Assembly: GCA_023134955.1 (NCBI GenBank) | Contig: JAGLUC010000345.1 | Location: forward strand, 1 to 38,688 | Length of the DNA: 38,688 bases | Direction: 5' to 3' | Source of the DNA: Methylococcales bacterium | Lineage (GTDB): Bacteria > Pseudomonadota > Gammaproteobacteria > Methylococcales > Methylomonadaceae | Shown: piece after piece, positions 1-38,688 of the stretch | How the letters are laid out: every line of letters begins with the position of its first letter | How positions within the stretch are numbered: position 1 is the stretch's first letter | The notes under the pieces: generated by a model | The model's input: only the letters and a program-made list of their open reading frames with translations | What the model was told of the DNA's origin: nothing | Database searches by the model: none | Made by a program: the position numbers and the translations under genes

Positions 1-10
1 TAATTTTAAT

Positions 11-3000
11 TTGGCTCAATCTACCTTATCTGTTGATAGCAGTAGTTTTGGTTTTAGCGGTATAGAAAATCTTAATTTACAAGGTGGTGACAGCGGCAAT
101 ATCTTTACAATAGAAGATTGGACTGGGGGCTTTTCGATAACTGGCGGACTGGGAGAGGATTCACTGGTCGGTAGCAGTATTATAGATAACGACTGGGCTA
201 TTGATGGGCAGAATTCTGGGTTTCTAAACGACCAGTCTTTTTTGAGCATTGAGAGTTTATTTGGCGGTGCAGTTAATGATGACACCTTTACCTTTGAACA
301 GGCTGGCACGTTAAGTGGAGTTGTTGAAGGCGGAGATGCAGGCTACGATATTGTTGTTCTTGCCGGTACGTATGGAAATATTGACTACCAAGTTACAGGT
401 GAGCAGTCAGGTATTTTTGACTTAGATGGGGATATTCTCACCTTTGGGGGAATGGAGCCAATTATTGTAAACAGTGCGGGTACTTTTACCATTTCTGGTA
501 CCACGGGTGATGATAATGGTGTTAACTCGATTATCCTTGAAGATGTTAATGACTCAAGTGAGGTCACGATGCAGATATCGGGTCTCGGTGAAACAATTGC
601 ATTTCTTGATAACCCCATAGATAAACTGGTTATTAACGGGCTAGCCGGTAACGATACGGTTATCGTTGATTCAGTTGATTCAGCTTTTAATGCGGCACTT
701 GAAATCACCGCCGAAAGTATTCTTATCGAGGATACTGCAACAATTAATACAACCCACGATATTATTCTGATAGCTCTTGCCGATTCTGATTCGGGTATTC
801 AAACGGCTGAAATATTTATTGATGGTGACATCACTACGACGGGACACCTTAAATTAGCCGCACAAGTTGATAATGTAATTACCACTGCGAGTTTTTCTAG
901 TATATCAGAGATAACAGCATCATCAGCCCAAGCATTAGTGCGAGATGGTGCGTCTCTTGATGTCGGTACGCTGGAAATTACCGCACATACGAATGTTGAT
1001 ATTTCAGCGACACTTACGACTAACTCGCCACTTGCCTTGGTAACGATAGAGAGTACCCAAACAACGTATGCCGGTATTGCGGGTAATGTATCGGTCAAAG
1101 TAGGTTCTGGTTCAATTGGTGGCGTGCTTGGAAACCCAAGTTTATTGATTGAAGCAATTGATAGCTCTGAAATTGAAACTACGATTAACCATACAGCACT
1201 CGGTGCATTGCTGGGCAGTGCTTTAAATACAGGTTTTGACGCTTATATCAGCAGTATTGATATAAGCCGTGATACTCAAGCTTTTCTAGGGGATGGGTCG
1301 GGTACGATTAATAGTGTGCCTGTAGCACCATCAACGGGTTTAGTATGGGTTTATGCAGAAAATAAAGATGGTGCAAATGCCGGTATTGACGGAAAAGTAG
1401 AGTCTTTTCTTTTTGGCATGCATAGCAATACAGCCAGCAAAGACGATGTACTCGCTTTTGTTGATAATGCGCAGATGAACGTTGCTTCTTTGGAATTGAC
1501 GGCTAAAAATACCTCTAGCTACTCAGCAGACTCAAAAGTCTCTAGCAATAATGTTACCGGCCAAACCAAGGCTTATATTGTTGATAGTACAATTTCTGCA
1601 GCGCCTACATCGAATACGGATGGTGTCATTATTCTTGCTTCTGATACTGCATCTTACACGGCATTATCAGATGATTTTCAGGCTGATTTACTTGATTTTT
1701 CAACAATCGAATTTGGTAAAGCATCTGCTATTAACGAAGTAAACAAGCCAACTATGGCTTATATAAGTAATTCAGATGTTGATGTGACGGGCGGTGATGT
1801 CAGTGTAACTGCAATTAATAATGTCCAGCTTAGTGCCATAGCTAAGGCAGTAACAGTCATTGATAACAACGGAATTTTTGATACTTATTCCCTTAGTCTA
1901 GGAGGCACATTTGCAGCTAATGAATTATTCGGCAATGTCGAAGCCTATATTGCCGGTAGTACGATAGATGTTGCTGGTTCTGGTTCAGATGTGCTTATTA
2001 GTTCTACCAATACTACAGCTCTTGATGCCAGAGCGGAGGCGAGTACCAAAGCGACCGGTGGCTCAGGCTCCGCAGTAGGTATAACGGTTGCTTTCAACGC
2101 AATTGGCTGGGATGTAACTAACTTCCTGGGTGCTACGCTTGACACCTTGATTGGTACAGAACTGGCTACAACAGACCAGAGCATGCTCACATTGGCTTCA
2201 ATTAGCAACAGCACTGTTAACGCAGGTGGACAGGTTTCAGTAACAGCACTTTCTGAACAAGGTATTAATTCAACGGTTTCCAATGTGGCTGAATCTGTAG
2301 CTTCGGCACTCTTTGGTGCAAAAGGTATGGCGGTTGCAGGGATTGTTGCGAGTAACAGAGTTTCTAGCGCGGCTCGCGCTTATATAAAAGATAATGATGA
2401 TTCAGACGGAATGCCAACCGAGGTTATCGCAGGGGATCGTATTTCGGTTTCGGCTGAAGACAGTGCAGGTATATACTCAAACAGCAAGTTGGTATCTTCA
2501 TCAATCACCACCAATGACGGTGGTGCAGAGGTATTGCAGGACATAACTAACTTCTTCTTAAATGCGGATCATACTACGGATAATTTAGCTGTTACATTGG
2601 CCTTTGGAGACAGAGTGCGTTTGGCTGCTGACTACGCAGACGGAGGCAACGCAGGCAGTGTTTATGAATACCTCGGTCAAGATGGCTTTGATCCGACCGA
2701 TGCTGACATGAGCGAAACCGACCTAAGTGGCGTGGACTACTCAGACCTGGACTACTGGAAAGAAGTCTCAGAGACCCAGCTGATTCCACAAGGACTTAAT
2801 GTGACTGGCTCAGACTCCGTAGCCGTCGGCGGCATTGTTGTTGTCAATGATGTACGAGCAGGGGTTGAAGCGTATATAGATAATGCGACTGTCACCACCA
2901 GTAATGGCGATATTGCCTTAACTGCATTAGAGAACGCACAAATCAAAGCCACCGCTGACAGTACCGCAGAATCATCAGGCGGCAGTGCTTTTGGCACCGG

Positions 3001-6000
3001 TACATCCATCGCGGTCAATGCAACCATAGCCACCAATCTCGTACAAAGCACAGCCAGTGCACGAATTACCAACAGTATCGTACAAGCACAAGATAACACT
3101 CTTGATGAAGGCTTAGGCAATATCTCAATAGATGCACAGAACACAGCCATCTTAGAAGCCACCACCCTGATTTCAACAACAACTGGCGACACAGCCGTAG
3201 GCGCAGTATTAGCATTTAATACCGTAGGTTGGGAAGCACAAAATGTCCTGTTCAACACACTTGATGCACTGCTAGGAACCCCAATAGGAGTTGAAAATCC
3301 TGCAGCCGTTGAAGCATTAATAAAAGACTCAGACATACAGGCTGATGGCGACCTCACATTAATAGCTCAATCGACAGCAGCAATTACCGCAAAAGTCGGC
3401 AATGAAACCACAGCAGCAGCTTCTGCATTATTTGGCGCATCAGCAACCAGCTTTAGCGGCATTCTGTCAGCAAACCGGGTAAGTAGTGAAGCACAGGCCT
3501 ACATTGATAACACAGGCATCACACCCAATATAGTCGACCCAGATATTGAAATCAGGGGTGGTATTGCCATAAGCGCGAAAGATATGGCAGTCATAGGTTC
3601 ACAAACTCGCCTGCTTTCAACGACCTCATCCTCAAATGACGGAGGTACAGGCCTAGTTAATAGCCTGGCAAAAACCCTGCTAGATGGTTATCAATACACC
3701 ACCAACTCCGGCACTCAAATGCTGGACTTTGGCGACAAAGTTCGACTCACTGATGGTGTGGAATACACCGGTGGCGGAGAACCAGGTGTTGTCTACGAGT
3801 TTATGGGTGTAGATAGCACACAAATAATATTAGGAACAGAAGATTACAGCAACAAAGATTTCTGGAAAAAACTCAATGACGACAACATCATCCCAACCTC
3901 AATCGGTAAGACATTACTGAAAGAAGCGGGTGCAAAACTAGGGGGTGGTGCAGAAAGCATGAGCGGTCTCGTTTCACGTAATGATGTACGTAGCGATGTG
4001 GATGCATACATTGTTGCCGCAGTAGTGGAAGCAGCCGATGGTGATATTGTACTAACCGCATTAGAAGATGCAACCATCATAGCCAAGGACAGCAGTGAGG
4101 TTTCAGCCCTTGATGCGAAAGCAGGCGTAATTGTTAATAACCTCGTTCTCAGTGAAGCCGATGCAGCGATCAGAGACAGCCAAGTCACCGCACTGGATGT
4201 CTCCGGTGGGAATGGTAATATCAGTCTTGATGCTCGCAATACATCAACAATAGAAGCAACCGCACTAGGCTCAGTAAAAGGTAAGGAAGTCATCGGCTTT
4301 ACAGTGGCATTCAACACCATAGGCTGGCAAGCACAAGATTTATTAACACAAACAGTTGATGCCTTAATTGGTGCGCCACACATTGCAGAAGCAAGCGACC
4401 CAGTGGCCTTATCCAATGAAGCAGGTACACAGGATATTGGTTTTCGAGATGTAGTTGAGTTCGTTACTGGCTTTGGTACTGGAGACAACAATGGTGACCG
4501 CTACGAATTTCAAGGAACGGCAGAAGAAGGCGAAGGCTTAAATCTTGCCAATCAAGATTACACAGATACAACAAAATGGCGCAAACTCCTAGCTATTGAT
4601 GTCTTCGGTGGACTGCAACCTGCACGAGGACAAGCGTACACTCAAGACTCTGTCATTGTTGCAGACGGAGACCTGAGCTTAACAGCAATCTCAGCGGCTA
4701 ACTTAACAGCAACGTTGGGCAGCGAATCAAGCGCAATCAAAAAAACCGACTTTGCCATTCGAGCCAAATATGGCACCAGTGGTATGGGTGGCGGTGCATT
4801 ACTGGCAGGAAACAAAGTTAGCAGTGAAGCCAAAGCCTTTATCGACAACACAGGTATCACAACTGCTCCAGGTGTACTAAATATTGATGTGAACGGTGCA
4901 GTCACCATCAGTGCAGATGACACTGCGGGAATCCTGGCAGATATCGACTTAAAAGTAGAGTCATCCACTACAAGTACACTGGATGCGTTGAAAGGCGTAG
5001 CGGGTACGCTGGGTTTAGATGATTATGAATACACCATAGCATCCGGCACCAGAACAGTTGCGCCTGGTTTAGCTGAAGTCATCGCATCAGGGGAAGACCC
5101 TTTTGATCCAGCCAATGGATTTGCAGCACGACAATCAGGAGACCGCGTCTGGGTTTCGCAAGACTACATAGATAACAATGGACTTACCGCCTTATTAACA
5201 CAGGGTGTCTATGAATACACAGGGATAGAAGCAACGCTTGACCTAGGTGATCCAGCAAGTGCTGATTATACCAGTGGTGATTGGCATCGCCTGGCTCAAG
5301 CCGACTACGAAGACATCCTGTTTCCAGAAATTGGCAATGTAACCGACTCGGATTCACGGGCATTTGGTGGCCTGGTTGCAATGAACGATGTGCGCGGTGA
5401 CGTAGAAGCCTACATCACCAACGCAACGGTAGAAGCCGGTTCTATTGCCATGAGTGCAAAAGAAAATGCATTAATATCCTCGACAGCAACCAGCAACGTA
5501 TCCTCTTCAGGCGGCAGTGCATTTGGTACAGGTACCTCGTTAGCAGTAAACGGCCAGATAGTAACAAACCTAGTATTGAGTCATTCAAGAGCGTATATCG
5601 ATGACAGCACAGTTGGCACAACGGGTACGGGTGATATTGCGATAGATGCACAGAACACCTCAAGCATAGATGCAACACTTAACAGCTCAACACAGACTGG
5701 AGATACCGCAGTAGGCATTAGCCTGGCATTCAACTCCATAGGCTGGAAACCACAGAACGTACTGTTCAATGCAGTCGATACACTACTGGGCGACCCACTG
5801 ATCTCAGAAGCCTTTAATGGTGAAGACCCCGCACTAGTTGAATCATATATTCTTAACTCCGACATCAATGCTGGTGGTGATCTATTCATCACAGCGGATA
5901 ACAATACCCAGCTCAATGCCACCGTCAGCAATGCGGCATCATCGGAAGCCTCTGCGCTATTCAATGCAAGCGGAGCAGCGTACGGAGGTATTCTCGCCAG

Positions 6001-9000
6001 CAATAAAGTAAATAGTCAGGCACGTGCTTACATTGACAGAATGGGGGTAGCGACTGTTCATGCAGATGGCAATATCACCATTACAGCCGATGACAATGCC
6101 GGCATCTACTCCAACAGCAAGCTGGTATCCTCATCTATCACCACTAATGATGGTGGTGCGGCAGTTCTGCAGGAAACACTTAATGACTTATTGCCAGCAG
6201 AGTATACGGCAAGAAACACCCCAGAATCCGTCACCCTCGCTTTTGGCGATCGAATCCGGTTAGACGATGACTACGCAGGTGGAGGCAACGCAGGCAGTGT
6301 TTATGAATACCTCGGTCAGGATGGCTTTGATCCGACCGATAATGACACCAGCACTACCGACCTAAGTGGTGTGGACTACTCGGATCTGGACTACTGGAAA
6401 GAAGTCTCAGAGACCCAGCTGATTCCACAAGGACTTAATGTGACTGGCTCAGACTCCGTAGCCGTCGGCGGCATTGTTGTTGTCAATGATGTACGAGCAA
6501 GGGTTGAAGCGTATATAGATAATGCAACTGTCACCACCAGTAATGGCGATATTGCCTTAACTGCATTAGAGAATGCAACGATTATTGCTAATGTGGATAG
6601 TACGGCTTCTTCGTCTGGCGGAAGTGCTTTTGGCACTGGCACTTCGTTAGCAGTGAATGGTTCAATTGCGACAAATGTGATCCAAAGCTCCTCTAAAGCA
6701 TACATCATTGATAGTATGGTTACTGGTGGTGACCTTAGCGATTCGGATGGTAATGCATTTGGCAATATTGATATTAATGCCGCCAATACTTCTTTGCTAG
6801 AGGCTATTAATAAAAGTATGACTAGCAGTGGAGATACCGGTGTTGGTGTTGTCCTTGCTTTTAACTCCATTGGCTGGATGACCAGCAATGTTCTGTTTAA
6901 CAGTATAGATGCATTGTTAGGTGACCCACTAATATCCAGTGCATTTAATGGCGAAAGACCTGCTGAAGTTCAGGCTTTTATTCAAAACTCAACGGTTGAT
7001 GCAGATGGTAGCTTAGGTCTTAATGCCTTATCAAATGCTGTTATTAACTCAGAAATTAGTAATGAAACCACCTCCGCAGCATCTGCTCTTTTTGATGCGA
7101 CAGGTCTGGCAGTTGGTGCGATTTTGAGCAGTAACAAGGTGAGCAGTGAAGCACAGGCTTATATTGGTATTGCTGATCATCGTTCAGATAGTGGAACTTT
7201 GTGGGTAGAGCAAGGAGACCGGGTTAAACATGTCGGTGCAGTGTATGAATATAACGGTACAGAAGGTGCAATTAATCTTGCGGATAGTAGTCAAAATTAT
7301 GTGACTAATACAGCCGACTGGACTTCAGTCAGTGTTAATAATGATATTGATGCTGATGATGGACTTACAATTAATGCGGCTGATAATGCAACGATTCTCG
7401 CCGATAATTCACTCAAAGCATTATCAACAACAACTAATGACGGCGGCACTAGTATTTTGGCGGGGCACATTGAGAGTGCTCTCAATGAATATGGCTTTAC
7501 TACCAATTCGGGAACGCAGGATGTTTCAAATGGAAGTCTTGTTTATCTTGCCTCAGATTACACAGATGTGGGTGGTGCCGCTGCACAAACCGTGTATCGG
7601 TATAAAGGTGCTAGTTTAGAGTTAGATTTAGGCACTCAAAATTACGGAGATAGCAATGGTGATTGGGTTCTAATTGATCCTCTTGATCTTGAGTCATTTA
7701 CGCCACCAGGGGTTAATCTTAACGTCAGTTCTTCTGATTCTACGGCTATTGGTGGTTTAGTTGTACTTAATGATGTTCGTGGTTCAGTTGATGCATATAT
7801 AAATACAGCACAAGTTGATGTATCTACGTTTGTTTCAATTACAGCAACTGAAAATGCAAAAATTGATGCCCTGAATACCAGTGTTGCCAAAGCTGATGGT
7901 GGTAGTGCTTTTGTAGGGGGTAGTACTATTGCAGTTAATGCTGTTATTGCCACTAATTTAGTGCTGAGTGGGGCAAAAGCCTATATTGCTGACAGTAATG
8001 TAAATGCTATTTCGGGCGATGTTCAAGTACAGGCATTCAATACCGCTGAAATCAATGCCGTGATAGATAGCGAAACTACGGTAGAAGGCGGTGGCGATAG
8101 TTTTGCGATTGGTGTCACTCTGGCATTTAATTCCATTGGTATGAATTCACAGAATTTACTATTCAATACCATAGATGCGTTGTTTGGTACGGATATTGCC
8201 AATGAGAATCCTGTACAAGCCAGTGCGAAAATAATTAATTCTAATGTTGTTGCAGGTGGCAGTATTTTAGTTAATGCACGTTCCGAAATGGACATAGATG
8301 CAACCATGACAAATGCGGCTTTGGCAACTTCAGTCAGTTTGGAAGATAGTACTTCGGTGACTGTTGCTCCTATTGTTGCACTTAACCGTGGCAGTAGTGA
8401 GGCTTTGGCCAGTATTGAAAATTCAAATGAAGTAACGGCACAAAATGGCGATATTACTGTATCAGCCCAAGATATATCCGCTATTCATGCAGATGTGTCC
8501 GCTTCTTCAGCATCAATTGCTGTGAGTGCAGGTAAGTCAATTTCTGTTGCAGTTGCTACCTCATTTGCACGTAATCAACTTCGTTCTGTCGTGGATGCAG
8601 CTATTTTAGATTCAGGTTCGACAGCCACACCGGTTTCGGCACTTAATGGCGCAATTATTGTTAGCGCAGAGCGTAATGCCAGCATACATGCATCAAGTGT
8701 TGCCTCAGCATTGTCATTTTCTGCAAGTGGCGGTAGTGGTGTTGGTGTATCTGGAGGCGGGGCTGTAGCTATCAACCGTATTCTGGGAAGAACCGATGCC
8801 AGTGTGGAAAGAAGTGTTCTGATTGCAGATTCGGTAACCATTACGGCACAAAGTTCATCAGATATTGATGCAACTGTAGTAGCAGCTACTCTATCAGGTG
8901 CAATTAGTTTAGATGGTGGTACTGCAGTTGCAGTAGGTATTGCGGTAGCTGATAACTGGATTGGCTGGGATGATACTGCTGCTGCTGAGACATATGCAAG

Positions 9001-12000
9001 TGATCAAGTGCCTACAACGTTGGTAGCGAATGATGTTGTTAAAGTAGTAGAAGGTGGTCGACTAGGGGAGCACTACAAATATATTGGAGCAAACCAAACA
9101 GGTGGTGTTGATCTTTCGATTCAGGATTATGGTAATCCTTCACTATGGGAGCGTGTCGGTTTAAGTCGTGAAGGCTCAGAAACAGCAGCACATATGGATG
9201 ACAGTGCAATACTTAGCAGTATTGATGCAAAAGCTGATTTAACGATAGAAGCCAATGCAGAACAACTGATTATAGCAACCGTTTTTGCAGGGTCAATGGC
9301 TATTGGTGCGGGTAAAAATGGCGTAGGTGTTGCGGCCGGTGGGGTTTTTGCTCGCAACCGTATTGCTTCTGATCCTAGAGCTTATATTAGCGGCGATGAC
9401 AATGACAACGAAATAACGGTAGATAAAGCGACAATAACAGCTTATGACCGTTCAACTATTGATAGTTTTGCCGGTACAGCATCGATAGCAGGAGCTTTTG
9501 GCGGACAAAATGGAATTGCGGTATCAGTCGGTCTGACTATTGCAATGAATGAGATTTCTAATCAGGTGTCAGCTTATGTGTTTGATGCTGATTTGCATGT
9601 TAATGGATCTGATCATCAAGATGGTGTTCAAATTGGCGCATATGCAGGGGCAGCAAGTAACCATACGGTAGTTTCTCCGTCTGTGAATGCCGATGATCTT
9701 GATGATGCGGCTCAACAGGATATGGCTGAAGGCTCTAATGACACAGTTATACTTGATGCGACAGATGCCAGTGGGGATGTCACTATCATCAGTAATTTAC
9801 TGGCGGATCTGAACAGCCAATTAAGTATTGCTGAGCAAATATCAGGCAATATCAGTCTTTCTAAAATTAGCGATGATTTAGGCTGGGTTTTAGTTGATGA
9901 AAAAGGCCGGACTTTTAATCTAAATTTTAATGCATCAAATGATTTAGAGTTTAGTCGTGCATCAATTAATTCCGTTGCCCTTGCGGCATCATTGGCAGCG
10001 TCTTTTGGTGGCAGCTCCTCTGTAGCGGTTAGTGGTGCAGGTGCATACTCAGAAAATATTATCATAACAGCAACCAACGCCTATATTTCAGCAAGTGAAG
10101 TCGATAGTGTGGGTGATATTAGTATTACCGCTAATAATATCAGTTCCATTTCAGCCAATGTTATCGCCGCTTCTATGGCCGTCGGCGTAAGTGGTGGAAC
10201 AGGTGTCGGTGCATCTATAGGTGTTGCAATAGCAAGAAATTTTATCGGCATAGAGCGGGATGGCACAAACAGTGCCGCACTGGTTCAGACCTACACGGCT
10301 GCTTCCAATGTTTTTTCTGATGGCAACTTAACGCTTAATGCTCATTCAGATCAATCCATTCAAGCGGTAACTTTTGCAGGTTCAGTCGCAATAGCGGCTT
10401 CTGGTTCGGGTGCAATTAGTTTCTCCGGTTCTGGTGTCTATGTAGAGAATGTCGTTAATGTTGAGACACGGGCTTATATTGATGGAGACCGTAGTCCTGC
10501 TACTGGTAAAGCAATCAGTGCTGATAATATCACCATTGATGCAACGAATACCTCATCAATTTCTACATTCGCAGGTGCGGCATCAATTGCGGCTTCAGTT
10601 GGTAGTGCTTCTGTCGCTATATCTGTTGGCCTATCATTGGCTCAAAATGATATCGGCGGTGTTATTGAGGCTGCCATTCGTAACGTAGATGCAGGTGTGG
10701 AAGCGACAAATGGTGCAGTCACCATTAATGCAAAAGATGAGGCGGAAATAACAGTCACTTCTGCGGCAGCATCAATAGCTGCAGCGTTTGGTAGTGTAGG
10801 GGTTGCAGTATCAGGCGCAGGTGCTGAGGCAACTAATTATATAAATTCAGATACATCTGCACATATCACTGCATCTTCTGTTGATGCTACAGGTGATGTT
10901 AGTGTGGTCGCAGATGCGACTGGCGTTATTAGGTCGGCAGTAGTTGCCGCTTCTGCTGCGGTTGCTGTTGGTGCTACTGGTGTCGGTGCTTCAGTGGGTG
11001 TTGCGGTTTCACGTAATCTAATTGGCTACAAACAAGGTACGGCAGCGGCAATTTATGATACTTCGGACATAGCGGTTCCCTCTTTAACTAAAAATGTAAC
11101 GACAGTAGAAGTGCTTGAAGGCGCACGAGCAGGTGATGTCTTTAAATATATTGGTGATAGTGTTTCGGATGAAACTTATGACATGCGTAAACAGGACTTT
11201 TCCAATACTGATTTATGGGAGCAGATTAACCTAGAACAAGCGAATAAAGGTTCAATCGCATCAATTTACGACACTTCGGATACAGCTGTACCAGCATTAA
11301 CTAAAAATGTAACGACAGTAGAAGTGCTCGAAGGGGAACGAGCAGGTGATGTCTTTAAATATATTGGTGACAGTGTTGCGGCCGGAAGCTATGACATGGG
11401 TATACAGGACTTTTCCGATATTGATTTATGGGAACAGATTAACGTAGACAAAAATAGCAATAGTATTAAAGCCTTTTTACTTGATAGCTCAATTACTGCG
11501 GGTGGTGCATTGCTGGTTGATGCAAGTTCGACTCAATCAATTGATGCCTTAGCTTTTGCTGGTTCTGTGGCGGTAGCTGCTGGTTCGGTCGGTGTGGCGG
11601 TGTCAGGATCGGGTGTGGGGGTTGAAAACCGCATAGCAACAGATATTCATGCGTTTATTAGTGGTTCAGGTGTCAGTGGAATTAATGCTCAGTACATAAC
11701 TGTTAATGCTGATGATGACTCCAGCATTGATGCTTTCGGTGGAGCAGTTGGGGTATCAGCAGCATTCGGTGCTGTTGGTGTCGGTGTGGCCTTAGGGGTA
11801 TCAACCGTTATCAACGAAATAGCAAATGATGTTACGGCATTTATTAGCAATGCTGTAGATATAACAACAGATGGTGTGAACGGCTTAGGGCAGGGTGTTA
11901 CTGTTAGTGCATCATCCCCAGATCAAGAAATTCCTGACCTTGCCTTATCAAGTACTGGTTATACTGCTGCGGAATTAGATGATGCTGCTGGCGTTGAAAC

Positions 12001-15000
12001 AGATGATGATAACCAAACGGATACCGCTGCAGAAATAAATGATAGAAATTTTGATGCAGCAACATTAAATGCATTAAAAACAGCACTTATTAATACCGGT
12101 GCGGAAGTAGTAGGGCAGTTACGCATTACGGTAGTAACTGAAAGTAAAGCATGGACTGTTGTTGATGAGAGGGGTTCTAGCTTTTCAATCAATTTAAATG
12201 GCTCTTCTTTTGTTGCTTCTCGTGCATCAATTAATGCCGTGGTCGGAGCCGCTGCGCTTAGTGTGGGTGTGGGTGCTTTTGGTGGTGCTGTCAGTGGCGC
12301 GGGTGCAGTTGCACTTAACGCTATTCAATCCACTATAAAAGCTTATATTGATAGCTCAGATATTGATGCTAATGGTGGTGGAGATATTCTAGTTGATGCC
12401 AGAAGTGACAGTCAGATTAATGCTCTGGTTTTGTCCGTATCACTTGCTGTTGGCGTTGGTGCTACGGGGGTTGGTGCTGCACTGGGTGTCTCAGTTGCAC
12501 GTAACTTCATCGGTTTTGATTTAGCAGGTAATTCAGTTGCTAACTCAGGTGAGACTACGGCTTATACACTTAACTCCACTATTGATGCTCAAGGTGATTT
12601 GCTTATTCAGGCAGAATCCAGTCAAGAAATTCGCGCCTTAGTGATGGCGGGTTCTGCAGCCGTAGCAGGTGGTGCTGTTGGTGTGGCCGTGTCTGGCTCT
12701 GGCGTTTATGCAGAAAATAAAATTGGTGCAAATACCGAAGCCTATATAGAAGGTGATGGTGTAGGTATTGTGGCAGATAACATTACCGTATCGGCTAAAG
12801 ATACTTCGGAAATTGATGCCATTGCGGCGGCGACCTCTATTGCTGCAGCGGTAGGTAGTGTGGGCGTGGGTGTTAGCTTAGGCCTATCGCTTGCGGATAA
12901 TGCAATTTCAAGTACAGTCAATGCCAAAATTGACAATGCAGGTGATACTGTTCACGCCAGAGCAGGAAATATTAATGTAACTGCAGATGACATGTCATCT
13001 ATTCGAGCAACATCTGCAGCAGCAACACTTTCAGTAACAGCGGGGCTTACTAGCGTTGCCGTTAGCGGGGCAGGTGCTTGGGCAAAGAACACAATAGAAA
13101 CAGCGACTAGTGCAATAATTGAAGACTCTACTATTAATGCTGATGGTGGCAGTGTAGTGGTAGTTGCGAATGGTTCGGCAAGCATTGAAGCACAAATTAT
13201 TTCAGCCGCACTTTCGTTAGGTGTTGGCGGTGTGGGTGTTGGCGTTTCAGTGGGGGCTTCCTTAGCTGAAAATACTATTGGTGGCAATGCAACCAATGGT
13301 GTATTTGCCCATGTTTTACGTTCAACGGTGACTGCTGACCAAGATGTAACGGTCAATGCCGACATGAGCTCTACTATTGATGCGACAGTTGCGGCAATAT
13401 CGGTAGCTGTGGCTGGCGGTGTTGTAGGAGCTGCGGGTGCAGGCTCAGGTGCTGATACTAATAACACTCTGGATTATGGTGTAAAAGCCACCATTGAAGA
13501 TGCTTCAGTTACGGTAGCTAATATAGTTAATGTTCTGGTTACAGATGATAGCGAAATTGATAGTTTTGTGGGCGCAGCCTCAGTGGCTGGCTCAGCAGGT
13601 CTGGTTGGTGGATCAATATCTATTGCGGTTTCACTGTCGGATAATATTGTAACAAACGAAATTGAGGCATTTATTGACAATAGTAGTGTTACAGCCAAGA
13701 CTGTTAATGTGACGGCGGATGATGATAGCGAGGTTGATGCGCATGCTGAAGCGGCTGCAGTTTCTACGAGTATATCTTTAGGCTTTAGTGTATCAGGGAG
13801 CGGAGCAGAAACTCGGATAAGCGGAAATAATACGGTCAAAAGTTACGTCACTGGAACTGGCGGTAACGATGTATTTAATCTCACCCATGATTTAAATGTT
13901 AAAGCAACTTCTACCCCCGATTACTTTGGTGATGTGGGTGTTAGTTCTGTTGCGATTGGTCTGGCTTCATTTGCTGCAAACGGTGGCGTGGTTAATGTCT
14001 CTGTTAAACCCGATATTAGTGCTTATGTAGAAAATGTGACAGTCAATGCGGATGAAATTGATGTTGATGCCATAGCCCAAATTCGAGCTAAGGGCACTGC
14101 TTGGGGTATGAGTATCTCAACAGGTCTCTCTATGGGAGTAAGCCAAGTCAATGTAACTACAGATGCCGATGTTGATGCTTATGTTGGCGGTAATACCGGT
14201 ATTTTTAACATTAGAGCGATGCAGGTCAATGCGACAGCAGCAGATAATCCTAATGTTGGTGGTATGACTGGTCAAGCTAAAGCGACTTCATCAGCTGGTG
14301 GCTTATTGCTGGGTGCAAGCTCTACCGTTGCTAATACTTATAACTATAATACGATTACGGCAAGAGTTTTGGCCGGAGCAGATGTAAATGCCAGCGGCAC
14401 AGTGACTGTTACAGCCAACAATGAAATTAAACAAGAAGCCGATGCCAACTCTGCGGCAGGTGGTTTGATAGGTGTGGGCTCTTCTTCTTCCAAAGCGACT
14501 TCAAATACAGTTACCAGAGCTGAGGTTGAATCTGGTGTTAGTCTTAATGCTAATAGACTTAATATTTCCGCATTGGGTGAGTCTGAAAATTTTGCCGATA
14601 CCACTGCGGGTTCAGGTGGCGTGGTAAGTGGGGCAGCCGCAGCACCAGAAACTAATACGACTTCCATCGTTGAGGCACTGATTGGTGCGAGTGCAGATAT
14701 TAATCTGAGCGGAGTCAATGGAAAACTGGCAATAACTGCTAGCCACATTGCGCTTCCTAATACAAAAGTAAAAACAGATAGTTATGGCTTGATTGCTGGC
14801 TCAGGAGCTGTTGCAGACAATGCTATTACCAGCGATGTTCTCATTAGAATCGGTAATAATGCGGATGTTAGTGCGCAGAATATTAATTTAAATGCAACGA
14901 ATAAACTGGATAAGCTTGATGTTTCTGGTACAAATATTGATGGTGACGCTGGGGGGCTGGCGAGTGGTGCTAGTGCCAATAGTGATACTGTTGTTGATTT

Positions 15001-18000
15001 TTCAACCATTGTTGAATTTGATGCGAACAGTACGGTAGATGTTACTGATGTTGATGGTGAGTTTATCGCCAAGGCATTTAATGAAATAAAAGCTGTTGAT
15101 CAAGTCAGTTTGTTCACTGCAGGAGCAATTTCGGGTGCGGGTGCTTTTACCTCGTTGATTACTACCCAGAATTTGGCTCAGATTCTAATCGACGATAATG
15201 CCACAGTAACGAGCAAAGGTGATATTGAGTTAGAAGCCCAAGGTGCGACCGATGTTTATTTGCAGTCTTACTCCGAAACATATGGTGCTGCGACAGTGGC
15301 ATTGGGTGATGCGATTATAGAAATCACACCTGAGAACCGAATCGATATTAATAATGGCGCCTACCTTTTAGCAGAAGGCGACCTTTTTATCAGTGCAGGA
15401 ACCGATAAAGATTTAAGAATTGCGGATCATGACTTAGAAGCACGGGTTGATAATTTCGCGGGTTCAATTATTCCCATAGATGACCTTGAAACAAGGGCGC
15501 TTTATATTGTCGACAATATTATCTACGTTCATGCTGGCGGTGCTATCGAAAGTTACCAAAATATTGATTTGAATGCTGATGAATTTGGCTTGGCTAGCGT
15601 TATTGGTGAAGCCAAAGGCACTAATTGGGCTTCAGCACTGGGTGATGCTATTGATAGTGCCTTGGGTGGAAACAATGAGACTTTTGGCCCCGGAGAAGGT
15701 CTAGCGGATGCTCATGGTCAGGTGATTAATGACGGTACTATCCGCACCGGTGCAAAACGGGTTAAGACGCTGGTTCTGGATACCATAGATGCAGTCACTG
15801 GCGAGGTATCTAGCTCGACACCAACGGATTTAACGTTCTCATCTTCTCTGCAAACGGTTGAATCATCCAAGCAGAAATCGCTTAATGATGCATTTCAAAA
15901 CTTGGCACGTTACAAAGTGATTGACCCAGCTACGGGTGATTGGGTTAACCCTGATTTGGTTGATTTTTATGAAGCCGAAATTGTTAGACTACAGCAGGAA
16001 ATGCTTGATGAGGGTCTGGCAAGAGAGCTTTCAGATGGAAGTGGTGGTACTGAAATTGTTGCCATCGCCCAAAGTGCAATCACGGTAACTATTGATCCTG
16101 CAACCGCTCAGGCGGGACGTGTTCGAGTGCTCACTGACCAGTTATCAGGAACCGGTCTTTTTGATTCGCCTAAAGATGCACTCATTTCAATCATTAATGA
16201 TACACAAGCTTTTTTGATTATTAATGGCCTTGAAATTCCAGAAGTAAATGGCGGTGTTGTCTTTAATGGAATTGATGTCACTGATTCGGTATCAAGTACC
16301 GCTGCAAATAATTTGATTTTGGTTGAAAATGCGGTGGCTGTTTCAAAAGATAACAACCATCAAGTTGCTTCTGTGCCATCAGTCAATTTAGTTACACCCT
16401 CTTTAAATTTCAGCGCAGAATCTTTGTCGGCAGCTGGTGCTTTACCAGAAATTATTATTCAGAATACTTACGATGTAAGAGATGCGGGAGCTTCATTTCC
16501 ACCCTGGCCCGATATTACTATTGATGGACCGGTATTAAATCTGCGTGGCAATCTGTCTATCTTGAATAATCCTGTATCGGGCGCTAAAGGCGATGTGGTT
16601 ATTAATGCCGAGGTTAGTGCTTTAACTCAGAATATTGTCGCAGGCGGCAGTGTTTTTATTGAACTCATTGGTGACAATACCGCCTTTAATGTTAAAGGTG
16701 CACCGTATTCAAATTGGTTGGGTGGCAATTTGACAGGTAATGGTACTCGAGATGCCGCAATTGGTGAAAATGATGTAGAGGTTTTTCCGGGTGTTACTAT
16801 TGATGGCGACCATGATATCGCTGACTTTTTAGATGTTACACCTACGACACCTTCCTTGCAGGGTGACCGGATTACTATTAAAGCTGAATACATTAATGTT
16901 AATGGCATTATCCAAAGTGGTAAGGCAGATTTTAGTTTAACGTTGGATGCGGCAGTTAAAGCACAGATTGATGATATTCGTAGTGGCACACGTACGGAGA
17001 CTACATTAGAGACGAATAATAACGACTTCTTGGTTGAATATACTGATGGTCAAGTGGTCATTAGCGAGCTTAGACCTAGCGGTGGCTTTGTTGATTTAAC
17101 GGGACATGTGATGAACACCCGCAATGGCGAAATCATTGTTTACGGTGGTTTTCCAGACATTCATATTGTCAATAATATGGTTTTTGCTGAAGGAGAAATC
17201 CCTGAAATTGTTATTAATCGTATCGATGCTTCCGAACGAGGCGATGGTACATTAATCATCAAAGACAAAGCCAAAGGTGAATCAGACGGTTTTATTGAGA
17301 AATTAGTATGGAATGAAACGACTCAAGACTTTGATGTTGTTTTGGAGGCTGCAACTGTACCGTATACTACCATCTACCAAGTACAAAATGATGGCACTGT
17401 GCAAGTGATTGAGACCGGTAAAAGTACAGTTAATTCCAGTGCGAATAGCTTTGTTTATAACCCTGAGACCGGCTATCGTCACGGCTGGTCAGTCGGACAA
17501 TCATCAATTACCGAAACGATCAGAGAATACACCTTAAGTGACTGGTTGGGTATTGATGCCTTTGTACCAGATAAACATGAGCCCGATAAAGTAGATACCA
17601 GAATATTAAGTACTGCGCTGATAGAGGACTCTGATTATTTCTTTAAAGATACTTCATTAAACAATGTTGCTTACACCTTTAACTCAGTAAGTGTTGATGG
17701 TTTTTCTCAGGAAGAACGTACGGGTTATAACGAGAGAAGCACATGGTATGGCACCAACCACTACTGGTATCAGTACACGAAACTTGAAGGTGATACGTCT
17801 ACTTTTACTCATACCATAGAAGCAGACCGCCCCATAGGGGTTAGCTTTATTGGTCATGAGCAAGGCTCGGTTTTTATTGATGGTGGTAATTCAAATATTA
17901 TTGTCAATGGCGCGATACAAAACGAAACCGGTGATACCACTATTATTACCAGTGGCACAATCACCAGTACAGCCTCTTCAGATGCGAGTGCATCGGGATC

Positions 18001-21000
18001 TGTCGGTGGACGAATTATCGACTTGACTGGTAAACAAGTCGGAACAGATTTGAGTGCGTTACGTGTCGACTTATCGGATACAGTCAGCGATCAACGGCTA
18101 GATGTTACCAGTGCCGGCGCAGTTTTTGTTAAAGAAATTGATGGTGATTTATGGGTCGGTGAAATCGTTGCTGGCGCAGGGGAAGAGGCTACCTTAACAG
18201 CGCACAATTCAATTTTACGGGCTTCTTCAGGTACATCATTAATTACCGGTGGTGAAATTAATCTAACTGCTGACAGTGGCGATATTGGTAACGCGACCTC
18301 GCTGCTTTCTATTAATACAGGAGCCAGAGAGGGCGACAACCTTTCTGCTTATGCCACGGGTGGTATTCATATTTCAGAAACTGCAGGAGACTTGCGCCTG
18401 TTTGAAATTTTAGCAGGAGGCGATGTAACCGTTGAGGTTTTGGGCGGTAATTTGCTTGATGGCAATACAACTGAGATTAACGATGACCGAGCCATTGAAG
18501 AGTTACGTAACTCTGTGTGGGCTGATTTGCAGTTGACTGATTATGCCGATGGCGTGTTGACAGGAGCGGCATCTGCCAAAATTCAGGAAACTAAAGATTC
18601 TTTATCTAATGCTAAAACAAGCGAATATAAGACTTATTGGTCATGGCGGATGGTGCAAAGTGATCACCTTGTATTCCGTGTAGGCTCAGGCGTTTATGAT
18701 GGTTTTGCATTATTACAAATGAGTACTGATGAGCTGGCGTTTTATGATGATTTCTATCGCCAGCAAGGTATTGATGATGGGTTGTCGGGTGTGGCTCTTG
18801 ATGATTTTGTTGATGCAGCAGTATTAACTCTGCTAACGACACGAACTGAGCAATACCGTACTCTGGATGCTACCTATGGTAGTGATGGTGGCAGCGATGG
18901 AGATGTGGATACTTTTGATGAAGAGTATCTGGTCGCATTGACTCAAGCAGAAATTGAAGCGATTGAGGCCTCTATTAAAATTTGGACAGAAGAAGAGCTT
19001 ATTAATGGCATTGGTATTGGTATTCTTAAACCTGTAACGGATACTGATATTGTTATTGAAGACCCTAATATAGTCGGCTCAGCCATTACCTTAAATGTTT
19101 CTGGCTCTATTGGGCGTACAGGCGGACAGGAACTCATTCCGATTACAGCAGGTGGCAATTTAACCGAAGAGCAACGAATTACTCTAGGTGCTGCAGAACG
19201 CGACGATGTTTTTTATCTAGTCACAGATCGTGAACAGGCCACCGTTAATTTTGATGCTGGAAATAATACTATTACGCGTACATCGGGAACCTGGGGTTCT
19301 GAGTTTGTAGCAGGAATGGTCATTCAGGTCGAAGGCACGACTGCTAATGCAACTGAAGAAGGGCCTTTCTATACCATTCTTAGTGTAGTGGGAGGTACGA
19401 TTACAGTCGATGGTAGCCGTACAGCTCTGACCAGCACCGAGTCTTTAGAAAGTGTGCATGTTTCTGGTATTGCACTTGATCCTCGCGGTGTTACTGTCGA
19501 TGTTACAGCCAGTGTTTCTGGTGGCAACACAATTATCCGTAGTAGTGGAGAAGATTTTTCAGGTTTGTTTGCAGGTATGAAAATATTACTTAGCGGCGAT
19601 ACGGTAAATGGTAATGATGCTGATTCATTGTATGAGATTCAATCAGTCTCAGGTAATGTGATTACGTTGCTAGGAACACCTGGATTGACCAATGAAACAA
19701 GTATTTCATTGGTTGTAGACCAATACGTAGAGTTGGTTGCTGTACAAGTACAATTACGTGAAGATCTTGATATTGTAGCCAGTGGTGTTGTTACACTCAA
19801 TGCGGGTAACGAGACATTTATTGGTACGGAATCAAATATTACTCTGAATGAAGTGAATGTTGCTGGGAACTTACGGATTAAAGCTAATGGCTCAATTCTT
19901 AATGGCTTAGATGGTAGTGCGACTAATATTATTAGTGATAATTTACTATTAGAGGCTGGTTCTGGTTCTATCGGTGCGGTTGGTTCAGATAACCGTATAT
20001 ATCTTGATCTAGGTGCTACATCCACTGTCATTGCAAGAGCTTTGGGTGATATCGTATTAACAGAGCGAACCGGTGATATGAATGTTGCGACACTGTTCTC
20101 TAAATCGGGTGATGTCGATTTGGTGTCGAATGGCTCTATTCTGGATGCCATTGCCGAAGATTTTGTAAATATAGAAGCCAATGATATTCGCTTTGAAGCT
20201 GGTGCAAGTATTGGTGCTGATGGTAACGCATTGGATATTGAAGCACGGGGTGATGGTTCTGCGCTTGGCAAAGGTCTACTGACGGCAACAGCAGTAGGCG
20301 ATATATTTATTACTGAAGCCTTTGGCGATATGAATATACGCAATATTCTTTCGACTGCGGGCGATGTTACCCTAACTTCTGCGCTTAGTATTTTTGATGC
20401 AATGGATTTGGTTGATCCTGCTAATCCTAACTTGGGGGATGACTCATTATCAGTCAGCCTGCCAAAAGCAGATGTATTGGGAGATAATATTACCTTAGTT
20501 GCACGATTGGGCTTTATTGGCATAGACGGAAATGAACTCGATATTGATAGTCGTCGAGGTGGTAACGGTTTATTAAGTTCACAAAGTGCACAAAACACCT
20601 ACATTATTGAAACAAGTGGTGATGTCTTTATTGATCAAGTAGGCACTGATGCAATGACTGCATTTATTACTGCAACTGTGGGCGGCATTTATAATGGTGC
20701 GGCACTGGGCGTGTCAAATGTAACGGGTGGTCGAGCATTCCTATCAGCTAATACCAATATAGGTACATCTGCTAAACGTCTCTTTACTCAGATTGGTACT
20801 ATTCAATCTATTTCCATAACAGGCTCAACTTTTGTTACTAATGATGGCGCATTAGATATTAATCAAATTAGGGGTGCTGTAGGGCAGATCGCTGGTGGCG
20901 ATATAAATACTATGGCTTCAAGTCCAGTGACTGTCTTAGCAGATATGATTGCAGCAGGAAATATTACAGTTGATGCCAATGAAAGTGCGGCAAATGACTA

Positions 21001-24000
21001 TGATGTTATTACCGTGAATTCAGGCGTTACCGTCGATGCAGGCGGCAGTATTTTCTTTAATGCTGGTGACCACATTGTTGTACAGAGTGGTGCGACAATT
21101 GAGGCGAATAATGATATTACATTTAATACCGATGTAGCTAATCTGGATGCTGGCGGTGGTGATATTACCATTACAGGATTAGTTGATGCCATTGCTGGCA
21201 CAGTTACCTTGGCATCAAACAGTGATAACGATAGCTTTGTAGTCGATGGTGCTATTAAGGCTGGTGATCAGGTGCTGGTAACAATGGGCAATGGTGCGGA
21301 TACTTTTATAGTTACAGGTAGCATATTGTCAAATGCGCTACTTTCAGTAAATACCGGTGCTGGGAATGATGTTTTTACAGTTATCTCGGGTGGCTTACTG
21401 CAATCTAATAGTGGCAATGTCGAAATTAATACTGAAGCCGGGGAAGATACCCTGCTCGTTGCCGAAACAGGAACGCTAGCAGGAACGAGTATTGCTATTG
21501 CCAGTGGCGATAGTAATGACCAAATTACTATCGAAGGTATGCTAGATGCTGGAACCAGCACTATATTGATTGATGCGGGAGCGGGTGAGGATGTTGTTTT
21601 ATTAGATACGCCTATTTTGATTGGTCAAACCACTGTATTCGGTGGTGCTGACGATGATTTGATTACAGTAAACAGATTACCTACACAGGGTGCAACGGAT
21701 ACCTTAATGCTAGATGGTGGTGAAGGAAATGATGATCATATTGTCAACCTGACTGACCCAGCAACAGTTGCAGGGCTAGGTACTGAATATAGAATAGATG
21801 TCTTTGATACAGGGATAGGCGACACCGATACGCTTACCGTTAATGGCACAGCATTAGCAGATAACATTCTGATGCGTGCGAGTGAAAAACAGAAAGTAGA
21901 TGGTGGAGTAGCTTTTGTTGCTGCGTTACATAACGATGATCCAACCATTGCCGTTGAGCGGATTAATTACGACAAGGGGCTCGAAGAACTAATCGTTGAA
22001 ACTGGAGATGGTGATGATAATGTTAGTCTTGATGATAACTGGGTCACTACAACGGTTCGGGGTGGTGCAGGTCAGGATAATTTTCAGATTGGACAAATTT
22101 TTAAAACAGCACGTGATGCTGCAAATGCCAATATTGCATTAGAAGATGAGTTTGAGACAGTTTTATCAACGCGTGGGCATTTGAGTAACGGTGTTAGTTT
22201 TGAGACAACAATTGAAGGCGGTGATAATGAGGATACTTTCGTGGTATTCCGAAACTCTGCCAGACTGAATTTATTTGGTGATGACGGTGATGACTTGTTT
22301 GTTATTCGCTCATTTGCAGAAGAAGGTTCTAGTGATAGCGACATTGACCTTGGAGAAGGTGCAGATACCGTTGAATATGTTTCTAATGCGGCTGTAAATG
22401 TTATCGGTGGAAATGGTAATGATACTTTGCAGTTTATCGGTACTGAGTTTGGTGATGACTTTCTGATTACCAACAATAGTATCAGAGGTGCTGGGCGAAC
22501 TATTACTTACCAAGAAATAGAGAATCTTGAGATTGATGGTGCAGAAGGCGATGATAATTTCTTTGTTTTCTCAACCAATGAAAACGTTATAACCAAATTG
22601 TTTGGCGGCCTTGGTAATGACAGCTTCAGTATCGGAGGTGACAGTGGATCAGTTGTTGTCGCTGATAATGCGATAGAGGCGGAACAAGAAGGCCCACATA
22701 ATGTCGCGGGAATATTGGGTGCTTTAGAAATTTATGGTTTTTCTGGTAATGGTACAGCTGGTGGCTTAGGCGACCCAGTGATGCTACCTGGCGAAACTAA
22801 TGTTCTACCATCAGATGGTACAGTGCTTGGCTACCAAGTGGGTGATAACACTGACGATACCATGACTGTTTTAACAAGTGCATTGCAAACGGTAATTAGC
22901 AATGATGAGGACCTAGATGATTTACAAAGTTTAATAGGGCAAACGCTGGAAATCAGTAGTGGTGCTGGAATATCCCGTTTCTGGGCGATTACAGCAGTTG
23001 TTGATAATAATGGCACTAATACAACACTGAGTTTGCAAAATCCAACACTACCCGCAGAAGAGTGGGAAGACCCTACCATAGGTAGTGAATATGCCATTAC
23101 CCATTTATCAGCAAATTTCTTTGTTGATGAATCCTTGGCTTTAGATAAAGTGACTGTTTTTAATGATGGCAGCAGCTTGAATTCGAGTGGACTACTGACA
23201 GCAAATACACTCACTGGACTTGATATGGTCGCTGTGGGCATTAGCTATGGTGATTTTGAAGCCTTTGAGTTGCTATTAGGCACAGGCAATGATGATTTTA
23301 CGGTGGATTCTACTGCAGATGGTGTGATTACGGCGATACATGGTGGTGCGGGTGATGATCTGATTACCATTAATAGTCGAGGTGGTTTAGATAGTCGTGG
23401 ACTGGATGGTTCATTGGTCGTTTTTGGCGATACCACTCAAGATGGTAGCCGATATATAGACAGTAACACTGTGCTTTTACCTGGTTTTGCATACGGTTTT
23501 GATACGGTGGGAAACGACACTATTGATGCTTCATCTGCTGTCAAAATGGTTTCAATCTATGGCGGCGGCGGTAACGATATTATTATCGGTAGTCAGGCTG
23601 GAGATCATCTTGCAGGTGGTTCTGGTGATGATGTAATTACTGGCTTGGATGGTTTAGATCATATCTATGGTGATTCAGGTATTAATCTTGAGCTTGATAC
23701 GCGAGTACTCACGATAGTGACAGTGGACACGAGTTCGGAAGATGCCAGAGATGTATTATTAGCAGGTAGCGACATAATAGATGCTGGCGAGGGTGATGAT
23801 ATTATTTTTGGTGACCATGGGATTATCGACCAAACTGTGAATACAGTTAGAATCCTTAGCACATCAAATATAGAGCGGATTAGCACCACTGAAGAGACAG
23901 TTGGTTTAGATGATATTATTATCGGTGGTTTGGGTAATGATCGGATTCTAGCGGGTAATGCCGAAGATCAAGTTACTGATTTAATGGATAATAATATTAT

Positions 24001-27000
24001 CTTGGGCGATCATGGTTATATTGACTATGTATCAATAGATGGTGATCTGAGTGATATTGATGTAATAGAAAGTACTTCTACCACCGTAGGCGGCGGCAGT
24101 GATGGCATCCGCAGTGGTTTTGGCAACGACATTATTCTAGGCGGACGCTTTGGCGACCAAATCAACAGCCTGGGTGGTGACAACCTCATCCTTGGTGATA
24201 GCGGTAGTATTACCGCCGCCAATACTGGTACAGCACAACTGGCAGGACAATCCATCACTCTAGGGTTAATTACCAGCACCGAATTTGATGACGGCGGTGC
24301 CGACACCATCACCACCGGTGCAGGTCAAGACATCGTATTGGGCGGAGATGAAGGCGATATTATAGCTACAGGTGATGGCAGTGATATTGTACACGGTGAT
24401 AACGCGCGTCTGGATTACACCAGTGGTAGTTCAATTACACTTGATTTAATTGAAACGCTTGCTAATGATATAGGCGGTGAGGACATCATTCGAGGTGAAG
24501 GTGCCGATGATATATTAATTGGTGGTACTTTAGCTGACCGCATTGATGGTGGTAGCGAAGAAGATCTGATTTTTGGCGATAATGTTAATCTGGATCGTAG
24601 CGCTACTTATGGTAATTTTACTAATCTACGATTCCAGACATTGACGGGCTCCGAAATTTACGGCAGTGGTTTAAATGTGAATGGTTTTGTTGAAGGAGAA
24701 GTGTTGATTAGTAATACTGCACAACTTGATCCACAGGGCATGTCTGCATTTTGGTCTGATTTCCAGATTACATTGCTTGACCATGATGATGCTAGTAATA
24801 CAAACAAGTTCGGTGACGATTATATTGCCGGTGGCGCTAATGATGACCAAATATTTGGTCAGTTGGGTAATGATGTAATTCAGGGTGATGGCACTATTGA
24901 CCTGAATGTATCAGCGGCTCGGTTAGCAGCAGATGGAACGCTTAGTCTGAGTGCCTCGGTGGAAGATTTTGATCATTTTGATGAGTCAAACTTGGTCTTC
25001 TCTGTTGAAGGTAATGATGGTGATGACTATATCGAAGGTAATGGCGGTGATGATGTTATTTTTGGTAACCTTGGTCAAGATGACATTATAGGTGGCAGCT
25101 CGACGTTATTTAGCCTTGATAGCCAAGGTCACCGTCCAGATGGAGCCGATTTGCTTTTTGGTGGTGCAGGTGTTGATGTTATTCGAAATAATTTGGGTGA
25201 TATTAGCCATGCTGTCGATTCCGACATGATTCTGGGTGATAATGGCAATATCTATCGACTAGTCACTGGCGGCACGAGTAATGCTTATCTTGGTTTTACT
25301 TATGATAACTATGGTGGAGAAAAAATCATTGTGCGTGCGGCAGAACTTATTGACTACACAGCAGGTGAAGCTCACCTGGATGTCAATGGACTGAGTTCGG
25401 ATATCGGTGCTGCAGATGAGATTCATGGTGAGTCGGGCGATGATTTTATTTATGGCATGGTCGGTAATGATGTTTTATTCGGTGACGGCCAGGATGATGA
25501 CCTAATCGGTGGCTATGGCCATGACTGGATATCAGGTGGTACTGGCGATGATGGCATACTTGGTGATGATGGTTTGATTTATACCAGTAGAAATGGTGTA
25601 ACAGGAGAGTCTTTATATGGTATAGGCGCTGTTGTAGAACAAACAATCAGTACACCAGGAGATTTTCAGCAAGCTACTATTAATGTTTTAGGCGAGCTTA
25701 AAAAGACTGTTAATTTAACACCTTTTAATGTTGACCTAAATACAGCACTTCAAGACCACTTATATGATGCTCAGTTTGCTGATGACATAATCTATGGCGG
25801 CTGGGGAAATGATTTTTTACATGGTGGTTCTGGTGATGACGCTATTTCCGGAGCAGAAGCATTAAATAGTTTCTACTCTGTACCGAGTAATTTAGGTGAT
25901 GAACTAGGCTATAACAGTTTAATAGTGGGGGAATTTGTCGCTTATGACGAATTTAACCCATTACTTAAAATTAATAACTTCTTCCTTAATTTTAATGCTG
26001 GTGAAGGTGAGGTAGTGCTTGGGGAAGCAGTCCTAACTGATGGTAATGACCGGATATTCGGTGACCTGGGTAACGACTGGCTAGTCGGGGGAACAGGAAG
26101 AGATCATCTATATGGAGGTTATGGTGATGACCTACTCAATGCCGATGATAATCTTGACAGCAATGGCGGTCTCAATGATGTTCCAGATGGCCCTCAAGCC
26201 TCTTACGAGGATTTGGCATTTGGTGGCGCTGGTCGCGATATATTAATAGCCAATACAGGTGGCGACCGCTTGATAGATTGGGCAGGGGAATTTAACAGCT
26301 TTGTTGTACCTTTTGCACCCTTTGGTTTAGGGACAGTCAGCCGGGCTTTGCAACCACAAATTGCAGACTACCTCTATGATTTATCAGCAAGTGATGGTGC
26401 GGATTCGACTCGTGCTGCTGATACTGGTACAAATATTGCCAGAAATGGGGAGCCAGATGGTGAGCTAGGTCTCGTTACACAGCAAGATACTGATTGGCAA
26501 GATCAGACTGGAGCACCTGCTGATCCACAACCTGGTAATGTGGCAGGCGGTGCGCGTGACGTATTGCGAAGTGCTACTTCAAATCTATTGGCACAAGAAG
26601 CGGCCATAATAATATCTGCAGAAGAGTTAAGTCAGATACAATTAACAGAGATTGTTAATACGGCTAAATCATCTTGGCAAGAATCAAGATTATTAAATCA
26701 AGCATCACTTTCCAAATTAGATAAAGTGGAGATAAGAATTGCTGATCTAAATGGTTTGAAACTAGGTCATACAGCGGGTAATAGCATCTATATAGATATT
26801 AATGCAGCGGGTCACGGCTGGTTTATAGATACCACGCCAGATATTAACGAGGAATACCAACGCAATGGCGAAGAATATAGCCTGACAGCACTAAATAATA
26901 CTGCGGCTAGTGATAATATGGATTTACTCACAGTAGTTAAACATGAGTTAGGACATATTTTGGGCTATGCACATGATAGTAATGGTGGTTTAATGGAAGA

Positions 27001-27418
27001 TACCTTACAGGTCGGTGAGCGAAAACTAATAGTACCTGAGGCGCTAAACTTCACAAGTAATGTAAAATCGGATAGTGCTACAACGCTTTCAAAAATAGTG
27101 GAAAAAGCAACATTTAGTGCTAAAAAATTACTTGGCATTAGCACACAACAAGGAAATATTGATTTTCAATATTTTGATGAGCTATTTGGTGTCTTTAATA
27201 ATCAGGAGGTCACTATAGAACCTGAGGATAGCAAAGAAGACTTTTTGATCTTTAGTAATGATAAAAACCAGGATGGTAAAGAAAACCATGCAACCCAGTA
27301 TCAACTAAGAAAAGGGCATGAATCTAATGGCTCAGATCAACGAGCAACGGAAAATAAAGCTGAAGGAAGAGAAACGGAACTCACTGTTTTAATTGACTGG
27401 AGTGACGGAGAAGACTAG
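11..27418 (+). CDS. Giant secreted-type repeat protein (at least 9135 aa, probably 5'-partial): beta-solenoid-like repeats, RTX-type GGxGxD Ca-binding block, C-terminal HExxHxxGxxH zincin-like module
   Basis: A 27.4 kb stop-free frame in AT-rich DNA cannot arise by chance. Codons 2-10 (aat ttt aat) are also open, and the first residues ([17 protein letters not shown]) already sit inside a repeat that recurs near aa 7500 ([18 protein letters not shown]), so the TTG at 11 is probably not the true start. There are dozens of GGxGxD nonapeptide-like motifs between roughly 21590 and 26290. [11 protein letters not shown] is at 26942..26974. The stop codon TAG is at 27416..27418. Confidence 0.9.
   Translation: [9135 protein letters not shown]
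2630..2940 (+). repeat. Copy A of a ~310 bp near-identical dispersed direct repeat inside the giant ORF
   Basis: It aligns base-for-base with 6269..6579 at a constant offset of 3639 bp (1213 codons). I count about 16 mismatches, 7 of them in a patch at 2701..2720. A perfect 114 bp run covers 2747..2860. Confidence 0.85.
6269..6579 (+). repeat. Copy B of the ~310 bp near-identical dispersed direct repeat inside the giant ORF
   Basis: See copy A. Immediately outside the tract, identity falls to the level of the other paralogous modules; for example 2590..2629 versus 6229..6268 differ heavily. Confidence 0.85.
11051..11476 (+). repeat. In-frame tandem duplication, 2 x 213 bp (71 codons), inside the giant ORF
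   Basis: Unit 1 (11051..11263) and unit 2 (11264..11476) encode [35 protein letters not shown]....YDM..QDFS..DLWEQIN twice. The first ~180 bp of each unit are roughly 85-90% identical, with perfect runs such as ttaactaaaaatgtaacgacagtagaagtgct. Confidence 0.85.
21590..26290 (+). repeat. RTX-type (hemolysin-type calcium-binding, GGxGxD) nonapeptide repeat-coding block of the giant ORF, interrupted by non-RTX inserts
   Basis: Examples are [40 protein letters not shown] (about 23561..23680), [49 protein letters not shown] (about 25429..25575), and [20 protein letters not shown] (ending about 26280). Looser G.G.D.(F/L).(V/I) units run from about 21000. Boundaries are approximate. Confidence 0.8.
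26942..26974 (+). other. Zincin metalloprotease signature [11 protein letters not shown] (HExxHxxGxxH) in the C-terminal module of the giant protein
   Basis: The in-frame codons cat gag tta gga cat att ttg ggc tat gca cat were read directly. The next residue is D, and a Met (GGLMED) follows 7 residues after the third His, a candidate Met-turn. Confidence 0.7.
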
Positions 27419-27497
27419 AGCTTTTTCAGCTAAAAAATGACCTGCTCTGAGGAGGGCTAATGAATTTAACTTTATTAATAATAATGAGAAAAATAAA

Positions 27498-28283
27498 ATG
27501 AGCACACAACTATTAATCTACGAACGCGCAGAACCCATCAGTAAACAGAAACATAGCAACTGGTCAGTAAAAACAGGTGGTAGTTACGATTTTACAAAAA
27601 ATATTAATTCAGCGCCATTAACTGCAGTAGAATTTCCTAATGCATCTACGGAATACAGTATTGTTTTTGCTGGCAATGATGATGCTGTTATGCCAGCAGT
27701 TATATTAGGCTTACGAGACCAGGAAAACCTGTATTTATCAGAAGATGGAAAATGGAACAGTAAATATATCCCTGCTTTCATTCGTCGGTATCCATTTGTA
27801 TTCTCCAGTAGTAATGAAGCTAAACAATTTACCCTCTGCATAGATGAAGAGTTTTTGGGCTGCAACCAAGACGGTATAGGTGAACGACTGTTTGATACCG
27901 AGGGAGAACAGACCCAATACTTAAAAACAGTTTTAAATTTTTCCAGTGAATACCAAGGTCAGTTCAACCGAACTCAATTATTCTGTAAAAAATTAAAGGA
28001 ACTGGATTTGTTAGAGCCTATGCAAGCACAGTTCACCCTGCCAACAGGGGAAAAAATGAACTTAGGCGGGTTTCAGGCGGTCAGTCGTGAGCGCTTAAAA
28101 AAACTAAGCAATGAACAGTTAGGAGAACTAGCTAAAACGGATGAGCTAGAATTGATTTATCTGCACTTGCAATCGATGAGAAATTTCAATGCTATGGTGG
28201 CTCGGGTTCCTGAAAGTGATGCGAGCTCAAATGTTGCAAAAGACTCTAAGAAAGAAAAACTATCTAAAAAAGATATGCATTAA
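27498..28283 (+). CDS. SapC-family protein
   Basis: The 261 aa ORF has an N-terminal half (LLIYERAEPISKQKH..., APLTAVEFPNASTEYSIVF, YIPAFIRRYPFVF) that matches my recollection of the conserved SapC-family core (YxPAxxRRYPF). It starts 79 bp after the giant ORF on the same strand, with no convincing terminator between them. Confidence 0.75.
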   Translation: MSTQLLIYERAEPISKQKHSNWSVKTGGSYDFTKNINSAPLTAVEFPNASTEYSIVFAGNDDAVMPAVILGLRDQENLYLSEDGKWNSKYIPAFIRRYPFVFSSSNEAKQFTLCIDEEFLGCNQDGIGERLFDTEGEQTQYLKTVLNFSSEYQGQFNRTQLFCKKLKELDLLEPMQAQFTLPTGEKMNLGGFQAVSRERLKKLSNEQLGELAKTDELELIYLHLQSMRNFNAMVARVPESDASSNVAKDSKKEKLSKKDMH

Positions 28284-28649
28284 ACTAGCAAAGCCTTCCT
28301 TCTATACTCTTTACGTTTAAGAATATCCCATTCTAGTATGTAGATTATTGTGATGAGCTAGGTGTAAAGCAGCAGGAATAGTAATCTATTTCAATGCTTT
28401 ACTTGGCAACTGCTCCTCGGTAATTGCTCTTGCATTATTCTGCTACGCACCATCCATGGCATTAAACAACGCTCATCGCGATAAGATGCGTGCTAGAGTG
28501 GGGTATTTTTGAGCGTGAAGAGTTATATGTATCAACTTTGTGAAATTGTTCTATAGATATTAACAAGCTTGATACTCTGCATTCGCTCAAATACCACTTG
28601 TCTGGTAGTCTATAGCCTCTTATCGTGATTTTATTAATAATCAATTTAC
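28284..28649 (+). promoter_or_regulatory. 366 bp AT-rich intergenic region, probable promoter/regulatory region of the four-gene operon
   Basis: This is the only sizeable non-coding gap between the giant ORF and 35845. A candidate sigma70-like pair is TTGTCT (28598..28603), a 17 nt spacer, then TATCGT (28621..28626). A hairpin GTAAAGCA(23 nt)TGCTTTAC sits at 28364..28402 with no T-tract. All of this is motif-by-eye only. Confidence 0.3.
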
Positions 28650-30803
28650 ATGAGTAATGTTTTTTCCAAAATTATGGATGAAAATCGTAATGAATATAGG
28701 GTTCCTGTTGAACCAGGAACTACGGTTATTATTCATAGTGGTGACAGGGAAATTGTCGGGACAATTGAGGATAAGTCCGAGGGTGGACTAGGTTTAAGAA
28801 TACCAGAAGCTTTTAAGCAGTATATAGATCAAAATACTGTTGTGACCATGACTTACAGTATGCCTTATGGACTAGTCAGCCATCAAGCGCAGGTCTGTTG
28901 GAGTAACTCAGATAAAGCAGGTGAATTAACGATAGGAACAAGGTTTCTTGAGGCTGAGCCTGGCTTTCAAACAGACTATCAAAAATTATGGAAAGACTTT
29001 ATTGATGCGGAGAAGCTGGAAGATGTGGCTCGTTTTTGGTTGAGTCTTCAATCGGCAATGATTAGTGGGGTTACCCGTGCGGTTGTGGTGTTAGGTGAGC
29101 CAGGGGGTGAAGTATTTTCTCCAGTTGCATTTTGGCCGGAAGCACAAACCGGAGTAATTGGGCTAACCGAAGTTGCAGAACTGGCTTTACAAGAAAAACG
29201 TGGGGTGTTGAGAGATGAGGGACAATACAACAAAGACCTGAATATTCGAGTTTGTTATATTGGTTTCCCACTAATGCTGGATGAGAAACTGTGTGGTGTG
29301 GTGGCTATAGAAATAGTTGTTCGTCCAGAACCTTTGATGCGTGCAGTTATGCGTCAGCTACAATGGGGGACGGCATGGATAGAGTTAATTATTCGCCGTA
29401 TTGATGGCAAAAAATACACCCCTGAAAATCAGCAATTAGTTACCGTTCTGGAACTGATAGCGACGAGCTTGGAACATGATAGTTTTCAGGCGGCGGCAAC
29501 CAGCGTTGCCACAGAACTAGCAACTATTTTGGAATGTGAGAGAGTAAGCATTGGTTTTTTGGTAGGGAAGTATATGCAAGTTGAAATCTTGTCTCATAGT
29601 ACCGATTTTACGAAAAAATCAAAATTGGTTCAGAGTCTTGGCTTGGCGATGGATGAAGCAATGGATCAACAAACTTCTCTTGTTTTTCCTGCGCGTGAGG
29701 ATGACACGGTAAAAATTCTAAAGTGTCATGAAAAATTATTACAGGAACAAGGTAGTAGTGGTGTTTGTACAATTCCTTTGTGTAATAAAGGCAAGGTATT
29801 TGGTGCTTTAACAATGGAGCGTTCATCGGGCGATTTATTTGCTAAAGATACTGTCGATTTATGTGAAACCATCGCCTCTCTTGTTGGTCCTATTTTAGAG
29901 GCAAAACGAAGGCAAGATTTGTGGTTAGTCATTAAGTTTGGCTTGTCGATAAAAGAATTTATATTTAAGCTCACAGGGCCGGATCATGCAGGGTTTAAAG
30001 TTATAAGTGCAATTTTTGCGGTAGCAATTTTATTTTTTATCTTTGCAACAGGAAGTTTTCGAGTTGCTGCAGATGCCTATCTTGAAGGCTCTATTCAGAG
30101 GGTTATTGTTACACCGTTTAATGGTTATATCAGTGAAGCCTATGTCCGTGCCGGTGATGTGGTAAAAAAAGGCTCACCTTTAGTAAAACTGGATGATAAT
30201 GACTTATTGTTGGAGAGAGCTAAATGGAAAGGGCAGAAAGAACAGTATAGAAAAGAATATCGTGAGGCACTGGGTAAAGCAGAACGCAGTAAAGTCAGTG
30301 TGTTAAAAGCGCGACTTCGGCAAGTGGATGCACAGCTTGCGATGATGGATGCTCAATTATCTCGTATACGGGTTAATGCACCTTTTGATGGCATTATTGT
30401 TTCGGGTGATTTAAGTCAATCTTTGGGTTCCCCTTCTCAGCGAGGGGATGTGTTGTTTGAAATTGCACCATTAGATGCTTATCGAGTGATATTGGAAGTG
30501 GATGAGCGAGATATTTCAACGATTAATGTAGGTCAGTCAGGCGAGTTAGTTTTAACGGGTCATAGTGATAGAGTTATTGCTTTTAAGGTTAAAAGTATTA
30601 CACCTGTTTCTGAGGTTAAAGAAGGACGTAATTATTTTCGAGTAGAAGCAAAATTGAATACTCAAATTGATGATTTACGCCCAGGGATGAAAGGTGTAGG
30701 TAAGATTATAATCGGTAAACGTAATTTAATCTGGATATGGAGCCGACCTCTCCTTGACTGGTTGCGATTGAGTTTGTGGACTTGGTGGCCACAAGGCTTA
30801 TAG
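28650..30803 (+). CDS. PilZ domain + two GAF-like domains + single TM + HlyD-family membrane fusion protein (periplasmic adaptor)
   Basis: The PilZ signature is RNEYR (RxxxR, 28686..28700) plus DKSEGG (DxSxxG, 28770..28787). Residues ~125-420 resemble two GAF-like modules. A hydrophobic helix FKVISAIFAVAILFFIFATGSF covers aa 449-470. The C-terminal ~240 aa have MFP organisation: a lipoyl-like half (VRAGDVVKKGSPLVKLD), a short coiled coil, NAPFDGII, then beta-barrel segments. Confidence 0.85.
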   Translation: MSNVFSKIMDENRNEYRVPVEPGTTVIIHSGDREIVGTIEDKSEGGLGLRIPEAFKQYIDQNTVVTMTYSMPYGLVSHQAQVCWSNSDKAGELTIGTRFLEAEPGFQTDYQKLWKDFIDAEKLEDVARFWLSLQSAMISGVTRAVVVLGEPGGEVFSPVAFWPEAQTGVIGLTEVAELALQEKRGVLRDEGQYNKDLNIRVCYIGFPLMLDEKLCGVVAIEIVVRPEPLMRAVMRQLQWGTAWIELIIRRIDGKKYTPENQQLVTVLELIATSLEHDSFQAAATSVATELATILECERVSIGFLVGKYMQVEILSHSTDFTKKSKLVQSLGLAMDEAMDQQTSLVFPAREDDTVKILKCHEKLLQEQGSSGVCTIPLCNKGKVFGALTMERSSGDLFAKDTVDLCETIASLVGPILEAKRRQDLWLVIKFGLSIKEFIFKLTGPDHAGFKVISAIFAVAILFFIFATGSFRVAADAYLEGSIQRVIVTPFNGYISEAYVRAGDVVKKGSPLVKLDDNDLLLERAKWKGQKEQYRKEYREALGKAERSKVSVLKARLRQVDAQLAMMDAQLSRIRVNAPFDGIIVSGDLSQSLGSPSQRGDVLFEIAPLDAYRVILEVDERDISTINVGQSGELVLTGHSDRVIAFKVKSITPVSEVKEGRNYFRVEAKLNTQIDDLRPGMKGVGKIIIGKRNLIWIWSRPLLDWLRLSLWTWWPQGL

Positions 30804-30818
30804 CCTAGGCAACAAGTT

Positions 30819-32966
30819 ATGGCTGAGTCTATGTTTAGCTCTTCTTGGTATCGTATTGCTGGGTTAAAACCTAGGTTAAGAGCCCATGTGCAGATTTCTA
30901 GGCATCATTATCGTGGTCAGTTGTGGTATGTATTACAGGATAGGGCTAACAGTCAAAACCATCGGTTTTCACCACAGGTATACTATGTTTTATCATTGCT
31001 GGATGGTAAACGAAACTTTCAGACTATCTGGAATCTAGCATTGGAGCAGCTAGGGGATGATGCGCCTAGCCAAGATGAAATGATTAAATTGTTGGGACAA
31101 CTTCATAGCAGTGATTTATTGTTGTGTGATGTCCCTCCCGATACACTGGAACTATTTCATAGGTTTGAAAAAAAACAATGGGGAAAATGGAAGCAAAAGA
31201 TTTTCAGTCCTTTGTCAATCAGACTGCCTTTATGGGATCCAGATGCTTTTCTTGAACGCTGGCTGTTTTTAGTTTTACCTTTTGCAGGTTGGTTAGGTAA
31301 GCTGATATGGGGTGTTGTAATAGGCACAGCTATTGTATTGGTTGCATCCAATTGGGTTGATCTGTCAGAGGGTGTGGCTGATCGTGTTTTAGCTCCCAGC
31401 AACTTGTTGTTACTATTCTTTATTTATCCTGTAGTAAAATTTTTACATGAACTCGGACATGCTTTTTCAACCAAAGTATGGGGCGGAGAAGTGCATGAAA
31501 TGGGGATAATGTTATTAGTATTTATGCCCGTTCCTTATGTAGATGCCTCTAGTGCATGGTCTTTTCGAGATAGAAAAAAAAGAGCTATTGTCGGTGCTGC
31601 GGGTATGGGGGTTGAACTATTTCTAGCCGCTTTAGCTTTGTTTGTCTGGTTAAATGTTGAGCAAGGCATGGTAAGCGCTATAGCTTATAATATTATGCTG
31701 GTTGGAGGTGTCTCCACGTTATTTTTTAATGGCAATCCACTACTACGTTTTGACGGTTATTATATTTTCTCAGATCTAATAGAAATCCCCAATCTCTCAA
31801 GTCGAGCCAACAATTATATTGGCTACTTGTTTCAACGCTATCTTTTCTCTGTACAACAATTAAATTCTCCTGCATCTTGCACTGGAGAGCAAGTGTGGTT
31901 TGTCTGTTACGGTTTGGCATCTTTTGTATATAGGATGCTGATTAGCTTTACGATTATTCTTTTTGTCGCGGGAAAATTCTTTTTTATAGGTATTGTTTTT
32001 GCGCTATGGGCTGTTTTTTCGATGGTTGTGTTACCCTTGTCGAAACAGGTTAAATTTATTTTTACCAGCCCTGTAATACAGCGCCAGCGTTTAAGAGCAA
32101 TTACAGTCAGCTTTAGCCTGTTAGCTGCTTTTTTATGTTTTCTATTTCTATTTCCAGTGTCTTTTAGCAACTATACCGAAGGTGTGGTATGGCTACCAGA
32201 GCAGGCAGAAGTGCGTGCTCAGACAGAGGGCTTTGTAGTAAATATTCATGTTCAAACCTACTCAATGGTCAAGAAAGGAGATGTTTTACTGGATATGGAG
32301 GATCCCTTGCTTAATTCTAGACAGCTTGTTCTACGCTATCGAATTGACGAATTAAAGGCTCAATATAAAGCTGCTTGGGGTAGGGAGCAAGTGCAAGCAC
32401 AAATTCTGAGGGAACAAATTGAGGTGATTAAAGTAGAGTTAGCTCAATTGAATGAACGTATTAATGACTTAACTTTACGAAGTCGGTCTAGTGGTTTATT
32501 TGTTGTTTCCCAAGCAAATGATTTGATAGGAAGCTTTTTAAAAAAGGGCGACTTGGCAGCTTATATTGTCAATTTTCCTGTTACCACTATTCGTGCTGTT
32601 GTGACGCAAGATAATATAGGTTTAGTTAGAGAATTTACAAAAAATGTGGAAGTTCGATTAGTTGATGATATGAAAAATTTATATGTTGCTAAAGTCGTTA
32701 GAGTGGTACCCGCAGCATCAGATAGATTGCCTAGTCCCGCTCTGGGATATAAAGGTGGCGGCTTAATACCAACTGATCCGTCATCTGGAGAAGGTGACAA
32801 AGCTTTTGAACCAGTATTTCATATTGAACTGGAATTTCCTGCTGAGGCTAATGTCAGAAACCTGGGAGGGCGAGCGTATGTGCGTTTTGATTTTGGCACT
32901 GAGCCACTTGCTTGGCAGTGGTATAGATTAGCTAGGCAGCTATTTTTAAGACAATTTAGTGTTTAG
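30819..32966 (+). CDS. Peptidase M50 (site-2 protease family) membrane core with PqqD/RRE-like N-terminal domain and HlyD-like C-terminal domain
   Basis: HELGH is at 31446..31460 inside a hydrophobic segment. The second S2P motif NPLLRFDG (NxxPxxxxDG) is at 31734..31757. Multiple hydrophobic helices cover aa ~150-450. The C-terminal ~250 aa are MFP-like (VKKGDVLLDMEDP, coiled coil LRYRIDELKAQYKAA...QLNERINDL). The start lies 15 bp after the preceding stop. Confidence 0.85.
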   Translation: MAESMFSSSWYRIAGLKPRLRAHVQISRHHYRGQLWYVLQDRANSQNHRFSPQVYYVLSLLDGKRNFQTIWNLALEQLGDDAPSQDEMIKLLGQLHSSDLLLCDVPPDTLELFHRFEKKQWGKWKQKIFSPLSIRLPLWDPDAFLERWLFLVLPFAGWLGKLIWGVVIGTAIVLVASNWVDLSEGVADRVLAPSNLLLLFFIYPVVKFLHELGHAFSTKVWGGEVHEMGIMLLVFMPVPYVDASSAWSFRDRKKRAIVGAAGMGVELFLAALALFVWLNVEQGMVSAIAYNIMLVGGVSTLFFNGNPLLRFDGYYIFSDLIEIPNLSSRANNYIGYLFQRYLFSVQQLNSPASCTGEQVWFVCYGLASFVYRMLISFTIILFVAGKFFFIGIVFALWAVFSMVVLPLSKQVKFIFTSPVIQRQRLRAITVSFSLLAAFLCFLFLFPVSFSNYTEGVVWLPEQAEVRAQTEGFVVNIHVQTYSMVKKGDVLLDMEDPLLNSRQLVLRYRIDELKAQYKAAWGREQVQAQILREQIEVIKVELAQLNERINDLTLRSRSSGLFVVSQANDLIGSFLKKGDLAAYIVNFPVTTIRAVVTQDNIGLVREFTKNVEVRLVDDMKNLYVAKVVRVVPAASDRLPSPALGYKGGGLIPTDPSSGEGDKAFEPVFHIELEFPAEANVRNLGGRAYVRFDFGTEPLAWQWYRLARQLFLRQFSV

Positions 32967-32992
32967 ATTAAAACGATAGTTATGGATTTTTA

Positions 32993-34981
32993 ATGGCAGC
33001 CCATTCAAATTTTAAGCCTGGTATTGTTGAAGGATTATATCCTGAGCGGTCTGTGCTAAAAAAAGCTTATCTTGACCAGAAATTGGCTAAAATAGAGGGT
33101 TTTTTCACTCGCTTATTTAAGTATAACCATCGTTCACTTAGCTTTATAGTCCAGTTAGTGAATCAATATTCTGATGAGCTTGAGTTATTGCAAGATCACG
33201 CATTAGACGAACGAATTGAGCATTTAAAATCGAATTTAATCCTGCATGGGCTAGAGGATTTATTGATTATCGAAGCATTTGCCCTGATTAAAGAGGTGGC
33301 TGGAAGAAAGCTGGGAATGCGGCATTATGATGTGCAGCTTATAGGCGGCTGGATTCTTATTAAAGGAATGATCGCTGAAATGGAGACGGGTGAAGGTAAA
33401 ACATTAGTAGCAACGTTGGCGGCTTGTACTGCAGCAATCTCGGGTATTCCTGTCCATGTCATTACGGTGAATGATTATTTGGTTAAACGTGATGCCACTT
33501 TAATGGAGCCAGTTTATAAGGCTTTTGGCTTGAGTGTTGGAATTATTTCTGAAGATATGGATTTAGCTACTCGTCAAATAGCTTATGCTTGCGATATAAC
33601 TTATTGTAGTAATAAACAAGTTACTTTTGATTACCTTAAAGATAAGTTGGTGTTGGGGAGAAAAGGTAGTAACTTTCATTTACAACTCGAAAAGCTTTAT
33701 GCAAAGAAAGCAGCGAAACAGGCGCAGTTACACTTAAGAGGCTTATGTTTTGCAATTGTGGATGAAGCCGATAGTGTTTTTATAGATGAATCAAGAACAC
33801 CATTGATTCTTTCTCGAGAAACTAATTCTCTTGACGAGTTGTATGTTTATCAGCAGGCACTTGAAATTGCAGGGCAATTGAAAGAAGCAAGTGATTTTAT
33901 AATAGATCAGCGAAATCAACATATACAATTAACAGGATCTGGTATTAATCGCATTAAGCAAATGGTTGAGTCACTATCAGGTATTTGGTCGGCGGAAAGG
34001 CGCAGTCGTGAATTAATTGTTCAAGCATTGTCGGCACTATATTTGTTTTTGAAGGATGTTAATTACCTTGTTAAAGATGGAAAAGTATTAATTATTGATG
34101 AATTTACTGGACGTGTGATGGCTGATCGTTCGTGGGAGCGAGGCTTGCATCAGCTAATAGAAACTAAAGAAGGCTGTGAAATGAGTAGGCAAAAAGAAAC
34201 ACTTTGTCGAATTAGCTATCAATCTTTTTTTCAACGCTATCTACATCTTGCGGGGATGACGGGAACAGGAAAAGAAGTGGCGAGAGAATTATTCTCTGTT
34301 TATCGGCAGCCTGTTATTAAGGTGCCTACCAATAAGCAAGGCAAACGGAAACAATTCTGTGCGCGTTATTTCACGACTGCATCACAAAAATGGACGGCTA
34401 TAGTTGAACGTATTGTAGAAATTCATCAACAAGGGCGACCTATTTTAATAGGTAGCCGTTCGGTTGAAGCATCAGAGCATTTAGGGCAATTGTTGACTAA
34501 GAAAAGATTGCCTCATCAATTATTAAATGCTCGACAGGATGCTGACGAAGCAGAAATCATTAAAATGGCGGGTAGTCTAGGGGCGATTACTGTGGCAACG
34601 AATATGGCAGGAAGAGGGACAGATATTATTTTAGCCCCTAGTGTTAATGAAATTGGCGGCTTGCATGTAATTGTCAGTGAATGTCATGAGTCTAGGCGTA
34701 TAGATAGACAGTTATTTGGTCGATGTGGTCGGCAAGGCAATGAGGGCAGTTATGAAATGTTTTTATCATTTGATGATGAAATAGTAACCAAATATACACC
34801 TCTTATCGCGTATGAATTGGCTAAAAAAATGTGTGGATATGGTTATCAAAAAATAGCCGCAGCAGTTTTTTACTTGGCGCAAACACGGGCAGAAAAATAC
34901 CATGCAGCCATCCGTAGAGATTTGCTAAAAATGGATGAGAACTTACAAAACCTGTTAGCATTTTCTGGAAAACCTGAATAG
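32993..34981 (+). CDS. SecA-like ATPase, motor-only paralog (NBD1-PPXD-NBD2; lacks helical wing, two-helix finger and C-terminal tail)
   Basis: MRHYDVQLIGG...EMETGEGKTLVATL (Walker A, 33389..33403) and VHVITVNDYLVKRDA are near-identical in pattern to E. coli SecA. The DEAD box is at 33761..33772. The PPXD-like segment is LVKDGKVLIIDEFTGRVMADRSWERGLHQLIETKEG, followed by MTGTGKE, TNMAGRGTDI and GRCGRQG. The protein ends at 662 aa, within the stretch that aligns to the first long scaffold helix of SecA (E. coli SecA is 901 aa). Confidence 0.9.
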   Translation: MAAHSNFKPGIVEGLYPERSVLKKAYLDQKLAKIEGFFTRLFKYNHRSLSFIVQLVNQYSDELELLQDHALDERIEHLKSNLILHGLEDLLIIEAFALIKEVAGRKLGMRHYDVQLIGGWILIKGMIAEMETGEGKTLVATLAACTAAISGIPVHVITVNDYLVKRDATLMEPVYKAFGLSVGIISEDMDLATRQIAYACDITYCSNKQVTFDYLKDKLVLGRKGSNFHLQLEKLYAKKAAKQAQLHLRGLCFAIVDEADSVFIDESRTPLILSRETNSLDELYVYQQALEIAGQLKEASDFIIDQRNQHIQLTGSGINRIKQMVESLSGIWSAERRSRELIVQALSALYLFLKDVNYLVKDGKVLIIDEFTGRVMADRSWERGLHQLIETKEGCEMSRQKETLCRISYQSFFQRYLHLAGMTGTGKEVARELFSVYRQPVIKVPTNKQGKRKQFCARYFTTASQKWTAIVERIVEIHQQGRPILIGSRSVEASEHLGQLLTKKRLPHQLLNARQDADEAEIIKMAGSLGAITVATNMAGRGTDIILAPSVNEIGGLHVIVSECHESRRIDRQLFGRCGRQGNEGSYEMFLSFDDEIVTKYTPLIAYELAKKMCGYGYQKIAAAVFYLAQTRAEKYHAAIRRDLLKMDENLQNLLAFSGKPE

Positions 34982-34990
34982 GAAATTAGG

Positions 34991-35845
34991 ATGTGTCGAA
35001 TAATAATAAAAAAATCTGTTATCAGCCTATTGCTGGTGCTTTCTAATACAGTATTTGCTGGCAATGGGAAGGTCTTAGATTGTGTGCTGGAGCCGTCAAT
35101 GGTTGTTGAGCTGAGCAGTCAAGTTCGTGGTGTAATTGAGAATATTTATGTTGAACGTACTGATGTTGTTAAAAATGGGCAGCTAGTTGCTAATTTAATG
35201 TCGGGAGTGGAGAAGGTCAGTGTTCAATTGGCTATGGATAGATCGAAAATGGTTGTAGATATAAAATCTAGAAAAGCTGAACAAAAATTTAGAAAGCATA
35301 CCTTCGAGCAGGTAAAAGAGCTTTACAGGAAAAAGCTTGCCTCACAGCGTGAATATGAAGACGCTAAAACCTCAAGTATTGTTGCAGACATTGAACTGGA
35401 AAAAGCTATAGAACTAAAGTACCTGGCAGGTATGGAGTTGAAACGTACTCAAGAGATACTTAAACTTCGTTCTATGCACAGCATGATTGATGGCGTAGTA
35501 GTAGACGTGATGAAGTCACCAGGTGAATTTGTTGAGGAACAACCAGTCATGAAAATCGCTCAAATTGATCCCCTTTTTGTTGAAGTAATCGTACCTGAAA
35601 CATTAATGGGCAGGGTTAAGGTGGGAAAACAATTAAAGGTTAATATTGAAATACCAATAGCAGCTAGCCATTTGGCAACAGTGAGTGCAGTCGATCAAAT
35701 TATTGATGCTACAAGTGGTACCTTTGGGGTACGGCTGATACTACCTAATCCAGATAATAAAATTCATGCGGGTCAACGTTGCCAAGTTGTTTTGGTTGAT
35801 GAACCCCTGAAACTCAACTTAAATAAATATAAAAATAAAAGGTAA
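34991..35845 (+). CDS. HlyD/RND-type periplasmic adaptor (MFP) with cleavable Sec signal peptide
   Basis: The N-terminus is MCRIIIKKSVISLLLVLSNTVFA|GN, with a positive n-region, a hydrophobic core and an AxA-like site but no lipobox. The rest has lipoyl-like halves (VKNGQLVANL ... SMIDGVVVDV), a coiled-coil hairpin, and a barrel segment PLFVEVIVPE...VKVGKQLKV. The start lies 9 bp after the SecA-like stop, with AGGAAATTAGG just upstream of the ATG. Confidence 0.8.
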   Translation: MCRIIIKKSVISLLLVLSNTVFAGNGKVLDCVLEPSMVVELSSQVRGVIENIYVERTDVVKNGQLVANLMSGVEKVSVQLAMDRSKMVVDIKSRKAEQKFRKHTFEQVKELYRKKLASQREYEDAKTSSIVADIELEKAIELKYLAGMELKRTQEILKLRSMHSMIDGVVVDVMKSPGEFVEEQPVMKIAQIDPLFVEVIVPETLMGRVKVGKQLKVNIEIPIAASHLATVSAVDQIIDATSGTFGVRLILPNPDNKIHAGQRCQVVLVDEPLKLNLNKYKNKR

Positions 35846-36145
35846 CTCGCGGTAAATAATTAACAAAACATCTTGCCTGGGATTTAGTGTGATTTTTATG
35901 ATTTCTGGTAAATTGGGTAATAGTCTTTATCAAGGAGATAAGGGGGATGATTTTTAGGTGGAGTCATGGCTTCGATTATTGAGGCTTATAAAATCATCCC
36001 AGCCCAGCGAGCTATTTTATCTTAATTTTATGGGTAGATGCTTCTGTAAGGTACAATAAAGCTTTATGCAGATTGTTGATTATTTAATTTTTTGGGGGCT
36101 TATTCTCTGTTCTTGAGAACGATTAAATAAACTTGTATAGATGAT

Positions 36146-36185
36146 ACTCTATCCGTTTGTGGCGGAGAGTTTTATTTGTTTTTTT
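36146..36185 (+). terminator. Terminator-like hairpin plus T-rich tract directly upstream of the IMPase-family start codon
   Basis: ACTC(TA)TCCG-TTTGTGG-CGGAGAGT forms an 8 bp stem with a 2 nt bulge, followed by TTTATTTGTTTTTTT. It is weaker than the 36991 element. It could end the upstream operon transcript or a small RNA. Confidence 0.35.
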
Positions 36186-36196
36186 AGGAATTAATA

Positions 36197-36961
36197 ATGC
36201 CTATTTCACTGGCTGTTTTAGAACAAATTATTCGTGAGGCGGGTGATATTGCCATGCGTCATTTCAAAAATTTAGATAATGTTGAGGTCATTAAAAAAAG
36301 CCCAAGGGATTTAGTGACAGAGGCTGATGTTGCAGTGGAGGCTTTTTTAAAACAGGCTTTAGCTAAAGCCTATCCTCAATATGGTTTTTGGGGGGAAGAA
36401 AGTGGGCAGTCGGATGATCAATTTAATCGCTGGGTTGTTGACCCGATTGATGGCACACATTCTTTTGCCAAGGGTCAATATTTTTGGTCTATCAGTATCG
36501 CTTTGGAAATTGCAGGCGAATTAGTTGCTGGGTCGGTTTATGCGCCTGCTCTGGATGATTTATATATTGCAGCCAAAGGAAAAGGCGCGACTAAAAATGG
36601 CAAAGCTATTTCTGTTTCTAGCGAAAAAAGTCTGGATGCCTCAATGATTGCTACTGGTTTTGCTTGTTTGCGTTCTTATTTAGTTGAAAATAATTTAAAA
36701 CGTTTTTGTCGAATAGCAGAAAAAACAACAGGACAACGTAGATTTGGTTCGGCTGCCATGGATTTGTGTCTGGTTGCAGATGGTCAGGTAGACGCTTTTT
36801 GGGAGCAGGAGCTTAATTTATATGATGTTGCTGCGGGTGCTTTAATTGCTAAAGAGGCAGGCGGCACAGTGACAGATTTTAAAGGCAATGAAGGGGTGTT
36901 TCCTAAGCAGATATTGGTGACTAATGGCGGTATTTTTGATCAGATTTTGCTATTAATGTAA
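36197..36961 (+). CDS. Inositol monophosphatase family protein (SuhB-like)
   Basis: The family motifs are present: GEESG, WVVDPIDGTHSF, ATGF, and RRFGSAAMDLCLVADGQVDAFWE..YDVAAGALIAKEAGG. An AGGA Shine-Dalgarno sequence lies ~8 nt upstream of the ATG. Confidence 0.85.
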   Translation: MPISLAVLEQIIREAGDIAMRHFKNLDNVEVIKKSPRDLVTEADVAVEAFLKQALAKAYPQYGFWGEESGQSDDQFNRWVVDPIDGTHSFAKGQYFWSISIALEIAGELVAGSVYAPALDDLYIAAKGKGATKNGKAISVSSEKSLDASMIATGFACLRSYLVENNLKRFCRIAEKTTGQRRFGSAAMDLCLVADGQVDAFWEQELNLYDVAAGALIAKEAGGTVTDFKGNEGVFPKQILVTNGGIFDQILLLM

Positions 36962-36990
36962 AAGCTAGAATTGTTAAATTAGAAGCCAAT

Positions 36991-37030
36991 AAAAAGGGGT
37001 ATGTTGAATAAATCAATATACCCCTTTTTT
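36991..37030. terminator. Bidirectional intrinsic terminator between the convergent IMPase-family gene and rpe
   Basis: AAAAA-GGGGTATGTTG-(7 nt loop)-CAATATACCCC-TTTTTT forms an 11 bp stem (one G:U pair) with a GGGG/CCCC base. It is flanked by an A-run on one side and a T-run on the other, so it reads as a terminator on both strands. Confidence 0.75.
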
Positions 37031-37047
37031 ATGAATTGAAGTAAGTC

Positions 37048-37716
37048 TTAAGCTTTAGCAAGCTCAGCGCGCATCTCATCAATTACTTTTTTGTAGTCAG
37101 GCTGGCTGAAAATTGCAGAACCTGCAACAAACATATCAGCACCTGCTGCTTTAATCTCACGAATGTTGTCTACTTTAACACCACCGTCAATTTCTAAACG
37201 GATGTCATAACCACTGTCATCAATTAGTTTTCTGGCCTGGCGTAATTTATCCAATGTTGCAGGGATAAAAGATTGCCCACCAAAACCAGGGTTAACAGAC
37301 ATTAATAAAATAATGTCTACTTTGTCCATCACGTATTCTAAGTGGCTTAAAGGTGTTGCAGGGTTGAACACTAAGCCTGATTTACAACCTGCATCACGAA
37401 TCATTTGTAGAGAACGGTCAATATGAGTTGAACCTTCAGGGTGAAAAGTGATCATGCTTGCGCCCGCTTTGGCAAAGTCGGGGATGATTCTGTCTACAGG
37501 ATCAACCATTAAATGAACATCAATAGGTGCGGTTACACCATGTTTTCTTAATGCATCACAAACCAATGGTCCGATTGTCAGGTTGGGTACAAAGTGGTTG
37601 TCCATAACATCAAAGTGGACAACATCTGCGCCTGAAGCAAGAACATTATCGACTTCTTCGCCTAACTTAGCGAAATCTGCAGAAAGGATGGAAGGAGCTA
37701 TCCAGTTATCTGTCAT
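37048..37716 (-). CDS. rpe: Ribulose-phosphate 3-epimerase
   Basis: The 222 aa protein shows [50 protein letters not shown] and EIDGGV, the full-length Rpe signature. A GAGGA Shine-Dalgarno sequence lies upstream on the minus strand. Confidence 0.95.
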
Positions 37717-37856
37717 TTTTTTATCCTCTTTGTGTAAAAGCTACATTATATCTTGTTTTAGCCCCCTTATTAAATGAAGTTTTTCTAAATAACTAAAGAC
37801 TTTGTTTTAGAATATCTGTAGTTAATATTAAGTATTCTGCTAAATACGAGGAAATA
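37717..37856. promoter_or_regulatory. Divergent promoter region between rpe (-) and manB (+)
   Basis: A 140 bp AT-rich spacer separates two divergently oriented housekeeping genes, each with a clear GAGGA Shine-Dalgarno sequence. No specific -35/-10 assignment was attempted. Confidence 0.4.
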
Positions 37857-38688
37857 ATGATTAAAAAACTAACATGCTTTAAAGCTTATGATATTAGAGG
37901 TGAACTAGAGCTTGAGCTGGATAACGATGTGGCTTATCGAGTGGGTAGAGCGTTTGCAAGAACACTTAACTTAAAAAAAGTGGTGGTTGGTGGTGATGCC
38001 AGGGCAAGCAGTAAAACTTTAAAAATGGCTTTAGCCAAAGGGTTGCAGGATGAAGGCTGTGATGTTGTTGATATTGGCATGGTAGGGACTGAGGAAATTT
38101 ATTTTGCAACCAGCCACTTAGAAATGAATGGAGGGGTTGAAGTAACAGCTTCTCATAACCCAATTAATTATAATGGGATGAAACTGGTGCGGGAACAAAG
38201 TAAACCCGTGTCAGGTGATACAGGTTTGTGTGATATTCAAACCATGGCTGAAAATCAACCTTGGTTAACAGAAGAAAACCAAGGTAAAAAATCTCAAGGA
38301 CATTATTCTAAAGTTTCAATTTTAAAGTCTTATGTTCAACATCTATTAGGCTATATTAATGCCGAAAATATTAAACCTATTAAATTGGTGGTTAATTCTG
38401 GTAATGGTTCGGCAGGGCATGTGGTTGATGCTTTAGAACAAGCATTTGAGATACTGTCAATACCTATAGAGCTTATTAAAGTACATCATCAAGCTGACGC
38501 AAGTTTTCCCAATGGTATTCCAAATCCTTTATTGCCTGAAAATAGAGCAGATACTAGTGATATGGTTAAGAAACATGGTGCGGATATGGGAATTGCCTGG
38601 GATGGTGATTTTGATCGCTGTTTTTTGTTTGATGAAAAGGGAGAATTTATTGAAGGTTATTATATTGTTGGTTTGTTGGCGGATGCAT
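37857..38688 (+). CDS. manB: Phosphomannomutase/phosphoglucomutase (ManB/CpsG type), 3'-partial (runs off the window)
   Basis: This ORF is not in the supplied track because no stop codon is reached. My translation from the ATG at 37857 gives [18 protein letters not shown]...[41 protein letters not shown]...[16 protein letters not shown]...[28 protein letters not shown]. It is nearly collinear with E. coli ManB/CpsG and includes the TASHNP phosphoserine loop and the DGDFDR metal loop. A GAGGA Shine-Dalgarno sequence lies 6 nt upstream. Confidence 0.9.

Follow-up and report, generated by a model that had tools for sequence, protein, structure and literature searches.

Gene content and organization of the locus

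The 38,688-nucleotide stretch of Methylococcales bacterium DNA analyzed here (hereafter the window) carries a block of six genes comprising the 3' part of a giant gene, sapC, and a four-gene operon (Table 1). The original prediction had described all six genes as co-directional, and the open reading frame map placed each of them on the forward strand, with the giant frame open at the left edge of the window and reaching its stop at position 27418. The short spacing without a recognizable terminator between the giant gene and sapC was likewise confirmed, as the two frames lie 79 bp apart and no terminator-like site was found in either intergenic gap (27418/27498 and 28283/28650). The 366-bp gap ahead of the operon contained no ORF, including small precursor or accessory ORFs, and neither gap gave an Rfam match to a regulatory RNA or riboswitch. 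The block ended at 35845 as first described, followed by 351 bp of non-coding DNA and then the housekeeping genes for IMPase (+), rpe (-), and PGM/PMM. A PADLOC search of the window returned no match to an anti-phage defense system.

Table 1. Genes and features of the block, in window positions.
Feature	Position	Strand	Evidence or remark
Giant gene, 3' 27.4 kb	2..27418	+	Residues 148-9285
RTX-type Ca-binding nonapeptide region (GGxGxD) of giant	21716..26248	+	PF00353, motif positions
Metzincin (M10/matrixin-like) domain near giant's C-terminus	26615..27016	+	PF00413
LIDWSDGED tail, giant C-terminus	27389..27415	+	Recurrent motif
sapC	27498..28283	+	261 aa, no TM segment; PF07277, full-length match, E 1.1e-73
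Non-coding gap ahead of operon	28284..28649	.	366 bp; possible promoter or regulatory region
PilZ-GAF-TM-HlyD/MFP gene	28650..30803	+	717 aa; PilZ, GAF, and HlyD domain matches
PilZ domain of 717-aa protein	28680-28961	+	RNEYR, DKSEGG motifs; PF07238, E 1.3e-9
GAF domain of 717-aa protein	29487-29888	+	Domain match
Single TM segment of 717-aa protein	29988-30044	+	
Periplasmic HlyD/MFP adaptor of 717-aa protein	30099-30722	+	Domain match
RRE-like/M50/MFP gene	30819..32966	+	715 aa; Peptidase_M50 and HlyD matches
PqqD/RRE-like cytoplasmic domain of 715-aa protein	30843-31118	+	Model; PqqD matches of relatives
Polytopic M50 metalloprotease domain of 715-aa protein	31266-32153	+	HELGH 31446-31460; NPLLRFDG 31734-31757
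MexA/MacA-like periplasmic adaptor with alpha-hairpin, 715-aa protein	32154-32963	+	Structural match
SecA paralogue gene	32993..34981	+	662 aa; SecA_DEAD, PPXD, and P-loop_SecA
Short MFP gene, last in block	34991..35845	+	284 aa; HlyD / RND_mfp matches

The giant protein and its predicted leader

As to the true 5' end, which the original prediction proposed to look for, the gene call of the contig has a complete giant gene coding for 9,285 aa, with the window beginning 440 nt past the gene start and the first 147 residues lying outside it. The claim that the protein is cysteine-free held, with no cysteine in 9,138 visible residues compared to 31 in the 2,893 residues of the five neighbors and IMPase, a frequency that predicts approximately 98. 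Its composition was acidic and rich in A, G, S, T, V, and D, and no Pfam family was matched in the first 4,600 residues. The RTX-type repeats were also real (PF00353, six stretches, E 1.9e-29), though confined to roughly the C-terminal 1,900 residues with the densest block at approximately residues 8337-8741 (window numbering). Some 400 residues extend beyond the last RTX motif, including a metzincin-like domain (25.2 bits vs. a cut-off of 24, E 1.7e-5) that contains HELGHILGYAH at 26942-26974 and has a homologous domain in 14 related loci. A hydrophobic-D/N/E-W motif was found within the last 45 residues of eight of 26 related giants (background 0.063 per 60 aa), and the window giant's final 1,200 aa shared 38-55% identity over approximately 900 aa with operon-adjoining giants from Alpha-, Beta-, and Gammaproteobacteria. 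The giant is probably a cell-surface or secreted fiber.

Every visible N-terminus of the operon-adjoining giants (27 examples) displayed a K/R-rich stretch followed by FExLEPRxLLSAD, the NCBIfam LEPR-XLL domain (NF012209, 'LEPR-8K'), and all three of the operon-adjoining giants scored with NF012209 exceeded its cut-off. A metagenome scan with an alignment recovered orthologous contigs, and the orthologues of the giant in syntenic relatives begin with a basic stretch and the LEPR-XLL motif; in their alignment the window start falls at approximately residue 146, agreeing with the 147 residues absent from the window. Because the N-termini of these orthologues carry it, a LEPR-XLL leader is predicted in the N-terminal 147 aa of the giant, which precede the left edge of the window. 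When the first 500 visible residues served as query in a protein search, the result was a single fragment, 46% identical, and not the 9,285-aa protein. The motif was present too in the closest N-terminal homologue of the giant. With 9,285 aa, the protein also has the size by which LEPR-XLL giants are recognized (about 8,000 aa). The analogy drawn at first with LapA-type adhesins calls for correction, the cargo being of the LEPR-XLL type with a predicted N-terminal leader and not of the LapA type.

Components of the operon

Three operon proteins carry HlyD_3 / HlyD_D23 domains. In the 717-aa protein, both PilZ motifs (RxxxR and (D/N)xSxxG) were present within residues 13-46 as RNEYR and DKSEGG. 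The PilZ domain was absent from 70 of 72 orthologues and restricted to the clade of the window, and c-di-GMP control therefore does not, on domain content, extend to the system as a whole. The PilZ/GAF sensor, for which a role analogous to the c-di-GMP control of LapA-type adhesins had been suggested, was found with both domains, and in the window's clade the predicted PilZ would add c-di-GMP gating. The short MFP has an N-terminal signal or anchor and is of the RND_mfp type (TIGR01730, 110.4 bits vs. a cut-off of 94.9).

The 715-aa protein belongs to a family in which PF02163 was matched at E<0.05 in 14 of 14 members, with the window protein itself below the Pfam M50 gathering score (24.6 vs. 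27.2). Residues H210, E211, H214, and D312, corresponding to HExxH and the Asp of NPLLRFDGY, were invariant in 14 homologues. The N-terminal domain was modeled as beta3-alpha3 (pLDDT 75-88), and PqqD (PF05402) was matched in seven of 14 family members and not in the window protein. A daptide leader-peptidase model (NF041824) aligned over residues 18-405 (E 4.6e-43) with a score of 147.8 bits, under the cut-off of 300, and a second RiPP leader-peptidase family scored 35.9 against a cut-off of 225. The C-terminal half, modeled as an adaptor, matched MexA/MacA/AcrA (E 1e-12), and the model of the M50 domain was poor (pLDDT <50 over residues 182-324). No inner-membrane channel other than the M50 domain was recognizable in the operon. 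Searches with the RRE-M50 half at E<=1e-30 identified 3,249 clusters at 50% identity, and among the best 150 of these nearly all were approximately 715 aa.

The SecA paralogue (662 aa) is built as NBD1-PPXD-NBD2, its Walker A (GEGKT), DEAD, GRGTD, and GRxGRQG motifs being intact, and matched the Pfam families SecA_DEAD (3.9e-99), PPXD (6.9e-30), and P-loop_SecA (6.1e-52). Its sequence stops where the scaffold helix begins, without the wing domain, two-helix finger, and C-terminal tail, and its alignment to SecA structures ends at approximately residue 609-615 of a 781-aa SecA2. NCBIfam SecA and SecA2 scores were all under their cut-offs (e.g., 607.8 vs. 800). As judged from its sequence, this SecA-like ATPase keeps the preprotein clamp and lacks the SecY-docking parts.

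Conservation of the operon and its association with giants

The four-gene core was syntenic in 80 species-level genomes of at least eight phyla, including Gamma-, Beta-, and Alphaproteobacteria, Desulfobacterota, Myxococcota, Nitrospirota, Planctomycetota, Omnitrophota, and Methylomirabilota, and the M50-HlyD gene was present in at least 527 genomes. The SecA-like gene followed M50-HlyD in 64 of 67 loci, and Methylicorpusculum oleiharenae carries an identical locus. A separate SecA-like gene is absent from the locus on contig JAFGTC010000218.1, from Omnitrophota. Where at least 5 kb was visible on both flanks (34 loci), a Cys-poor giant or LEPR-XLL ORF adjoined the operon in 27-28 and no giant lay within 5-10 kb in 6-7. 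The adjoining giant was upstream, downstream, or divergent depending on the locus; therefore, proximity was kept while gene order was shuffled. The phylogenomic co-occurrence test suggested originally for tying the operon to the giant was thus positive, and across the loci operons did not regularly lack a giant or adjoin small precursors alone. This co-occurrence supports the view of the operon as an export, processing, or retention apparatus of the giant, and which of the three it would be is a choice that we infer.

The ABC or LapG/LapD-like genes that the original prediction had proposed to look for were not found linked to the block. No HlyB-like ABC exporter was identified in 96 related loci, and the ABC ATPase motifs in the flanks of two of them belonged to small ORFs on the opposite strand. 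Among the window proteins there was no ABC or OMF gene and no ABC, LapD, or LapG domain, and the window held no RND, ABC, or MFS pump gene. Recurrent additions to the core were TolC-type OEP genes (PF02321), inside 11 of 80 related loci and none in the window, and DUF3467, found in 29 of 80 loci and not in the window. A SecB-like chaperone role may be conjectured for DUF3467, whose profile had no meaningful counterpart in the PDB.

A candidate secretion system for LEPR-XLL giants

Gene content, conserved catalytic motifs, synteny, cargo co-occurrence, and the absence of an ABC exporter are direct observations. The operon probably serves giants of this kind as an undescribed machine for their export and processing; the literature searched, which comprised papers accessible without subscription, gave no account of it. 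We assign a probability of about 0.6 to the reading of the block as a cargo-plus-machine locus, in which a SecA-like-powered MFP/TolC-type apparatus would serve LEPR-XLL giants in dependence on their N-terminal leader. The envelope-spanning machine would consist of the SecA-like ATPase, the inner-membrane RRE-M50-MFP protein, the GAF-(PilZ)-MFP sensor-adaptor, and the third, short MFP, with SapC as a presumed soluble accessory factor. In the proposed sequence of events, the RRE-like domain of the M50 protein would bind the basic FExLEPRxLLSAD leader, the SecA-like motor would thread the chain in a presumed N-to-C direction, possibly during translation, and the M50 site would then presumably remove the leader. 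The chain would cross a hetero-oligomeric MFP duct to a putative TolC-type channel encoded elsewhere in the genome, and Ca-dependent RTX folding would follow outside the cell. Stated in full, as an unrecognized Gram-negative secretion system in which the RRE reads the leader, M50 cuts it, and a SecYEG-independent SecA paralogue pushes LEPR-XLL giants N-terminus first through an MFP-TolC duct with SapC/DUF3467 as accessories, the proposal is tentative and stands at slightly under even odds.

RTX repeats and a lack of cysteine are classical marks of substrates of T1SS with a C-terminal signal, and a T1SS encoded elsewhere could therefore export this giant. The operon would in that case process, retain, or release the giant as a LapD/LapG analogue, with export C-terminus first by the T1SS and the M50 protease clipping the LEPR-XLL anchor under GAF/PilZ control. 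This explanation is unlikely on the evidence assembled, although it draws on the acidic composition of the giant together with these marks, the protease and cytoplasmic sensor domains within the same complex, the lack of an obvious inner-membrane channel, and the lack of TolC in most loci. Against it, 94 of 96 loci lack a linked ABC exporter and several cargo proteins, such as those of loci L007, L016, and L019, have no RTX repeats. It also leaves unexplained a SecA-type motor with preprotein clamp (in 64 of 67 loci) and three TolC-docking-type adaptors accompanied by TolC genes in 11 loci.

The T1SS of giant RTX adhesins (LapA/LapBCE with LapD/LapG, SiiE, and MpIBP) are among the closest known systems. 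Shared features are a giant, acidic, Cys-free RTX cargo beside the apparatus, HlyD-type MFPs with a TolC-contacting hairpin plus TolC in some related loci, and, in the window's clade, a cytoplasmic second-messenger sensor. In contrast, the locus lacks an ABC transporter, LapG, and LapD, its motor is a SecA paralogue, and it has three different MFPs of which one is fused to an M50 protease. The predicted signal is an N-terminal LEPR-XLL leader compared to the C-terminal signal and N-terminal retention module of T1SS substrates. The Campylobacter fetus sapCDEF locus for S-layer secretion similarly has a SapC-family gene by a secretion apparatus and a cargo with a non-Sec signal, but the window locus is without sapD (ABC), sapE (MFP), and sapF (OMF) and its cargo is not the S-layer protein SapA.

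Further parallels were found among giants and accessory SecA motors. LEPR-XLL giants such as Cag_663 and Cag_665 of Chlorochromatium resemble the window giant in size class, in the basic stretch and LEPRxLLSAD at the N-terminus of its orthologues, and in an adjoining sapC and sometimes tolC. The LEPRxLL giants of Chlorochromatium, flanked by sapC and tolC, were reported to be exported, with a machinery of SapC, TolC, and HlyD only being proposed (10.64898/2026.03.19.712371). No paper linking LEPR-XLL proteins to an M50-MFP / SecA-like operon was found in the searched literature. Accessory SecA2 and Omnitrophota's SecA-like domains likewise provide a SecA motor with PPXD for special cargo, and the domains embedded in Omnitrophota giants are without scaffold and wing domains (10.1101/2023.11.21.568195), as is the paralogue described here. 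Differences are the Gram-negative setting, the absence of SecY2/Asp partners, and a free-standing motor of 662 aa whose gene shares its operon with those for MFPs and an M50 protease.

SapC appears, from its genomic contexts, to accompany the system repeatedly as an accessory gene. Of 80 loci, 11 have a copy 45-61% identical to that of the window within the operon or next to it, in four placements (between M50 and SecA, between GAF and M50, after the short MFP, and upstream), and across proteobacterial classes the conservation of SapC exceeds that of the core proteins. In Kistimonas and Chlorochromatium it is also the immediate upstream neighbor of LEPR-XLL giants. Neither sequence nor profile searches against the PDB matched SapC and its AlphaFold model was poor (pLDDT 52). 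That SapC is instead an unrelated neighbor, its family occurring in other contexts too, would fit its detection in so few loci and the one of three sampled close homologues that stands alone among metabolic genes, but is rather improbable given its position between operon genes at this identity across classes and its place immediately upstream of the giants in these two genera.

Finally, RiPP leader removal (PqqD-type RRE; daptide and YydH/LiaK M50 peptidases) shares with the locus an RRE-like domain ahead of an HExxH M50 and a likely substrate with a conserved N-terminal leader, but here the substrate would be a megadalton protein and the protease shares one polypeptide with a periplasmic adaptor. 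That the operon matures and exports RiPP-type or small peptides, or forms a regulated efflux pump, and lies beside the giant by chance is very doubtful, for all the resemblance of the M50 protein to daptide and YydH/LiaK-type leader peptidases, its RRE-like domain, and the RND/MacA-type efflux look of the adaptors, since the family scores are far under the NCBIfam cut-offs, a small precursor ORF, modification enzymes, and an RND, ABC, or MFS pump gene are all absent from the window, and chance does not explain an adjacency to giants that recurs across phyla.

Implications for the export of giant proteins

How bacterial proteins of approximately 10,000-37,000 residues are exported in the absence of known signals is an open question, raised explicitly for the giants of the Chlorochromatium symbiosis and of Omnitrophota. 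With its defined LEPR-XLL signal, its motor, protease, and duct, the machine proposed for this locus lends itself to testing, and the system is present in hundreds of species that include cultured methanotrophs, rhizobia, and marine bacteria. If the proposal is true, a SecA-type motor would replace the ABC, RND, or MFS transporter of tripartite envelope systems and RRE-based leader recognition would no longer be confined to peptides but take in megadalton proteins. Functions would further be assigned to SapC, DUF3467, and the LEPR-XLL domain, and the exit of proteins of 9,000-36,000 residues from the cell would have an explanation.

Gene organization and the giant protein

Mapping of open reading frames and domains bore out in every detail the original prediction of six co-directional plus-strand genes with the giant first (see table). 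The successive intergenic gaps measured 79, 366, 15, 26, and 9 bp, and neither terminator-like sites nor Rfam matches were found in the 79-bp and 366-bp gaps. Beyond the block, 351 bp of non-coding DNA preceded an inositol-monophosphatase-family gene (+), rpe (-), and a phosphomannomutase-type gene. The same right-hand boundary was marked in Methylicorpusculum oleiharenae by a group II intron reverse transcriptase directly 3' of the short membrane-fusion protein (MFP) gene (related locus L097, 18680-20008). The closest relatives, loci L082/L083 with an 80% identical operon, had a gene for a CMAS-type SAM methyltransferase inserted in the interval from sapC to the PilZ gene (6789-7709), which in the window is the 366-bp gap.

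Features of the giant-SapC-operon block in the window
Feature	Position	Strand	Details
Giant ORF	open at left edge, ends 27418	+	9,138 residues visible
Metzincin (M10-like) zinc-protease domain of giant, after RTX block	26615-27016	+	HELGHILGYAH at 26942-26974
C-terminal LIDWSDGED of giant, hydrophobic-(D/N/E)-W motif	27389-27415	+	
SapC, 261 aa	27498-28283	+	PF07277, E 1e-73
PilZ, GAF, one TM segment, HlyD adaptor; 717 aa	28650-30803	+	domain searches, TM prediction
Soluble N-terminal domain, ~seven TM segments with Peptidase_M50, HlyD adaptor; 715 aa	30819-32966	+	
SecA_DEAD, PPXD, P-loop_SecA; 662 aa	32993-34981	+	
Signal/anchor and RND_mfp-type adaptor; 284 aa	34991-35845	+	

The leftward extension that had been proposed for finding the true 5' end of the giant gene was achieved with a 53,188-bp metagenome scaffold, in which the gene was called at 9,285 residues and only the first 147 are absent from the window. 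The visible part is strongly acidic and free of Cys (neighbors: 31 Cys in 2,893 residues); its first 4,600 residues matched no Pfam family and its RTX nonapeptides are restricted to the C-terminal part. Relatives sharing the gene order and an 80% identical operon encoded giants of 10,525 aa beginning MSFPF...KKRAVAPIQTKMQFEPLEPRILLSADLSYG, to which the first residues of the window aligned at about position 146, and the nearest homolog of the N-terminal part of the window giant starts MPSRRKNQQRSAKTKRRQIELKQRRTKRLLFESLETRMLLASDL.

The last 1,200 residues were 38-55% identical over ~900 residues to giants whose genes precede the operon in Bradyrhizobium, Mesorhizobium, Jannaschia, Marinobacterium, and others. 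Giants from 14 related loci have a homologous metzincin domain close to the C-terminus, in some cases with ~1 kb of extra sequence between it and the conserved 900-aa module. The hydrophobic-(D/N/E)-W motif occurred within the last 45 residues of 8/26 upstream giants (L005, L021, L034, L040, L049, L060, L062, and L075) against a background of 0.063 per 60 aa. Comparison with L082 gave ~42% identity for the C-terminal region of the giant (window 23800-27418 vs. L082 472-5736) and 69-81% for the operon proteins (about 80% each except the short MFP, 69%), such that the cargo appears to evolve or recombine much faster than the machine.

Conservation of the operon and linkage to LEPR-XLL giants

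The M50-MFP protein has thousands of homologs with a length nearly constant at 715 aa. Its half comprising the RiPP recognition element (RRE) and M50 alone retrieved 3,249 clusters at 50% identity (E<=1e-30), the best 150 of which were nearly all ~715 aa. Scanning one genome per species identified at least 527 genomes with the gene, and the 80 best loci were retained with flanks of up to 10 kb per side. They belonged to Gamma-, Beta-, and Alphaproteobacteria, Desulfobacterota, Myxococcota, Nitrospirota, Planctomycetota, Omnitrophota, Methylomirabilota, and others. The order GAF-MFP, M50-MFP, SecA-like, short MFP was near-universal and the SecA-like gene followed M50-MFP in 64 of the 67 loci with room for it. 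It was missing from this position in L033 (Ca. Omnitrophota), L044, and L076, and M50-MFP of L033 was directly followed by a giant exceeding 3,149 aa whose N-terminus is LEPR-like. Since SecA-like domains are reported inside Omnitrophota giants (preprint 10.1101/2023.11.21.568195), a motor-cargo fusion is possible in L033. An operon variant in L050, L054, L057, and L079 had an inverted short MFP gene and a SecA-like protein only 27-32% identical to that of the window.

The phylogenomic co-occurrence of operon and giants that had been anticipated was recovered: 27 of the 34 loci whose flanks were visible for at least 5 kb on each side had an adjacent Cys-poor giant (28 including L047, whose leader is less basic). 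These neighbors were rich in G/D/T/S/N/A/V and >1,000 aa, most being cut by the flank limit, and they were directly upstream, directly downstream, or divergent. Every visible neighbor N-terminus consisted of a stretch rich in K/R and then the consensus lFExLEPRlLlSADl (27 examples, orthologs included), and the NCBIfam model NF012209 "LEPR-XLL domain-containing protein" scored above its cut-off in all three cases tested. The linkage of the operon to LEPR-XLL giants is tight and order-independent. Gammaproteobacterial LEPR-XLL giants (L004, L086-L089, and L098) had a second motif, M(S/A)(F/Y)PF, at the very start, ~45-60 residues ahead of LEPR.

SapC homologs 45-61% identical to the window copy were present in 11/80 loci. 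Four placements occurred: in the M50-MFP/SecA-like interval, in the GAF-MFP/M50-MFP interval, past the short MFP, or upstream. Genomic context was sampled for three close homologs. The M. oleiharenae locus had the gene order of the window: a 9,770-aa giant, a 225-aa ORF (not in the window), SapC, 717-aa PilZ-GAF-MFP, 715-aa M50-MFP, 665-aa SecA-like protein, and 276-aa MFP. In Kistimonas asteriae (L098), the gene immediately downstream of sapC encodes an 8,529-aa giant starting MAYPF...RRKKPVRRK...FESLEPRLLFSADP, and the third homolog stood alone among metabolic genes. Upstream of the K. asteriae sapC and giant, a TolC-type outer-membrane factor (OEP) gene, a radical-SAM gene, and two ORFs of 268 and 297 aa without Pfam matches (5880-9933) possibly form a modification module. 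According to a 2026 preprint, the Chlorochromatium giants Cag_663 and Cag_665 begin with LEPRxLL domains, have sapC and tolC as flanking genes, and lack known signals, yet were detected in the partner cell; a SapC+TolC+HlyD route was proposed for them and the present operon was not mentioned (10.64898/2026.03.19.712371). The SapC structure model was poor and no PDB relatives were found.

Predicted machinery

In M50-MFP, H210, E211, and H214 (HExxH) and D312 (NPLLRFDGY) were invariant in 14 homologs, which makes an active protease probable. Residues 9-100 were modeled as three strands then three helices (pLDDT 75-88), the order of PqqD-type RREs; PF05402 (PqqD) matched 7/14 family members and some database entries of homologs are named after PqqD. 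The daptide leader-peptidase model aligned with residues 18-405 (E 4.6e-43) at a score far below its cut-off. The membrane part was poorly modeled; the periplasmic part matched MexA, MacA, and AcrA, including the alpha-hairpin. The SecA-like protein retained its preprotein cross-linking domain along with the motifs Walker A, DEAD, GRGTD, and GRxGRQG. It ends where the scaffold helix begins and therefore has no wing domain, two-helix finger, or C-terminal tail, and its scores fell short of every NCBIfam SecA and SecA2 cut-off.

In the sensor-adaptor, the PilZ domain (28680-28961) has canonical motifs (RNEYR and DKSEGG) and was found only in the clade of the window (window, L001, L082-84, and L097); 70/72 orthologs compared from L003-L080 were ~620-aa GAF-TM-MFP proteins without PilZ, such that PilZ is a clade-specific addition. 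GGDEF-EAL proteins and two-component systems near some loci (L019 14565-15725, L047 17840-20869, and L007 4937-6890) suggest that second messengers exert control even in loci lacking PilZ.

A DUF3467 gene (PF11950, ~110 aa, motif WDDSxMxSxYANVxNVxSTREE) was immediately upstream of GAF-MFP in 29/80 loci (e.g., L040 7682-8050 and L028 4108-4431); no PDB relative was found for its product, the conserved core of which opens with WDDS, resembling the C-terminal motif of the giants. TolC-type OEP genes (PF02321) were in or beside the operon in 11/80 loci (e.g., L004 16370-17689 and L025 15029-16450), with the Sulfuritalea-type order being giant, short MFP, TolC, GAF-MFP, M50-MFP, SecA-like. Neither gene lies within the window.

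Proposed function of the operon

The MFPs, and TolC in related loci, recall type I secretion systems (T1SS), but the locus lacks the defining ABC transporter: ABC ATPase motifs occurred in the flanks of 2/96 loci, neither HlyB-like. The Lap system, sapCDEF, the SecA2/SecY2 system, and a RiPP cluster were each rejected as the identity of the locus after comparison with their defining features. An annotation model for LEPR-XLL already exists, and the adjacency of sapC and tolC has one previous mention. Full-text searches of literature outside subscription-only papers found no description of the M50-MFP/SecA-like/MFP operon or its link to giants; the evidence for this combination comes entirely from comparative genomics and structure prediction.

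The conserved gene set, intact catalytic motifs, order-independent giant linkage, absence of an ABC exporter, and partial presence of TolC suggest, with a probability of about 0.6, that the operon encodes an apparatus that spans the envelope, is dedicated to LEPR-XLL giants, and combines threading, leader removal, and a duct. An RTX-bearing, Cys-free cargo would also suit the main rival, an operon that only processes or retains a giant exported by a T1SS encoded elsewhere; this arrangement is unlikely and does not account for the conserved SecA motor, three adaptors, and embedded TolC genes. Chance placement of a RiPP or efflux system beside the giant is very improbable, being contradicted by the cross-phylum linkage.

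In the dedicated apparatus, the basic FExLEPRxLLSAD leader would be recognized by the RRE-like domain, the SecA-like motor would thread the chain N-terminus first, and the M50 site would remove the leader. The three MFP kinds may form a periplasmic duct to a TolC-type channel, with the RTX modules folding with calcium outside the cell, and the GAF domains, plus PilZ in the clade of the window, would provide gating from the cytoplasmic side. An N-terminal signal paired with a SecA-type motor may also permit export during translation, which would be an attractive solution in physical terms when chains reach 9,000-36,000 residues.

Follow-up and report, generated by a model that had tools for sequence, protein, structure and literature searches.

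RESULTS

Organization of the locus

The window (the whole 38,688-nt stretch of DNA analysed, from a Methylococcales bacterium) contains four co-directional genes, located downstream of a giant gene and a gene encoding a SapC-family protein. All lie on the forward strand:

11..27418, + strand: giant gene, candidate cargo; 9,135 aa in the window
27498..28283, + strand: SapC-family protein; Pfam SapC 1.1e-73, no TM segment and no signal sequence
28650-30803, + strand: gene 1, PilZ-GAF-TM-MFP protein; 717 aa
30819-32966, + strand: gene 2, predicted RRE/PqqD-like-M50-MFP protein; 715 aa
32993-34981, + strand: gene 3, short SecA paralogue; 662 aa
34991-35845, + strand: gene 4, small periplasmic membrane-fusion protein (MFP); 284 aa

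The ORF positions agree with the preliminary description of genes 1 to 4 at these coordinates, separated by gaps of 15, 26 and 9 bp; the 26 bp gap lies between the M50-MFP gene and the SecA-like gene. Its assignment of three MFP-domain proteins and one SecA derivative is upheld by Pfam and NCBIfam profile searches. The profiles that it had proposed for checking the proteins gave a mixed outcome: SecA_DEAD, SecA_PP_bind, PilZ, GAF and HlyD were all matched, SecA_SW and (on the window protein) PqqD were not, and Peptidase_M50 scored below its cutoff. As had also been described, the window is free of ABC and TolC genes, with 0 matches to ABC and 0 to OEP/TolC among its 103 ORFs (stop to stop, ≥60 aa). 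PADLOC anti-phage defence models gave 0 matches in the five proteins scanned.

The giant protein and the LEPR-XLL leader

As called on the source contig, the giant comprises 9,285 aa, and the window starts ~150 residues after its N-terminus. It contains filamentous tandem repeats (NCBIfam LktA_tand_53, 100 bits versus a cutoff of 50) and, towards the C-terminus:

22538..26239, + strand: RTX-type GGxGxD calcium-binding repeats; HemolysinCabind 1.7e-13, NCBIfam RTX_toxin 3e-19
26453..27055, + strand: conserved C-terminal domain, ~200 aa; weak Peptidase_M10 match, 7.5e-5
26942-26974, + strand: metzincin-type HExxHxxGxxH motif in the C-terminal domain; motif scan

The C-terminal domain recurs at the C-terminal end of module-adjacent ORFs in 17 other loci. 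Models of T1SS C-terminal target domains found no match on the giant.

The best homologues are themselves giants, of 2,400-7,800 aa. An N-terminal LEPRxLL leader is present in the best homologue (P0241) and in 31 of 70 long homologues (at least 1,500 aa). The leader, seen in neighbouring and homologous giants, is a basic N-terminal stretch ending (F/L)ExLEPRxLLSAD, and has no hydrophobic h-region of the Sec signal-peptide type. The window's own giant, whose N-terminus is outside the window, probably carries it too. The preliminary description had overlooked this leader as a cargo signal.

In many metagenome loci a SapC gene immediately precedes the LEPR-XLL giant gene, and the SapC protein of the window is a cargo-linked accessory. 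In Chlorochromatium the LEPRxLL giants adjoin sapC and tolC, and are co-expressed with a secA gained by horizontal transfer (bioRxiv 10.64898/2026.03.19.712371).

The proteins of the four-gene module

Gene 1 encodes two sensor domains, a single TM segment and an MFP region:

28680-28961, + strand: PilZ domain with RxxxR and DxSxxG motifs; Pfam 1.3e-9, motif scan
29487-29888, + strand: GAF domain; 3.4e-11
29988-30044, + strand: single TM segment, aa 447-465; TM prediction
30099-30689, + strand: MFP region; HlyD_3/HlyD_D23, 1e-20

Both c-di-GMP-binding motifs of the PilZ domain, RxxxR and DxSxxG, are intact. Comparison of module relatives places the fusion of PilZ to the GAF-MFP protein in this clade only.

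The gene 2 product passes from a predicted RRE through the TM region, which carries the protease motifs, into a C-terminal MFP:

30888-31109, + strand: RRE fold, aa 24-97; AF2 model, beta-beta-beta-alpha-alpha-alpha topology
31242-32150, + strand: TM region
31446-31460, + strand: HExxH motif, H210/E211/H214
31728-31757, + strand: NxNPLLRFDG motif, N304/P307/D312/G313
32154-32963, + strand: C-terminal MFP, HlyD region
32304-32465, + strand: alpha-hairpin, aa 496-549; AF2 model

Residues H210, E211, H214, N304, P307, D312 and G313 are invariant across 32 M50-MFP sequences, and the length of the family is almost constant (714-716 aa). Peptidase_M50 is matched by 31 of 32 relatives, and the window protein falls just below the Pfam cutoff (1.8e-5, 24.6 bits versus 27.2). 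On its HExxH and NxNPLLRFDG motifs and a beta-hairpin modelled at aa 225-243, after the HExxH helix, the protein is assigned to the site-2 proteases (Peptidase M50). A leader-binding RRE fold is predicted from the AF2 model; Pfam PqqD is matched in 12 of the 32 relatives, with no match on the window protein at E ≤ 0.01. Foldseek returned MexA, MacA and AcrA as the top matches to the AF2 model (6e-11).

The closest named family is that of the daptide RRE-M50 leader peptidases (NCBIfam daptide_HExxH, NF041824; 4.6e-43 over aa 18-405). Like the RiPP RRE-M50 peptidases generally (daptide NF041824; YydH/LiaK NF058609), the window protein places a predicted PqqD-like RRE ahead of an HExxH intramembrane metalloprotease, but it has an MFP fused at the C-terminus and scores 147.8 bits against an equivalog cutoff of 300. 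Membership of the equivalog was rejected on that score, and because neither RiPP precursors nor tailoring or other modifying enzymes recur in the neighbourhoods of the module.

The gene 3 product matches Pfam SecA_DEAD (3.9e-99), SecA_PP_bind (6.9e-30) and P-loop_SecA (6.1e-52), with no Pfam match to SecA_SW. It aligns only to SecA residues ~13-609, and comprises NBD1, PPXD and NBD2, plus the start of the scaffold helix. The wing domain, the two-helix finger and the C-terminal tail are absent from the alignment and from the AF2 model, which ends after a 28-residue helix. The GEGKT, VDEADS and NMAGRGTDI motifs are intact, the first located at:

33380-33403, + strand: Walker A (GEGKT) of the short SecA; motif scan

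The protein shares its NBD1-PPXD-NBD2 fold with canonical SecA and with the E. coli SecA-N68 truncation (PDB 5k9t), and its Walker A, DEAD and arginine-finger motifs are likewise intact. It differs from them in that it ends naturally in the early scaffold helix, has no C-terminal linker, and carries a conserved family-specific N-terminal motif, RPGIxxGxYPER. It superimposes on B. subtilis SecA with a TMq of 0.71 (38% identity); its identity is 52-79% to family members of other phyla, versus 31-38% to canonical SecAs. Assignment as a housekeeping SecA was rejected, since TIGR00963 gives 607.8 bits (cutoff 800) and the C-terminal third is missing. An accessory SecA2 of the Gram-positive or mycobacterial type was rejected as well, since all SecA2 models lie below cutoff (e.g. 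TIGR03714, 500 versus 930) and the ORF list of the window contains no SecY2 or Asp genes.

The small MFP encoded by gene 4 scores above cutoff with NCBIfam RND_mfp (110.4 versus 94.9 bits), and begins with:

34991-35059, + strand: N-terminal hydrophobic signal-like segment

Conservation of the module and its association with giants

The gene order of the module is kept in 83 independent loci of many phyla, covering Gamma-, Beta-, Alpha- and Deltaproteobacteria, Nitrospira, Methylomirabilia, Omnitrophota, Planctomycetota, Myxococcota and Acidobacteriota. Recurrence of the same order in so many independent loci puts the arrangement far beyond chance, and the neighbourhood survey that the preliminary description had called for shows that the quartet is syntenically conserved as a unit. 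Among loci with sufficient flank, the GAF-MFP gene lies directly 5′ of the M50-MFP gene (69 of 75 loci) and the SecA-like gene directly 3′ of it (64 of 70); the small MFP gene is present in 58 of the 63 loci with enough downstream sequence. An OEP/TolC-family gene is located inside the cluster in 7/83 loci, which fits expectation for a tripartite-type duct, and most loci have none there. SapC genes accompany 11/83 module loci and DUF3467 genes 29/83. DUF3467 is conserved over its whole length (mean column identity 47%), and the window contains none. One Tectomicrobia locus carries five small ORFs on its upstream side and is missing the GAF-MFP gene.

The tie to giant genes also holds: a giant or LEPR-XLL ORF is found in 27 of the 31 loci with at least 6 kb of flank on each side. 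A module-adjacent ORF begins with the leader motif in 19 loci (0 matches in a shuffled control), and every module-adjacent giant with a visible N-terminus begins with a LEPR-XLL leader (NF012209). NCBIfam LEPR-8K (NF012209) scores above cutoff in six of eight leader ORFs tested. The association was also examined in reverse, using 80 metagenome loci chosen by the leader alone, of which 49 had at least 2 kb upstream. Core module genes were present in 16 of the 49, and SapC, DUF3467 or OEP genes in 11 more.

No HlyB-type ABC was found in the sequenced flanks (up to ~9-10 kb) of the 83 module loci; the search 5′ of LEPR-XLL genes, covering 69 starts preceded by at least 1 kb of sequence, found none either. 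Compared with a canonical T1SS, the ABC component is absent from the window, these flanks and these upstream regions, and the MFP component is represented by three proteins.

Relation to described systems

The preliminary description presented the quartet as undescribed. This has to be corrected: an ABC-less module of a secondary SecA_DEAD protein with M50/HlyD, GAF/HlyD and HlyD proteins was reported in silico by Kamneva, Poudel & Ward (PLoS One 2015; PMC4452313), who already proposed SecA_DEAD as the ATPase and the M50 protein as the membrane pore. Their example in M. extorquens AM1 is META1p2402-2399; Marinobacterium mangrovicola DSM 27697 and Bradyrhizobium sp. DOA9 are further cultured strains with the module. 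The window has the truncated SecA_DEAD protein, its M50-HlyD neighbour, the GAF-HlyD protein and the separate HlyD protein, free of any ABC, and the quartet is this genome's copy of that module. The four protein types, the absence of an ABC, the occasional OEP gene and a SecA without wing or scaffold are all common to the two, and the window differs in the extra N-terminal PilZ domain on its GAF-MFP protein. In the genomes of other members the short-SecA clade coexists with canonical SecA, and is in that sense secondary; a role in secretion was proposed (PMC4452313). The 2015 paper makes no mention of a giant, a substrate (as cargo), PqqD, SapC, PilZ or an adhesin (PMC4452313). We found no experimental work on any member of the module in the literature.

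SecA_DEAD domains also occur inside giants of Omnitrophota and Actinobacteria, for which export of the giant was proposed (West-Roberts et al., preprint, 10.1101/2023.11.21.568195). These are likewise giant-linked, with SecA DEAD and preprotein-binding domains and no wing or scaffold, but they form part of the giant polypeptide, whereas in the window the motor stands alone as a 662-aa protein, its gene sharing an operon with those for MFPs and an M50 protease.

The LEPR-XLL leader suggests that CvaAB/PCAT systems, in which export is coupled to a leader peptidase, are a closer analogy than HlyBD. The likeness to CvaAB-TolC/PCAT systems is functional, and lies in an N-terminal cargo leader, a putative leader peptidase within the inner-membrane exporter, and an MFP with a probable TolC-family channel. 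The window differs in having a separate SecA-derived DEAD motor in place of an ABC NBD, an RRE-linked M50 metalloprotease in place of a C39 cysteine protease, three different MFPs, and a candidate cargo thousands of residues long. This analogy had been overlooked in the preliminary description.

With HlyBD-TolC and LapBCE T1SS the module shares giant RTX-repeat surface proteins, alpha-hairpin MFPs and a probable TolC-family partner, and with the Lap system a putative c-di-GMP control of adhesin display. It differs from them in the absence of an ABC, LapD, LapG and a T1SS C-terminal target-domain match, and in a conserved signal that is N-terminal (LEPR-XLL). A Lap-type c-di-GMP adhesin system was rejected because Pfam and NCBIfam searches found neither LapD (HAMP-GGDEF-EAL) nor LapG (C93 protease) domains in the window proteins.

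DISCUSSION

On balance, the evidence leans towards the module being a machine dedicated to the export and maturation of LEPR-XLL giant surface proteins, c-di-GMP-gated and type-I-like, with a ~9,285-aa RTX/metzincin-tailed filamentous protein as the cargo here. In outline, the motor may feed in an unfolded chain, with the M50 protein as the conduit and the three MFPs as the tunnel. RREs recognise leaders in RiPP systems, and for this reason the predicted RRE/PqqD-like cytoplasmic domain of the polytopic M50-MFP protein could bind the cargo leader. The SecA-derived motor, with its ATPase motifs intact and the SecY-engaging finger lost, would push the unfolded chain, and the TM segments of the M50-MFP and GAF-MFP proteins together may form the inner-membrane assembly through which it passes. 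Removal of the leader would fall to the M50 site, in the role that the C39 domain has in exporters of the CvaB/PCAT type. The three paralogous MFPs could provide a periplasmic duct to a TolC-family channel, encoded in the cluster in some genomes and probably elsewhere in this one. The cytoplasmic GAF domain, together with PilZ in this clade, may gate the machine.

Several observations count against an exporter. To our knowledge, S2P-type proteases do not act as protein-conducting channels. The RTX repeats towards the C-terminus of the giant are a hallmark of conventional ABC-driven T1SS substrates. There is no TolC gene in the window or in most clusters, and in four of the 31 well-flanked loci a giant neighbour is absent. 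During exponential growth, M. extorquens AM1 expressed just the GAF gene out of the operon (PMC4452313), which also counts against this reading.

The alternative that survives best, though we regard it as rather unlikely, is a processing or regulatory module, where the giant is exported by a conventional ABC-driven T1SS encoded elsewhere and the M50 protease, GAF/PilZ domains and MFPs control its maturation, retention or release by a LapD/LapG-like logic. An ABC/MFP pair elsewhere in the genome, for example within the 10.9 kb that precede the giant gene on its contig, could have a part in this. The RTX repeats and C-terminal domain of the giant are typical of T1SS substrates, a c-di-GMP/GAF sensor is fused to a membrane protein and accompanied by a protease, and the TolC gene is mostly outside the cluster. 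However, there is no HlyB-type ABC within ~10 kb of the module in the 83 loci or upstream of the 69 LEPR-XLL starts, the T1SS target-domain models find no match, and LapG and LapD homologues are absent. Moreover, regulation alone would hardly account for a translocation ATPase that retains its PPXD, for three MFPs and for an OEP that sometimes lies in the cluster.

A two-step route, with the short SecA delivering the giant to housekeeping SecYEG and the M50/MFP/TolC proteins then moving it outward from the periplasm or membrane, seems improbable. It would account for the strong SecA homology (TMq 0.71, 38% to B. subtilis SecA) and the retained PPXD. Against this, the parts of SecA that engage SecY are missing (two-helix finger and wing) or mostly so (scaffold), the leaders have no Sec-type hydrophobic h-region, and we know of no translocation-competent truncation of the E. 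coli SecA-N68 kind.

We give still less credence to maturation and export of a small RiPP-like peptide, with DUF3467 or other small ORFs as the substrates and the giant as a mere frequent neighbour. This would suit the closest named family (the daptide RRE-M50 protease), the small ORFs of the Tectomicrobia locus with its missing GAF-MFP gene, and the DUF3467 genes in 29/83 loci. But the module and LEPR-XLL giants are linked in both directions, RiPP-modifying enzymes do not recur nearby, DUF3467 is conserved throughout (47%), unlike precursor peptides, and the window has none. Finally, that the SecA-like gene is the housekeeping SecA beside unrelated efflux adaptors is hardly credible: family members are publicly annotated as 'preprotein translocase subunit SecA', but the protein is below every NCBIfam SecA/SecA2 cutoff (608 versus 800 bits), has lost the C-terminal third of SecA, is far closer to its own family across phyla than to canonical SecAs (52-79% versus 31-38%), keeps a fixed gene order with its neighbours, and belongs to a clade that coexists with canonical SecA in the published phylogeny (PMC4452313).

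For the module as a candidate exporter of LEPR-XLL giants, what is new here is its gene order in 83 loci, its link to the giants and their leader in both directions, the M50 motifs, the predicted RRE and the clade-specific PilZ domain.

Organization of the locus

The locus comprises a giant open reading frame (ORF), a SapC-family gene and a module of four closely spaced genes, all in the same orientation, in which MFP denotes an HlyD-type periplasmic adaptor:

11–27418, + strand: giant ORF, 9,135 aa inside the window
27498–28283, + strand: SapC-family gene, between the giant and the module
28284–28649: gap of 366 bp, AT-rich, between the SapC gene and the operon
28650–30803, + strand: gene 1, 717 aa; PilZ, GAF, one transmembrane segment, HlyD-type MFP
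30819–32966, + strand: gene 2, 715 aa; weak Peptidase_M50, HlyD
32993–34981, + strand: gene 3, 662 aa; SecA_DEAD, SecA_PP_bind and P-loop_SecA, with SecA_SW absent
34991–35845, + strand: gene 4, 284 aa; RND-type MFP above the NCBIfam cutoff, signal-like N-terminus

The gene call for the giant on the source contig (ENA ERZ23498525 scaffold_274) is 9,285 aa, placing ~150 N-terminal residues upstream of the window. The preliminary description had reported the four close-set genes of the module, and every domain that it named was recovered by profile searches; the intergenic spacings are 15, 26 and 9 bp. The reported lack of an ABC transporter and of a TolC-like ORF also holds, as profile searches with the window's 103 stop-to-stop ORFs of ≥60 aa gave no match to either family. 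The feature is thereby confirmed as real and the observation as accurate. Housekeeping genes lie 3′ of the module (inositol monophosphatase family, rpe on the opposite strand, and phosphoglucomutase). An Rfam search of the window, which took in the 366-bp gap preceding the operon, matched no RNA family. A promoter and terminator scan did not distinguish the window from shuffled sequence, and no promoter signal stands out in the gap. A role in anti-phage defence was rejected, since PADLOC returned no matches.

Conservation of the module

Database relatives of matching length number in the thousands both for the short SecA (gene 3) and for the 715-aa M50–MFP (gene 2), and a scan of one genome per species finds relatives of the 715-aa protein in at least 527 genomes. 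A set of 83 loci was assembled, 80 from the species-level scan and three around distant relatives of the SecA-like protein (in Methylococcus sp. EFPC2, a Tectomicrobia MAG and a metagenome contig). In these three the same genes adjoin proteins of 3,032, 7,631 and 9,117–18,821 aa, and the metagenome contig has a TolC-family gene within the cluster.

The gene order is kept across the survey, in agreement with the earlier view of the quartet as a conserved syntenic unit. The SecA-like gene is immediately 3′ of the M50–MFP gene in 64 of the 70 loci with enough sequence and nearby in three more, while the GAF–MFP gene is immediately 5′ in 69/75. The small MFP was found in 58/63 loci, a SapC or DUF3467 gene in 38/83, and a TolC-family (OEP) gene within the cluster in 7/83. 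ABC matches of any kind occur in five of the 83 loci. The single match of at least 450 aa is the query itself, an importer ATPase that ORF calling extended upstream, and the others are ORFs of 204–371 aa. An assignment of the ABC matches near related loci as HlyB-type exporters was rejected; they are small soluble ATPase subunits whose Walker A is N-terminal.

The hosts are Gamma-, Beta-, Alpha- and Deltaproteobacteria, Nitrospira, Methylomirabilia, Omnitrophota, Planctomycetota, Myxococcota and Acidobacteriota, and include cultured strains. The Tectomicrobia locus (L005, 3691–6938) has no GAF–MFP gene, and five small ORFs (73–108 aa) lie between an RHS/cadherin giant and the M50–MFP gene. This arrangement may represent a variant that serves other substrates or uses other accessory proteins.

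The M50–MFP and GAF–MFP proteins

The length of the 715-aa family is almost constant (714–716 aa), and the site-2 protease (S2P) catalytic signature is invariant, comprising H210, E211 and H214, together with N304, P307, D312 and G313 inside NxNPLLRFDG. The AF2 model (pLDDT 81) has three parts. The N-terminal part (aa 24–97) is a beta-beta-beta-alpha-alpha-alpha fold with the topology of PqqD-like RiPP recognition elements (RREs). A polytopic region follows, with an S2P-type beta-hairpin after the HExxH helix, and the C-terminal part is an MFP with a two-helix hairpin (aa 496–549). The top Foldseek matches are MexA, MacA and AcrA. Among 32 relatives Pfam PqqD is reached in 12 and Peptidase_M50 in 31, and the nearest named NCBIfam family is the daptide RRE-M50 leader peptidase (4.6e-43, under the equivalog cutoff).

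In gene 1 the PilZ domain (aa 11–104) has intact RxxxR and DxSxxG motifs. The fusion of PilZ to the GAF–MFP (window 28680–28961; locus L008, 488–2620) is confined, among the loci examined, to the clade of the window (its own contig and one 60%-identical relative). The remaining GAF–MFP orthologues detected have no PilZ (the GAF region was matched in 81 of 87 loci searched). Methylococcus sp. EFPC2 has a separate guanylate-cyclase/PilZ gene ~2 kb 3′ of the module (L003, 15130–16227).

The short SecA

The short SecA aligns with SecA residues ~13–609 only, and falls under every NCBIfam SecA and SecA2 cutoff. Its AF2 model (pLDDT 76) comprises NBD1, PPXD and NBD2 and ends in one 28-residue helix; the wing domain, two-helix finger and C-terminal linker are all absent. 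It superimposes on Bacillus subtilis SecA by Foldseek with TMq 0.71 and 38% identity, and the artificial Escherichia coli truncation SecA-N68 is also among the matches. The Walker A (GEGKT, its Lys being K136), VDEADS and NMAGRGTDI motifs are intact.

The first 19 residues (window 32993–33050) contain a family-conserved motif, RPGIxxGxYPER. In the short-SecA alignment (A4) G14, Y16 and P17 are invariant and P9 and G10 nearly so, and canonical SecA does not have the motif. The AF2 model predicts that this region is disordered, which suggests that it may be a docking peptide.

Association with LEPR-XLL giant proteins

A giant ORF (1,500 aa or longer, or 700 aa or longer for an ORF truncated by the locus end) or an ORF with a LEPR-XLL leader is present in 27 of the 31 loci that have at least 6 kb on each side. 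Where the giant is downstream or divergent its N-terminus is visible, and every one opens with basic residues and then (F/L)ExLEPRxLLSAD. This leader corresponds to the 'LEPR-XLL' domain of NCBIfam (LEPR-8K), a model that exceeds its cutoff in six of the eight tested, and the motif occurs in 19 loci, compared with none in the shuffled control. The N-terminus of the window giant itself falls outside the window, and a leader is presumed for it from homologues. The best of these (P0241, 4,835 aa) has LEHLEPRQLL at residue 31, and residue 32 of the window giant aligns to its residue 97. The motif is present in 31 of 70 long homologues of the window giant; many of the others look like fragments.

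The association was also examined in reverse, using 80 JGI metagenome loci chosen by the leader only, 49 of which have at least 2 kb upstream. Core module genes are found in 16 of these 49, and SapC, DUF3467 or OEP genes in 11 more. Seven have small soluble ABC ATPase subunits only, and nothing recognizable is seen in 15, which fits a module placed, like that of the window, on the distal 3′ side of the giant. An ABC protein of the HlyB type was not seen. Module and leader are therefore associated whichever of the two is taken as the starting point.

The window giant (11–27418) contains long near-identical internal repeats, with the block '...GGNAGSVYEYLGQDGFDPTD...DLSGVDYSDLDYWKEVSETQLIPQGLNVTGSDSVAVGGIVVVNDVRA...' present twice. 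Toward its N-terminus it matches the NCBIfam model LktA_tand_53 (a 'tandem repeat-containing filamentous protein') at 100 bits (cutoff 50). A C-terminal domain of ~200 aa (26453–27055) carries a metzincin-type HExxHxxGxxH motif (26942–26974). The same domain is C-terminal in module-adjacent ORFs of 17 other loci, and is often carried by giants that, as in the window, are upstream of the module. The domain is a putative protease, which may act in self-processing.

A short Trp motif, IDW[S/G/N] or a variant of it (among them VNW, IHW and IAW), occurs at aa 9128–9130 of the giant (window ~27392–27400). It lies ~10–100 residues from the C-terminal end in many module-linked giants (besides the window, in L003, L012, L028, L041, L047, L056, L057, L064, L067, L069 and L080), and might be a second recognition or anchoring element. 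Giants adjoining the module in Desulfuromonas, Desulfobulbus, Desulfobacterales and delta-proteobacterial MAGs (L042, L072, L075 and L084) have a conserved basic C-terminal motif, approximately RRR(F/V)xxWxxG, in place of the metzincin/IDW tail.

SapC and DUF3467

In the metagenome loci chosen by leader, a SapC gene is very often directly 5′ of the giant gene (L093, L094, L133, L139, L140, L149, L152, L157 and L167). SapC therefore appears to be linked to the cargo gene and not to the four-gene module. DUF3467 (~105 aa; L003, 5465–5776, and 28 other loci) is strongly conserved, with an invariant YAN..N...REE..FG...R...AAKR...YE..G pattern (DUF3467 alignment A3), and in many loci its gene lies between the giant and the GAF–MFP gene. 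Some loci (L012 and L041) carry both, so that DUF3467 and SapC are not simple alternatives. A search for PDB relatives found none for SapC by sequence and none for DUF3467 by profile. DUF3467 may conceivably be SecB-like.

DISCUSSION

The preliminary description put forward the composition of this gene set as possibly undescribed, and this did not stand. Kamneva, Poudel and Ward (PLoS One 2015, PMC4452313) described 'secondary SecA_DEAD domain proteins' that are missing the wing/scaffold domain and are present alongside a canonical SecA. Their conserved locus contains GAF+HlyD, weak-Peptidase_M50+HlyD and HlyD/biotin-lipoyl proteins; an OEP gene is present in some cases and an ABC gene in none. 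They proposed that the SecA_DEAD protein is the ATPase and the M50 protein the membrane pore, the same model as that of the preliminary description, whose export-machine interpretation is plausible but not original. The terms giant, substrate (as cargo), PqqD, SapC, PilZ and adhesin are absent from their paper. No later work on the module was found, including among papers citing that study, and searches on combinations of SecA/HlyD/M50/PilZ/GAF, SecA/PqqD/HlyD, site-2 protease neighbourhood and DUF3467 found nothing relevant. To this module, known solely in silico, the window locus adds a member whose PilZ fusion is clade-specific.

The leader has been encountered separately. A 2026 preprint (bioRxiv 10.64898/2026.03.19.712371) reports LEPRxLL on Chlorochromatium proteins of 20,647 and 36,806 aa that adjoin sapC and tolC, with a horizontally acquired secA co-expressed, and a Vibrio genome paper describes a LEPR-XLL protein of ~8,000 aa with C-terminal RTX and serralysin domains. 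Neither ties such giants to the module. Wing-less SecA domains inside Omnitrophota giant proteins have been proposed to act in self-export (Banfield-lab preprint, 10.1101/2023.11.21.568195). New here are the assignment of LEPR-XLL giants as cargo, the RRE domain and the leader-peptidase analogy, which together make the system directly testable.

We propose tentatively, as a real possibility that falls somewhat short of probable, that the LEPR-XLL leader and the module constitute a distinct export pathway for giant surface proteins in many Gram-negative phyla, in which an RRE–M50–MFP protein recognizes and cuts the leader, a SecA motor without the SecY-binding parts replaces the ABC protein, and three paralogous MFPs lead to TolC. 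The leader would be bound by the cytoplasmic RRE of the M50–MFP, and the SecA-derived motor would push the unfolded chain, with its N-terminus leading, through an assembly that M50–MFP and GAF–MFP form in the inner membrane. The leader would be removed by the M50 site at the cytoplasmic face, a role likened to that of C39, which takes off the leader in CvaB/PCAT exporters. The three MFPs would form a duct toward TolC; a pump with more than one MFP is already known in TriABC. The GAF domain may gate the system, as in the window may PilZ with c-di-GMP.

The main rival explanation is that the module just processes or regulates the giant, with export via a conventional type I secretion system. The RTX repeats detected in the window giant favour it.

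Under the proposed export pathway, module and leader form a testable signal–machine pair with two predictions, a cleavage event and a domain that binds the leader. Cultured carriers suited to testing the link are M. extorquens AM1, Bradyrhizobium sp. DOA9, Marinobacterium mangrovicola and Jannaschia seohaensis. The export of proteins of 5,000–36,000 residues is poorly understood, and ABC-driven type I secretion is usually assumed; the module, present in at least 527 species-level genomes, had been noted once, in silico, with its cargo unassigned. If confirmed, this would be the first SecA-family motor acting outside the Sec translocon in Gram-negative bacteria, in a secretion route now mislabelled 'SecA' and 'efflux adaptor' by annotation pipelines. 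It would in effect be a new type of secretion system that has a signal, a motor and a peptidase of its own, and would account for the export of LEPR-XLL giants such as the 20,000–36,000-aa proteins of Chlorochromatium.

Follow-up and report, generated by a model that had tools for sequence, protein, structure and literature searches.

A PilZ domain on the GAF-type membrane-fusion subunit of a SecA_DEAD export module in Methylococcales: possible c-di-GMP control of giant-protein export

How bacterial proteins of 5,000-13,000 residues are exported is poorly understood, and post-translational control of surface deployment by c-di-GMP is known from few systems, e.g. LapD/LapG, or Alg44 and BcsA for polysaccharides. 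The DNA analysed here, a stretch of 38,688 nt on a 53,188-nt contig from a Methylococcales bacterium (hereafter the window), touches on both questions. That is, a giant RTX protein gene is followed by a gene whose product begins with a PilZ domain and ends in a membrane fusion protein (MFP) domain. What does a PilZ domain do on such a protein, and does it bear on the giant neighbor? The features of the locus are listed in Table 1.

Table 1. Coordinates of the PilZ-bearing protein, its domains and motifs, and the neighboring genes in the window
Feature	Position (nt)	Strand	Basis or remark
Giant RTX protein, at least 9,135 aa, presumed cargo	11..27418	+	ORF open at the 5′ edge of the window
SapC-family protein, 261 aa	27498..28283	+	PF07277, E 1e-73
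PilZ-GAF-GAF-TM-MFP protein, 717 aa	28650..30803	+	ORF list, Pfam, homologs
PilZ domain, aa 11-104	28680..28961	+	PF07238
RxxxR motif, RNEYR, aa 13-17	28686..28700	+	Read from translation
[D/N]xSxxG motif, DKSEGG, aa 41-46	28770..28787	+	Read from translation
GAF-like domain 1, aa 109-251, divergent	28974..29402	+	Weak GAF_3 match, AF2 topology
GAF domain 2, aa 258-423	29421..29918	+	PF01590, AF2 model, Foldseek
Single TM helix, aa ~447-470	29988..30059	+	Kyte-Doolittle
Periplasmic HlyD-type MFP domain, aa 476-691	30075..30722	+	HlyD_D23, HlyD_3, TIGR01730
Trp-rich C-terminal tail, LIWIWSRPLLDWLRLSLWTWWPQGL	30726..30800	+	Almost invariant across the whole family
S2P/M50-like intramembrane metalloprotease-MFP fusion, 715 aa	30819..32966	+	Peptidase_M50 and HlyD matches
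Secondary, C-terminally truncated SecA-like ATPase, 662 aa	32993..34981	+	SecA_DEAD, SecA_PP_bind, P-loop_SecA
Small periplasmic MFP, 284 aa, signal-peptide-like N-terminus	34991..35845	+	TIGR01730

The domain order of the 717-aa protein is PilZ, GAF, GAF, a single transmembrane (TM) helix and an HlyD-type MFP domain. Pfam, two AlphaFold models and Foldseek were concordant in this respect, bearing out the domain reading of an earlier note made from the sequence alone. The Pfam matches of PilZ, GAF, HlyD_D23 and HlyD_3 all exceeded the gathering score, and homologs aligned along its entire length at 56-80% identity. The PilZ profile PF07238 matched aa 11-104 of the full protein with 38.8 bits (gathering score 22.5; E 1.3e-9) and the isolated domain with 43 bits (E 5.9e-11), and it also matched 26 of the 27 homolog N-terminal domains. 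Both PilZ signature motifs, RNEYR and DKSEGG, which the note had given as intact, were so when checked by hand against the translation. R13, R17 and G46 are invariant among the 37 PilZ-bearing homologs, and position 41 is only ever D or N (37/37). S43 is retained, and both motifs are whole, in 32 of the 37; in the other five S43 is replaced by N or H, so that binding of c-di-GMP is perhaps weaker in a sub-clade. The x positions of both motifs vary freely.

In an AF2 model of aa 1-112 (pLDDT 76.9) the beta-barrel corresponds to the six-stranded fold of solved PilZ domains. A Foldseek search with this model returned almost exclusively solved c-di-GMP-bound PilZ domains, namely those of PP4397, BcsA, PA0012, YcgR, Alg44, PlzA, MrkH and MotI (top entries 3kyf, 4p00, 8u0i, 5y6g and 4rt0; TM-score 0.56-0.69). 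The structure search alone succeeded: used as a sequence query against the PDB, either singly or as a 27-sequence profile, the PilZ region retrieved no PilZ domain. Given the invariant motif residues, the free x positions and a fold matching c-di-GMP-bound PilZ structures, the domain is likely, on the basis of sequence and model, to bind c-di-GMP.

The earlier note had named a translation start downstream of the PilZ motifs as fatal to its idea. A gene caller indeed preferred M9 (709 aa) over M1, and no obvious Shine-Dalgarno sequence precedes either candidate ATG, both of which could point to an annotation artefact, with the true start located further downstream or the N-terminal region being non-functional. 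However, M1 and M9 both lie upstream of R13, and the next in-frame ATG (approximately aa 66-71, located by eye) would cut the PilZ beta-barrel in half. Homolog N-termini line up with M1, and DNA similarity to relatives starts at the ATG, the upstream DNA not being conserved. Furthermore, dN/dS was 0.063 for aa 13-105, equal to that of the rest of the protein, versus 0.63 for aa 2-12. The value of 0.063 was obtained with a 79%-identical relative, as dS was saturated against 64%-identical relatives, making that first comparison unusable. The PilZ region is translated and under constraint, and an artefact is essentially refuted.

The region between the PilZ domain and the membrane had been described as tandem GAF-like, a claim that proved correct. 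In the AF2 model covering aa 1-448 (pLDDT 82.6), the beta-barrel (aa 17-99) is followed by two helix-joined alpha/beta units of GAF type (aa 109-251 and 258-423) and a helix leading to the TM segment. Its best Foldseek matches in the PDB were tandem-GAF structures, i.e. phytochrome PAS-GAF-PHY and PDE5A GAF-A/B (3lfv), with E-values of 5e-12 to 1e-9. The second GAF domain was recognized by PF01590 (aa 280-413, 44.3 bits), whereas the GAF_3 match of the first was weak (E 0.0023) and below the Pfam cut-off. The first domain nevertheless contains residues that are invariant family-wide (W130, L131, Q134, W162, P163 and a RQLQWG stretch), and C296, H316, H360, C373 and C405 are conserved in the second. 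By eye, no NKFDE-like motif of the cNMP type was seen in the GAF domains. The TM helix is the sole hydrophobic helix of the protein, with a Kyte-Doolittle peak of 2.44 at aa 447-465 (aa 449-470 in the earlier note). The MFP domain that had been read after it was recovered by HlyD_D23 (aa 484-680, E 2e-19) and HlyD_3 (aa 575-679, E 1e-20), with MacA, MexJ, EmrA and LipC as PDB sequence matches. Scores for curated subfamilies were below the cut-offs (TIGR01843, 55.2 vs 208.65; TIGR01730, 85.2 vs 94.9). With these scores, and without an ABC or RND partner, assignment as an ordinary T1SS HlyD or RND adaptor was rejected.

The gene instead appears, from its sequence, to encode the GAF-type MFP component of a type-I-like export module termed 'secondary SecA_DEAD'. 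This four-gene unit was described in silico by Kamneva, Poudel & Ward 2015 (PMC4452313), with META1p2402-2399 of Methylobacterium extorquens AM1 as an example. The published module consists of the same genes in the same order as the window (GAF plus HlyD/biotin-lipoyl, Peptidase_M50 plus HlyD, SecA_DEAD, small HlyD), all four being present here, and in both the SecA_DEAD protein lacks the C-terminal domains. OEP/TolC is sometimes adjacent in the published loci, and a 'regulatory and sensory' role was suggested for the GAF protein (PMC4452313). That study reports neither a PilZ domain, a link to c-di-GMP, a cargo nor experiments; the GAF-MFP protein of the window adds a canonical PilZ domain, and the module is tied here to giant RTX/LEPR-XLL proteins.

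The GAF-GAF-TM-MFP core forms a family of ~2,400 clusters at 50% identity in many phyla. Among ~80 loci from more than 10 phylum-level groups, the order GAF-MFP, M50-MFP, SecA-like is kept in essentially every sufficiently long locus; the small MFP gene usually comes next, but is sometimes upstream, on the opposite strand or absent from the fetched flank. The module also occurs on rhizobial and roseobacter plasmids. The long cytoplasmic GAF-GAF region is no peculiarity of one protein but the invariant core of a huge family, which suggests that the GAFs may be structural or docking elements, instead of or besides ligand sensors. The PilZ domain alone is special to the lineage of the query, being a rare add-on to the GAF-MFP subunit. 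That is, aa 1-110 of the query were covered by a single one of the 150 best 50%-cluster representatives, that of the query's own cluster, and of the 84 fetched loci that were examined, just four had a tail of ~110 aa before the first GAF domain, their named origins being Methylococcales or probably mis-binned. The named relatives bearing the PilZ form are Methylococcales. Among cultured bacteria, Methylicorpusculum oleiharenae carries the PilZ form, and the core module is present in Methylobacterium extorquens AM1, Neptuniibacter and Pseudosulfitobacter DSM 107133.

Since some PilZ domains are protein adaptors, the add-on could also act independently of c-di-GMP in docking or localization, e.g. 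as an anchor for the SecA-like ATPase, SapC or the cargo, its motifs being kept for structural reasons. Loss of the motif serine in some homologs would fit such a role, as would the fact that the machine works without a PilZ domain in almost all lineages. Against it, the invariant residues are the exact c-di-GMP contacts amid freely varying neighboring positions, and the nearest structural matches are ligand-bound canonical PilZ domains. We consider it improbable.

The partner genes are conserved in their catalytic motifs. The M50-MFP fusion, with seven predicted TM helices, matched the daptide HExxH protease model NF041824 (E 5e-43) and carries HELGH (nt 31446-31460) and NGNPLLRFDG (nt 31728-31757); all 72 homologs have HExxH, and 66 of them have NxxPxxxxDG. 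Its N-terminal domain gave weak PqqD/RRE-like matches, and a RefSeq ortholog is named 'PqqD family protein'. The SecA-like ATPase has no scaffold/wing domain (no SecA_SW match), scored below the cut-off of every SecA equivalog model, and keeps Walker A and DEAD (60/67 and 61/67 homologs, respectively); all its homologs stop at the same truncated position. The small MFP has a hydrophobic N-terminus and passed TIGR01730 (110 bits, cut-off 94.9).

As in T1SS MFPs of the HlyD/LapC type, there is a single TM anchor, a periplasmic lipoyl/beta-barrel/coiled-coil adaptor and an adjoining RTX-repeat protein; those MFPs depend on TolC, which some module loci encode. In contrast, the cytoplasmic part has ~445 aa rather than ~60, each module has three different MFP-domain proteins, and no ABC transporter gene was found in the scanned ORFs of the window or in annotated related loci, which have the SecA-like ATPase and M50-MFP instead. 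With such partners, a protease-MFP fusion of S2P type and a SecA-like ATPase cut short at its C-terminus, an ordinary ABC-type T1SS was rejected. The scanned window ORFs also contained no TolC, diguanylate cyclase or phosphodiesterase, and no glycosyltransferase was seen among the neighbors in the window. Rfam gave no match in the window, and hence no c-di-GMP riboswitch; PADLOC gave none either, i.e. no link to a defence system. A promoter/terminator scan of positions 27300-28800 performed no better than on shuffled sequence, and when the stretches between the SapC and PilZ genes of five loci were aligned, no conserved element emerged.

Is the giant protein the cargo of this module? Its ORF has no in-frame stop upstream of nt 11, the N-terminus lying outside the window, and HemolysinCabind matched in 11 stretches (E 2e-32), in addition to a matrixin-like domain. 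The SapC-family gene occupies the same position in all PilZ-clade loci, and the five that have enough flank all show giant ORF, SapC, PilZ-GAF-MFP, M50-MFP, SecA-like and small MFP. Given this shared gene order, a link to the neighboring giant protein is plausible. In multiple other loci, giant proteins of 3,000-13,500 aa are encoded directly upstream of the module, and among the 51 loci whose upstream flank reached 3 kb or more, 29 had a same-strand ORF of at least 900 aa, most of these ORFs with RTX-like motifs. The LEPR-XLL motif was present wherever the N-terminus of the neighboring giant gene was visible. The C-terminal module of the window giant has counterparts of 45-60% identity in ~25 other loci, again upstream of the cassette, and TolC is encoded within the module on Methylosinus and Thalassospira plasmids.

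The module could alternatively handle another substrate, such as a small molecule or, in the style of the HExxH proteases of RiPP pathways, a small peptide with a leader, with the PilZ domain regulating that process and the giant being a mere frequent neighbor. The M50 part does most resemble daptide/epipeptide RiPP maturation proteases, the PqqD/RRE-like matches lie at the N-terminus of the same protein, and in ~40% of the loci no giant ORF was found within 10 kb. However, co-oriented giant RTX/LEPR-XLL genes adjoin the module in several phylum-level groups and on plasmids, the conserved C-terminal module of the cargo travels with the cassette, and the gap at 28284-28649 contains no credible small or precursor-like ORF and no DUF3467 equivalent. 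We hold this alternative to be quite unlikely; judging from gene neighborhoods, the adjacent giant RTX protein would most likely be the export cargo of the module.

The PilZ-TM-MFP layout itself is not unprecedented. Alg44 of Pseudomonas aeruginosa (4RT0) has an N-terminal cytoplasmic PilZ domain with RxxxR and DxSxxG, a single TM helix and a periplasmic MFP-like domain; here, too, an MFP-like protein carries a PilZ domain, one that binds c-di-GMP (PMC4436075). Its PilZ domain ranked seventh by Foldseek for aa 1-112 (18% identity). Through Alg44, c-di-GMP controls an envelope-spanning export machine after translation, as proposed here for the window protein, but Alg44 has no GAF tandem where the latter has ~310 aa of GAF-GAF between PilZ and TM. 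It is partnered by Alg8, a GT2 glycosyltransferase, and the product is a polysaccharide; in the window the partners are the M50-MFP and SecA-like proteins and the presumed substrate a protein of at least 9,135 aa.

The domain layout, the conserved motifs, the purifying selection and the gene order are taken as established, as is the confinement of the PilZ domain to one lineage. From sequences and models we infer c-di-GMP binding, the giant as cargo and the site of regulation, and propose that c-di-GMP controls export of the giant protein through the PilZ domain of the GAF-type MFP subunit, a proposal to which we give an even chance. The canonical PilZ domain was acquired at the N-terminus of that subunit in the lineage whose named relatives are Methylococcales. 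The module would export the adjacent giant RTX protein, whose relatives in other loci bear the N-terminal, leader-like LEPR-XLL motif. Binding of c-di-GMP would act post-translationally, shifting the conformation or packing of the cytoplasmic GAF-GAF platform. This platform lies beneath the membrane, at the place where the cargo has to meet the SecA-like motor, and the cellular c-di-GMP level would then switch export of the giant, presumably surface-located or adhesive, protein on or off, by either activation or inhibition.

The earlier note had instead favored signaling from the inside out: occupancy of the PilZ/GAF region by c-di-GMP or a ligand would be transmitted through the TM helix to the periplasmic adaptor. 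The adaptor itself would then be remodeled, e.g. in tunnel assembly or TolC recruitment, in place of an effect on motor and cargo in the cytoplasm. Such signaling is possible because the C-terminal helix of the second GAF domain (aa 399-442; segment 426-442 in the AF2 model) continues directly into the TM helix, and the cytoplasmic module resembles the tandem GAFs of phytochromes and phosphodiesterases, which signal via helical spines. In HlyD, the short cytoplasmic domain is required for substrate-triggered TolC recruitment. Regulation on the cytoplasmic side is, however, at least as likely. Against remodeling of the adaptor, the periplasmic part of the PilZ form is indistinguishable from that of PilZ-less family members, and confidence in the model is at its lowest (pLDDT 52-62) in the TM and juxtamembrane helices. 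Moreover, the interactions and stability of Alg44 are unaltered by c-di-GMP (PMC4436075). We consider remodeling of the adaptor through the membrane unlikely, and c-di-GMP would probably act on the cytoplasmic side.

The analogy with LapD/LapG drawn in the earlier note survives as a functional likeness only: in the Lap system, and by our proposal here as well, c-di-GMP governs after translation how a giant surface protein of RTX type is displayed. The c-di-GMP sensor of LapD is a degenerate EAL domain, and LapD sequesters LapG, a periplasmic protease; that system acts at retention or release, whereas the step proposed here is export. No features of either were present: neither a LapD-type GGDEF-EAL/HAMP receptor nor a LapG-type cysteine protease was matched by Pfam or NCBIfam in the scanned window ORFs, and a LapD-like receptor was rejected for want of EAL, GGDEF and HAMP domains.

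A bolder reading, which we put forward tentatively and with less confidence than c-di-GMP control as such, is that the module and TolC constitute a distinct, ABC-free secretion system dedicated to LEPR-XLL/RTX giants, gated directly by c-di-GMP through the PilZ domain in the Methylococcales-related lineage. The S2P-like polytopic protein and the three kinds of MFP would form a channel, with the truncated SecA-like motor pushing the unfolded polypeptide through it; the RRE/PqqD-like domain would recognize the LEPR-XLL leader, the M50 site would cleave it, and the GAF-GAF platform would dock the motor. A related arrangement has been described in giant Omnitrophota and Actinobacteria proteins, which contain SecA-like domains without scaffold and wing (bioRxiv 10.1101/2023.11.21.568195). 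There too, export of proteins larger than 10,000 aa has been linked to a unit of truncated SecA_DEAD and preprotein-binding domains; that unit belongs to the giant polypeptide itself, whereas in the window it is encoded on its own, as a protein of 662 aa sharing an operon with the MFPs.

The locus joins a widespread export module, described in silico, with a likely class of giant RTX/LEPR-XLL cargo and a canonical, putative c-di-GMP receptor fused to a core subunit. The PilZ fusion in one methanotroph-related lineage amounts to a natural experiment indicating which step is regulated, and R13A, R17A and S43A offer simple point mutants for probing the machine. If true, c-di-GMP control of this subunit would place a protein-secretion adaptor beside the polysaccharide synthases that a second messenger gates directly, and would help define a secretion pathway driven by a SecA paralog and not by an ABC transporter. 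Should the module prove to be a distinct secretion system, its PilZ-bearing subunit would be the first second-messenger-gated protein-export adaptor.

The earlier note had read the ORF at 28650 as a PilZ domain, a GAF-like pair, one transmembrane (TM) helix and a membrane-fusion protein (MFP) domain, and every part of that architecture was directly observed with Pfam, structural models and Foldseek (see table). Translation placed RNEYR at aa 13-17 and DKSEGG at aa 41-46, exactly as described, and the single TM segment corresponds to the sole strongly hydrophobic helix of the protein. An AlphaFold2 model of aa 1-448, based on an alignment of 114 sequences (pLDDT 82.6), contained a beta-barrel, two alpha/beta units of GAF topology and a long helix leading into the TM segment. 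The top PDB matches of this model were tandem GAF modules (phytochrome PAS-GAF-PHY and PDE5A GAF-A/B; E 5e-12 to 1e-9), which together with the two units bears out the tandem arrangement; GAF1 is divergent in sequence, with just a weak GAF_3 match (E 0.0023). When modelled separately (pLDDT 76.9), aa 1-112 matched almost exclusively solved c-di-GMP-bound PilZ domains, including those of PP4397, BcsA, PA0012, YcgR, Alg44, PlzA, MrkH, MotI, VCA0042 and MapZ (TM-score at most 0.69). As a curated HlyD or RND adaptor the protein was rejected, scoring below both cut-offs. In GAF2, which includes the conserved stretches CERVSxGF, SHS and AMDEAxDQ, residues C296, H316, H360, C373 and C405 are either invariant or conserved at more than 90% family-wide, and might make up an interface or a site for a metal or cofactor. 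The extreme C-terminus is Trp-rich, nearly invariant across phyla and unusual among MFPs; it may anchor the protein at the membrane interface or contact the TM domain of the neighbouring protease.

Coordinates of the features discussed (nucleotide positions without a locus are those of the window; aa positions belong to the PilZ-bearing protein unless stated; L-numbers are fetched relative loci)
Feature	Location	Details
Giant ORF	11-27418 (+)	at least 9,135 aa
Matrixin/metzincin-like domain of giant	~26615-27016 (+)	HELGHILGYAHD at 26942-26974, then LME
PilZ-bearing GAF-MFP	28650-30803 (+)	717 aa
PilZ	aa 11-104	Pfam, 38.8 bits (cut-off 22.5)
Beta-barrel	aa 17-99	AlphaFold2
GAF-topology units	aa 109-251; aa 258-423	AlphaFold2
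GAF	aa 280-413	Pfam, 44.3 bits, above gathering score
Conserved Cys/His of GAF2	29535-29864 (aa 296-405)	
Long helix	aa 399-442	AlphaFold2
TM helix	aa 447-465	
HlyD_D23	aa 484-680	Pfam, above gathering score
HlyD_3	aa 575-679	Pfam, above gathering score
Trp-rich C-terminus	30726-30800	LIWIWSRPLLDWLRLSLWTWWPQGL
M50-MFP	30819-32966	715 aa
PqqD/RRE-like N-terminus of M50-MFP	30870-31121 (aa 18-101 of M50-MFP)	
SecA-like protein	32993-34981	
Misnamed SecA-like orthologs	L087 18866-20890; L089 16034-17950; L090 16016-17977	
Short SecA-fragment ORFs	L083 21193-22154	
M50-MFP/small MFP arrangement	L091 13809-16924	Thalassospira marina plasmid
TolC-family genes	L089 18805-20232; L091 16958-18370	Methylosinus sp. 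C49 and T. marina plasmids
DUF3467 genes	L084 9458-9817; L089 11556-11876; L090 10623-10928; L091 11564-11860	
LEPR-XLL motif, [F/M]ExLEPRxLLSAD	L088 ~1563-1622 (-); also L005, L012, L030, L042	NCBIfam NF012209, LEPR-XLL/LEPR-8K

The first in-frame start is the ATG at 28650, the gene caller starts at M9 (database entry P0001, 709 aa), and R13 lies downstream of both. Similarity with relatives begins at the ATG, the intergenic DNA upstream being unconserved. That the PilZ feature is an artefact of start-codon choice is effectively refuted by region-wise dN/dS against a 79% identical relative (L085), which was 0.063 for PilZ (aa 13-105) versus 0.63 for the unconserved tail (aa 2-12); the values for GAF1, GAF2 and TM plus MFP were 0.067, 0.063 and 0.094, respectively. 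Conservation of the binding motifs was directly apparent among 37 PilZ-bearing homologs (40-77% identity across the domain): R13, R17 and G46 are invariant in all 37, position 41 is exclusively D or N, S43 is retained in 32 and replaced by N or H in the remaining five, and the x positions show free variation. Such conservation would be expected were the c-di-GMP-contacting residues under selection, and we infer from it that the domain probably binds c-di-GMP. A PilZ domain acting in docking independently of c-di-GMP seems quite improbable.

Most homologs are 590-640 aa long and align only from residue ~100-115 of the query onwards, i.e. they are GAF-GAF-TM-MFP proteins lacking PilZ. For the family as a whole, a long GAF-GAF region in the cytoplasm is thus the rule. 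Relatives occur in at least 538 species (scan with one genome per species), in groups that include Gamma-, Beta-, Alpha- and Deltaproteobacteria, Nitrospirota, Nitrospinota, Rokubacteria/Methylomirabilota, Acidobacteriota and Myxococcota. When 1.84 billion cluster representatives were searched exhaustively with HMMER, 2,386 matched at E <= 1e-30, and among the best 150 of these only the query's own cluster (P0014) covered aa 1-110. Among the fetched loci, ~110 aa precede GAF1 only in L001 (Methylicorpusculum oleiharenae, Methylococcales), L003, L004 (a Methylobacter MAG) and L083, the rest having 0-64 aa. The PilZ domain is therefore a rare accretion in a single lineage, whose named relatives are Methylococcales. 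PilZ-less modules were also seen on large plasmids or chromids of Rhizobium, Sinorhizobium, Ensifer, Mesorhizobium, Methylosinus and several roseobacters (plasmid matches H1-H14), consistent with the horizontal spread put forward in PMC4452313.

In essentially every locus that was long enough, the GAF-MFP gene is followed by genes for a 715-aa protein and a ~660-aa SecA-like protein, and mostly then by a small MFP gene, which is sometimes upstream or on the opposite strand. The 715-aa protein (M50-MFP) has seven predicted TM helices, a C-terminal MFP domain and the S2P/M50 active-site motifs HELGH and NGNPLLRFDG; all 72 homologs retain HExxH, and 66 of them NxxPxxxxDG. Among curated families the protein comes nearest to the daptide RiPP HExxH intramembrane protease, with a score below cut-off (E 5e-43). 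The cytoplasmic N-terminus gave weak, concordant PqqD/RRE-like matches (Pfam E 0.075; best PDB profile match PqqD 3g2b, E 0.036), and the Methylosinus ortholog is named 'PqqD family protein' in RefSeq, which suggests leader-peptide recognition as in RiPP systems. The SecA-like protein comprises SecA_DEAD, preprotein-binding and P-loop domains, and its Walker A and DEAD motifs are intact. It terminates within the first scaffold helix, an end point identical in all homologs, and so is missing the wing domain, the C-terminal tail and, by comparison with E. coli SecA, the two-helix finger as well. In RefSeq, the name given to orthologs is either 'prepilin peptidase' or 'DEAD/DEAH box helicase', although the L087 copy matches SecA models at E 1e-175, and this misnaming conceals the module in databases. 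Downstream of the intact module in L083, three short ORFs with SecA_DEAD, SecA_PP_bind and P-loop_SecA fragments look like a broken second copy. On the T. marina plasmid, the M50-MFP gene is followed directly by those for the small MFP and TolC, and no SecA-like gene is annotated between the two MFP genes; NrfB, a c-di-GMP-activated glycosyltransferase, is encoded on the opposite strand at a distance of ~4 kb. Exactly this module was described by comparative genomics by Kamneva, Poudel & Ward 2015 (PMC4452313), who envisaged a T1SS-like machine in which the SecA_DEAD protein would be the ATPase, the M50 protein the pore and the GAF protein a regulator or sensor; they stated that the biological role was completely unknown, and made no mention of PilZ, c-di-GMP or cargo.

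Upstream of the module in the window lie a SapC-family gene and a giant ORF with no in-frame stop before nt 11; as the source contig also measures 53,188 nt, against 38,688 nt for the window, the protein is probably longer than 9,135 aa with its N-terminus outside the window. RTX nonapeptide repeats lie toward its end (11 Pfam stretches, E 2e-32), followed, ~150 aa from the C-terminus, by a matrixin-like HELGHILGYAH domain, which recurs in the Neptuniibacter giant (L037) and may serve in self-processing or as a matrix protease. Other PilZ-clade loci share this layout, with giants of 9,770, 11,955 and 13,490 aa. Among PilZ-less loci, giants span >6,023 aa (Nitrospina), 9,059 aa, ~3,200 aa (Neptuniibacter and Halioglobus) and, on plasmids, 12,918, 8,848, 10,519 and 4,034 aa. 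Upstream sequence of 3 kb or more was available for 51 loci; in 29 of them a same-strand ORF of at least 900 aa, mostly with RTX-like motifs, was directly observed. The C-terminal module of the window giant has counterparts of 45-60% identity in the upstream sequence of ~25 loci. Two plasmid giants are named 'LEPR-XLL domain-containing protein' by RefSeq, and the Pseudosulfitobacter giant matches NF012209 at aa 49-68 (LKMEALEPRFLLSADP). By regex over the fetched loci, the motif lies 47-92 residues into the stop-bounded frame in all five motif-carrying ORFs of at least 400 aa, each at or beside a cassette. The 47-92 aa preceding it are a basic stretch, and the two together look like a leader, one that the RRE-like M50 protease may recognise or cleave. 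On two plasmids the module ends with a TolC-family gene; none was present among the ORFs scanned in the 38.7-kb window, so that here TolC must be encoded outside it. Judged from synteny only, the giant RTX or LEPR-XLL proteins are thus probably exported by a machine that depends on TolC and has no ABC transporter; that the module handles something else appears highly improbable. Between the giant and the GAF-MFP, PilZ-less loci encode a small protein of the DUF3467 type (~100-119 aa), in a slot taken by SapC in the PilZ clade; no DUF3467-like ORF was found in the window's 366-nt gap (28284-28649).

With moderate confidence, we propose that PilZ would bind c-di-GMP and thereby alter the cytoplasmic GAF-GAF platform; this platform would lie at the point where SecA-like motor, RRE-like domain and cargo have to come together, so that occupancy would switch giant-protein export with the cellular c-di-GMP level. 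The earlier note had proposed a signal relayed through the TM helix to the periplasmic adaptor, a route that the unbroken run of the GAF2 helix into the TM segment makes structurally possible but that we consider unlikely. The closest architecture to that of the query is Alg44 (PilZ, TM, MFP-like domain), in which c-di-GMP binding at R17/R21 is required for alginate production (PMC4436075). Unlike the query, however, Alg44 has no GAF domains, and it partners a glycosyltransferase and exports polysaccharide. HlyD and LapC of T1SSs share the adaptor fold and RTX context, but have short cytoplasmic tails and ABC partners. The likeness to LapD/LapG is a functional analogy only. Truncated SecA-like units also occur inside giant proteins of Omnitrophota (bioRxiv 10.1101/2023.11.21.568195), a second hint that SecA paralogs may serve giant-protein export. 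The module itself (in silico only) and the principle of PilZ on an MFP (Alg44) are already known; the finding is real, and the PilZ-GAF-GAF-TM-MFP architecture appears to be undescribed. Its value lies in an uncharacterised, very widespread export module being tied to a cargo class and to c-di-GMP, with PilZ motifs that supply clean point mutants for probing it.

Follow-up and report, generated by a model that had tools for sequence, protein, structure and literature searches.

The window that we analysed (38,688 nucleotides from a Methylococcales bacterium, assembly GCA_023134955.1, contig JAGLUC010000345.1) contains a series of genes on the forward strand that begins with a giant gene. The giant gene (11..27418, +) encodes a repetitive protein of at least 9,135 amino acids whose reading frame is open to the 5' end of the window. 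It contains LktA_tand_53 repeats and RTX repeats and, near its C-terminus (26618..27016, +), a matrixin-like HExxHxxGxxH domain (PF00413, E 3e-5). The next gene (27498..28283, +) encodes a SapC-family protein (PF07277, E 1e-73), presumably an accessory protein or a chaperone. It is followed by a PilZ-GAF-TM-MFP protein (28650..30803, +; Pfam PilZ 1e-9, GAF 3e-11, and HlyD_3 1e-20), whose PilZ domain has the motifs RxxxR (RNEYR) and DxSxxG (DKSEGG). The gene under study (30819..32966, +) is an ATG-to-stop ORF of 715 amino acids. Downstream of it are a truncated SecA paralogue (32993..34981, +; 662 amino acids) and a small periplasmic membrane fusion protein (MFP) with an N-terminal signal-like segment (34991..35845, +; 284 amino acids; TIGR01730 RND_mfp, E 8.5e-32, which is above its cut-off). 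Neither TolC nor DUF3467 is encoded in the window.

The original prediction was that the 715-amino-acid protein is a fusion of a PqqD-like RiPP recognition element (RRE), an M50 site-2-protease core, and a HlyD-like domain, and our analysis confirms this. The N-terminal part (30870..31124, +; amino acids 18-102) is a PqqD/RRE-like domain that is followed by a K/R-rich helical linker (amino acids ~107-129). By itself, the sequence hits Pfam PqqD (PF05402) only at E 0.075, which is below the gathering score. However, a 52-sequence profile of amino acids 1-145 finds PqqD structures as its three best PDB hits (3g2b at E 3.3e-4, covering 83 of 95 residues, and then 5sxy and 5vrd). Also, many homologues carry precomputed PF05402, and NCBI names some of them 'PqqD family peptide modification chaperone'. 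The AlphaFold2 (AF2) model of this region has a β3α3 fold (β24-31, β34-41, β46-50, α52-59, α67-81, and α85-97), and Foldseek matches it to RRE-containing RiPP proteins (TfuB1 6jx3_B with a TM score of 0.70, TbiB1 5v1v with 0.68, and TruD, LynD, ThcOx, MibB, CteB, and SuiB), although with modest E-values (2e-3 to 0.1).

The membrane core (31281..32159, +) has seven predicted TM helices plus a re-entrant β-hairpin (amino acids 228-241). HELGH (31446..31460, +; amino acids 210-214) lies in helix 193-220, and NPLLRFDG (31734..31757, +; amino acids 306-313), which carries the third zinc ligand, Asp312, follows helix 284-304. Both motifs lie at the cytoplasmic ends of predicted TM helices. They are not chance matches: H210, E211, H214, N304, N306, P307, L308, and D312 are invariant in 102 homologues with 36-82% identity. 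This invariance also led us to reject the idea that the M50 domain is an inactive scaffold. Nevertheless, this is a divergent member of the M50 family: its score for Pfam Peptidase_M50 (PF02163; 24.6 bits, E 1.8e-5) is below the gathering score of 27.2, although many homologues are listed with PF02163. A Foldseek search with the full-length model was dominated by MFP hits, with no S2P structure in the top 50, and the only solved S2P found by sequence profile was 3b4r, at E 0.64. The M50 assignment therefore rests on the Pfam and NCBIfam matches and on the invariant motifs.

The C-terminal part (32160..32963, +; amino acids 448-715) is a predicted periplasmic MFP domain. It scores above the cut-off for Pfam HlyD_3 (23.7 versus 22.2), and HlyD_D23 matches amino acids 462-632. 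In the AF2 model (pLDDT 88.7), it has a lipoyl-like domain, an α-hairpin (496-520/524-549), and a β-barrel, and it matches MexA, MacA, AcrA, EmrA, and ZneB (Foldseek E 3e-11 to 1e-8). Profile searches also hit MacA and HlyD (8dck). The predicted topology is N-in/C-out: K+R is enriched in the loops that are assigned to the cytoplasm (4.0, 5.3, and 2.3) and depleted in the loops that are assigned to the periplasm (0.9, 0.0, and 0.6). This puts the RRE and the HExxH/NPxxxxDG site on the cytoplasmic side and the MFP domain in the periplasm, so that the parts of the fusion are on compatible sides of the membrane.

The family is very large, with at least 7,994 homologues and 4,316 clusters at 50% identity (E < 1e-30). 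Nearly all of these are about 715 amino acids long, and they come from many phyla. The gene sits in an almost invariant cassette, in the order GAF-MFP, RRE-M50-MFP, SecA-like, and small MFP, which is exactly the order in the window. We found this synteny across Gamma-, Beta-, Alpha-, and Deltaproteobacteria, Nitrospirota, Myxococcota, Rokubacteria, Methylomirabilia, and Acidobacteriota. A GAF-MFP lies directly upstream in 72 of 72 loci with enough flank, the SecA-like gene follows directly in 65 of 69 loci, and a same-strand ORF of at least 1,500 amino acids is present in 28 of 34 loci of at least 20 kb. (Families 2, 3, 5, 11, and 12 in our ORF clustering were discarded as antisense or shadow ORFs of GC-rich genomes.) DUF3467 or SapC is sometimes present: SapC is found in 14 of 80 loci, and in the window it occupies the slot that DUF3467 fills in most related loci. 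TolC is encoded in the operon in Methylosinus pMSC49a, Thalassospira marina, E. coli plasmids, and six genome loci. In contrast, there is no ABC transporter in the window or in the annotated operons of relatives that we inspected.

The closest relative of the first two domains is the daptide RRE-S2P leader peptidase MpaP/DapP (NCBIfam NF041824; PMC10036551), which aligns end to end over amino acids 18-405 (E 4.6e-43). MpaP removes an N-terminal leader that ends in an ELDP/ELExMEAP-type motif, which resembles ELEPRxLL. However, the score of 147.8 bits is half of the equivalog cut-off of 300, our protein has an additional periplasmic MFP domain of about 270 amino acids, and none of the daptide genes (DUF-RRE, decarboxylase, aminotransferase, methyltransferase, or short Thr-ending precursors) is in the window. 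Also, our family occurs in Gram-negative and other diderm lineages rather than in Actinomycetota or Bacillota, and its presumed substrate has thousands of residues. The original prediction had drawn an analogy to YydH, which is more distant. The YydH/LiaK/EpeP proteases, which are proposed both to cleave and to help export a peptide (PMC10885120), match only the catalytic core (NF058609, amino acids 195-332, E 6e-9, 36 bits versus a cut-off of 225), have no RRE and no MFP, and are found in Firmicutes.

The original prediction also suggested that this protein recognises a leader, cleaves it, and hands the product to an MFP tunnel, with either a hidden peptide or a terminal segment of the giant protein as the cargo. 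The comparative evidence fits this scheme and favours the giant protein. In 86 loci, no family of ORFs of 25-110 amino acids recurs except for DUF3467 and its shadow frames. In contrast, all 13 cassette-linked giant proteins whose N-termini we could read begin with a basic stretch followed by (E)LEPRxLLSAD: the motif is present in 12 of 12 aligned leaders and also in Mesorhizobium ciceri. NCBIfam LEPR-XLL (NF012209) hits above its curated cut-off in 5 of the 6 N-termini scanned, and PGAP itself names the upstream giant proteins 'LEPR-XLL domain-containing protein'. These leaders have no hydrophobic core, so we rejected the possibility that they are Sec signal peptides. The N-terminus of the window's own giant protein lies upstream of the window, and the leader is not shown for this protein. 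That protein has long homology to the annotated LEPR-XLL giant protein of Pontibrevibacter (E 4e-59), and its matrixin-like domain, which is conserved across 16 loci and shared by many cassette-linked giant proteins, is found in the Mesorhizobium ciceri plasmid in the same protein as an N-terminal LEPR-XLL leader. A search of metagenome contigs with the first 400 amino acids of the window's giant protein found no relative, and a search for homologous proteins with its first 600 amino acids scored nothing at E ≤ 1e-20, but the window's contig seems not to be in those collections, or giant proteins are not indexed.

Given these observations, we propose, with moderate confidence and without experimental evidence for binding, cleavage, or export, that the 715-amino-acid protein is the inner-membrane hub of a dedicated, envelope-spanning apparatus that processes and secretes the neighbouring giant protein. 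The RRE domain would bind the leader as an added β-strand, as RREs do in RiPP pathways, and the M50 active site, which opens towards the cytoplasmic face, would remove it; the latter is inferred from the invariant catalytic residues and from the homology to MpaP. The SecA paralogue contains NBD1, PPXD, NBD2, and the start of the scaffold helix (Pfam SecA_DEAD 4e-99, SecA_PP_bind 7e-30). It is most similar to SecA2 of C. difficile (E 1e-132) and aligns to amino acids 13-609 of the 781-amino-acid SecA2 6t4h. It retains the Walker/DEAD motifs and the polypeptide clamp but lacks the helical-wing domain, the SecY-engaging two-helix finger, and the C-terminal tail. Like the SecA2 systems, it appears to be dedicated to a special substrate, but it is linked to S2P-MFP and MFP genes rather than to SecY2 or Asp proteins. 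We propose that it feeds the unfolded chain, N to C, into a membrane assembly that is formed by the M50 helices. This is the weakest step: S2P proteases are not known to form protein-conducting channels, and the SecA motor cannot be universally required because four genome loci, Thalassospira, and the E. coli/Citrobacter plasmid variant lack the SecA paralogue. The fused MFP domain, the PilZ-GAF-MFP, and the small MFP would form the periplasmic tunnel to a TolC-family channel, as inferred from the architecture, and the PilZ/GAF module would place the process under the control of c-di-GMP or a small ligand.

In its logic, the proposed system resembles a peptidase-containing ABC exporter of the type I kind (for example, colicin V CvaB/CvaA/TolC), in which a non-Sec leader is probably recognised and cut at the transporter before the cargo passes through MFP and TolC. 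Here, an RRE-S2P-MFP fusion plus a SecA-like ATPase would take the place of the ABC transporter and its C39 cysteine peptidase, and the cargo is giant rather than a small bacteriocin. Classical RTX/adhesin type I secretion (HlyB-HlyD-TolC; LapBCE) also handles giant, repetitive, RTX-containing proteins, with MFP and TolC (which are present in related operons, TolC only in some of them) and, in the Lap system, a link to c-di-GMP. However, in our cassette the conserved signal is N-terminal rather than C-terminal, three different MFP proteins are present, and TIGR01843 type_I_hlyD scores only 28 bits against a cut-off of 209.

An alternative that we consider unlikely, but less so than the others, is that the giant protein is exported C-terminus-first by an unlinked ABC-type type I system via its RTX region, and that the fusion protein only holds and later cuts the LEPR-XLL segment at the inner membrane, under c-di-GMP control, to decide whether the adhesin stays tethered or is released (Lap-like logic with a different protease). 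The RTX repeats, the PilZ and GAF domains on the partner MFP, the GGDEF/EAL genes nearby in five loci, the cassettes that lack the SecA paralogue, and the classically regulatory role of S2Ps would fit this explanation. However, we found no ABC transporter in the window or in the inspected operons, a SecA paralogue with an intact preprotein clamp usually follows the fusion gene, and three MFP modules plus a TolC that is encoded in the operon in some relatives look like a complete conduit rather than a tether. Also, the protease site faces the cytoplasm, not the periplasm, where a LapG-type release would occur.

It is much less likely that the system matures and exports a small ribosomal peptide whose precursor is encoded elsewhere or is too short to notice, with the giant gene as an unrelated neighbour. 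The best family hits are indeed RiPP leader peptidases, the RRE fold is typical of RiPP pathways, and M50 proteases mature epipeptides (PMC10885120), but the scores are far below the equivalog cut-offs, the cassette has no modifying enzymes, and no short ORF recurs in the 86 loci apart from DUF3467. Furthermore, the giant gene, and specifically its leader, co-occurs with the cassette across phyla, and the preprotein clamp of the SecA paralogue is suited to long unfolded chains. The least likely explanation is that the three MFPs serve an RND, ABC, or MFS pump that is encoded elsewhere and that the M50 and PqqD parts are incidental or inactive. This is suggested by database names ('HlyD family efflux transporter periplasmic adaptor subunit' and 'efflux RND transporter periplasmic adaptor subunit') and by the RND_mfp score of the small MFP. 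But there is no pump gene in the cassette in any inspected locus, the gene is almost always linked to the SecA paralogue and usually lies near a giant gene, and the catalytic M50 residues and many RRE residues are invariant or nearly so, so these parts are under selection.

We found no paper that describes this system. LEPR-XLL appears in two papers only in passing, and a preprint on the Chlorochromatium giant proteins mentions SapC next to giant genes but not this cassette. More tentatively, the cassette could be a previously unrecognised type of Gram-negative protein secretion system that is dedicated to giant LEPR-XLL proteins, with a SecY-independent SecA paralogue as the motor and an N-terminal RiPP-like leader as the targeting signal. 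RRE-type leader recognition, which is so far known only for small natural-product peptides, would then also be used to target proteins of around 10,000 residues.

How bacteria export proteins of 5,000-10,000 or more residues is only partly understood, and the known route is the ABC-driven type I system. This gene family is found in thousands of genomes from many phyla, including cultivable Pseudomonas, Azotobacter, Marinobacter, Vibrio, rhizobia, and methanotrophs, and in a variant form on E. coli/Citrobacter IncHI1B plasmids, and it points to a possible second route that is built from unexpected parts. The proposed role would also explain why the LEPR-XLL leader, which NCBI flags as a domain but for which we found no functional literature, exists. 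Finally, this reading would extend RiPP-style leader recognition to protein secretion and would give a SecY-independent role to a SecA paralogue.

The window contains an uninterrupted ATG-to-stop ORF of 715 aa at 30819..32966 (+ strand), with HELGH at aa 210-214 and NPLLRFDG at aa 306-313. Pfam matches this protein to Peptidase_M50 (aa 206-314, E 1.8e-5, just under the gathering score), HlyD_D23 (aa 462-632), and HlyD_3 (above its cut-off). The best NCBIfam hit is the daptide biosynthesis intramembrane metalloprotease NF041824, which covers aa 18-405 against profile positions 1-364 of 379 (E 4.6e-43, 148 bits, cut-off 300); YydH/LiaK NF058609 follows (E 6e-9). In an alignment of 102 homologues with 36-82% identity, H210, E211, H214, N304, N306, P307, L308, and D312 are invariant. 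Thus, the two zinc-site motifs are real and under selection.

The N-terminal domain is harder to identify from one sequence, which hits Pfam PqqD only at E 0.075, but the family gives a stronger result. Many homologues carry precomputed PF05402, and NCBI names some of them "PqqD family peptide modification chaperone." A profile of aa 1-145 from 52 homologues finds PqqD structures as its three best PDB hits, the best being 3g2b (E 3.3e-4, aligned over residues 12-94 of 95). AlphaFold2 models (full length: pLDDT 88.7, pTM 0.74; N-domain alone: pLDDT 78) show three strands (24-31, 34-41, 46-50) followed by three helices (52-59, 67-81, 85-97). When we compared the modeled N-domain to the PDB with Foldseek, the hits were mostly RRE-containing RiPP proteins: TruD, TfuB1 with its leader (6jx3_B, TM 0.70), TbiB1 (5v1v, TM 0.68), LynD, ThcOx, MibB, MadB, CteB, and SuiB. 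(The E-values are modest, the probabilities are mostly 0.84-1.00 but lower for SuiB and two CteB chains, and the top hit is a GdmN sub-domain.) These results agree with the original prediction that the start of the protein resembles a PqqD-type recognition fold.

Hydropathy and the AlphaFold2 secondary structure agree on the predicted topology. A cytoplasmic RRE and a K/R-rich linker helix are followed by TM1 (~158-177), TM2 (193-220, with HExxH near its cytoplasmic end), a beta-hairpin (228-241) like the membrane-re-entrant loop of S2Ps, TM3 (252-279), TM4 (284-304, ending in NPLLRFDG), a cytoplasmic helical insert, TM5-TM7 (357-443), and the MFP domain. Across the 102 sequences, the loops assigned to the cytoplasm carry 4.0, 5.3, and 2.3 K+R on average, while the loops assigned to the periplasm carry 0.9, 0.0, and 0.6. 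Seven TM helices with the N-terminus inside place the protease site at the cytoplasmic face and the MFP in the periplasm, so the two are on compatible sides of the membrane, as the original prediction required. As for the MFP domain itself, the full model matches MexA, MacA, AcrA, EmrA, and ZneB (Foldseek E 3e-11 to 1e-8), and the family profile hits MacA (E 1.7e-8) and the HlyD of the HlyB/HlyD complex 8dck (E 1.1e-6). The alpha-hairpin (496-520/524-549) is about as short as that of MexA and AcrA.

The fusion is common. A word-indexed search found at least 7,994 homologues, almost all of 714-716 aa, and an exhaustive HMMER scan of 50%-identity representatives found 12,487 at E<=1e-3 and 4,316 at E<=1e-30. 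All but a few truncated entries among the top 150 are full length, at 37-49% identity. Thus, the three-part architecture is an ancient, conserved unit and not a local fusion. The names given to these proteins vary ("putative peptide zinc metalloprotease," "biotin/lipoyl-binding protein," "HlyD family efflux transporter periplasmic adaptor subunit," "PqqD family protein," or "site-2 protease family protein").

All of the genes in this region are on the + strand, with gaps of 10-366 nt. The first is a giant ORF (11..27418) of at least 9,135 aa, whose frame is open to the 5' end of the window (there is no stop between that end and nt 11). The first 2,000 residues visible (11-6010) have no Pfam hit but have eight matches to NCBIfam LktA_tand_53 ("tandem repeat-containing filamentous protein"). 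The giant protein also has RTX repeats and, about 130 aa from its C-terminus (26618-27016), a matrixin-like HELGHILGYAH domain (…NAAGHGWFIDTTP…MDLLTVVKHELGHILGYAHD…). From there to the stop at 27418 is a tail with short conserved motifs (F/YD…G.F and, close to the C-terminus, (I/V)(D/N)W). The same module lies near the C-terminus (at most ~260 residues from it) of giant proteins in 16 other cassette loci, and it also occurs in large proteins on cyanobacterial plasmids (Calothrix, Nostoc, Aulosira). It may be a self-processing or release domain.

The giant gene is followed by SapC (27498..28283; PF07277, E 1e-73), a 717-aa PilZ-GAF-TM-MFP protein (28650..30803), the fusion protein, a 662-aa SecA paralogue (32993..34981), and a 284-aa MFP with a signal-like N-terminus (34991..35845). 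The PilZ domain has the canonical RxxxR (RNEYR) and DxSxxG (DKSEGG) motifs, although most orthologues of this protein have only GAF. The SecA paralogue aligns with residues 13-609 of the 781-aa C. difficile SecA2 (E 1e-132), so it has NBD1, the preprotein cross-linking domain (PPXD), NBD2, and the start of the scaffold helix, but it lacks the helical-wing domain, the two-helix finger, and the C-terminal tail. It is probably unable to work with SecY. In public records it is variously named "DEAD/DEAH box helicase," "prepilin peptidase," or "preprotein translocase subunit SecA."

To see whether this arrangement is conserved, we examined six loci found through three homologues and 80 genome loci from Gamma-, Beta-, Alpha-, and Deltaproteobacteria, Nitrospirota, Myxococcota, Rokubacteria, Methylomirabilia, and Acidobacteriota (individual loci are labeled L001, L003, and so on), called ORFs in them, and scored these against the window's proteins. 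A GAF-MFP lies directly upstream of the fusion gene in 72 of 72 loci with enough flank, the SecA paralogue lies directly downstream in 65 of 69 such loci, and a small MFP usually follows. Of 34 loci of >=20 kb, 28 hold a same-strand ORF of >=1,500 aa, which is a slight over-count in GC-rich genomes. Clustering of the flanking ORFs found four recurrent families: DUF3467 (about 27 loci including shadow frames), SapC (14), a TolC-like family (6), and GGDEF/EAL proteins (5). GGDEF/EAL or cyclase genes lie near the cassette in L005, L006, L012, L053, and L084, and L001 has a guanylate-cyclase/PilZ gene; together with the PilZ and GAF domains, this suggests second-messenger control. The slot between the giant gene and the cassette (27498-28283 in the window; L001 7616-7927, L003 7592-7915, L087 17744-18064) is filled by DUF3467 (~105 aa, motif WDDSKMxTTYANxxN…LSDRIVLNPYAAKRL) in most loci and by SapC in this window and a minority of loci. 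The two may be alternative chaperones or adaptors. In some Rhodobacterales, SapC sits between the fusion gene and the SecA paralogue.

Annotated plasmid records show the whole operon. Plasmid pMSC49a of Methylosinus sp. C49 encodes an 8,847-aa giant protein, DUF3467, an MFP, a "PqqD family protein," the SecA paralogue (misnamed "prepilin peptidase"), an MFP, and TolC. Pontibrevibacter has a 10,603-aa "LEPR-XLL domain-containing protein," DUF3467, an MFP, the fusion, the SecA paralogue (as "DEAD/DEAH box helicase"), and an MFP. Thalassospira marina has a 4,033-aa LEPR-XLL protein, DUF3467, an MFP, the fusion, an MFP, and TolC, but no SecA paralogue. Mesorhizobium ciceri has a 10,518-aa giant protein, DUF3467, two MFPs, the fusion, and the SecA paralogue. 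A distant variant is carried by IncHI1B-type plasmids of E. coli, Citrobacter, and Hafnia (26 records; for example L091, E. coli plasmid NZ_CP060066.1, 28430-46016, and L093). Here the order is a 3,668-aa Ig-like giant protein with N-terminus MTTIKNRRLRPRAHRFALESRQLFDGA, TolC, MFP, MFP, and a 710-aa M50-MFP (24% identity, with HELGH and NASPFMRFDG present), again without a SecA paralogue. This variant could be a convenient genetic model.

Wherever the N-terminus of a cassette-linked giant protein lies within the sequence examined, it begins with 10-40 mostly basic residues followed by (E/D)x(L/I/M)EPRxL(L/F)SAD, and there is no hydrophobic Sec-type core. This holds for L005, L006, L013, L017, L062 (variant LEEHILYSAD), L072, L081, L082, L084, Methylosinus, Thalassospira, Pontibrevibacter, and M. 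ciceri. Five of the six N-termini that we scanned pass the curated cut-off of NCBIfam NF012209, "LEPR-XLL domain." (The single large flanking ORF without the motif, in L018, has an uncertain start.) The leader is attached to very different passenger architectures: one LEPR-type giant protein (L013 16028-17227, leader LEARLLFSAD) carries a DNRLRE domain (NF033679) about 260 aa from its N-terminus, and other downstream LEPR proteins (L006, L082) have FG-GAP/VCBS-like repeats. For this window's giant protein, whose N-terminus could not be checked directly, the evidence is indirect. Its body is homologous to the Pontibrevibacter LEPR-XLL protein (E 4e-59 and 1e-54 over 400-600 aa), and its matrixin-like domain also occurs in the M. 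ciceri giant protein, which has the leader.

In the daptide system, leader removal is assigned to the RRE-dependent protease MpaP, and the last residues of the leader are E(-8)L(-7)D(-6)P(-5)M(-4)E(-3)x(-2)P(-1), with the logo ELExMEAP (PMC10036551). The resemblance to ELEPRxLL is suggestive but is only an inference. Putting these pieces together, we propose, without experimental evidence for any of these steps, that the RRE captures the LEPR-XLL leader in the cytoplasm and that the M50 site cuts it. The SecA paralogue, which keeps its motor and clamp but lacks the SecY-inserting finger, would feed the chain into a membrane assembly of the fusion protein; three kinds of MFP would build the tunnel to TolC; and PilZ/GAF would gate the process. 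The weakest point of this proposal is the pore and the energy source. Some cassettes (four genome loci, Thalassospira, and the enterobacterial plasmid variant) lack the SecA paralogue. In L033, L054, L067, L084, and the T. marina plasmid (L090), the fusion gene is followed directly by an MFP; in L084 (Marinobacter suaedae), a 1,705-aa LEPR-XLL protein follows immediately. These variants bear on whether the ATPase is essential.

Other roles can be considered. A Lap-like role in retention and release of the giant protein, with export by an unlinked ABC T1SS, remains possible, although we think it unlikely. A RiPP role is disfavored and seems very doubtful: when we clustered all 25-110-aa ORFs outside long genes in 86 loci plus the window, no family recurred other than DUF3467 and its shadow frames, so a RiPP-type short precursor is unlikely. 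A plain efflux role is also disfavored and seems the least likely of the three.

The original prediction of a three-part fusion is correct, and its interpretation, in which a leader is recognized and cleaved and the product is handed to an MFP tunnel, is the best-supported one. Of the cargoes it had suggested (an unseen peptide or a terminal segment of the giant protein), the evidence narrows the choice to the N-terminal leader of the giant protein. We found no description in the literature of the cassette or of LEPR-XLL function. The first two domains of the protein are a divergent relative of the daptide leader peptidase, but the protein is not a member of that equivalog. The third domain is a bona fide MFP, and this architecture is new among RRE-S2P leader peptidases. 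As proposed, the system works like a PCAT-type T1SS, but the ABC transporter that defines a T1SS is absent from the window and from the annotated operons of relatives. Although its function has yet to be demonstrated, the cassette appears to be a new arrangement among MFP/TolC tripartite exporters and may deserve the status of a separate secretion type.

Follow-up and report, generated by a model that had tools for sequence, protein, structure and literature searches.

What does a SecA protein do when it has lost most of the parts that couple it to the SecY channel? The question is raised by a 38,688-nucleotide stretch of DNA from a Methylococcales bacterium (contig JAGLUC010000345.1; here called the window), in which a gene for a short SecA-like protein lies among genes for periplasmic adaptor proteins and beside the 3' part of a gene for a giant protein of secreted type (Table 1). 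SecA is among the most studied of bacterial motors and is not known to work with channels other than those of the SecY type. The canonical protein works with SecYEG and is essential. An earlier note on the window proposed that the short SecA keeps the motor and preprotein-binding domains, lacks everything that engages SecY, and probably docks on something other than SecYEG, two neighboring adaptor fusions being the first candidates. Here we ask how far this holds, and what machine such a motor could serve.

Table 1. Features of the window discussed in the text
Feature	Positions	Strand	Basis
Giant secreted-type protein gene, 3' part, at least 9135 codons; presumed substrate	1..27418	+	ORF list
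RTX calcium-binding nonapeptide repeats, best-scoring stretch in the giant	25412..25505	+	Pfam HemolysinCabind 6.5e-14, 3 stretches
Metzincin-like domain, motif HELGHILGYAH	26618..27013	+	Pfam Peptidase_M10 7.4e-05, below cut-off
SapC-family protein, accessory	27498..28283	+	Pfam SapC 1.1e-73
PilZ-GAF-TM-periplasmic adaptor (MFP) fusion, 717 aa	28650..30803	+	Pfam PilZ 1.3e-09, GAF 3.4e-11, HlyD_3 1.4e-20
RRE/PqqD-like + M50 (site-2-protease-type) + periplasmic adaptor fusion, 715 aa	30819..32966	+	Pfam, NCBIfam, AlphaFold2
Short SecA, 662 aa: NBD1-PPXD-NBD2 + scaffold-helix stub	32993..34981	+	Pfam, NCBIfam, PDB, AlphaFold2, alignment
N-terminal extension, aa 1-26, motif (R/K)PGIxxGxYP(E/Q)(R/K), family-specific	32993..33070	+	Family alignments
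18-residue NBD1 insertion, aa 222-239, family-specific	33656..33709	+	Alignment
Preprotein cross-linking domain (PPXD), aa 284-390	33842..34162	+	Pfam SecA_PP_bind 6.9e-30
Single long helix, aa 619-657, first part of SecA scaffold helix	34847..34963	+	AlphaFold2, alignment
C-terminal tail LAFSGKPE + stop codon; candidate docking peptide	34955..34981	+	Conservation
Small periplasmic adaptor, 284 aa, N-terminal signal or anchor	34991..35845	+	Pfam HlyD_D23 7.2e-18

Domain content of the short SecA

Every motif quoted in the earlier note is present in the translation. GMRHYDVQLIGG and the Walker A motif (GEGKT, residues 133-137) are followed by VDEAD at 256-260, a PPXD-like segment bounded by VKDGKVLIIDEFTGR and WERGLHQLIETKEG, and GRCGRQG at 576-582; MTGT, TNMAGRGTDI and AQTRAEKYHAAIRRDLLKMDENLQ are also found, and the protein ends in LAFSGKPE. 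Three Pfam families match far over their gathering scores: SecA_DEAD (3.9e-99, 332 bits), SecA_PP_bind (104 bits) and P-loop_SecA (6.1e-52, 177 bits). At E <= 0.001 the PDB search gave 25 matches, each of them a SecA or SecA2 chain (in one case within a SecA fusion construct); E-values of the 24 full matches run from 1e-132 to 6e-92. Identity to the SecA or SecA2 proteins of Bacillus subtilis and Clostridioides difficile is about 38-40%. An AlphaFold2 model (pLDDT 83.8, pTM 0.83) is closest, by Foldseek, to the substrate-engaged SecA-SecY complexes 5EUL and 6ITC (TM 0.81-0.82), and 5K9T is among the other matches. With model and Foldseek in agreement on the predicted fold, membership in the SecA superfamily is confirmed.

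The motor looks intact as judged from its residues: among 79 sequences, Walker A, the DEAD box and motifs V and VI are invariant or nearly so, and several residues of the PPXD stem are invariant. The claim that motor and preprotein-binding domains are kept is borne out by the Pfam matches and the model alike.

What, then, is missing? In an alignment with 71 canonical SecAs, the last residue of the short SecA falls at residue 616 of the 838-residue Fictibacillus protein. Only the first 40 or so residues of the scaffold helix are kept. The 222 missing residues cover the remainder of that helix and the wing domain, the two-helix finger (IRA1), which inserts into SecY and contains the canonical marker LRAYGQTDP, and the zinc tail marked by CPCGSGKKYKQCH. 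The LRAYGQTDP segment occurs in no member of the short family in the alignment, and the short SecA itself, which ends in LAFSGKPE, has no zinc- and SecB-binding tail of the CPCGSGKKYKQCH type. A Pfam search found no SecA_SW (wing/scaffold) match in it, and the NCBIfam secA models align only over about positions 1-606 of 789. Beyond NBD2 the model shows one helix, 619-657, and then a disordered tail.

Alignment and structure prediction thus give the same domain content, NBD1-PPXD-NBD2 plus a scaffold stub. The loss of finger, wing and C-terminal tail is as the earlier note described, with most of the scaffold gone too, and the end of the ORF does align to the start of the scaffold helix. The stop, placed by the note about 70 residues after NBD2, lies 80 residues past motif VI, so the estimate was approximately right. 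Its phrase 'lacking everything that engages SecY' is too strong. In SecA-SecYEG structures, contacts with SecY loops are made by the PPXD and by portions of the NBDs as well. The short SecA retains these surfaces, and this counts against its independence from SecYEG.

Origin of the truncation

At about three quarters of normal SecA length, the protein could be taken for the product of a frameshifted or decaying secA. Nine canonical SecA C-terminal regions were compared by tblastn with the whole window in all frames, and nothing significant was found besides the ORF's own scaffold stub. A complete HlyD-type adaptor gene begins 9 nt past the stop codon. More than 100 clusters of homologues are 653-671 residues long, with identities of 52-79% and conserved catalytic residues; the modal length among the best 120 clusters is 661-668, and canonical SecAs in the same scan have 826-1233 residues. 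Among 47 complete loci, 46 have their stop codon at the equivalent site, after a tail of the form LAF(S/T/A)Gxx(E/D). The constant stop, the conserved terminal motif, the more than 100 conserved clusters and the absence of SecA C-terminal coding potential from every frame lead us to dismiss an artefact or pseudogene as having practically no chance of being right. The ORF does not run on into HWD/HSD-coding sequence, the event that the earlier note had named as fatal to its claim. The truncation is real, conserved across the family and ancient.

A family of short SecAs

When compared with the 71 canonical proteins, 18 short SecAs (from Gamma- and Betaproteobacteria, Planctomycetota and Tectomicrobia) group together in a single, separate clade. 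Short and canonical SecAs are 35-47% identical, compared with a median of 59% among the canonical ones. The window's protein scores 607.8 and 607.4 bits against the canonical equivalogs TIGR00963 and NF009538, below their cut-offs of 800 and 814. Against the SecA2 models TIGR03714, TIGR04221, TIGR04397 and NF012136 it scores 500, 422, 546 and 398 bits, and none of the cut-offs (930, 725, 1085 and 1100) is reached.

The family also has features of its own. In the N-terminal extension Y16 is invariant and G10, G14 and P17 are invariant or nearly so; the alignment shows this motif in no canonical SecA. The NBD1 insertion, found in 70% or more of short SecAs and in no more than 20% of canonical SecAs, is poorly modelled (pLDDT <50 at 224-240). 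In the C-terminal tail, disordered as the model has it, A656, F657, G659 and E662 are invariant or nearly so. The short SecA is a member of a widespread and distinct family of SecAs, putative paralogs whose truncation is natural.

The gene cluster described below recurs in Methylococcus, Motiliproteus, Achromobacter piechaudii, Tepidisphaerales and on eight alphaproteobacterial plasmids. Its cultured, tractable carriers are Ensifer (E. adhaerens), Mesorhizobium (M. ciceri), Rhizobium, A. piechaudii, Methylosinus (sp. C49) and Methylococcus. The short SecA is borne on repABC-type plasmids of cultured rhizobia, which argues that it is accessory; together with the separate clade, this location also lends indirect support to its being a paralog. 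Annotation pipelines name it 'SecA', 'DEAD/DEAH box helicase' or even 'prepilin peptidase'.

The gene cluster

Which proteins accompany the short SecA? Loci for the synteny analysis were anchored on the M50 fusion, so that SecA played no part in their selection. The order is giant protein, GAF-adaptor fusion, PqqD-like/M50-adaptor fusion, short SecA, small adaptor and sometimes TolC. The short SecA lies directly downstream of the M50 fusion in 64 of 69 M50-anchored loci, and a GAF-MFP homologue directly upstream of the M50 fusion in 67 of 71. In 41 of 61 loci the stop of the M50 fusion and the start of the short SecA overlap by 8 nt. A few loci (L102 and L157) have the M50 fusion without an adjoining short SecA. 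This is a conserved gene cluster with translational coupling. The two proteins singled out as docking partners in the earlier note have proved to be near-obligate neighbors, and a partner other than SecYEG is therefore the most economical reading. Gene neighborhood suggests that the short SecA may dock on the M50 or the GAF fusion.

The M50 fusion, often labelled 'hypothetical' by pipelines, has its HELGH at residues 210-214 (31446-31460). Its Pfam M50 match (1.8e-05, 24.6 bits) is just under the gathering score of 27.2, and its NCBIfam match to the daptide HExxH protease (4.6e-43) is also under the cut-off; the nearest NCBIfam models are leader peptidases of RiPPs (daptide, YydH/LiaK). Among 68 homologues, 66 match M50 at E <= 0.01 and 23 match PqqD. 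The zinc-site motifs HExxH and NxxPxxxxDG vary little or not at all in two family alignments: in that of 68 sequences, H210, E211, H214, N304, N306, P307 and D312 are invariant and G313 nearly so. The motifs of the protease site are intact. The AlphaFold2 model (pLDDT 85.3) has an N-terminal domain of three strands and three helices, then about nine membrane helices, and at its C-terminus an adaptor; its Foldseek matches include MexA, AcrA and MacA. The N-terminal domain is predicted to have an RRE-like fold.

The second fusion places PilZ at residues 11-104, GAF at 280-413, one transmembrane segment at about 445-476 and the adaptor at 484-680. Its PilZ match (38.8 bits) exceeds the Pfam cut-off of 22.5, and residues 13-45 contain RNEYR (RxxxR) and DKSEGG (DxSxxG), the motifs of a putative c-di-GMP receptor. 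The small adaptor, which follows the short SecA or precedes the GAF-MFP fusion in most long loci, scores 110 bits against NCBIfam RND_mfp (cut-off 94.9) and has a hydrophobic segment at residues 4-23. HlyD/RND_mfp adaptor domains thus occur in three cluster proteins of the window. The slot occupied here by SapC holds DUF3467 or DUF2299 in other loci; SapC itself recurs in L086, L087, L091 and L156 and on Pseudosulfitobacter and Alisedimentitalea plasmids.

The window contains no TolC gene; the clusters of L003, L097, L099, L106 and Methylosinus pMSC49a include a TolC/OEP gene. A scan for Walker A plus LSGGQ over 91 cluster loci (926 kb) found no HlyB-like ABC exporter, only an importer ATPase and one 282-residue ORF, and no ABC exporter is annotated beside the plasmid clusters. 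An exporter of the HlyB type could be encoded elsewhere in the genome. Nor are there secY2, asp or glycosyltransferase genes beside the window's short SecA, the neighbors of which are SapC, the three adaptors and the giant RTX protein.

The giant protein and its leader

The 5' end of the giant gene lies outside the window: the ORF is listed from position 11, with no in-frame stop before it. Over its C-terminal 1500 residues the giant shares 41-54% identity with giant ORFs that precede the cluster in L001 and L105, and the RTX repeats and matrixin-like domain lie close to the C-terminus. Giant gene products adjoining the cluster, annotated or called, have 7,631 to 18,821 residues. Their extreme C-termini are not conserved across loci, save for a weak IDWS motif.

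The N-termini are another matter. In some related loci (that of the window's own giant lies outside the window) they carry LEPR-XLL, by which NCBI names giant proteins: a basic stretch, then (F/L)ExLEPRxLLSAD, without the long hydrophobic core of Sec-type signal peptides. LEPR-XLL is present on all eight plasmid giants of cultured Alphaproteobacteria with a visible N-terminus, as identified by NCBIfam NF012209, a model of an N-terminal 24-residue LEPRxLL motif (34 and 31 bits; cut-off 17), by PGAP names or by a motif scan. LEPR-XLL ORFs start beside the cluster in seven metagenome loci. Altogether, a giant ORF or the start of a LEPR-XLL ORF is visible in at least about 28 of 88 distinct related loci and on 8 of 8 plasmids. 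We found no paper that assigns the motif an export system. The LEPRxLL proteins of the Chlorochromatium epibiont, of 20,647 and 36,806 residues, are described as having no known transport signals (2026 preprint).

Could the leader belong to something smaller? In RiPP leader peptidases with an RRE (the daptide HExxH protease, YydH/LiaK) a PqqD/RRE-like domain likewise precedes an M50-type protease, so the cluster might export or mature a small leader-bearing peptide, the giant gene being merely a frequent neighbor. We regard this as very improbable. Unlike those peptidases, the M50 fusion scores under the family cut-off (148 versus 300 bits), has a fused adaptor and lies beside giants rather than short precursors. 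No small precursor ORF or modifying enzyme is conserved in the cluster; giants with a conserved N-terminal leader are its constant feature, at the frequencies given above.

A proposed export route

We favor the view that giant LEPR-XLL proteins have a type-I-like exporter of their own and that the short SecA, working without SecYEG, is its ATP-driven polypeptide motor; we judge this view rather likely to be correct. Gene neighborhood is what suggests the physical interactions, the direction of transport, leader cleavage and SecYEG independence. The giant would present its N-terminal leader, the basic stretch and (F/L)ExLEPRxLLSAD, to the M50-adaptor fusion, which would recognize it through its cytoplasmic PqqD/RRE-like domain. 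The short SecA, held at the membrane by its N-terminal motif, NBD1 insertion and/or LAFSGxxE tail, would clamp the chain between PPXD and NBD2 and feed it N-to-C into an inner-membrane conduit made of the membrane domains of the adaptor fusions. Through the three adaptor proteins the chain would reach a TolC-type outer-membrane channel, and the M50 active site would remove the leader. In the window's clade, the PilZ domain added to the GAF-adaptor fusion may bring the process under c-di-GMP control. As a stimulator of the short-SecA ATPase, the N-terminal leader looks a better candidate than the giant's C-terminal fragment. We found no paper describing such a route for LEPR-XLL giants.

Several points count against this scheme besides the retained SecY-contacting surfaces: the window has neither a TolC gene nor the N-terminus of its giant, and a few loci have the M50 fusion without an adjoining short SecA. 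No M50 protease is known to act as a protein-conducting channel, as the proposed conduit would require. And C-terminal RTX repeats are the hallmark of classical type I substrates, which leave through an ABC transporter with the C-terminus leading; those of the giant tell against SecA-powered N-to-C export.

The short SecA might instead act as SecA2 proteins do. By itself, or paired in a heterodimer with the housekeeping SecA, it would target the giant to SecYEG, and the adaptor and TolC parts would then carry the giant from the periplasm over the outer membrane. Its top PDB sequence matches are to C. difficile SecA2, and PPXD and NBDs are kept. Mycobacterial SecA2, too, is missing much of the wing domain, yet depends on SecYEG and SecA1, and pumps of the MacAB-TolC type can accept periplasmic substrates. 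Still, we think this unlikely. The short SecA has no two-helix finger, no wing domain and little of the scaffold, and E. coli SecA cut after NBD2 (N68) has a deregulated ATPase and does not translocate. All SecA2 model scores fall far under their cut-offs, no SecY2 or Asp genes are nearby in the window, the leaders lack a Sec-type hydrophobic core, and the 8-nt overlap points to the M50 fusion as the stoichiometric partner.

A third possibility, which we rate as more doubtful, is that the short SecA is no translocation motor but a cytoplasmic holdase, unfoldase or targeting factor that prevents the nascent giant from folding and delivers its leader to the M50 fusion. Proton-motive force, calcium-driven RTX folding outside the cell or a distant ABC transporter would then drive export. 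Canonical SecA has been reported to have chaperone activity, a SecA-type push has no recognizable channel partner here, and the giant has C-terminal RTX repeats. The variation among possible chaperones (SapC, DUF3467, DUF2299) between loci also suggests a chaperoning step. However, the polypeptide clamp and all ATPase motifs are conserved more strongly than a holdase needs, the 926 kb of cluster loci contain no ABC exporter, and coupling to the gene of a membrane protein is tight.

Comparison with known systems

The short SecA shares the NBD1-PPXD-NBD2 architecture and catalytic motifs of housekeeping SecA. It departs from it in ending at the equivalent of residue 616 of 838, in adding the N-terminal motif, the 18-residue NBD1 insertion and the LAFSGxxE tail, in lying beside adaptor fusions and not near secY, and in forming a separate clade. 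Like the accessory SecA2 proteins of Mycobacterium, Clostridioides, Listeria and Streptococcus (aSec), it would be a second, substrate-dedicated copy. SecA2 proteins, however, retain the scaffold and two-helix finger and work with SecYEG or SecY2; the short SecA comes from didermic Proteobacteria and Planctomycetota and is accompanied by adaptors and, in some loci, by TolC. Almost the same in domain content, NBD1-PPXD-NBD2, is the E. coli N68 fragment, an engineered C-terminal truncation (PDB 5K9T). N68 is a laboratory construct, whereas the short-SecA truncation is natural, conserved and equipped with new terminal motifs.

SecA modules without scaffold and wing have been associated with giants before: giant proteins of Omnitrophota and Actinobacteria embed SecA_DEAD/PPXD modules, for which a role in exporting the very giant that contains them is proposed (West-Roberts et al., bioRxiv 10.1101/2023.11.21.568195). 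Those modules are fused inside the giant, beside transmembrane segments of their own and with neighbors resembling type II/IV secretion genes; the short SecA is a free-standing protein of 662 residues whose gene is coupled to those of the M50- and GAF-adaptor fusions.

The cluster shares with type I systems (HlyBD-TolC, LapBCE) periplasmic adaptors, in some loci a TolC-type channel, and a very large presumed substrate with RTX repeats encoded next door. It differs in having a SecA-like ATPase with no ABC transporter at the locus, three different adaptors, and a recognizable signal that is N-terminal (LEPR-XLL) rather than C-terminal. Peptidase-containing ABC exporters likewise carry a leader-recognizing protease in an inner-membrane component, as we predict for the M50 fusion, but theirs is a C39 cysteine protease and the cluster's an M50 metalloprotease. 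The abstract of a 2021 review of tripartite systems lists ABC, RND and MFS proteins as the only energizers, and in its available text SecA appears only alongside SecYEG/SecDF.

Do the short SecA, the RRE-M50-adaptor, the GAF-adaptor, the small adaptor and a TolC-type channel together make up an unrecognized type of secretion system, a one-step, SecA-driven, envelope-spanning exporter of LEPR-XLL proteins? We put the chances at even. In such a system the N-terminal leader would be recognized and removed, and chains of 8,000 to >18,000 residues would be threaded N-to-C, possibly co-translationally.

Significance

A large conserved family that has shed its SecY-coupling parts would show that the SecA motor has been reused by a different machine. 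The short-SecA cluster is a candidate route for the passage of giant proteins (8,000 to >30,000 residues) over two membranes, and a concrete candidate export system for the orphan LEPR-XLL motif. If an N-terminal signal and an N-to-C motor are indeed at work, export need not await full translation of a gene of about 30 kb. And if the cluster does represent a new secretion type, it would explain how the 20,647- and 36,806-residue LEPRxLL proteins of the Chlorochromatium epibiont leave the cell.

Results

A SecA motor that ends in the scaffold helix

The ORF between the M50-adaptor fusion and small adaptor genes (see table) begins with ATG and encodes 662 residues. An earlier note, made by reading the sequence, had called the product a SecA paralogue that keeps the motor and preprotein-binding domains but lacks everything that engages SecY. 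All of the motifs quoted there are present in the translation. Pfam recognizes SecA_DEAD (residues 43-433, 3.9e-99), with the preprotein cross-linking domain (PPXD) inserted at residues 284-390 (6.9e-30), and the SecA P-loop/NBD2 domain (6.1e-52); the wing/scaffold domain has no Pfam match in the protein. When aligned by MAFFT with 71 canonical SecAs, residue 662 falls on residue 616 of the 838-residue Fictibacillus SecA. The 222 residues beyond this point are missing: the rest of the scaffold helix, the wing domain, the two-helix finger (...LRAYGQTDP...) and the CPCGSGKKYKQCH zinc tail.

The protein belongs to the SecA superfamily. At E <= 0.001 the PDB sequence search gives 25 matches, every one a SecA or SecA2 chain (one is a SecA fusion construct); the 24 full matches have E-values from 1e-132 to 6e-92. 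It is neither a canonical SecA equivalog nor a member of any SecA2 family, because the defining features of both were looked for and are absent. The protein covers roughly the first 606 of 789 positions of the NCBIfam secA equivalogs and scores 608 bits, below both cut-offs (800 and 814), and all four SecA2 models score it far under theirs.

AlphaFold2, given 79 homologues, returned a confident model (pLDDT 83.8, pTM 0.83) that ends in a single long helix, residues 619-657, with a disordered last decapeptide. In Foldseek searches only SecA structures rise above the helicase background. The nearest conformers are the substrate-engaged SecA-SecY complexes 5EUL and 6ITC (TM 0.81-0.82, rmsd about 3.1 A), and SecA-N68 (5K9T), a truncation engineered from E. 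coli SecA, is among the matches too. The model has a closed clamp, as in those complexes; open cytosolic SecA forms resemble it less (TM about 0.66-0.70). The finger, the wing and most of the scaffold are thus gone, as the earlier note said, but 'everything that engages SecY' was an overstatement, for the PPXD and NBD surfaces are retained.

The truncation is conserved

Might the ORF simply have lost its 3' end through a frameshift, as the earlier note had allowed? The truncation is genuine. We compared nine canonical SecA C-terminal regions with the window by tblastn in all frames; nothing was significant except the ORF's own scaffold stub, ruling out a frameshift or hidden C-terminal domains. 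A complete HlyD-type adaptor gene begins 9 nt past the stop codon. Of 47 related loci whose gene is complete, 46 have the stop exactly at the position of residue 662. An artefact or a pseudogene is refuted by this constancy together with the negative tblastn result, and we give that explanation practically no credence. Among the 120 best homologue clusters (identity 52-79%) the commonest length is 661-668 residues, and the canonical SecAs from the same genome scan have 826-1233, running 190-540 residues beyond the end of the alignment. We conclude that these proteins almost certainly form a conserved family of truncated SecA paralogues, hereafter short SecA.

Three features are found in the family and not in canonical SecAs: a 26-residue N-terminal extension with (R/K)PGIxxGxYP(E/Q)(R/K), an 18-residue insertion in NBD1 (residues 222-239), and a conserved C-terminal tail, LLKxDxxLxxxLAF(S/T)Gxx(E/D). 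Conservation in 79 sequences is complete or almost so for Walker A, the DEAD box and motifs V and VI, and several PPXD-stem residues are invariant.

Two homologues differ. That of locus L122 turns into canonical-looking scaffold near its end and continues without the LAFSG tail; it may be an assembly chimera with a housekeeping secA. A 648-residue protein from a Planctomycetaceae MAG (L076) has the same three Pfam domains without wing or scaffold, branches outside the family and is followed by unrelated genes (DAG kinase, cytidylate kinase, PilM). Possibly SecA was truncated here a second time, independently.

Lineage and distribution

Short SecAs from Gamma- and Betaproteobacteria, Planctomycetota (Tepidisphaerales) and Tectomicrobia, 18 in all, group as one clade in a neighbour-joining tree of 616 shared columns; the midpoint root parts this clade from the 71 canonical SecAs of many phyla. 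Short and canonical SecAs share 35-47% identity, against a median of 59% among canonical SecAs. The genome-collection scan with the short-SecA alignment undersamples the species distribution: because its patterns are generic SecA motifs, 71 of its 80 loci are canonical, and it provided the outgroup and a few named carriers. Cultured Alphaproteobacteria carry the gene on large plasmids or chromids (Mesorhizobium ciceri, Methylosinus sp. C49, Rhizobium spp., Sinorhizobium chiapasense, Ensifer adhaerens, Pseudosulfitobacter, Pontibrevibacter and Alisedimentitalea), which is consistent with an accessory paralogue. In the window, the cluster sits in core chromosome-like sequence, since ordinary housekeeping genes lie directly downstream: an inositol-monophosphatase/HisN-like gene, then rpe (ribulose-phosphate 3-epimerase) on the opposite strand.

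Present annotation hides the system. RefSeq names short SecA 'prepilin peptidase' in Methylosinus and Pseudosulfitobacter and 'DEAD/DEAH box helicase' in Mesorhizobium and Pontibrevibacter; the M50 fusion appears as 'hypothetical protein', 'PqqD family protein', 'site-2 protease family protein' or 'peptidase M50'.

Linkage to the M50 fusion and the GAF-adaptor

Linkage was tested independently of SecA in a metagenome scan anchored on the M50-adaptor fusion. Short SecA is the immediate downstream gene in 64 of the 69 loci with at least 300 nt downstream, and the GAF-adaptor the immediate upstream gene in 67 of the 71 with at least 300 nt upstream. The M50-fusion stop overlaps the short-SecA start by 8 nt in 41 of 61 loci, a signature of translational coupling. 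The core cluster also occurs in Methylococcus sp. EFPC2, Motiliproteus, Achromobacter piechaudii NBRC 102461, a betaproteobacterial MAG, a Tepidisphaerales MAG and a metagenome locus with an 18,821-residue giant protein; a TolC/OEP gene lies within it in several loci and on Methylosinus pMSC49a. In L102 an ORF that opens with a LEPR-XLL leader stands right after the M50 fusion, and the 923 nt available contain no short SecA; in L157 the small adaptor comes directly after the M50 fusion.

Features of the window and of comparison loci (L numbers; other genomes, metagenomes and plasmids)
Locus	Feature	Coordinates	Strand	Distance to next gene
Window	giant RTX protein, at least 9135 aa, 5' end outside window	to 27418	+	79 nt
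Window	metzincin region of giant protein	26618-27418
Window	SapC (slot 3' of giant gene)	27498-28283	+	366 nt
Window	PilZ-GAF-TM-adaptor	28650-30803	+	15 nt
Window	PilZ domain	28680-28961
Window	M50-adaptor fusion	30819-32966	+	26 nt
Window	short SecA	32993-34981	+	9 nt
Window	small adaptor	34991-35845	+	351 nt, then unrelated housekeeping genes
Window	HisN-like gene, rpe	36197-37716
L116	slot 3' of giant gene	2632-3884
L103	slot 3' of giant gene	4348-6310
L165 (Mesorhizobium)	slot 3' of giant gene	9599-9904
L165 (Mesorhizobium)	short SecA	14992-16953
L166 (Methylosinus)	short SecA	15034-16950
L169 (Pseudosulfitobacter)	short SecA	12514-14538
L170 (Pontibrevibacter)	short SecA	10785-12770
L076	short SecA	293-2239
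L122	short-SecA homologue	2602-4691
L102	M50 fusion, LEPR-XLL ORF	3836-6903
L157	M50 fusion, small adaptor	2203-5314

The slot between the giant and adaptor genes is filled according to lineage: by SapC in the window's clade and some Rhodobacterales plasmids, by DUF3467 in at least 19 distinct loci (20 with the duplicate pair L001/L002), and by DUF2299 in three. SapC and DUF3467 had no sequence matches in the PDB. The three may be interchangeable substrate chaperones.

A scan of 27300-36300 for promoters and terminators does not set operon boundaries: promoter-like sites do not exceed the shuffled level (23 against 25.6 expected), and terminator-like sites are in excess (12 against 6.0 expected, sd 2.5) but lie mostly within coding regions.

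The membrane partners

Homologues of the M50 fusion, itself 715 residues long, form a large family that hardly varies in length. Clustered at 50%, it has 4316 representatives with E <= 1e-30, of which the top 150 are mostly about 700-740 residues long and match over their full length. The zinc-site motifs HExxH and NxxPxxxxDG are invariant or nearly so in the family alignments, and among 68 homologues Pfam finds M50 in 66, HlyD domains in 39-41 and PqqD in 23. In the AlphaFold2 model of the fusion (pLDDT 85.3), three strands and three helices make up an RRE/PqqD-type domain at the N-terminus. The membrane part has about nine helices and a re-entrant hairpin such as site-2 proteases typically have, and the C-terminal adaptor carries a short coiled-coil hairpin. 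The adaptor part superposes on MexA, AcrA and MacA. As the top 50 Foldseek matches are all adaptor proteins, the protease assignment rests on HMM matches and motifs.

The nearest NCBIfam models are RiPP leader peptidases, namely the daptide HExxH protease (4.6e-43) and YydH/LiaK (6e-09), both under cut-off. This resemblance raises the idea of a RiPP-type small-peptide system, which we regard as very improbable, for precursor and modifying genes are not conserved in the cluster.

The window's GAF-adaptor has one transmembrane segment and an additional N-terminal PilZ domain with intact RxxxR (RNEYR) and DxSxxG (DKSEGG) motifs. Most homologues lack PilZ because they start about 110 residues later, at about residue 100-150 of the window protein; only the closest relatives (L086, L087 and L091), which align from residue 1, have it. 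PilZ thus appears, from these alignments, to be a recent addition.

The giant proteins and their leader

Unlike in the window, whole giant genes can be read on plasmids. In Mesorhizobium (10,518 aa) and Methylosinus (8,847 aa) the N-terminus of the giant matches NCBIfam NF012209, 'LEPR-XLL domain', with 34 and 31 bits against a cut-off of 17, and reads ...FEALEPRLLLSAD... and ...FDTLEPRVLLNAD..., respectively, in both cases preceded by a basic stretch. PGAP names the neighbours in Pseudosulfitobacter (about 12,900 aa) and Pontibrevibacter (about 10,600 aa) 'LEPR-XLL domain-containing protein', and the motif lies 37-69 residues into the ORF in the Ensifer, Sinorhizobium, Rhizobium WSM1274 and Alisedimentitalea giants. 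All eight plasmid giants therefore have it. An ORF opening with the motif also adjoins the cluster in seven metagenome loci. For the window's own giant protein we infer the leader, since the 5' end of the gene lies outside the window. Its C-terminal part has RTX repeats followed by a metzincin zinc motif, HELGHILGYAH. The protein ends in an acidic tail, ...LIDWSDGED, and (I/V)DW(S/N)-like motifs occur near the C-terminus of giant ORFs in five loci (L086, L087, L091, L100 and L121). No conserved C-terminal signal was found across loci; the weak IDWS-like motif of some is not taken as evidence. We are confident that short SecA is part of a LEPR-XLL giant-protein cluster.

Could short SecA be a SecA2-like factor that still delivers to SecYEG, leaving the outer-membrane step to the adaptors and TolC? 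The retained PPXD and NBD surfaces would suit such a role, yet the two-helix finger and scaffold are missing, the leader of the giant proteins is non-hydrophobic, and short SecA is coupled to the M50 fusion. We consider it unlikely, and lean slightly towards a route independent of SecYEG.

Discussion

The SecA-type ATPase motifs and the polypeptide clamp of short SecA are intact, and the parts that insert into SecY or regulate at SecY are missing. The gene is almost invariably coupled to those of two membrane-anchored adaptor fusions and a third adaptor, and the M50 domain, leader-peptidase-like and RRE-bearing, has intact active-site motifs. A role for short SecA in export of the LEPR-XLL giant protein is probable. 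As a cytoplasmic holdase or targeting factor it would leave movement of the substrate to another driver, a reading we find rather improbable.

The earlier note's interpretation was right in direction, and its docking of the ATPase on the neighbouring proteins is a proposal that we extend as follows. The RRE-like domain of the M50 fusion would bind the LEPR-XLL leader. Short SecA would dock on the cytoplasmic face of the adaptor fusions through its family-specific termini or insert and push the chain, N to C, into a conduit formed by the fusions' membrane domains. The adaptors would link to TolC, and the M50 site would cut off the leader. In the window's clade, c-di-GMP might gate the exporter through PilZ. 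We favour this overall picture of an exporter powered by short SecA, though with reserve. An N-terminal signal and an N-to-C motor would let export start before a gene of 27-110 kb is fully translated. With a classical C-terminal type I signal this is impossible.

Type I and peptidase-containing exporters are nearest in layout. Type I exporters are defined by their ABC transporter, however, and no ABC exporter of the HlyB type came up when 926 kb of sequence from 91 cluster loci was searched for the motifs Walker A and LSGGQ together; nor does annotation show one near the plasmid clusters or 5' of their giant genes. What is new is a SecA-type motor in a tripartite-exporter context; whether the cluster amounts to a new type of secretion system is close to an even call. 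The abstract of a 2021 review on tripartite systems names ABC, RND and MFS energisers and no others, and in the text searched SecA comes up only together with SecYEG/SecDF. In the open-access literature searched we found no description of the cluster.

The closest literature consists of two preprints. Giant proteins of Omnitrophota and Actinobacteria hold embedded SecA DEAD/PPXD modules without scaffold and wing (bioRxiv 10.1101/2023.11.21.568195), the nearest published parallel. The other, from 2026, reports LEPRxLL N-termini on proteins of 36,806 and 20,647 residues in the Chlorochromatium epibiont; these giants have SapC and TolC neighbours (Chlorobium chlorochromatii Cag_662-665) and no known transport signal, and the organism has one horizontally acquired secA, Cag_1676 (10.64898/2026.03.19.712371).

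The finding is larger than the earlier note saw: an apparatus that is widespread and unannotated, and that goes with LEPR-XLL giants, has short SecA as its signature gene. Should Cag_1676 prove to be a short SecA next to M50-adaptor genes, the export route sought for the Chlorochromatium giants would be this system.
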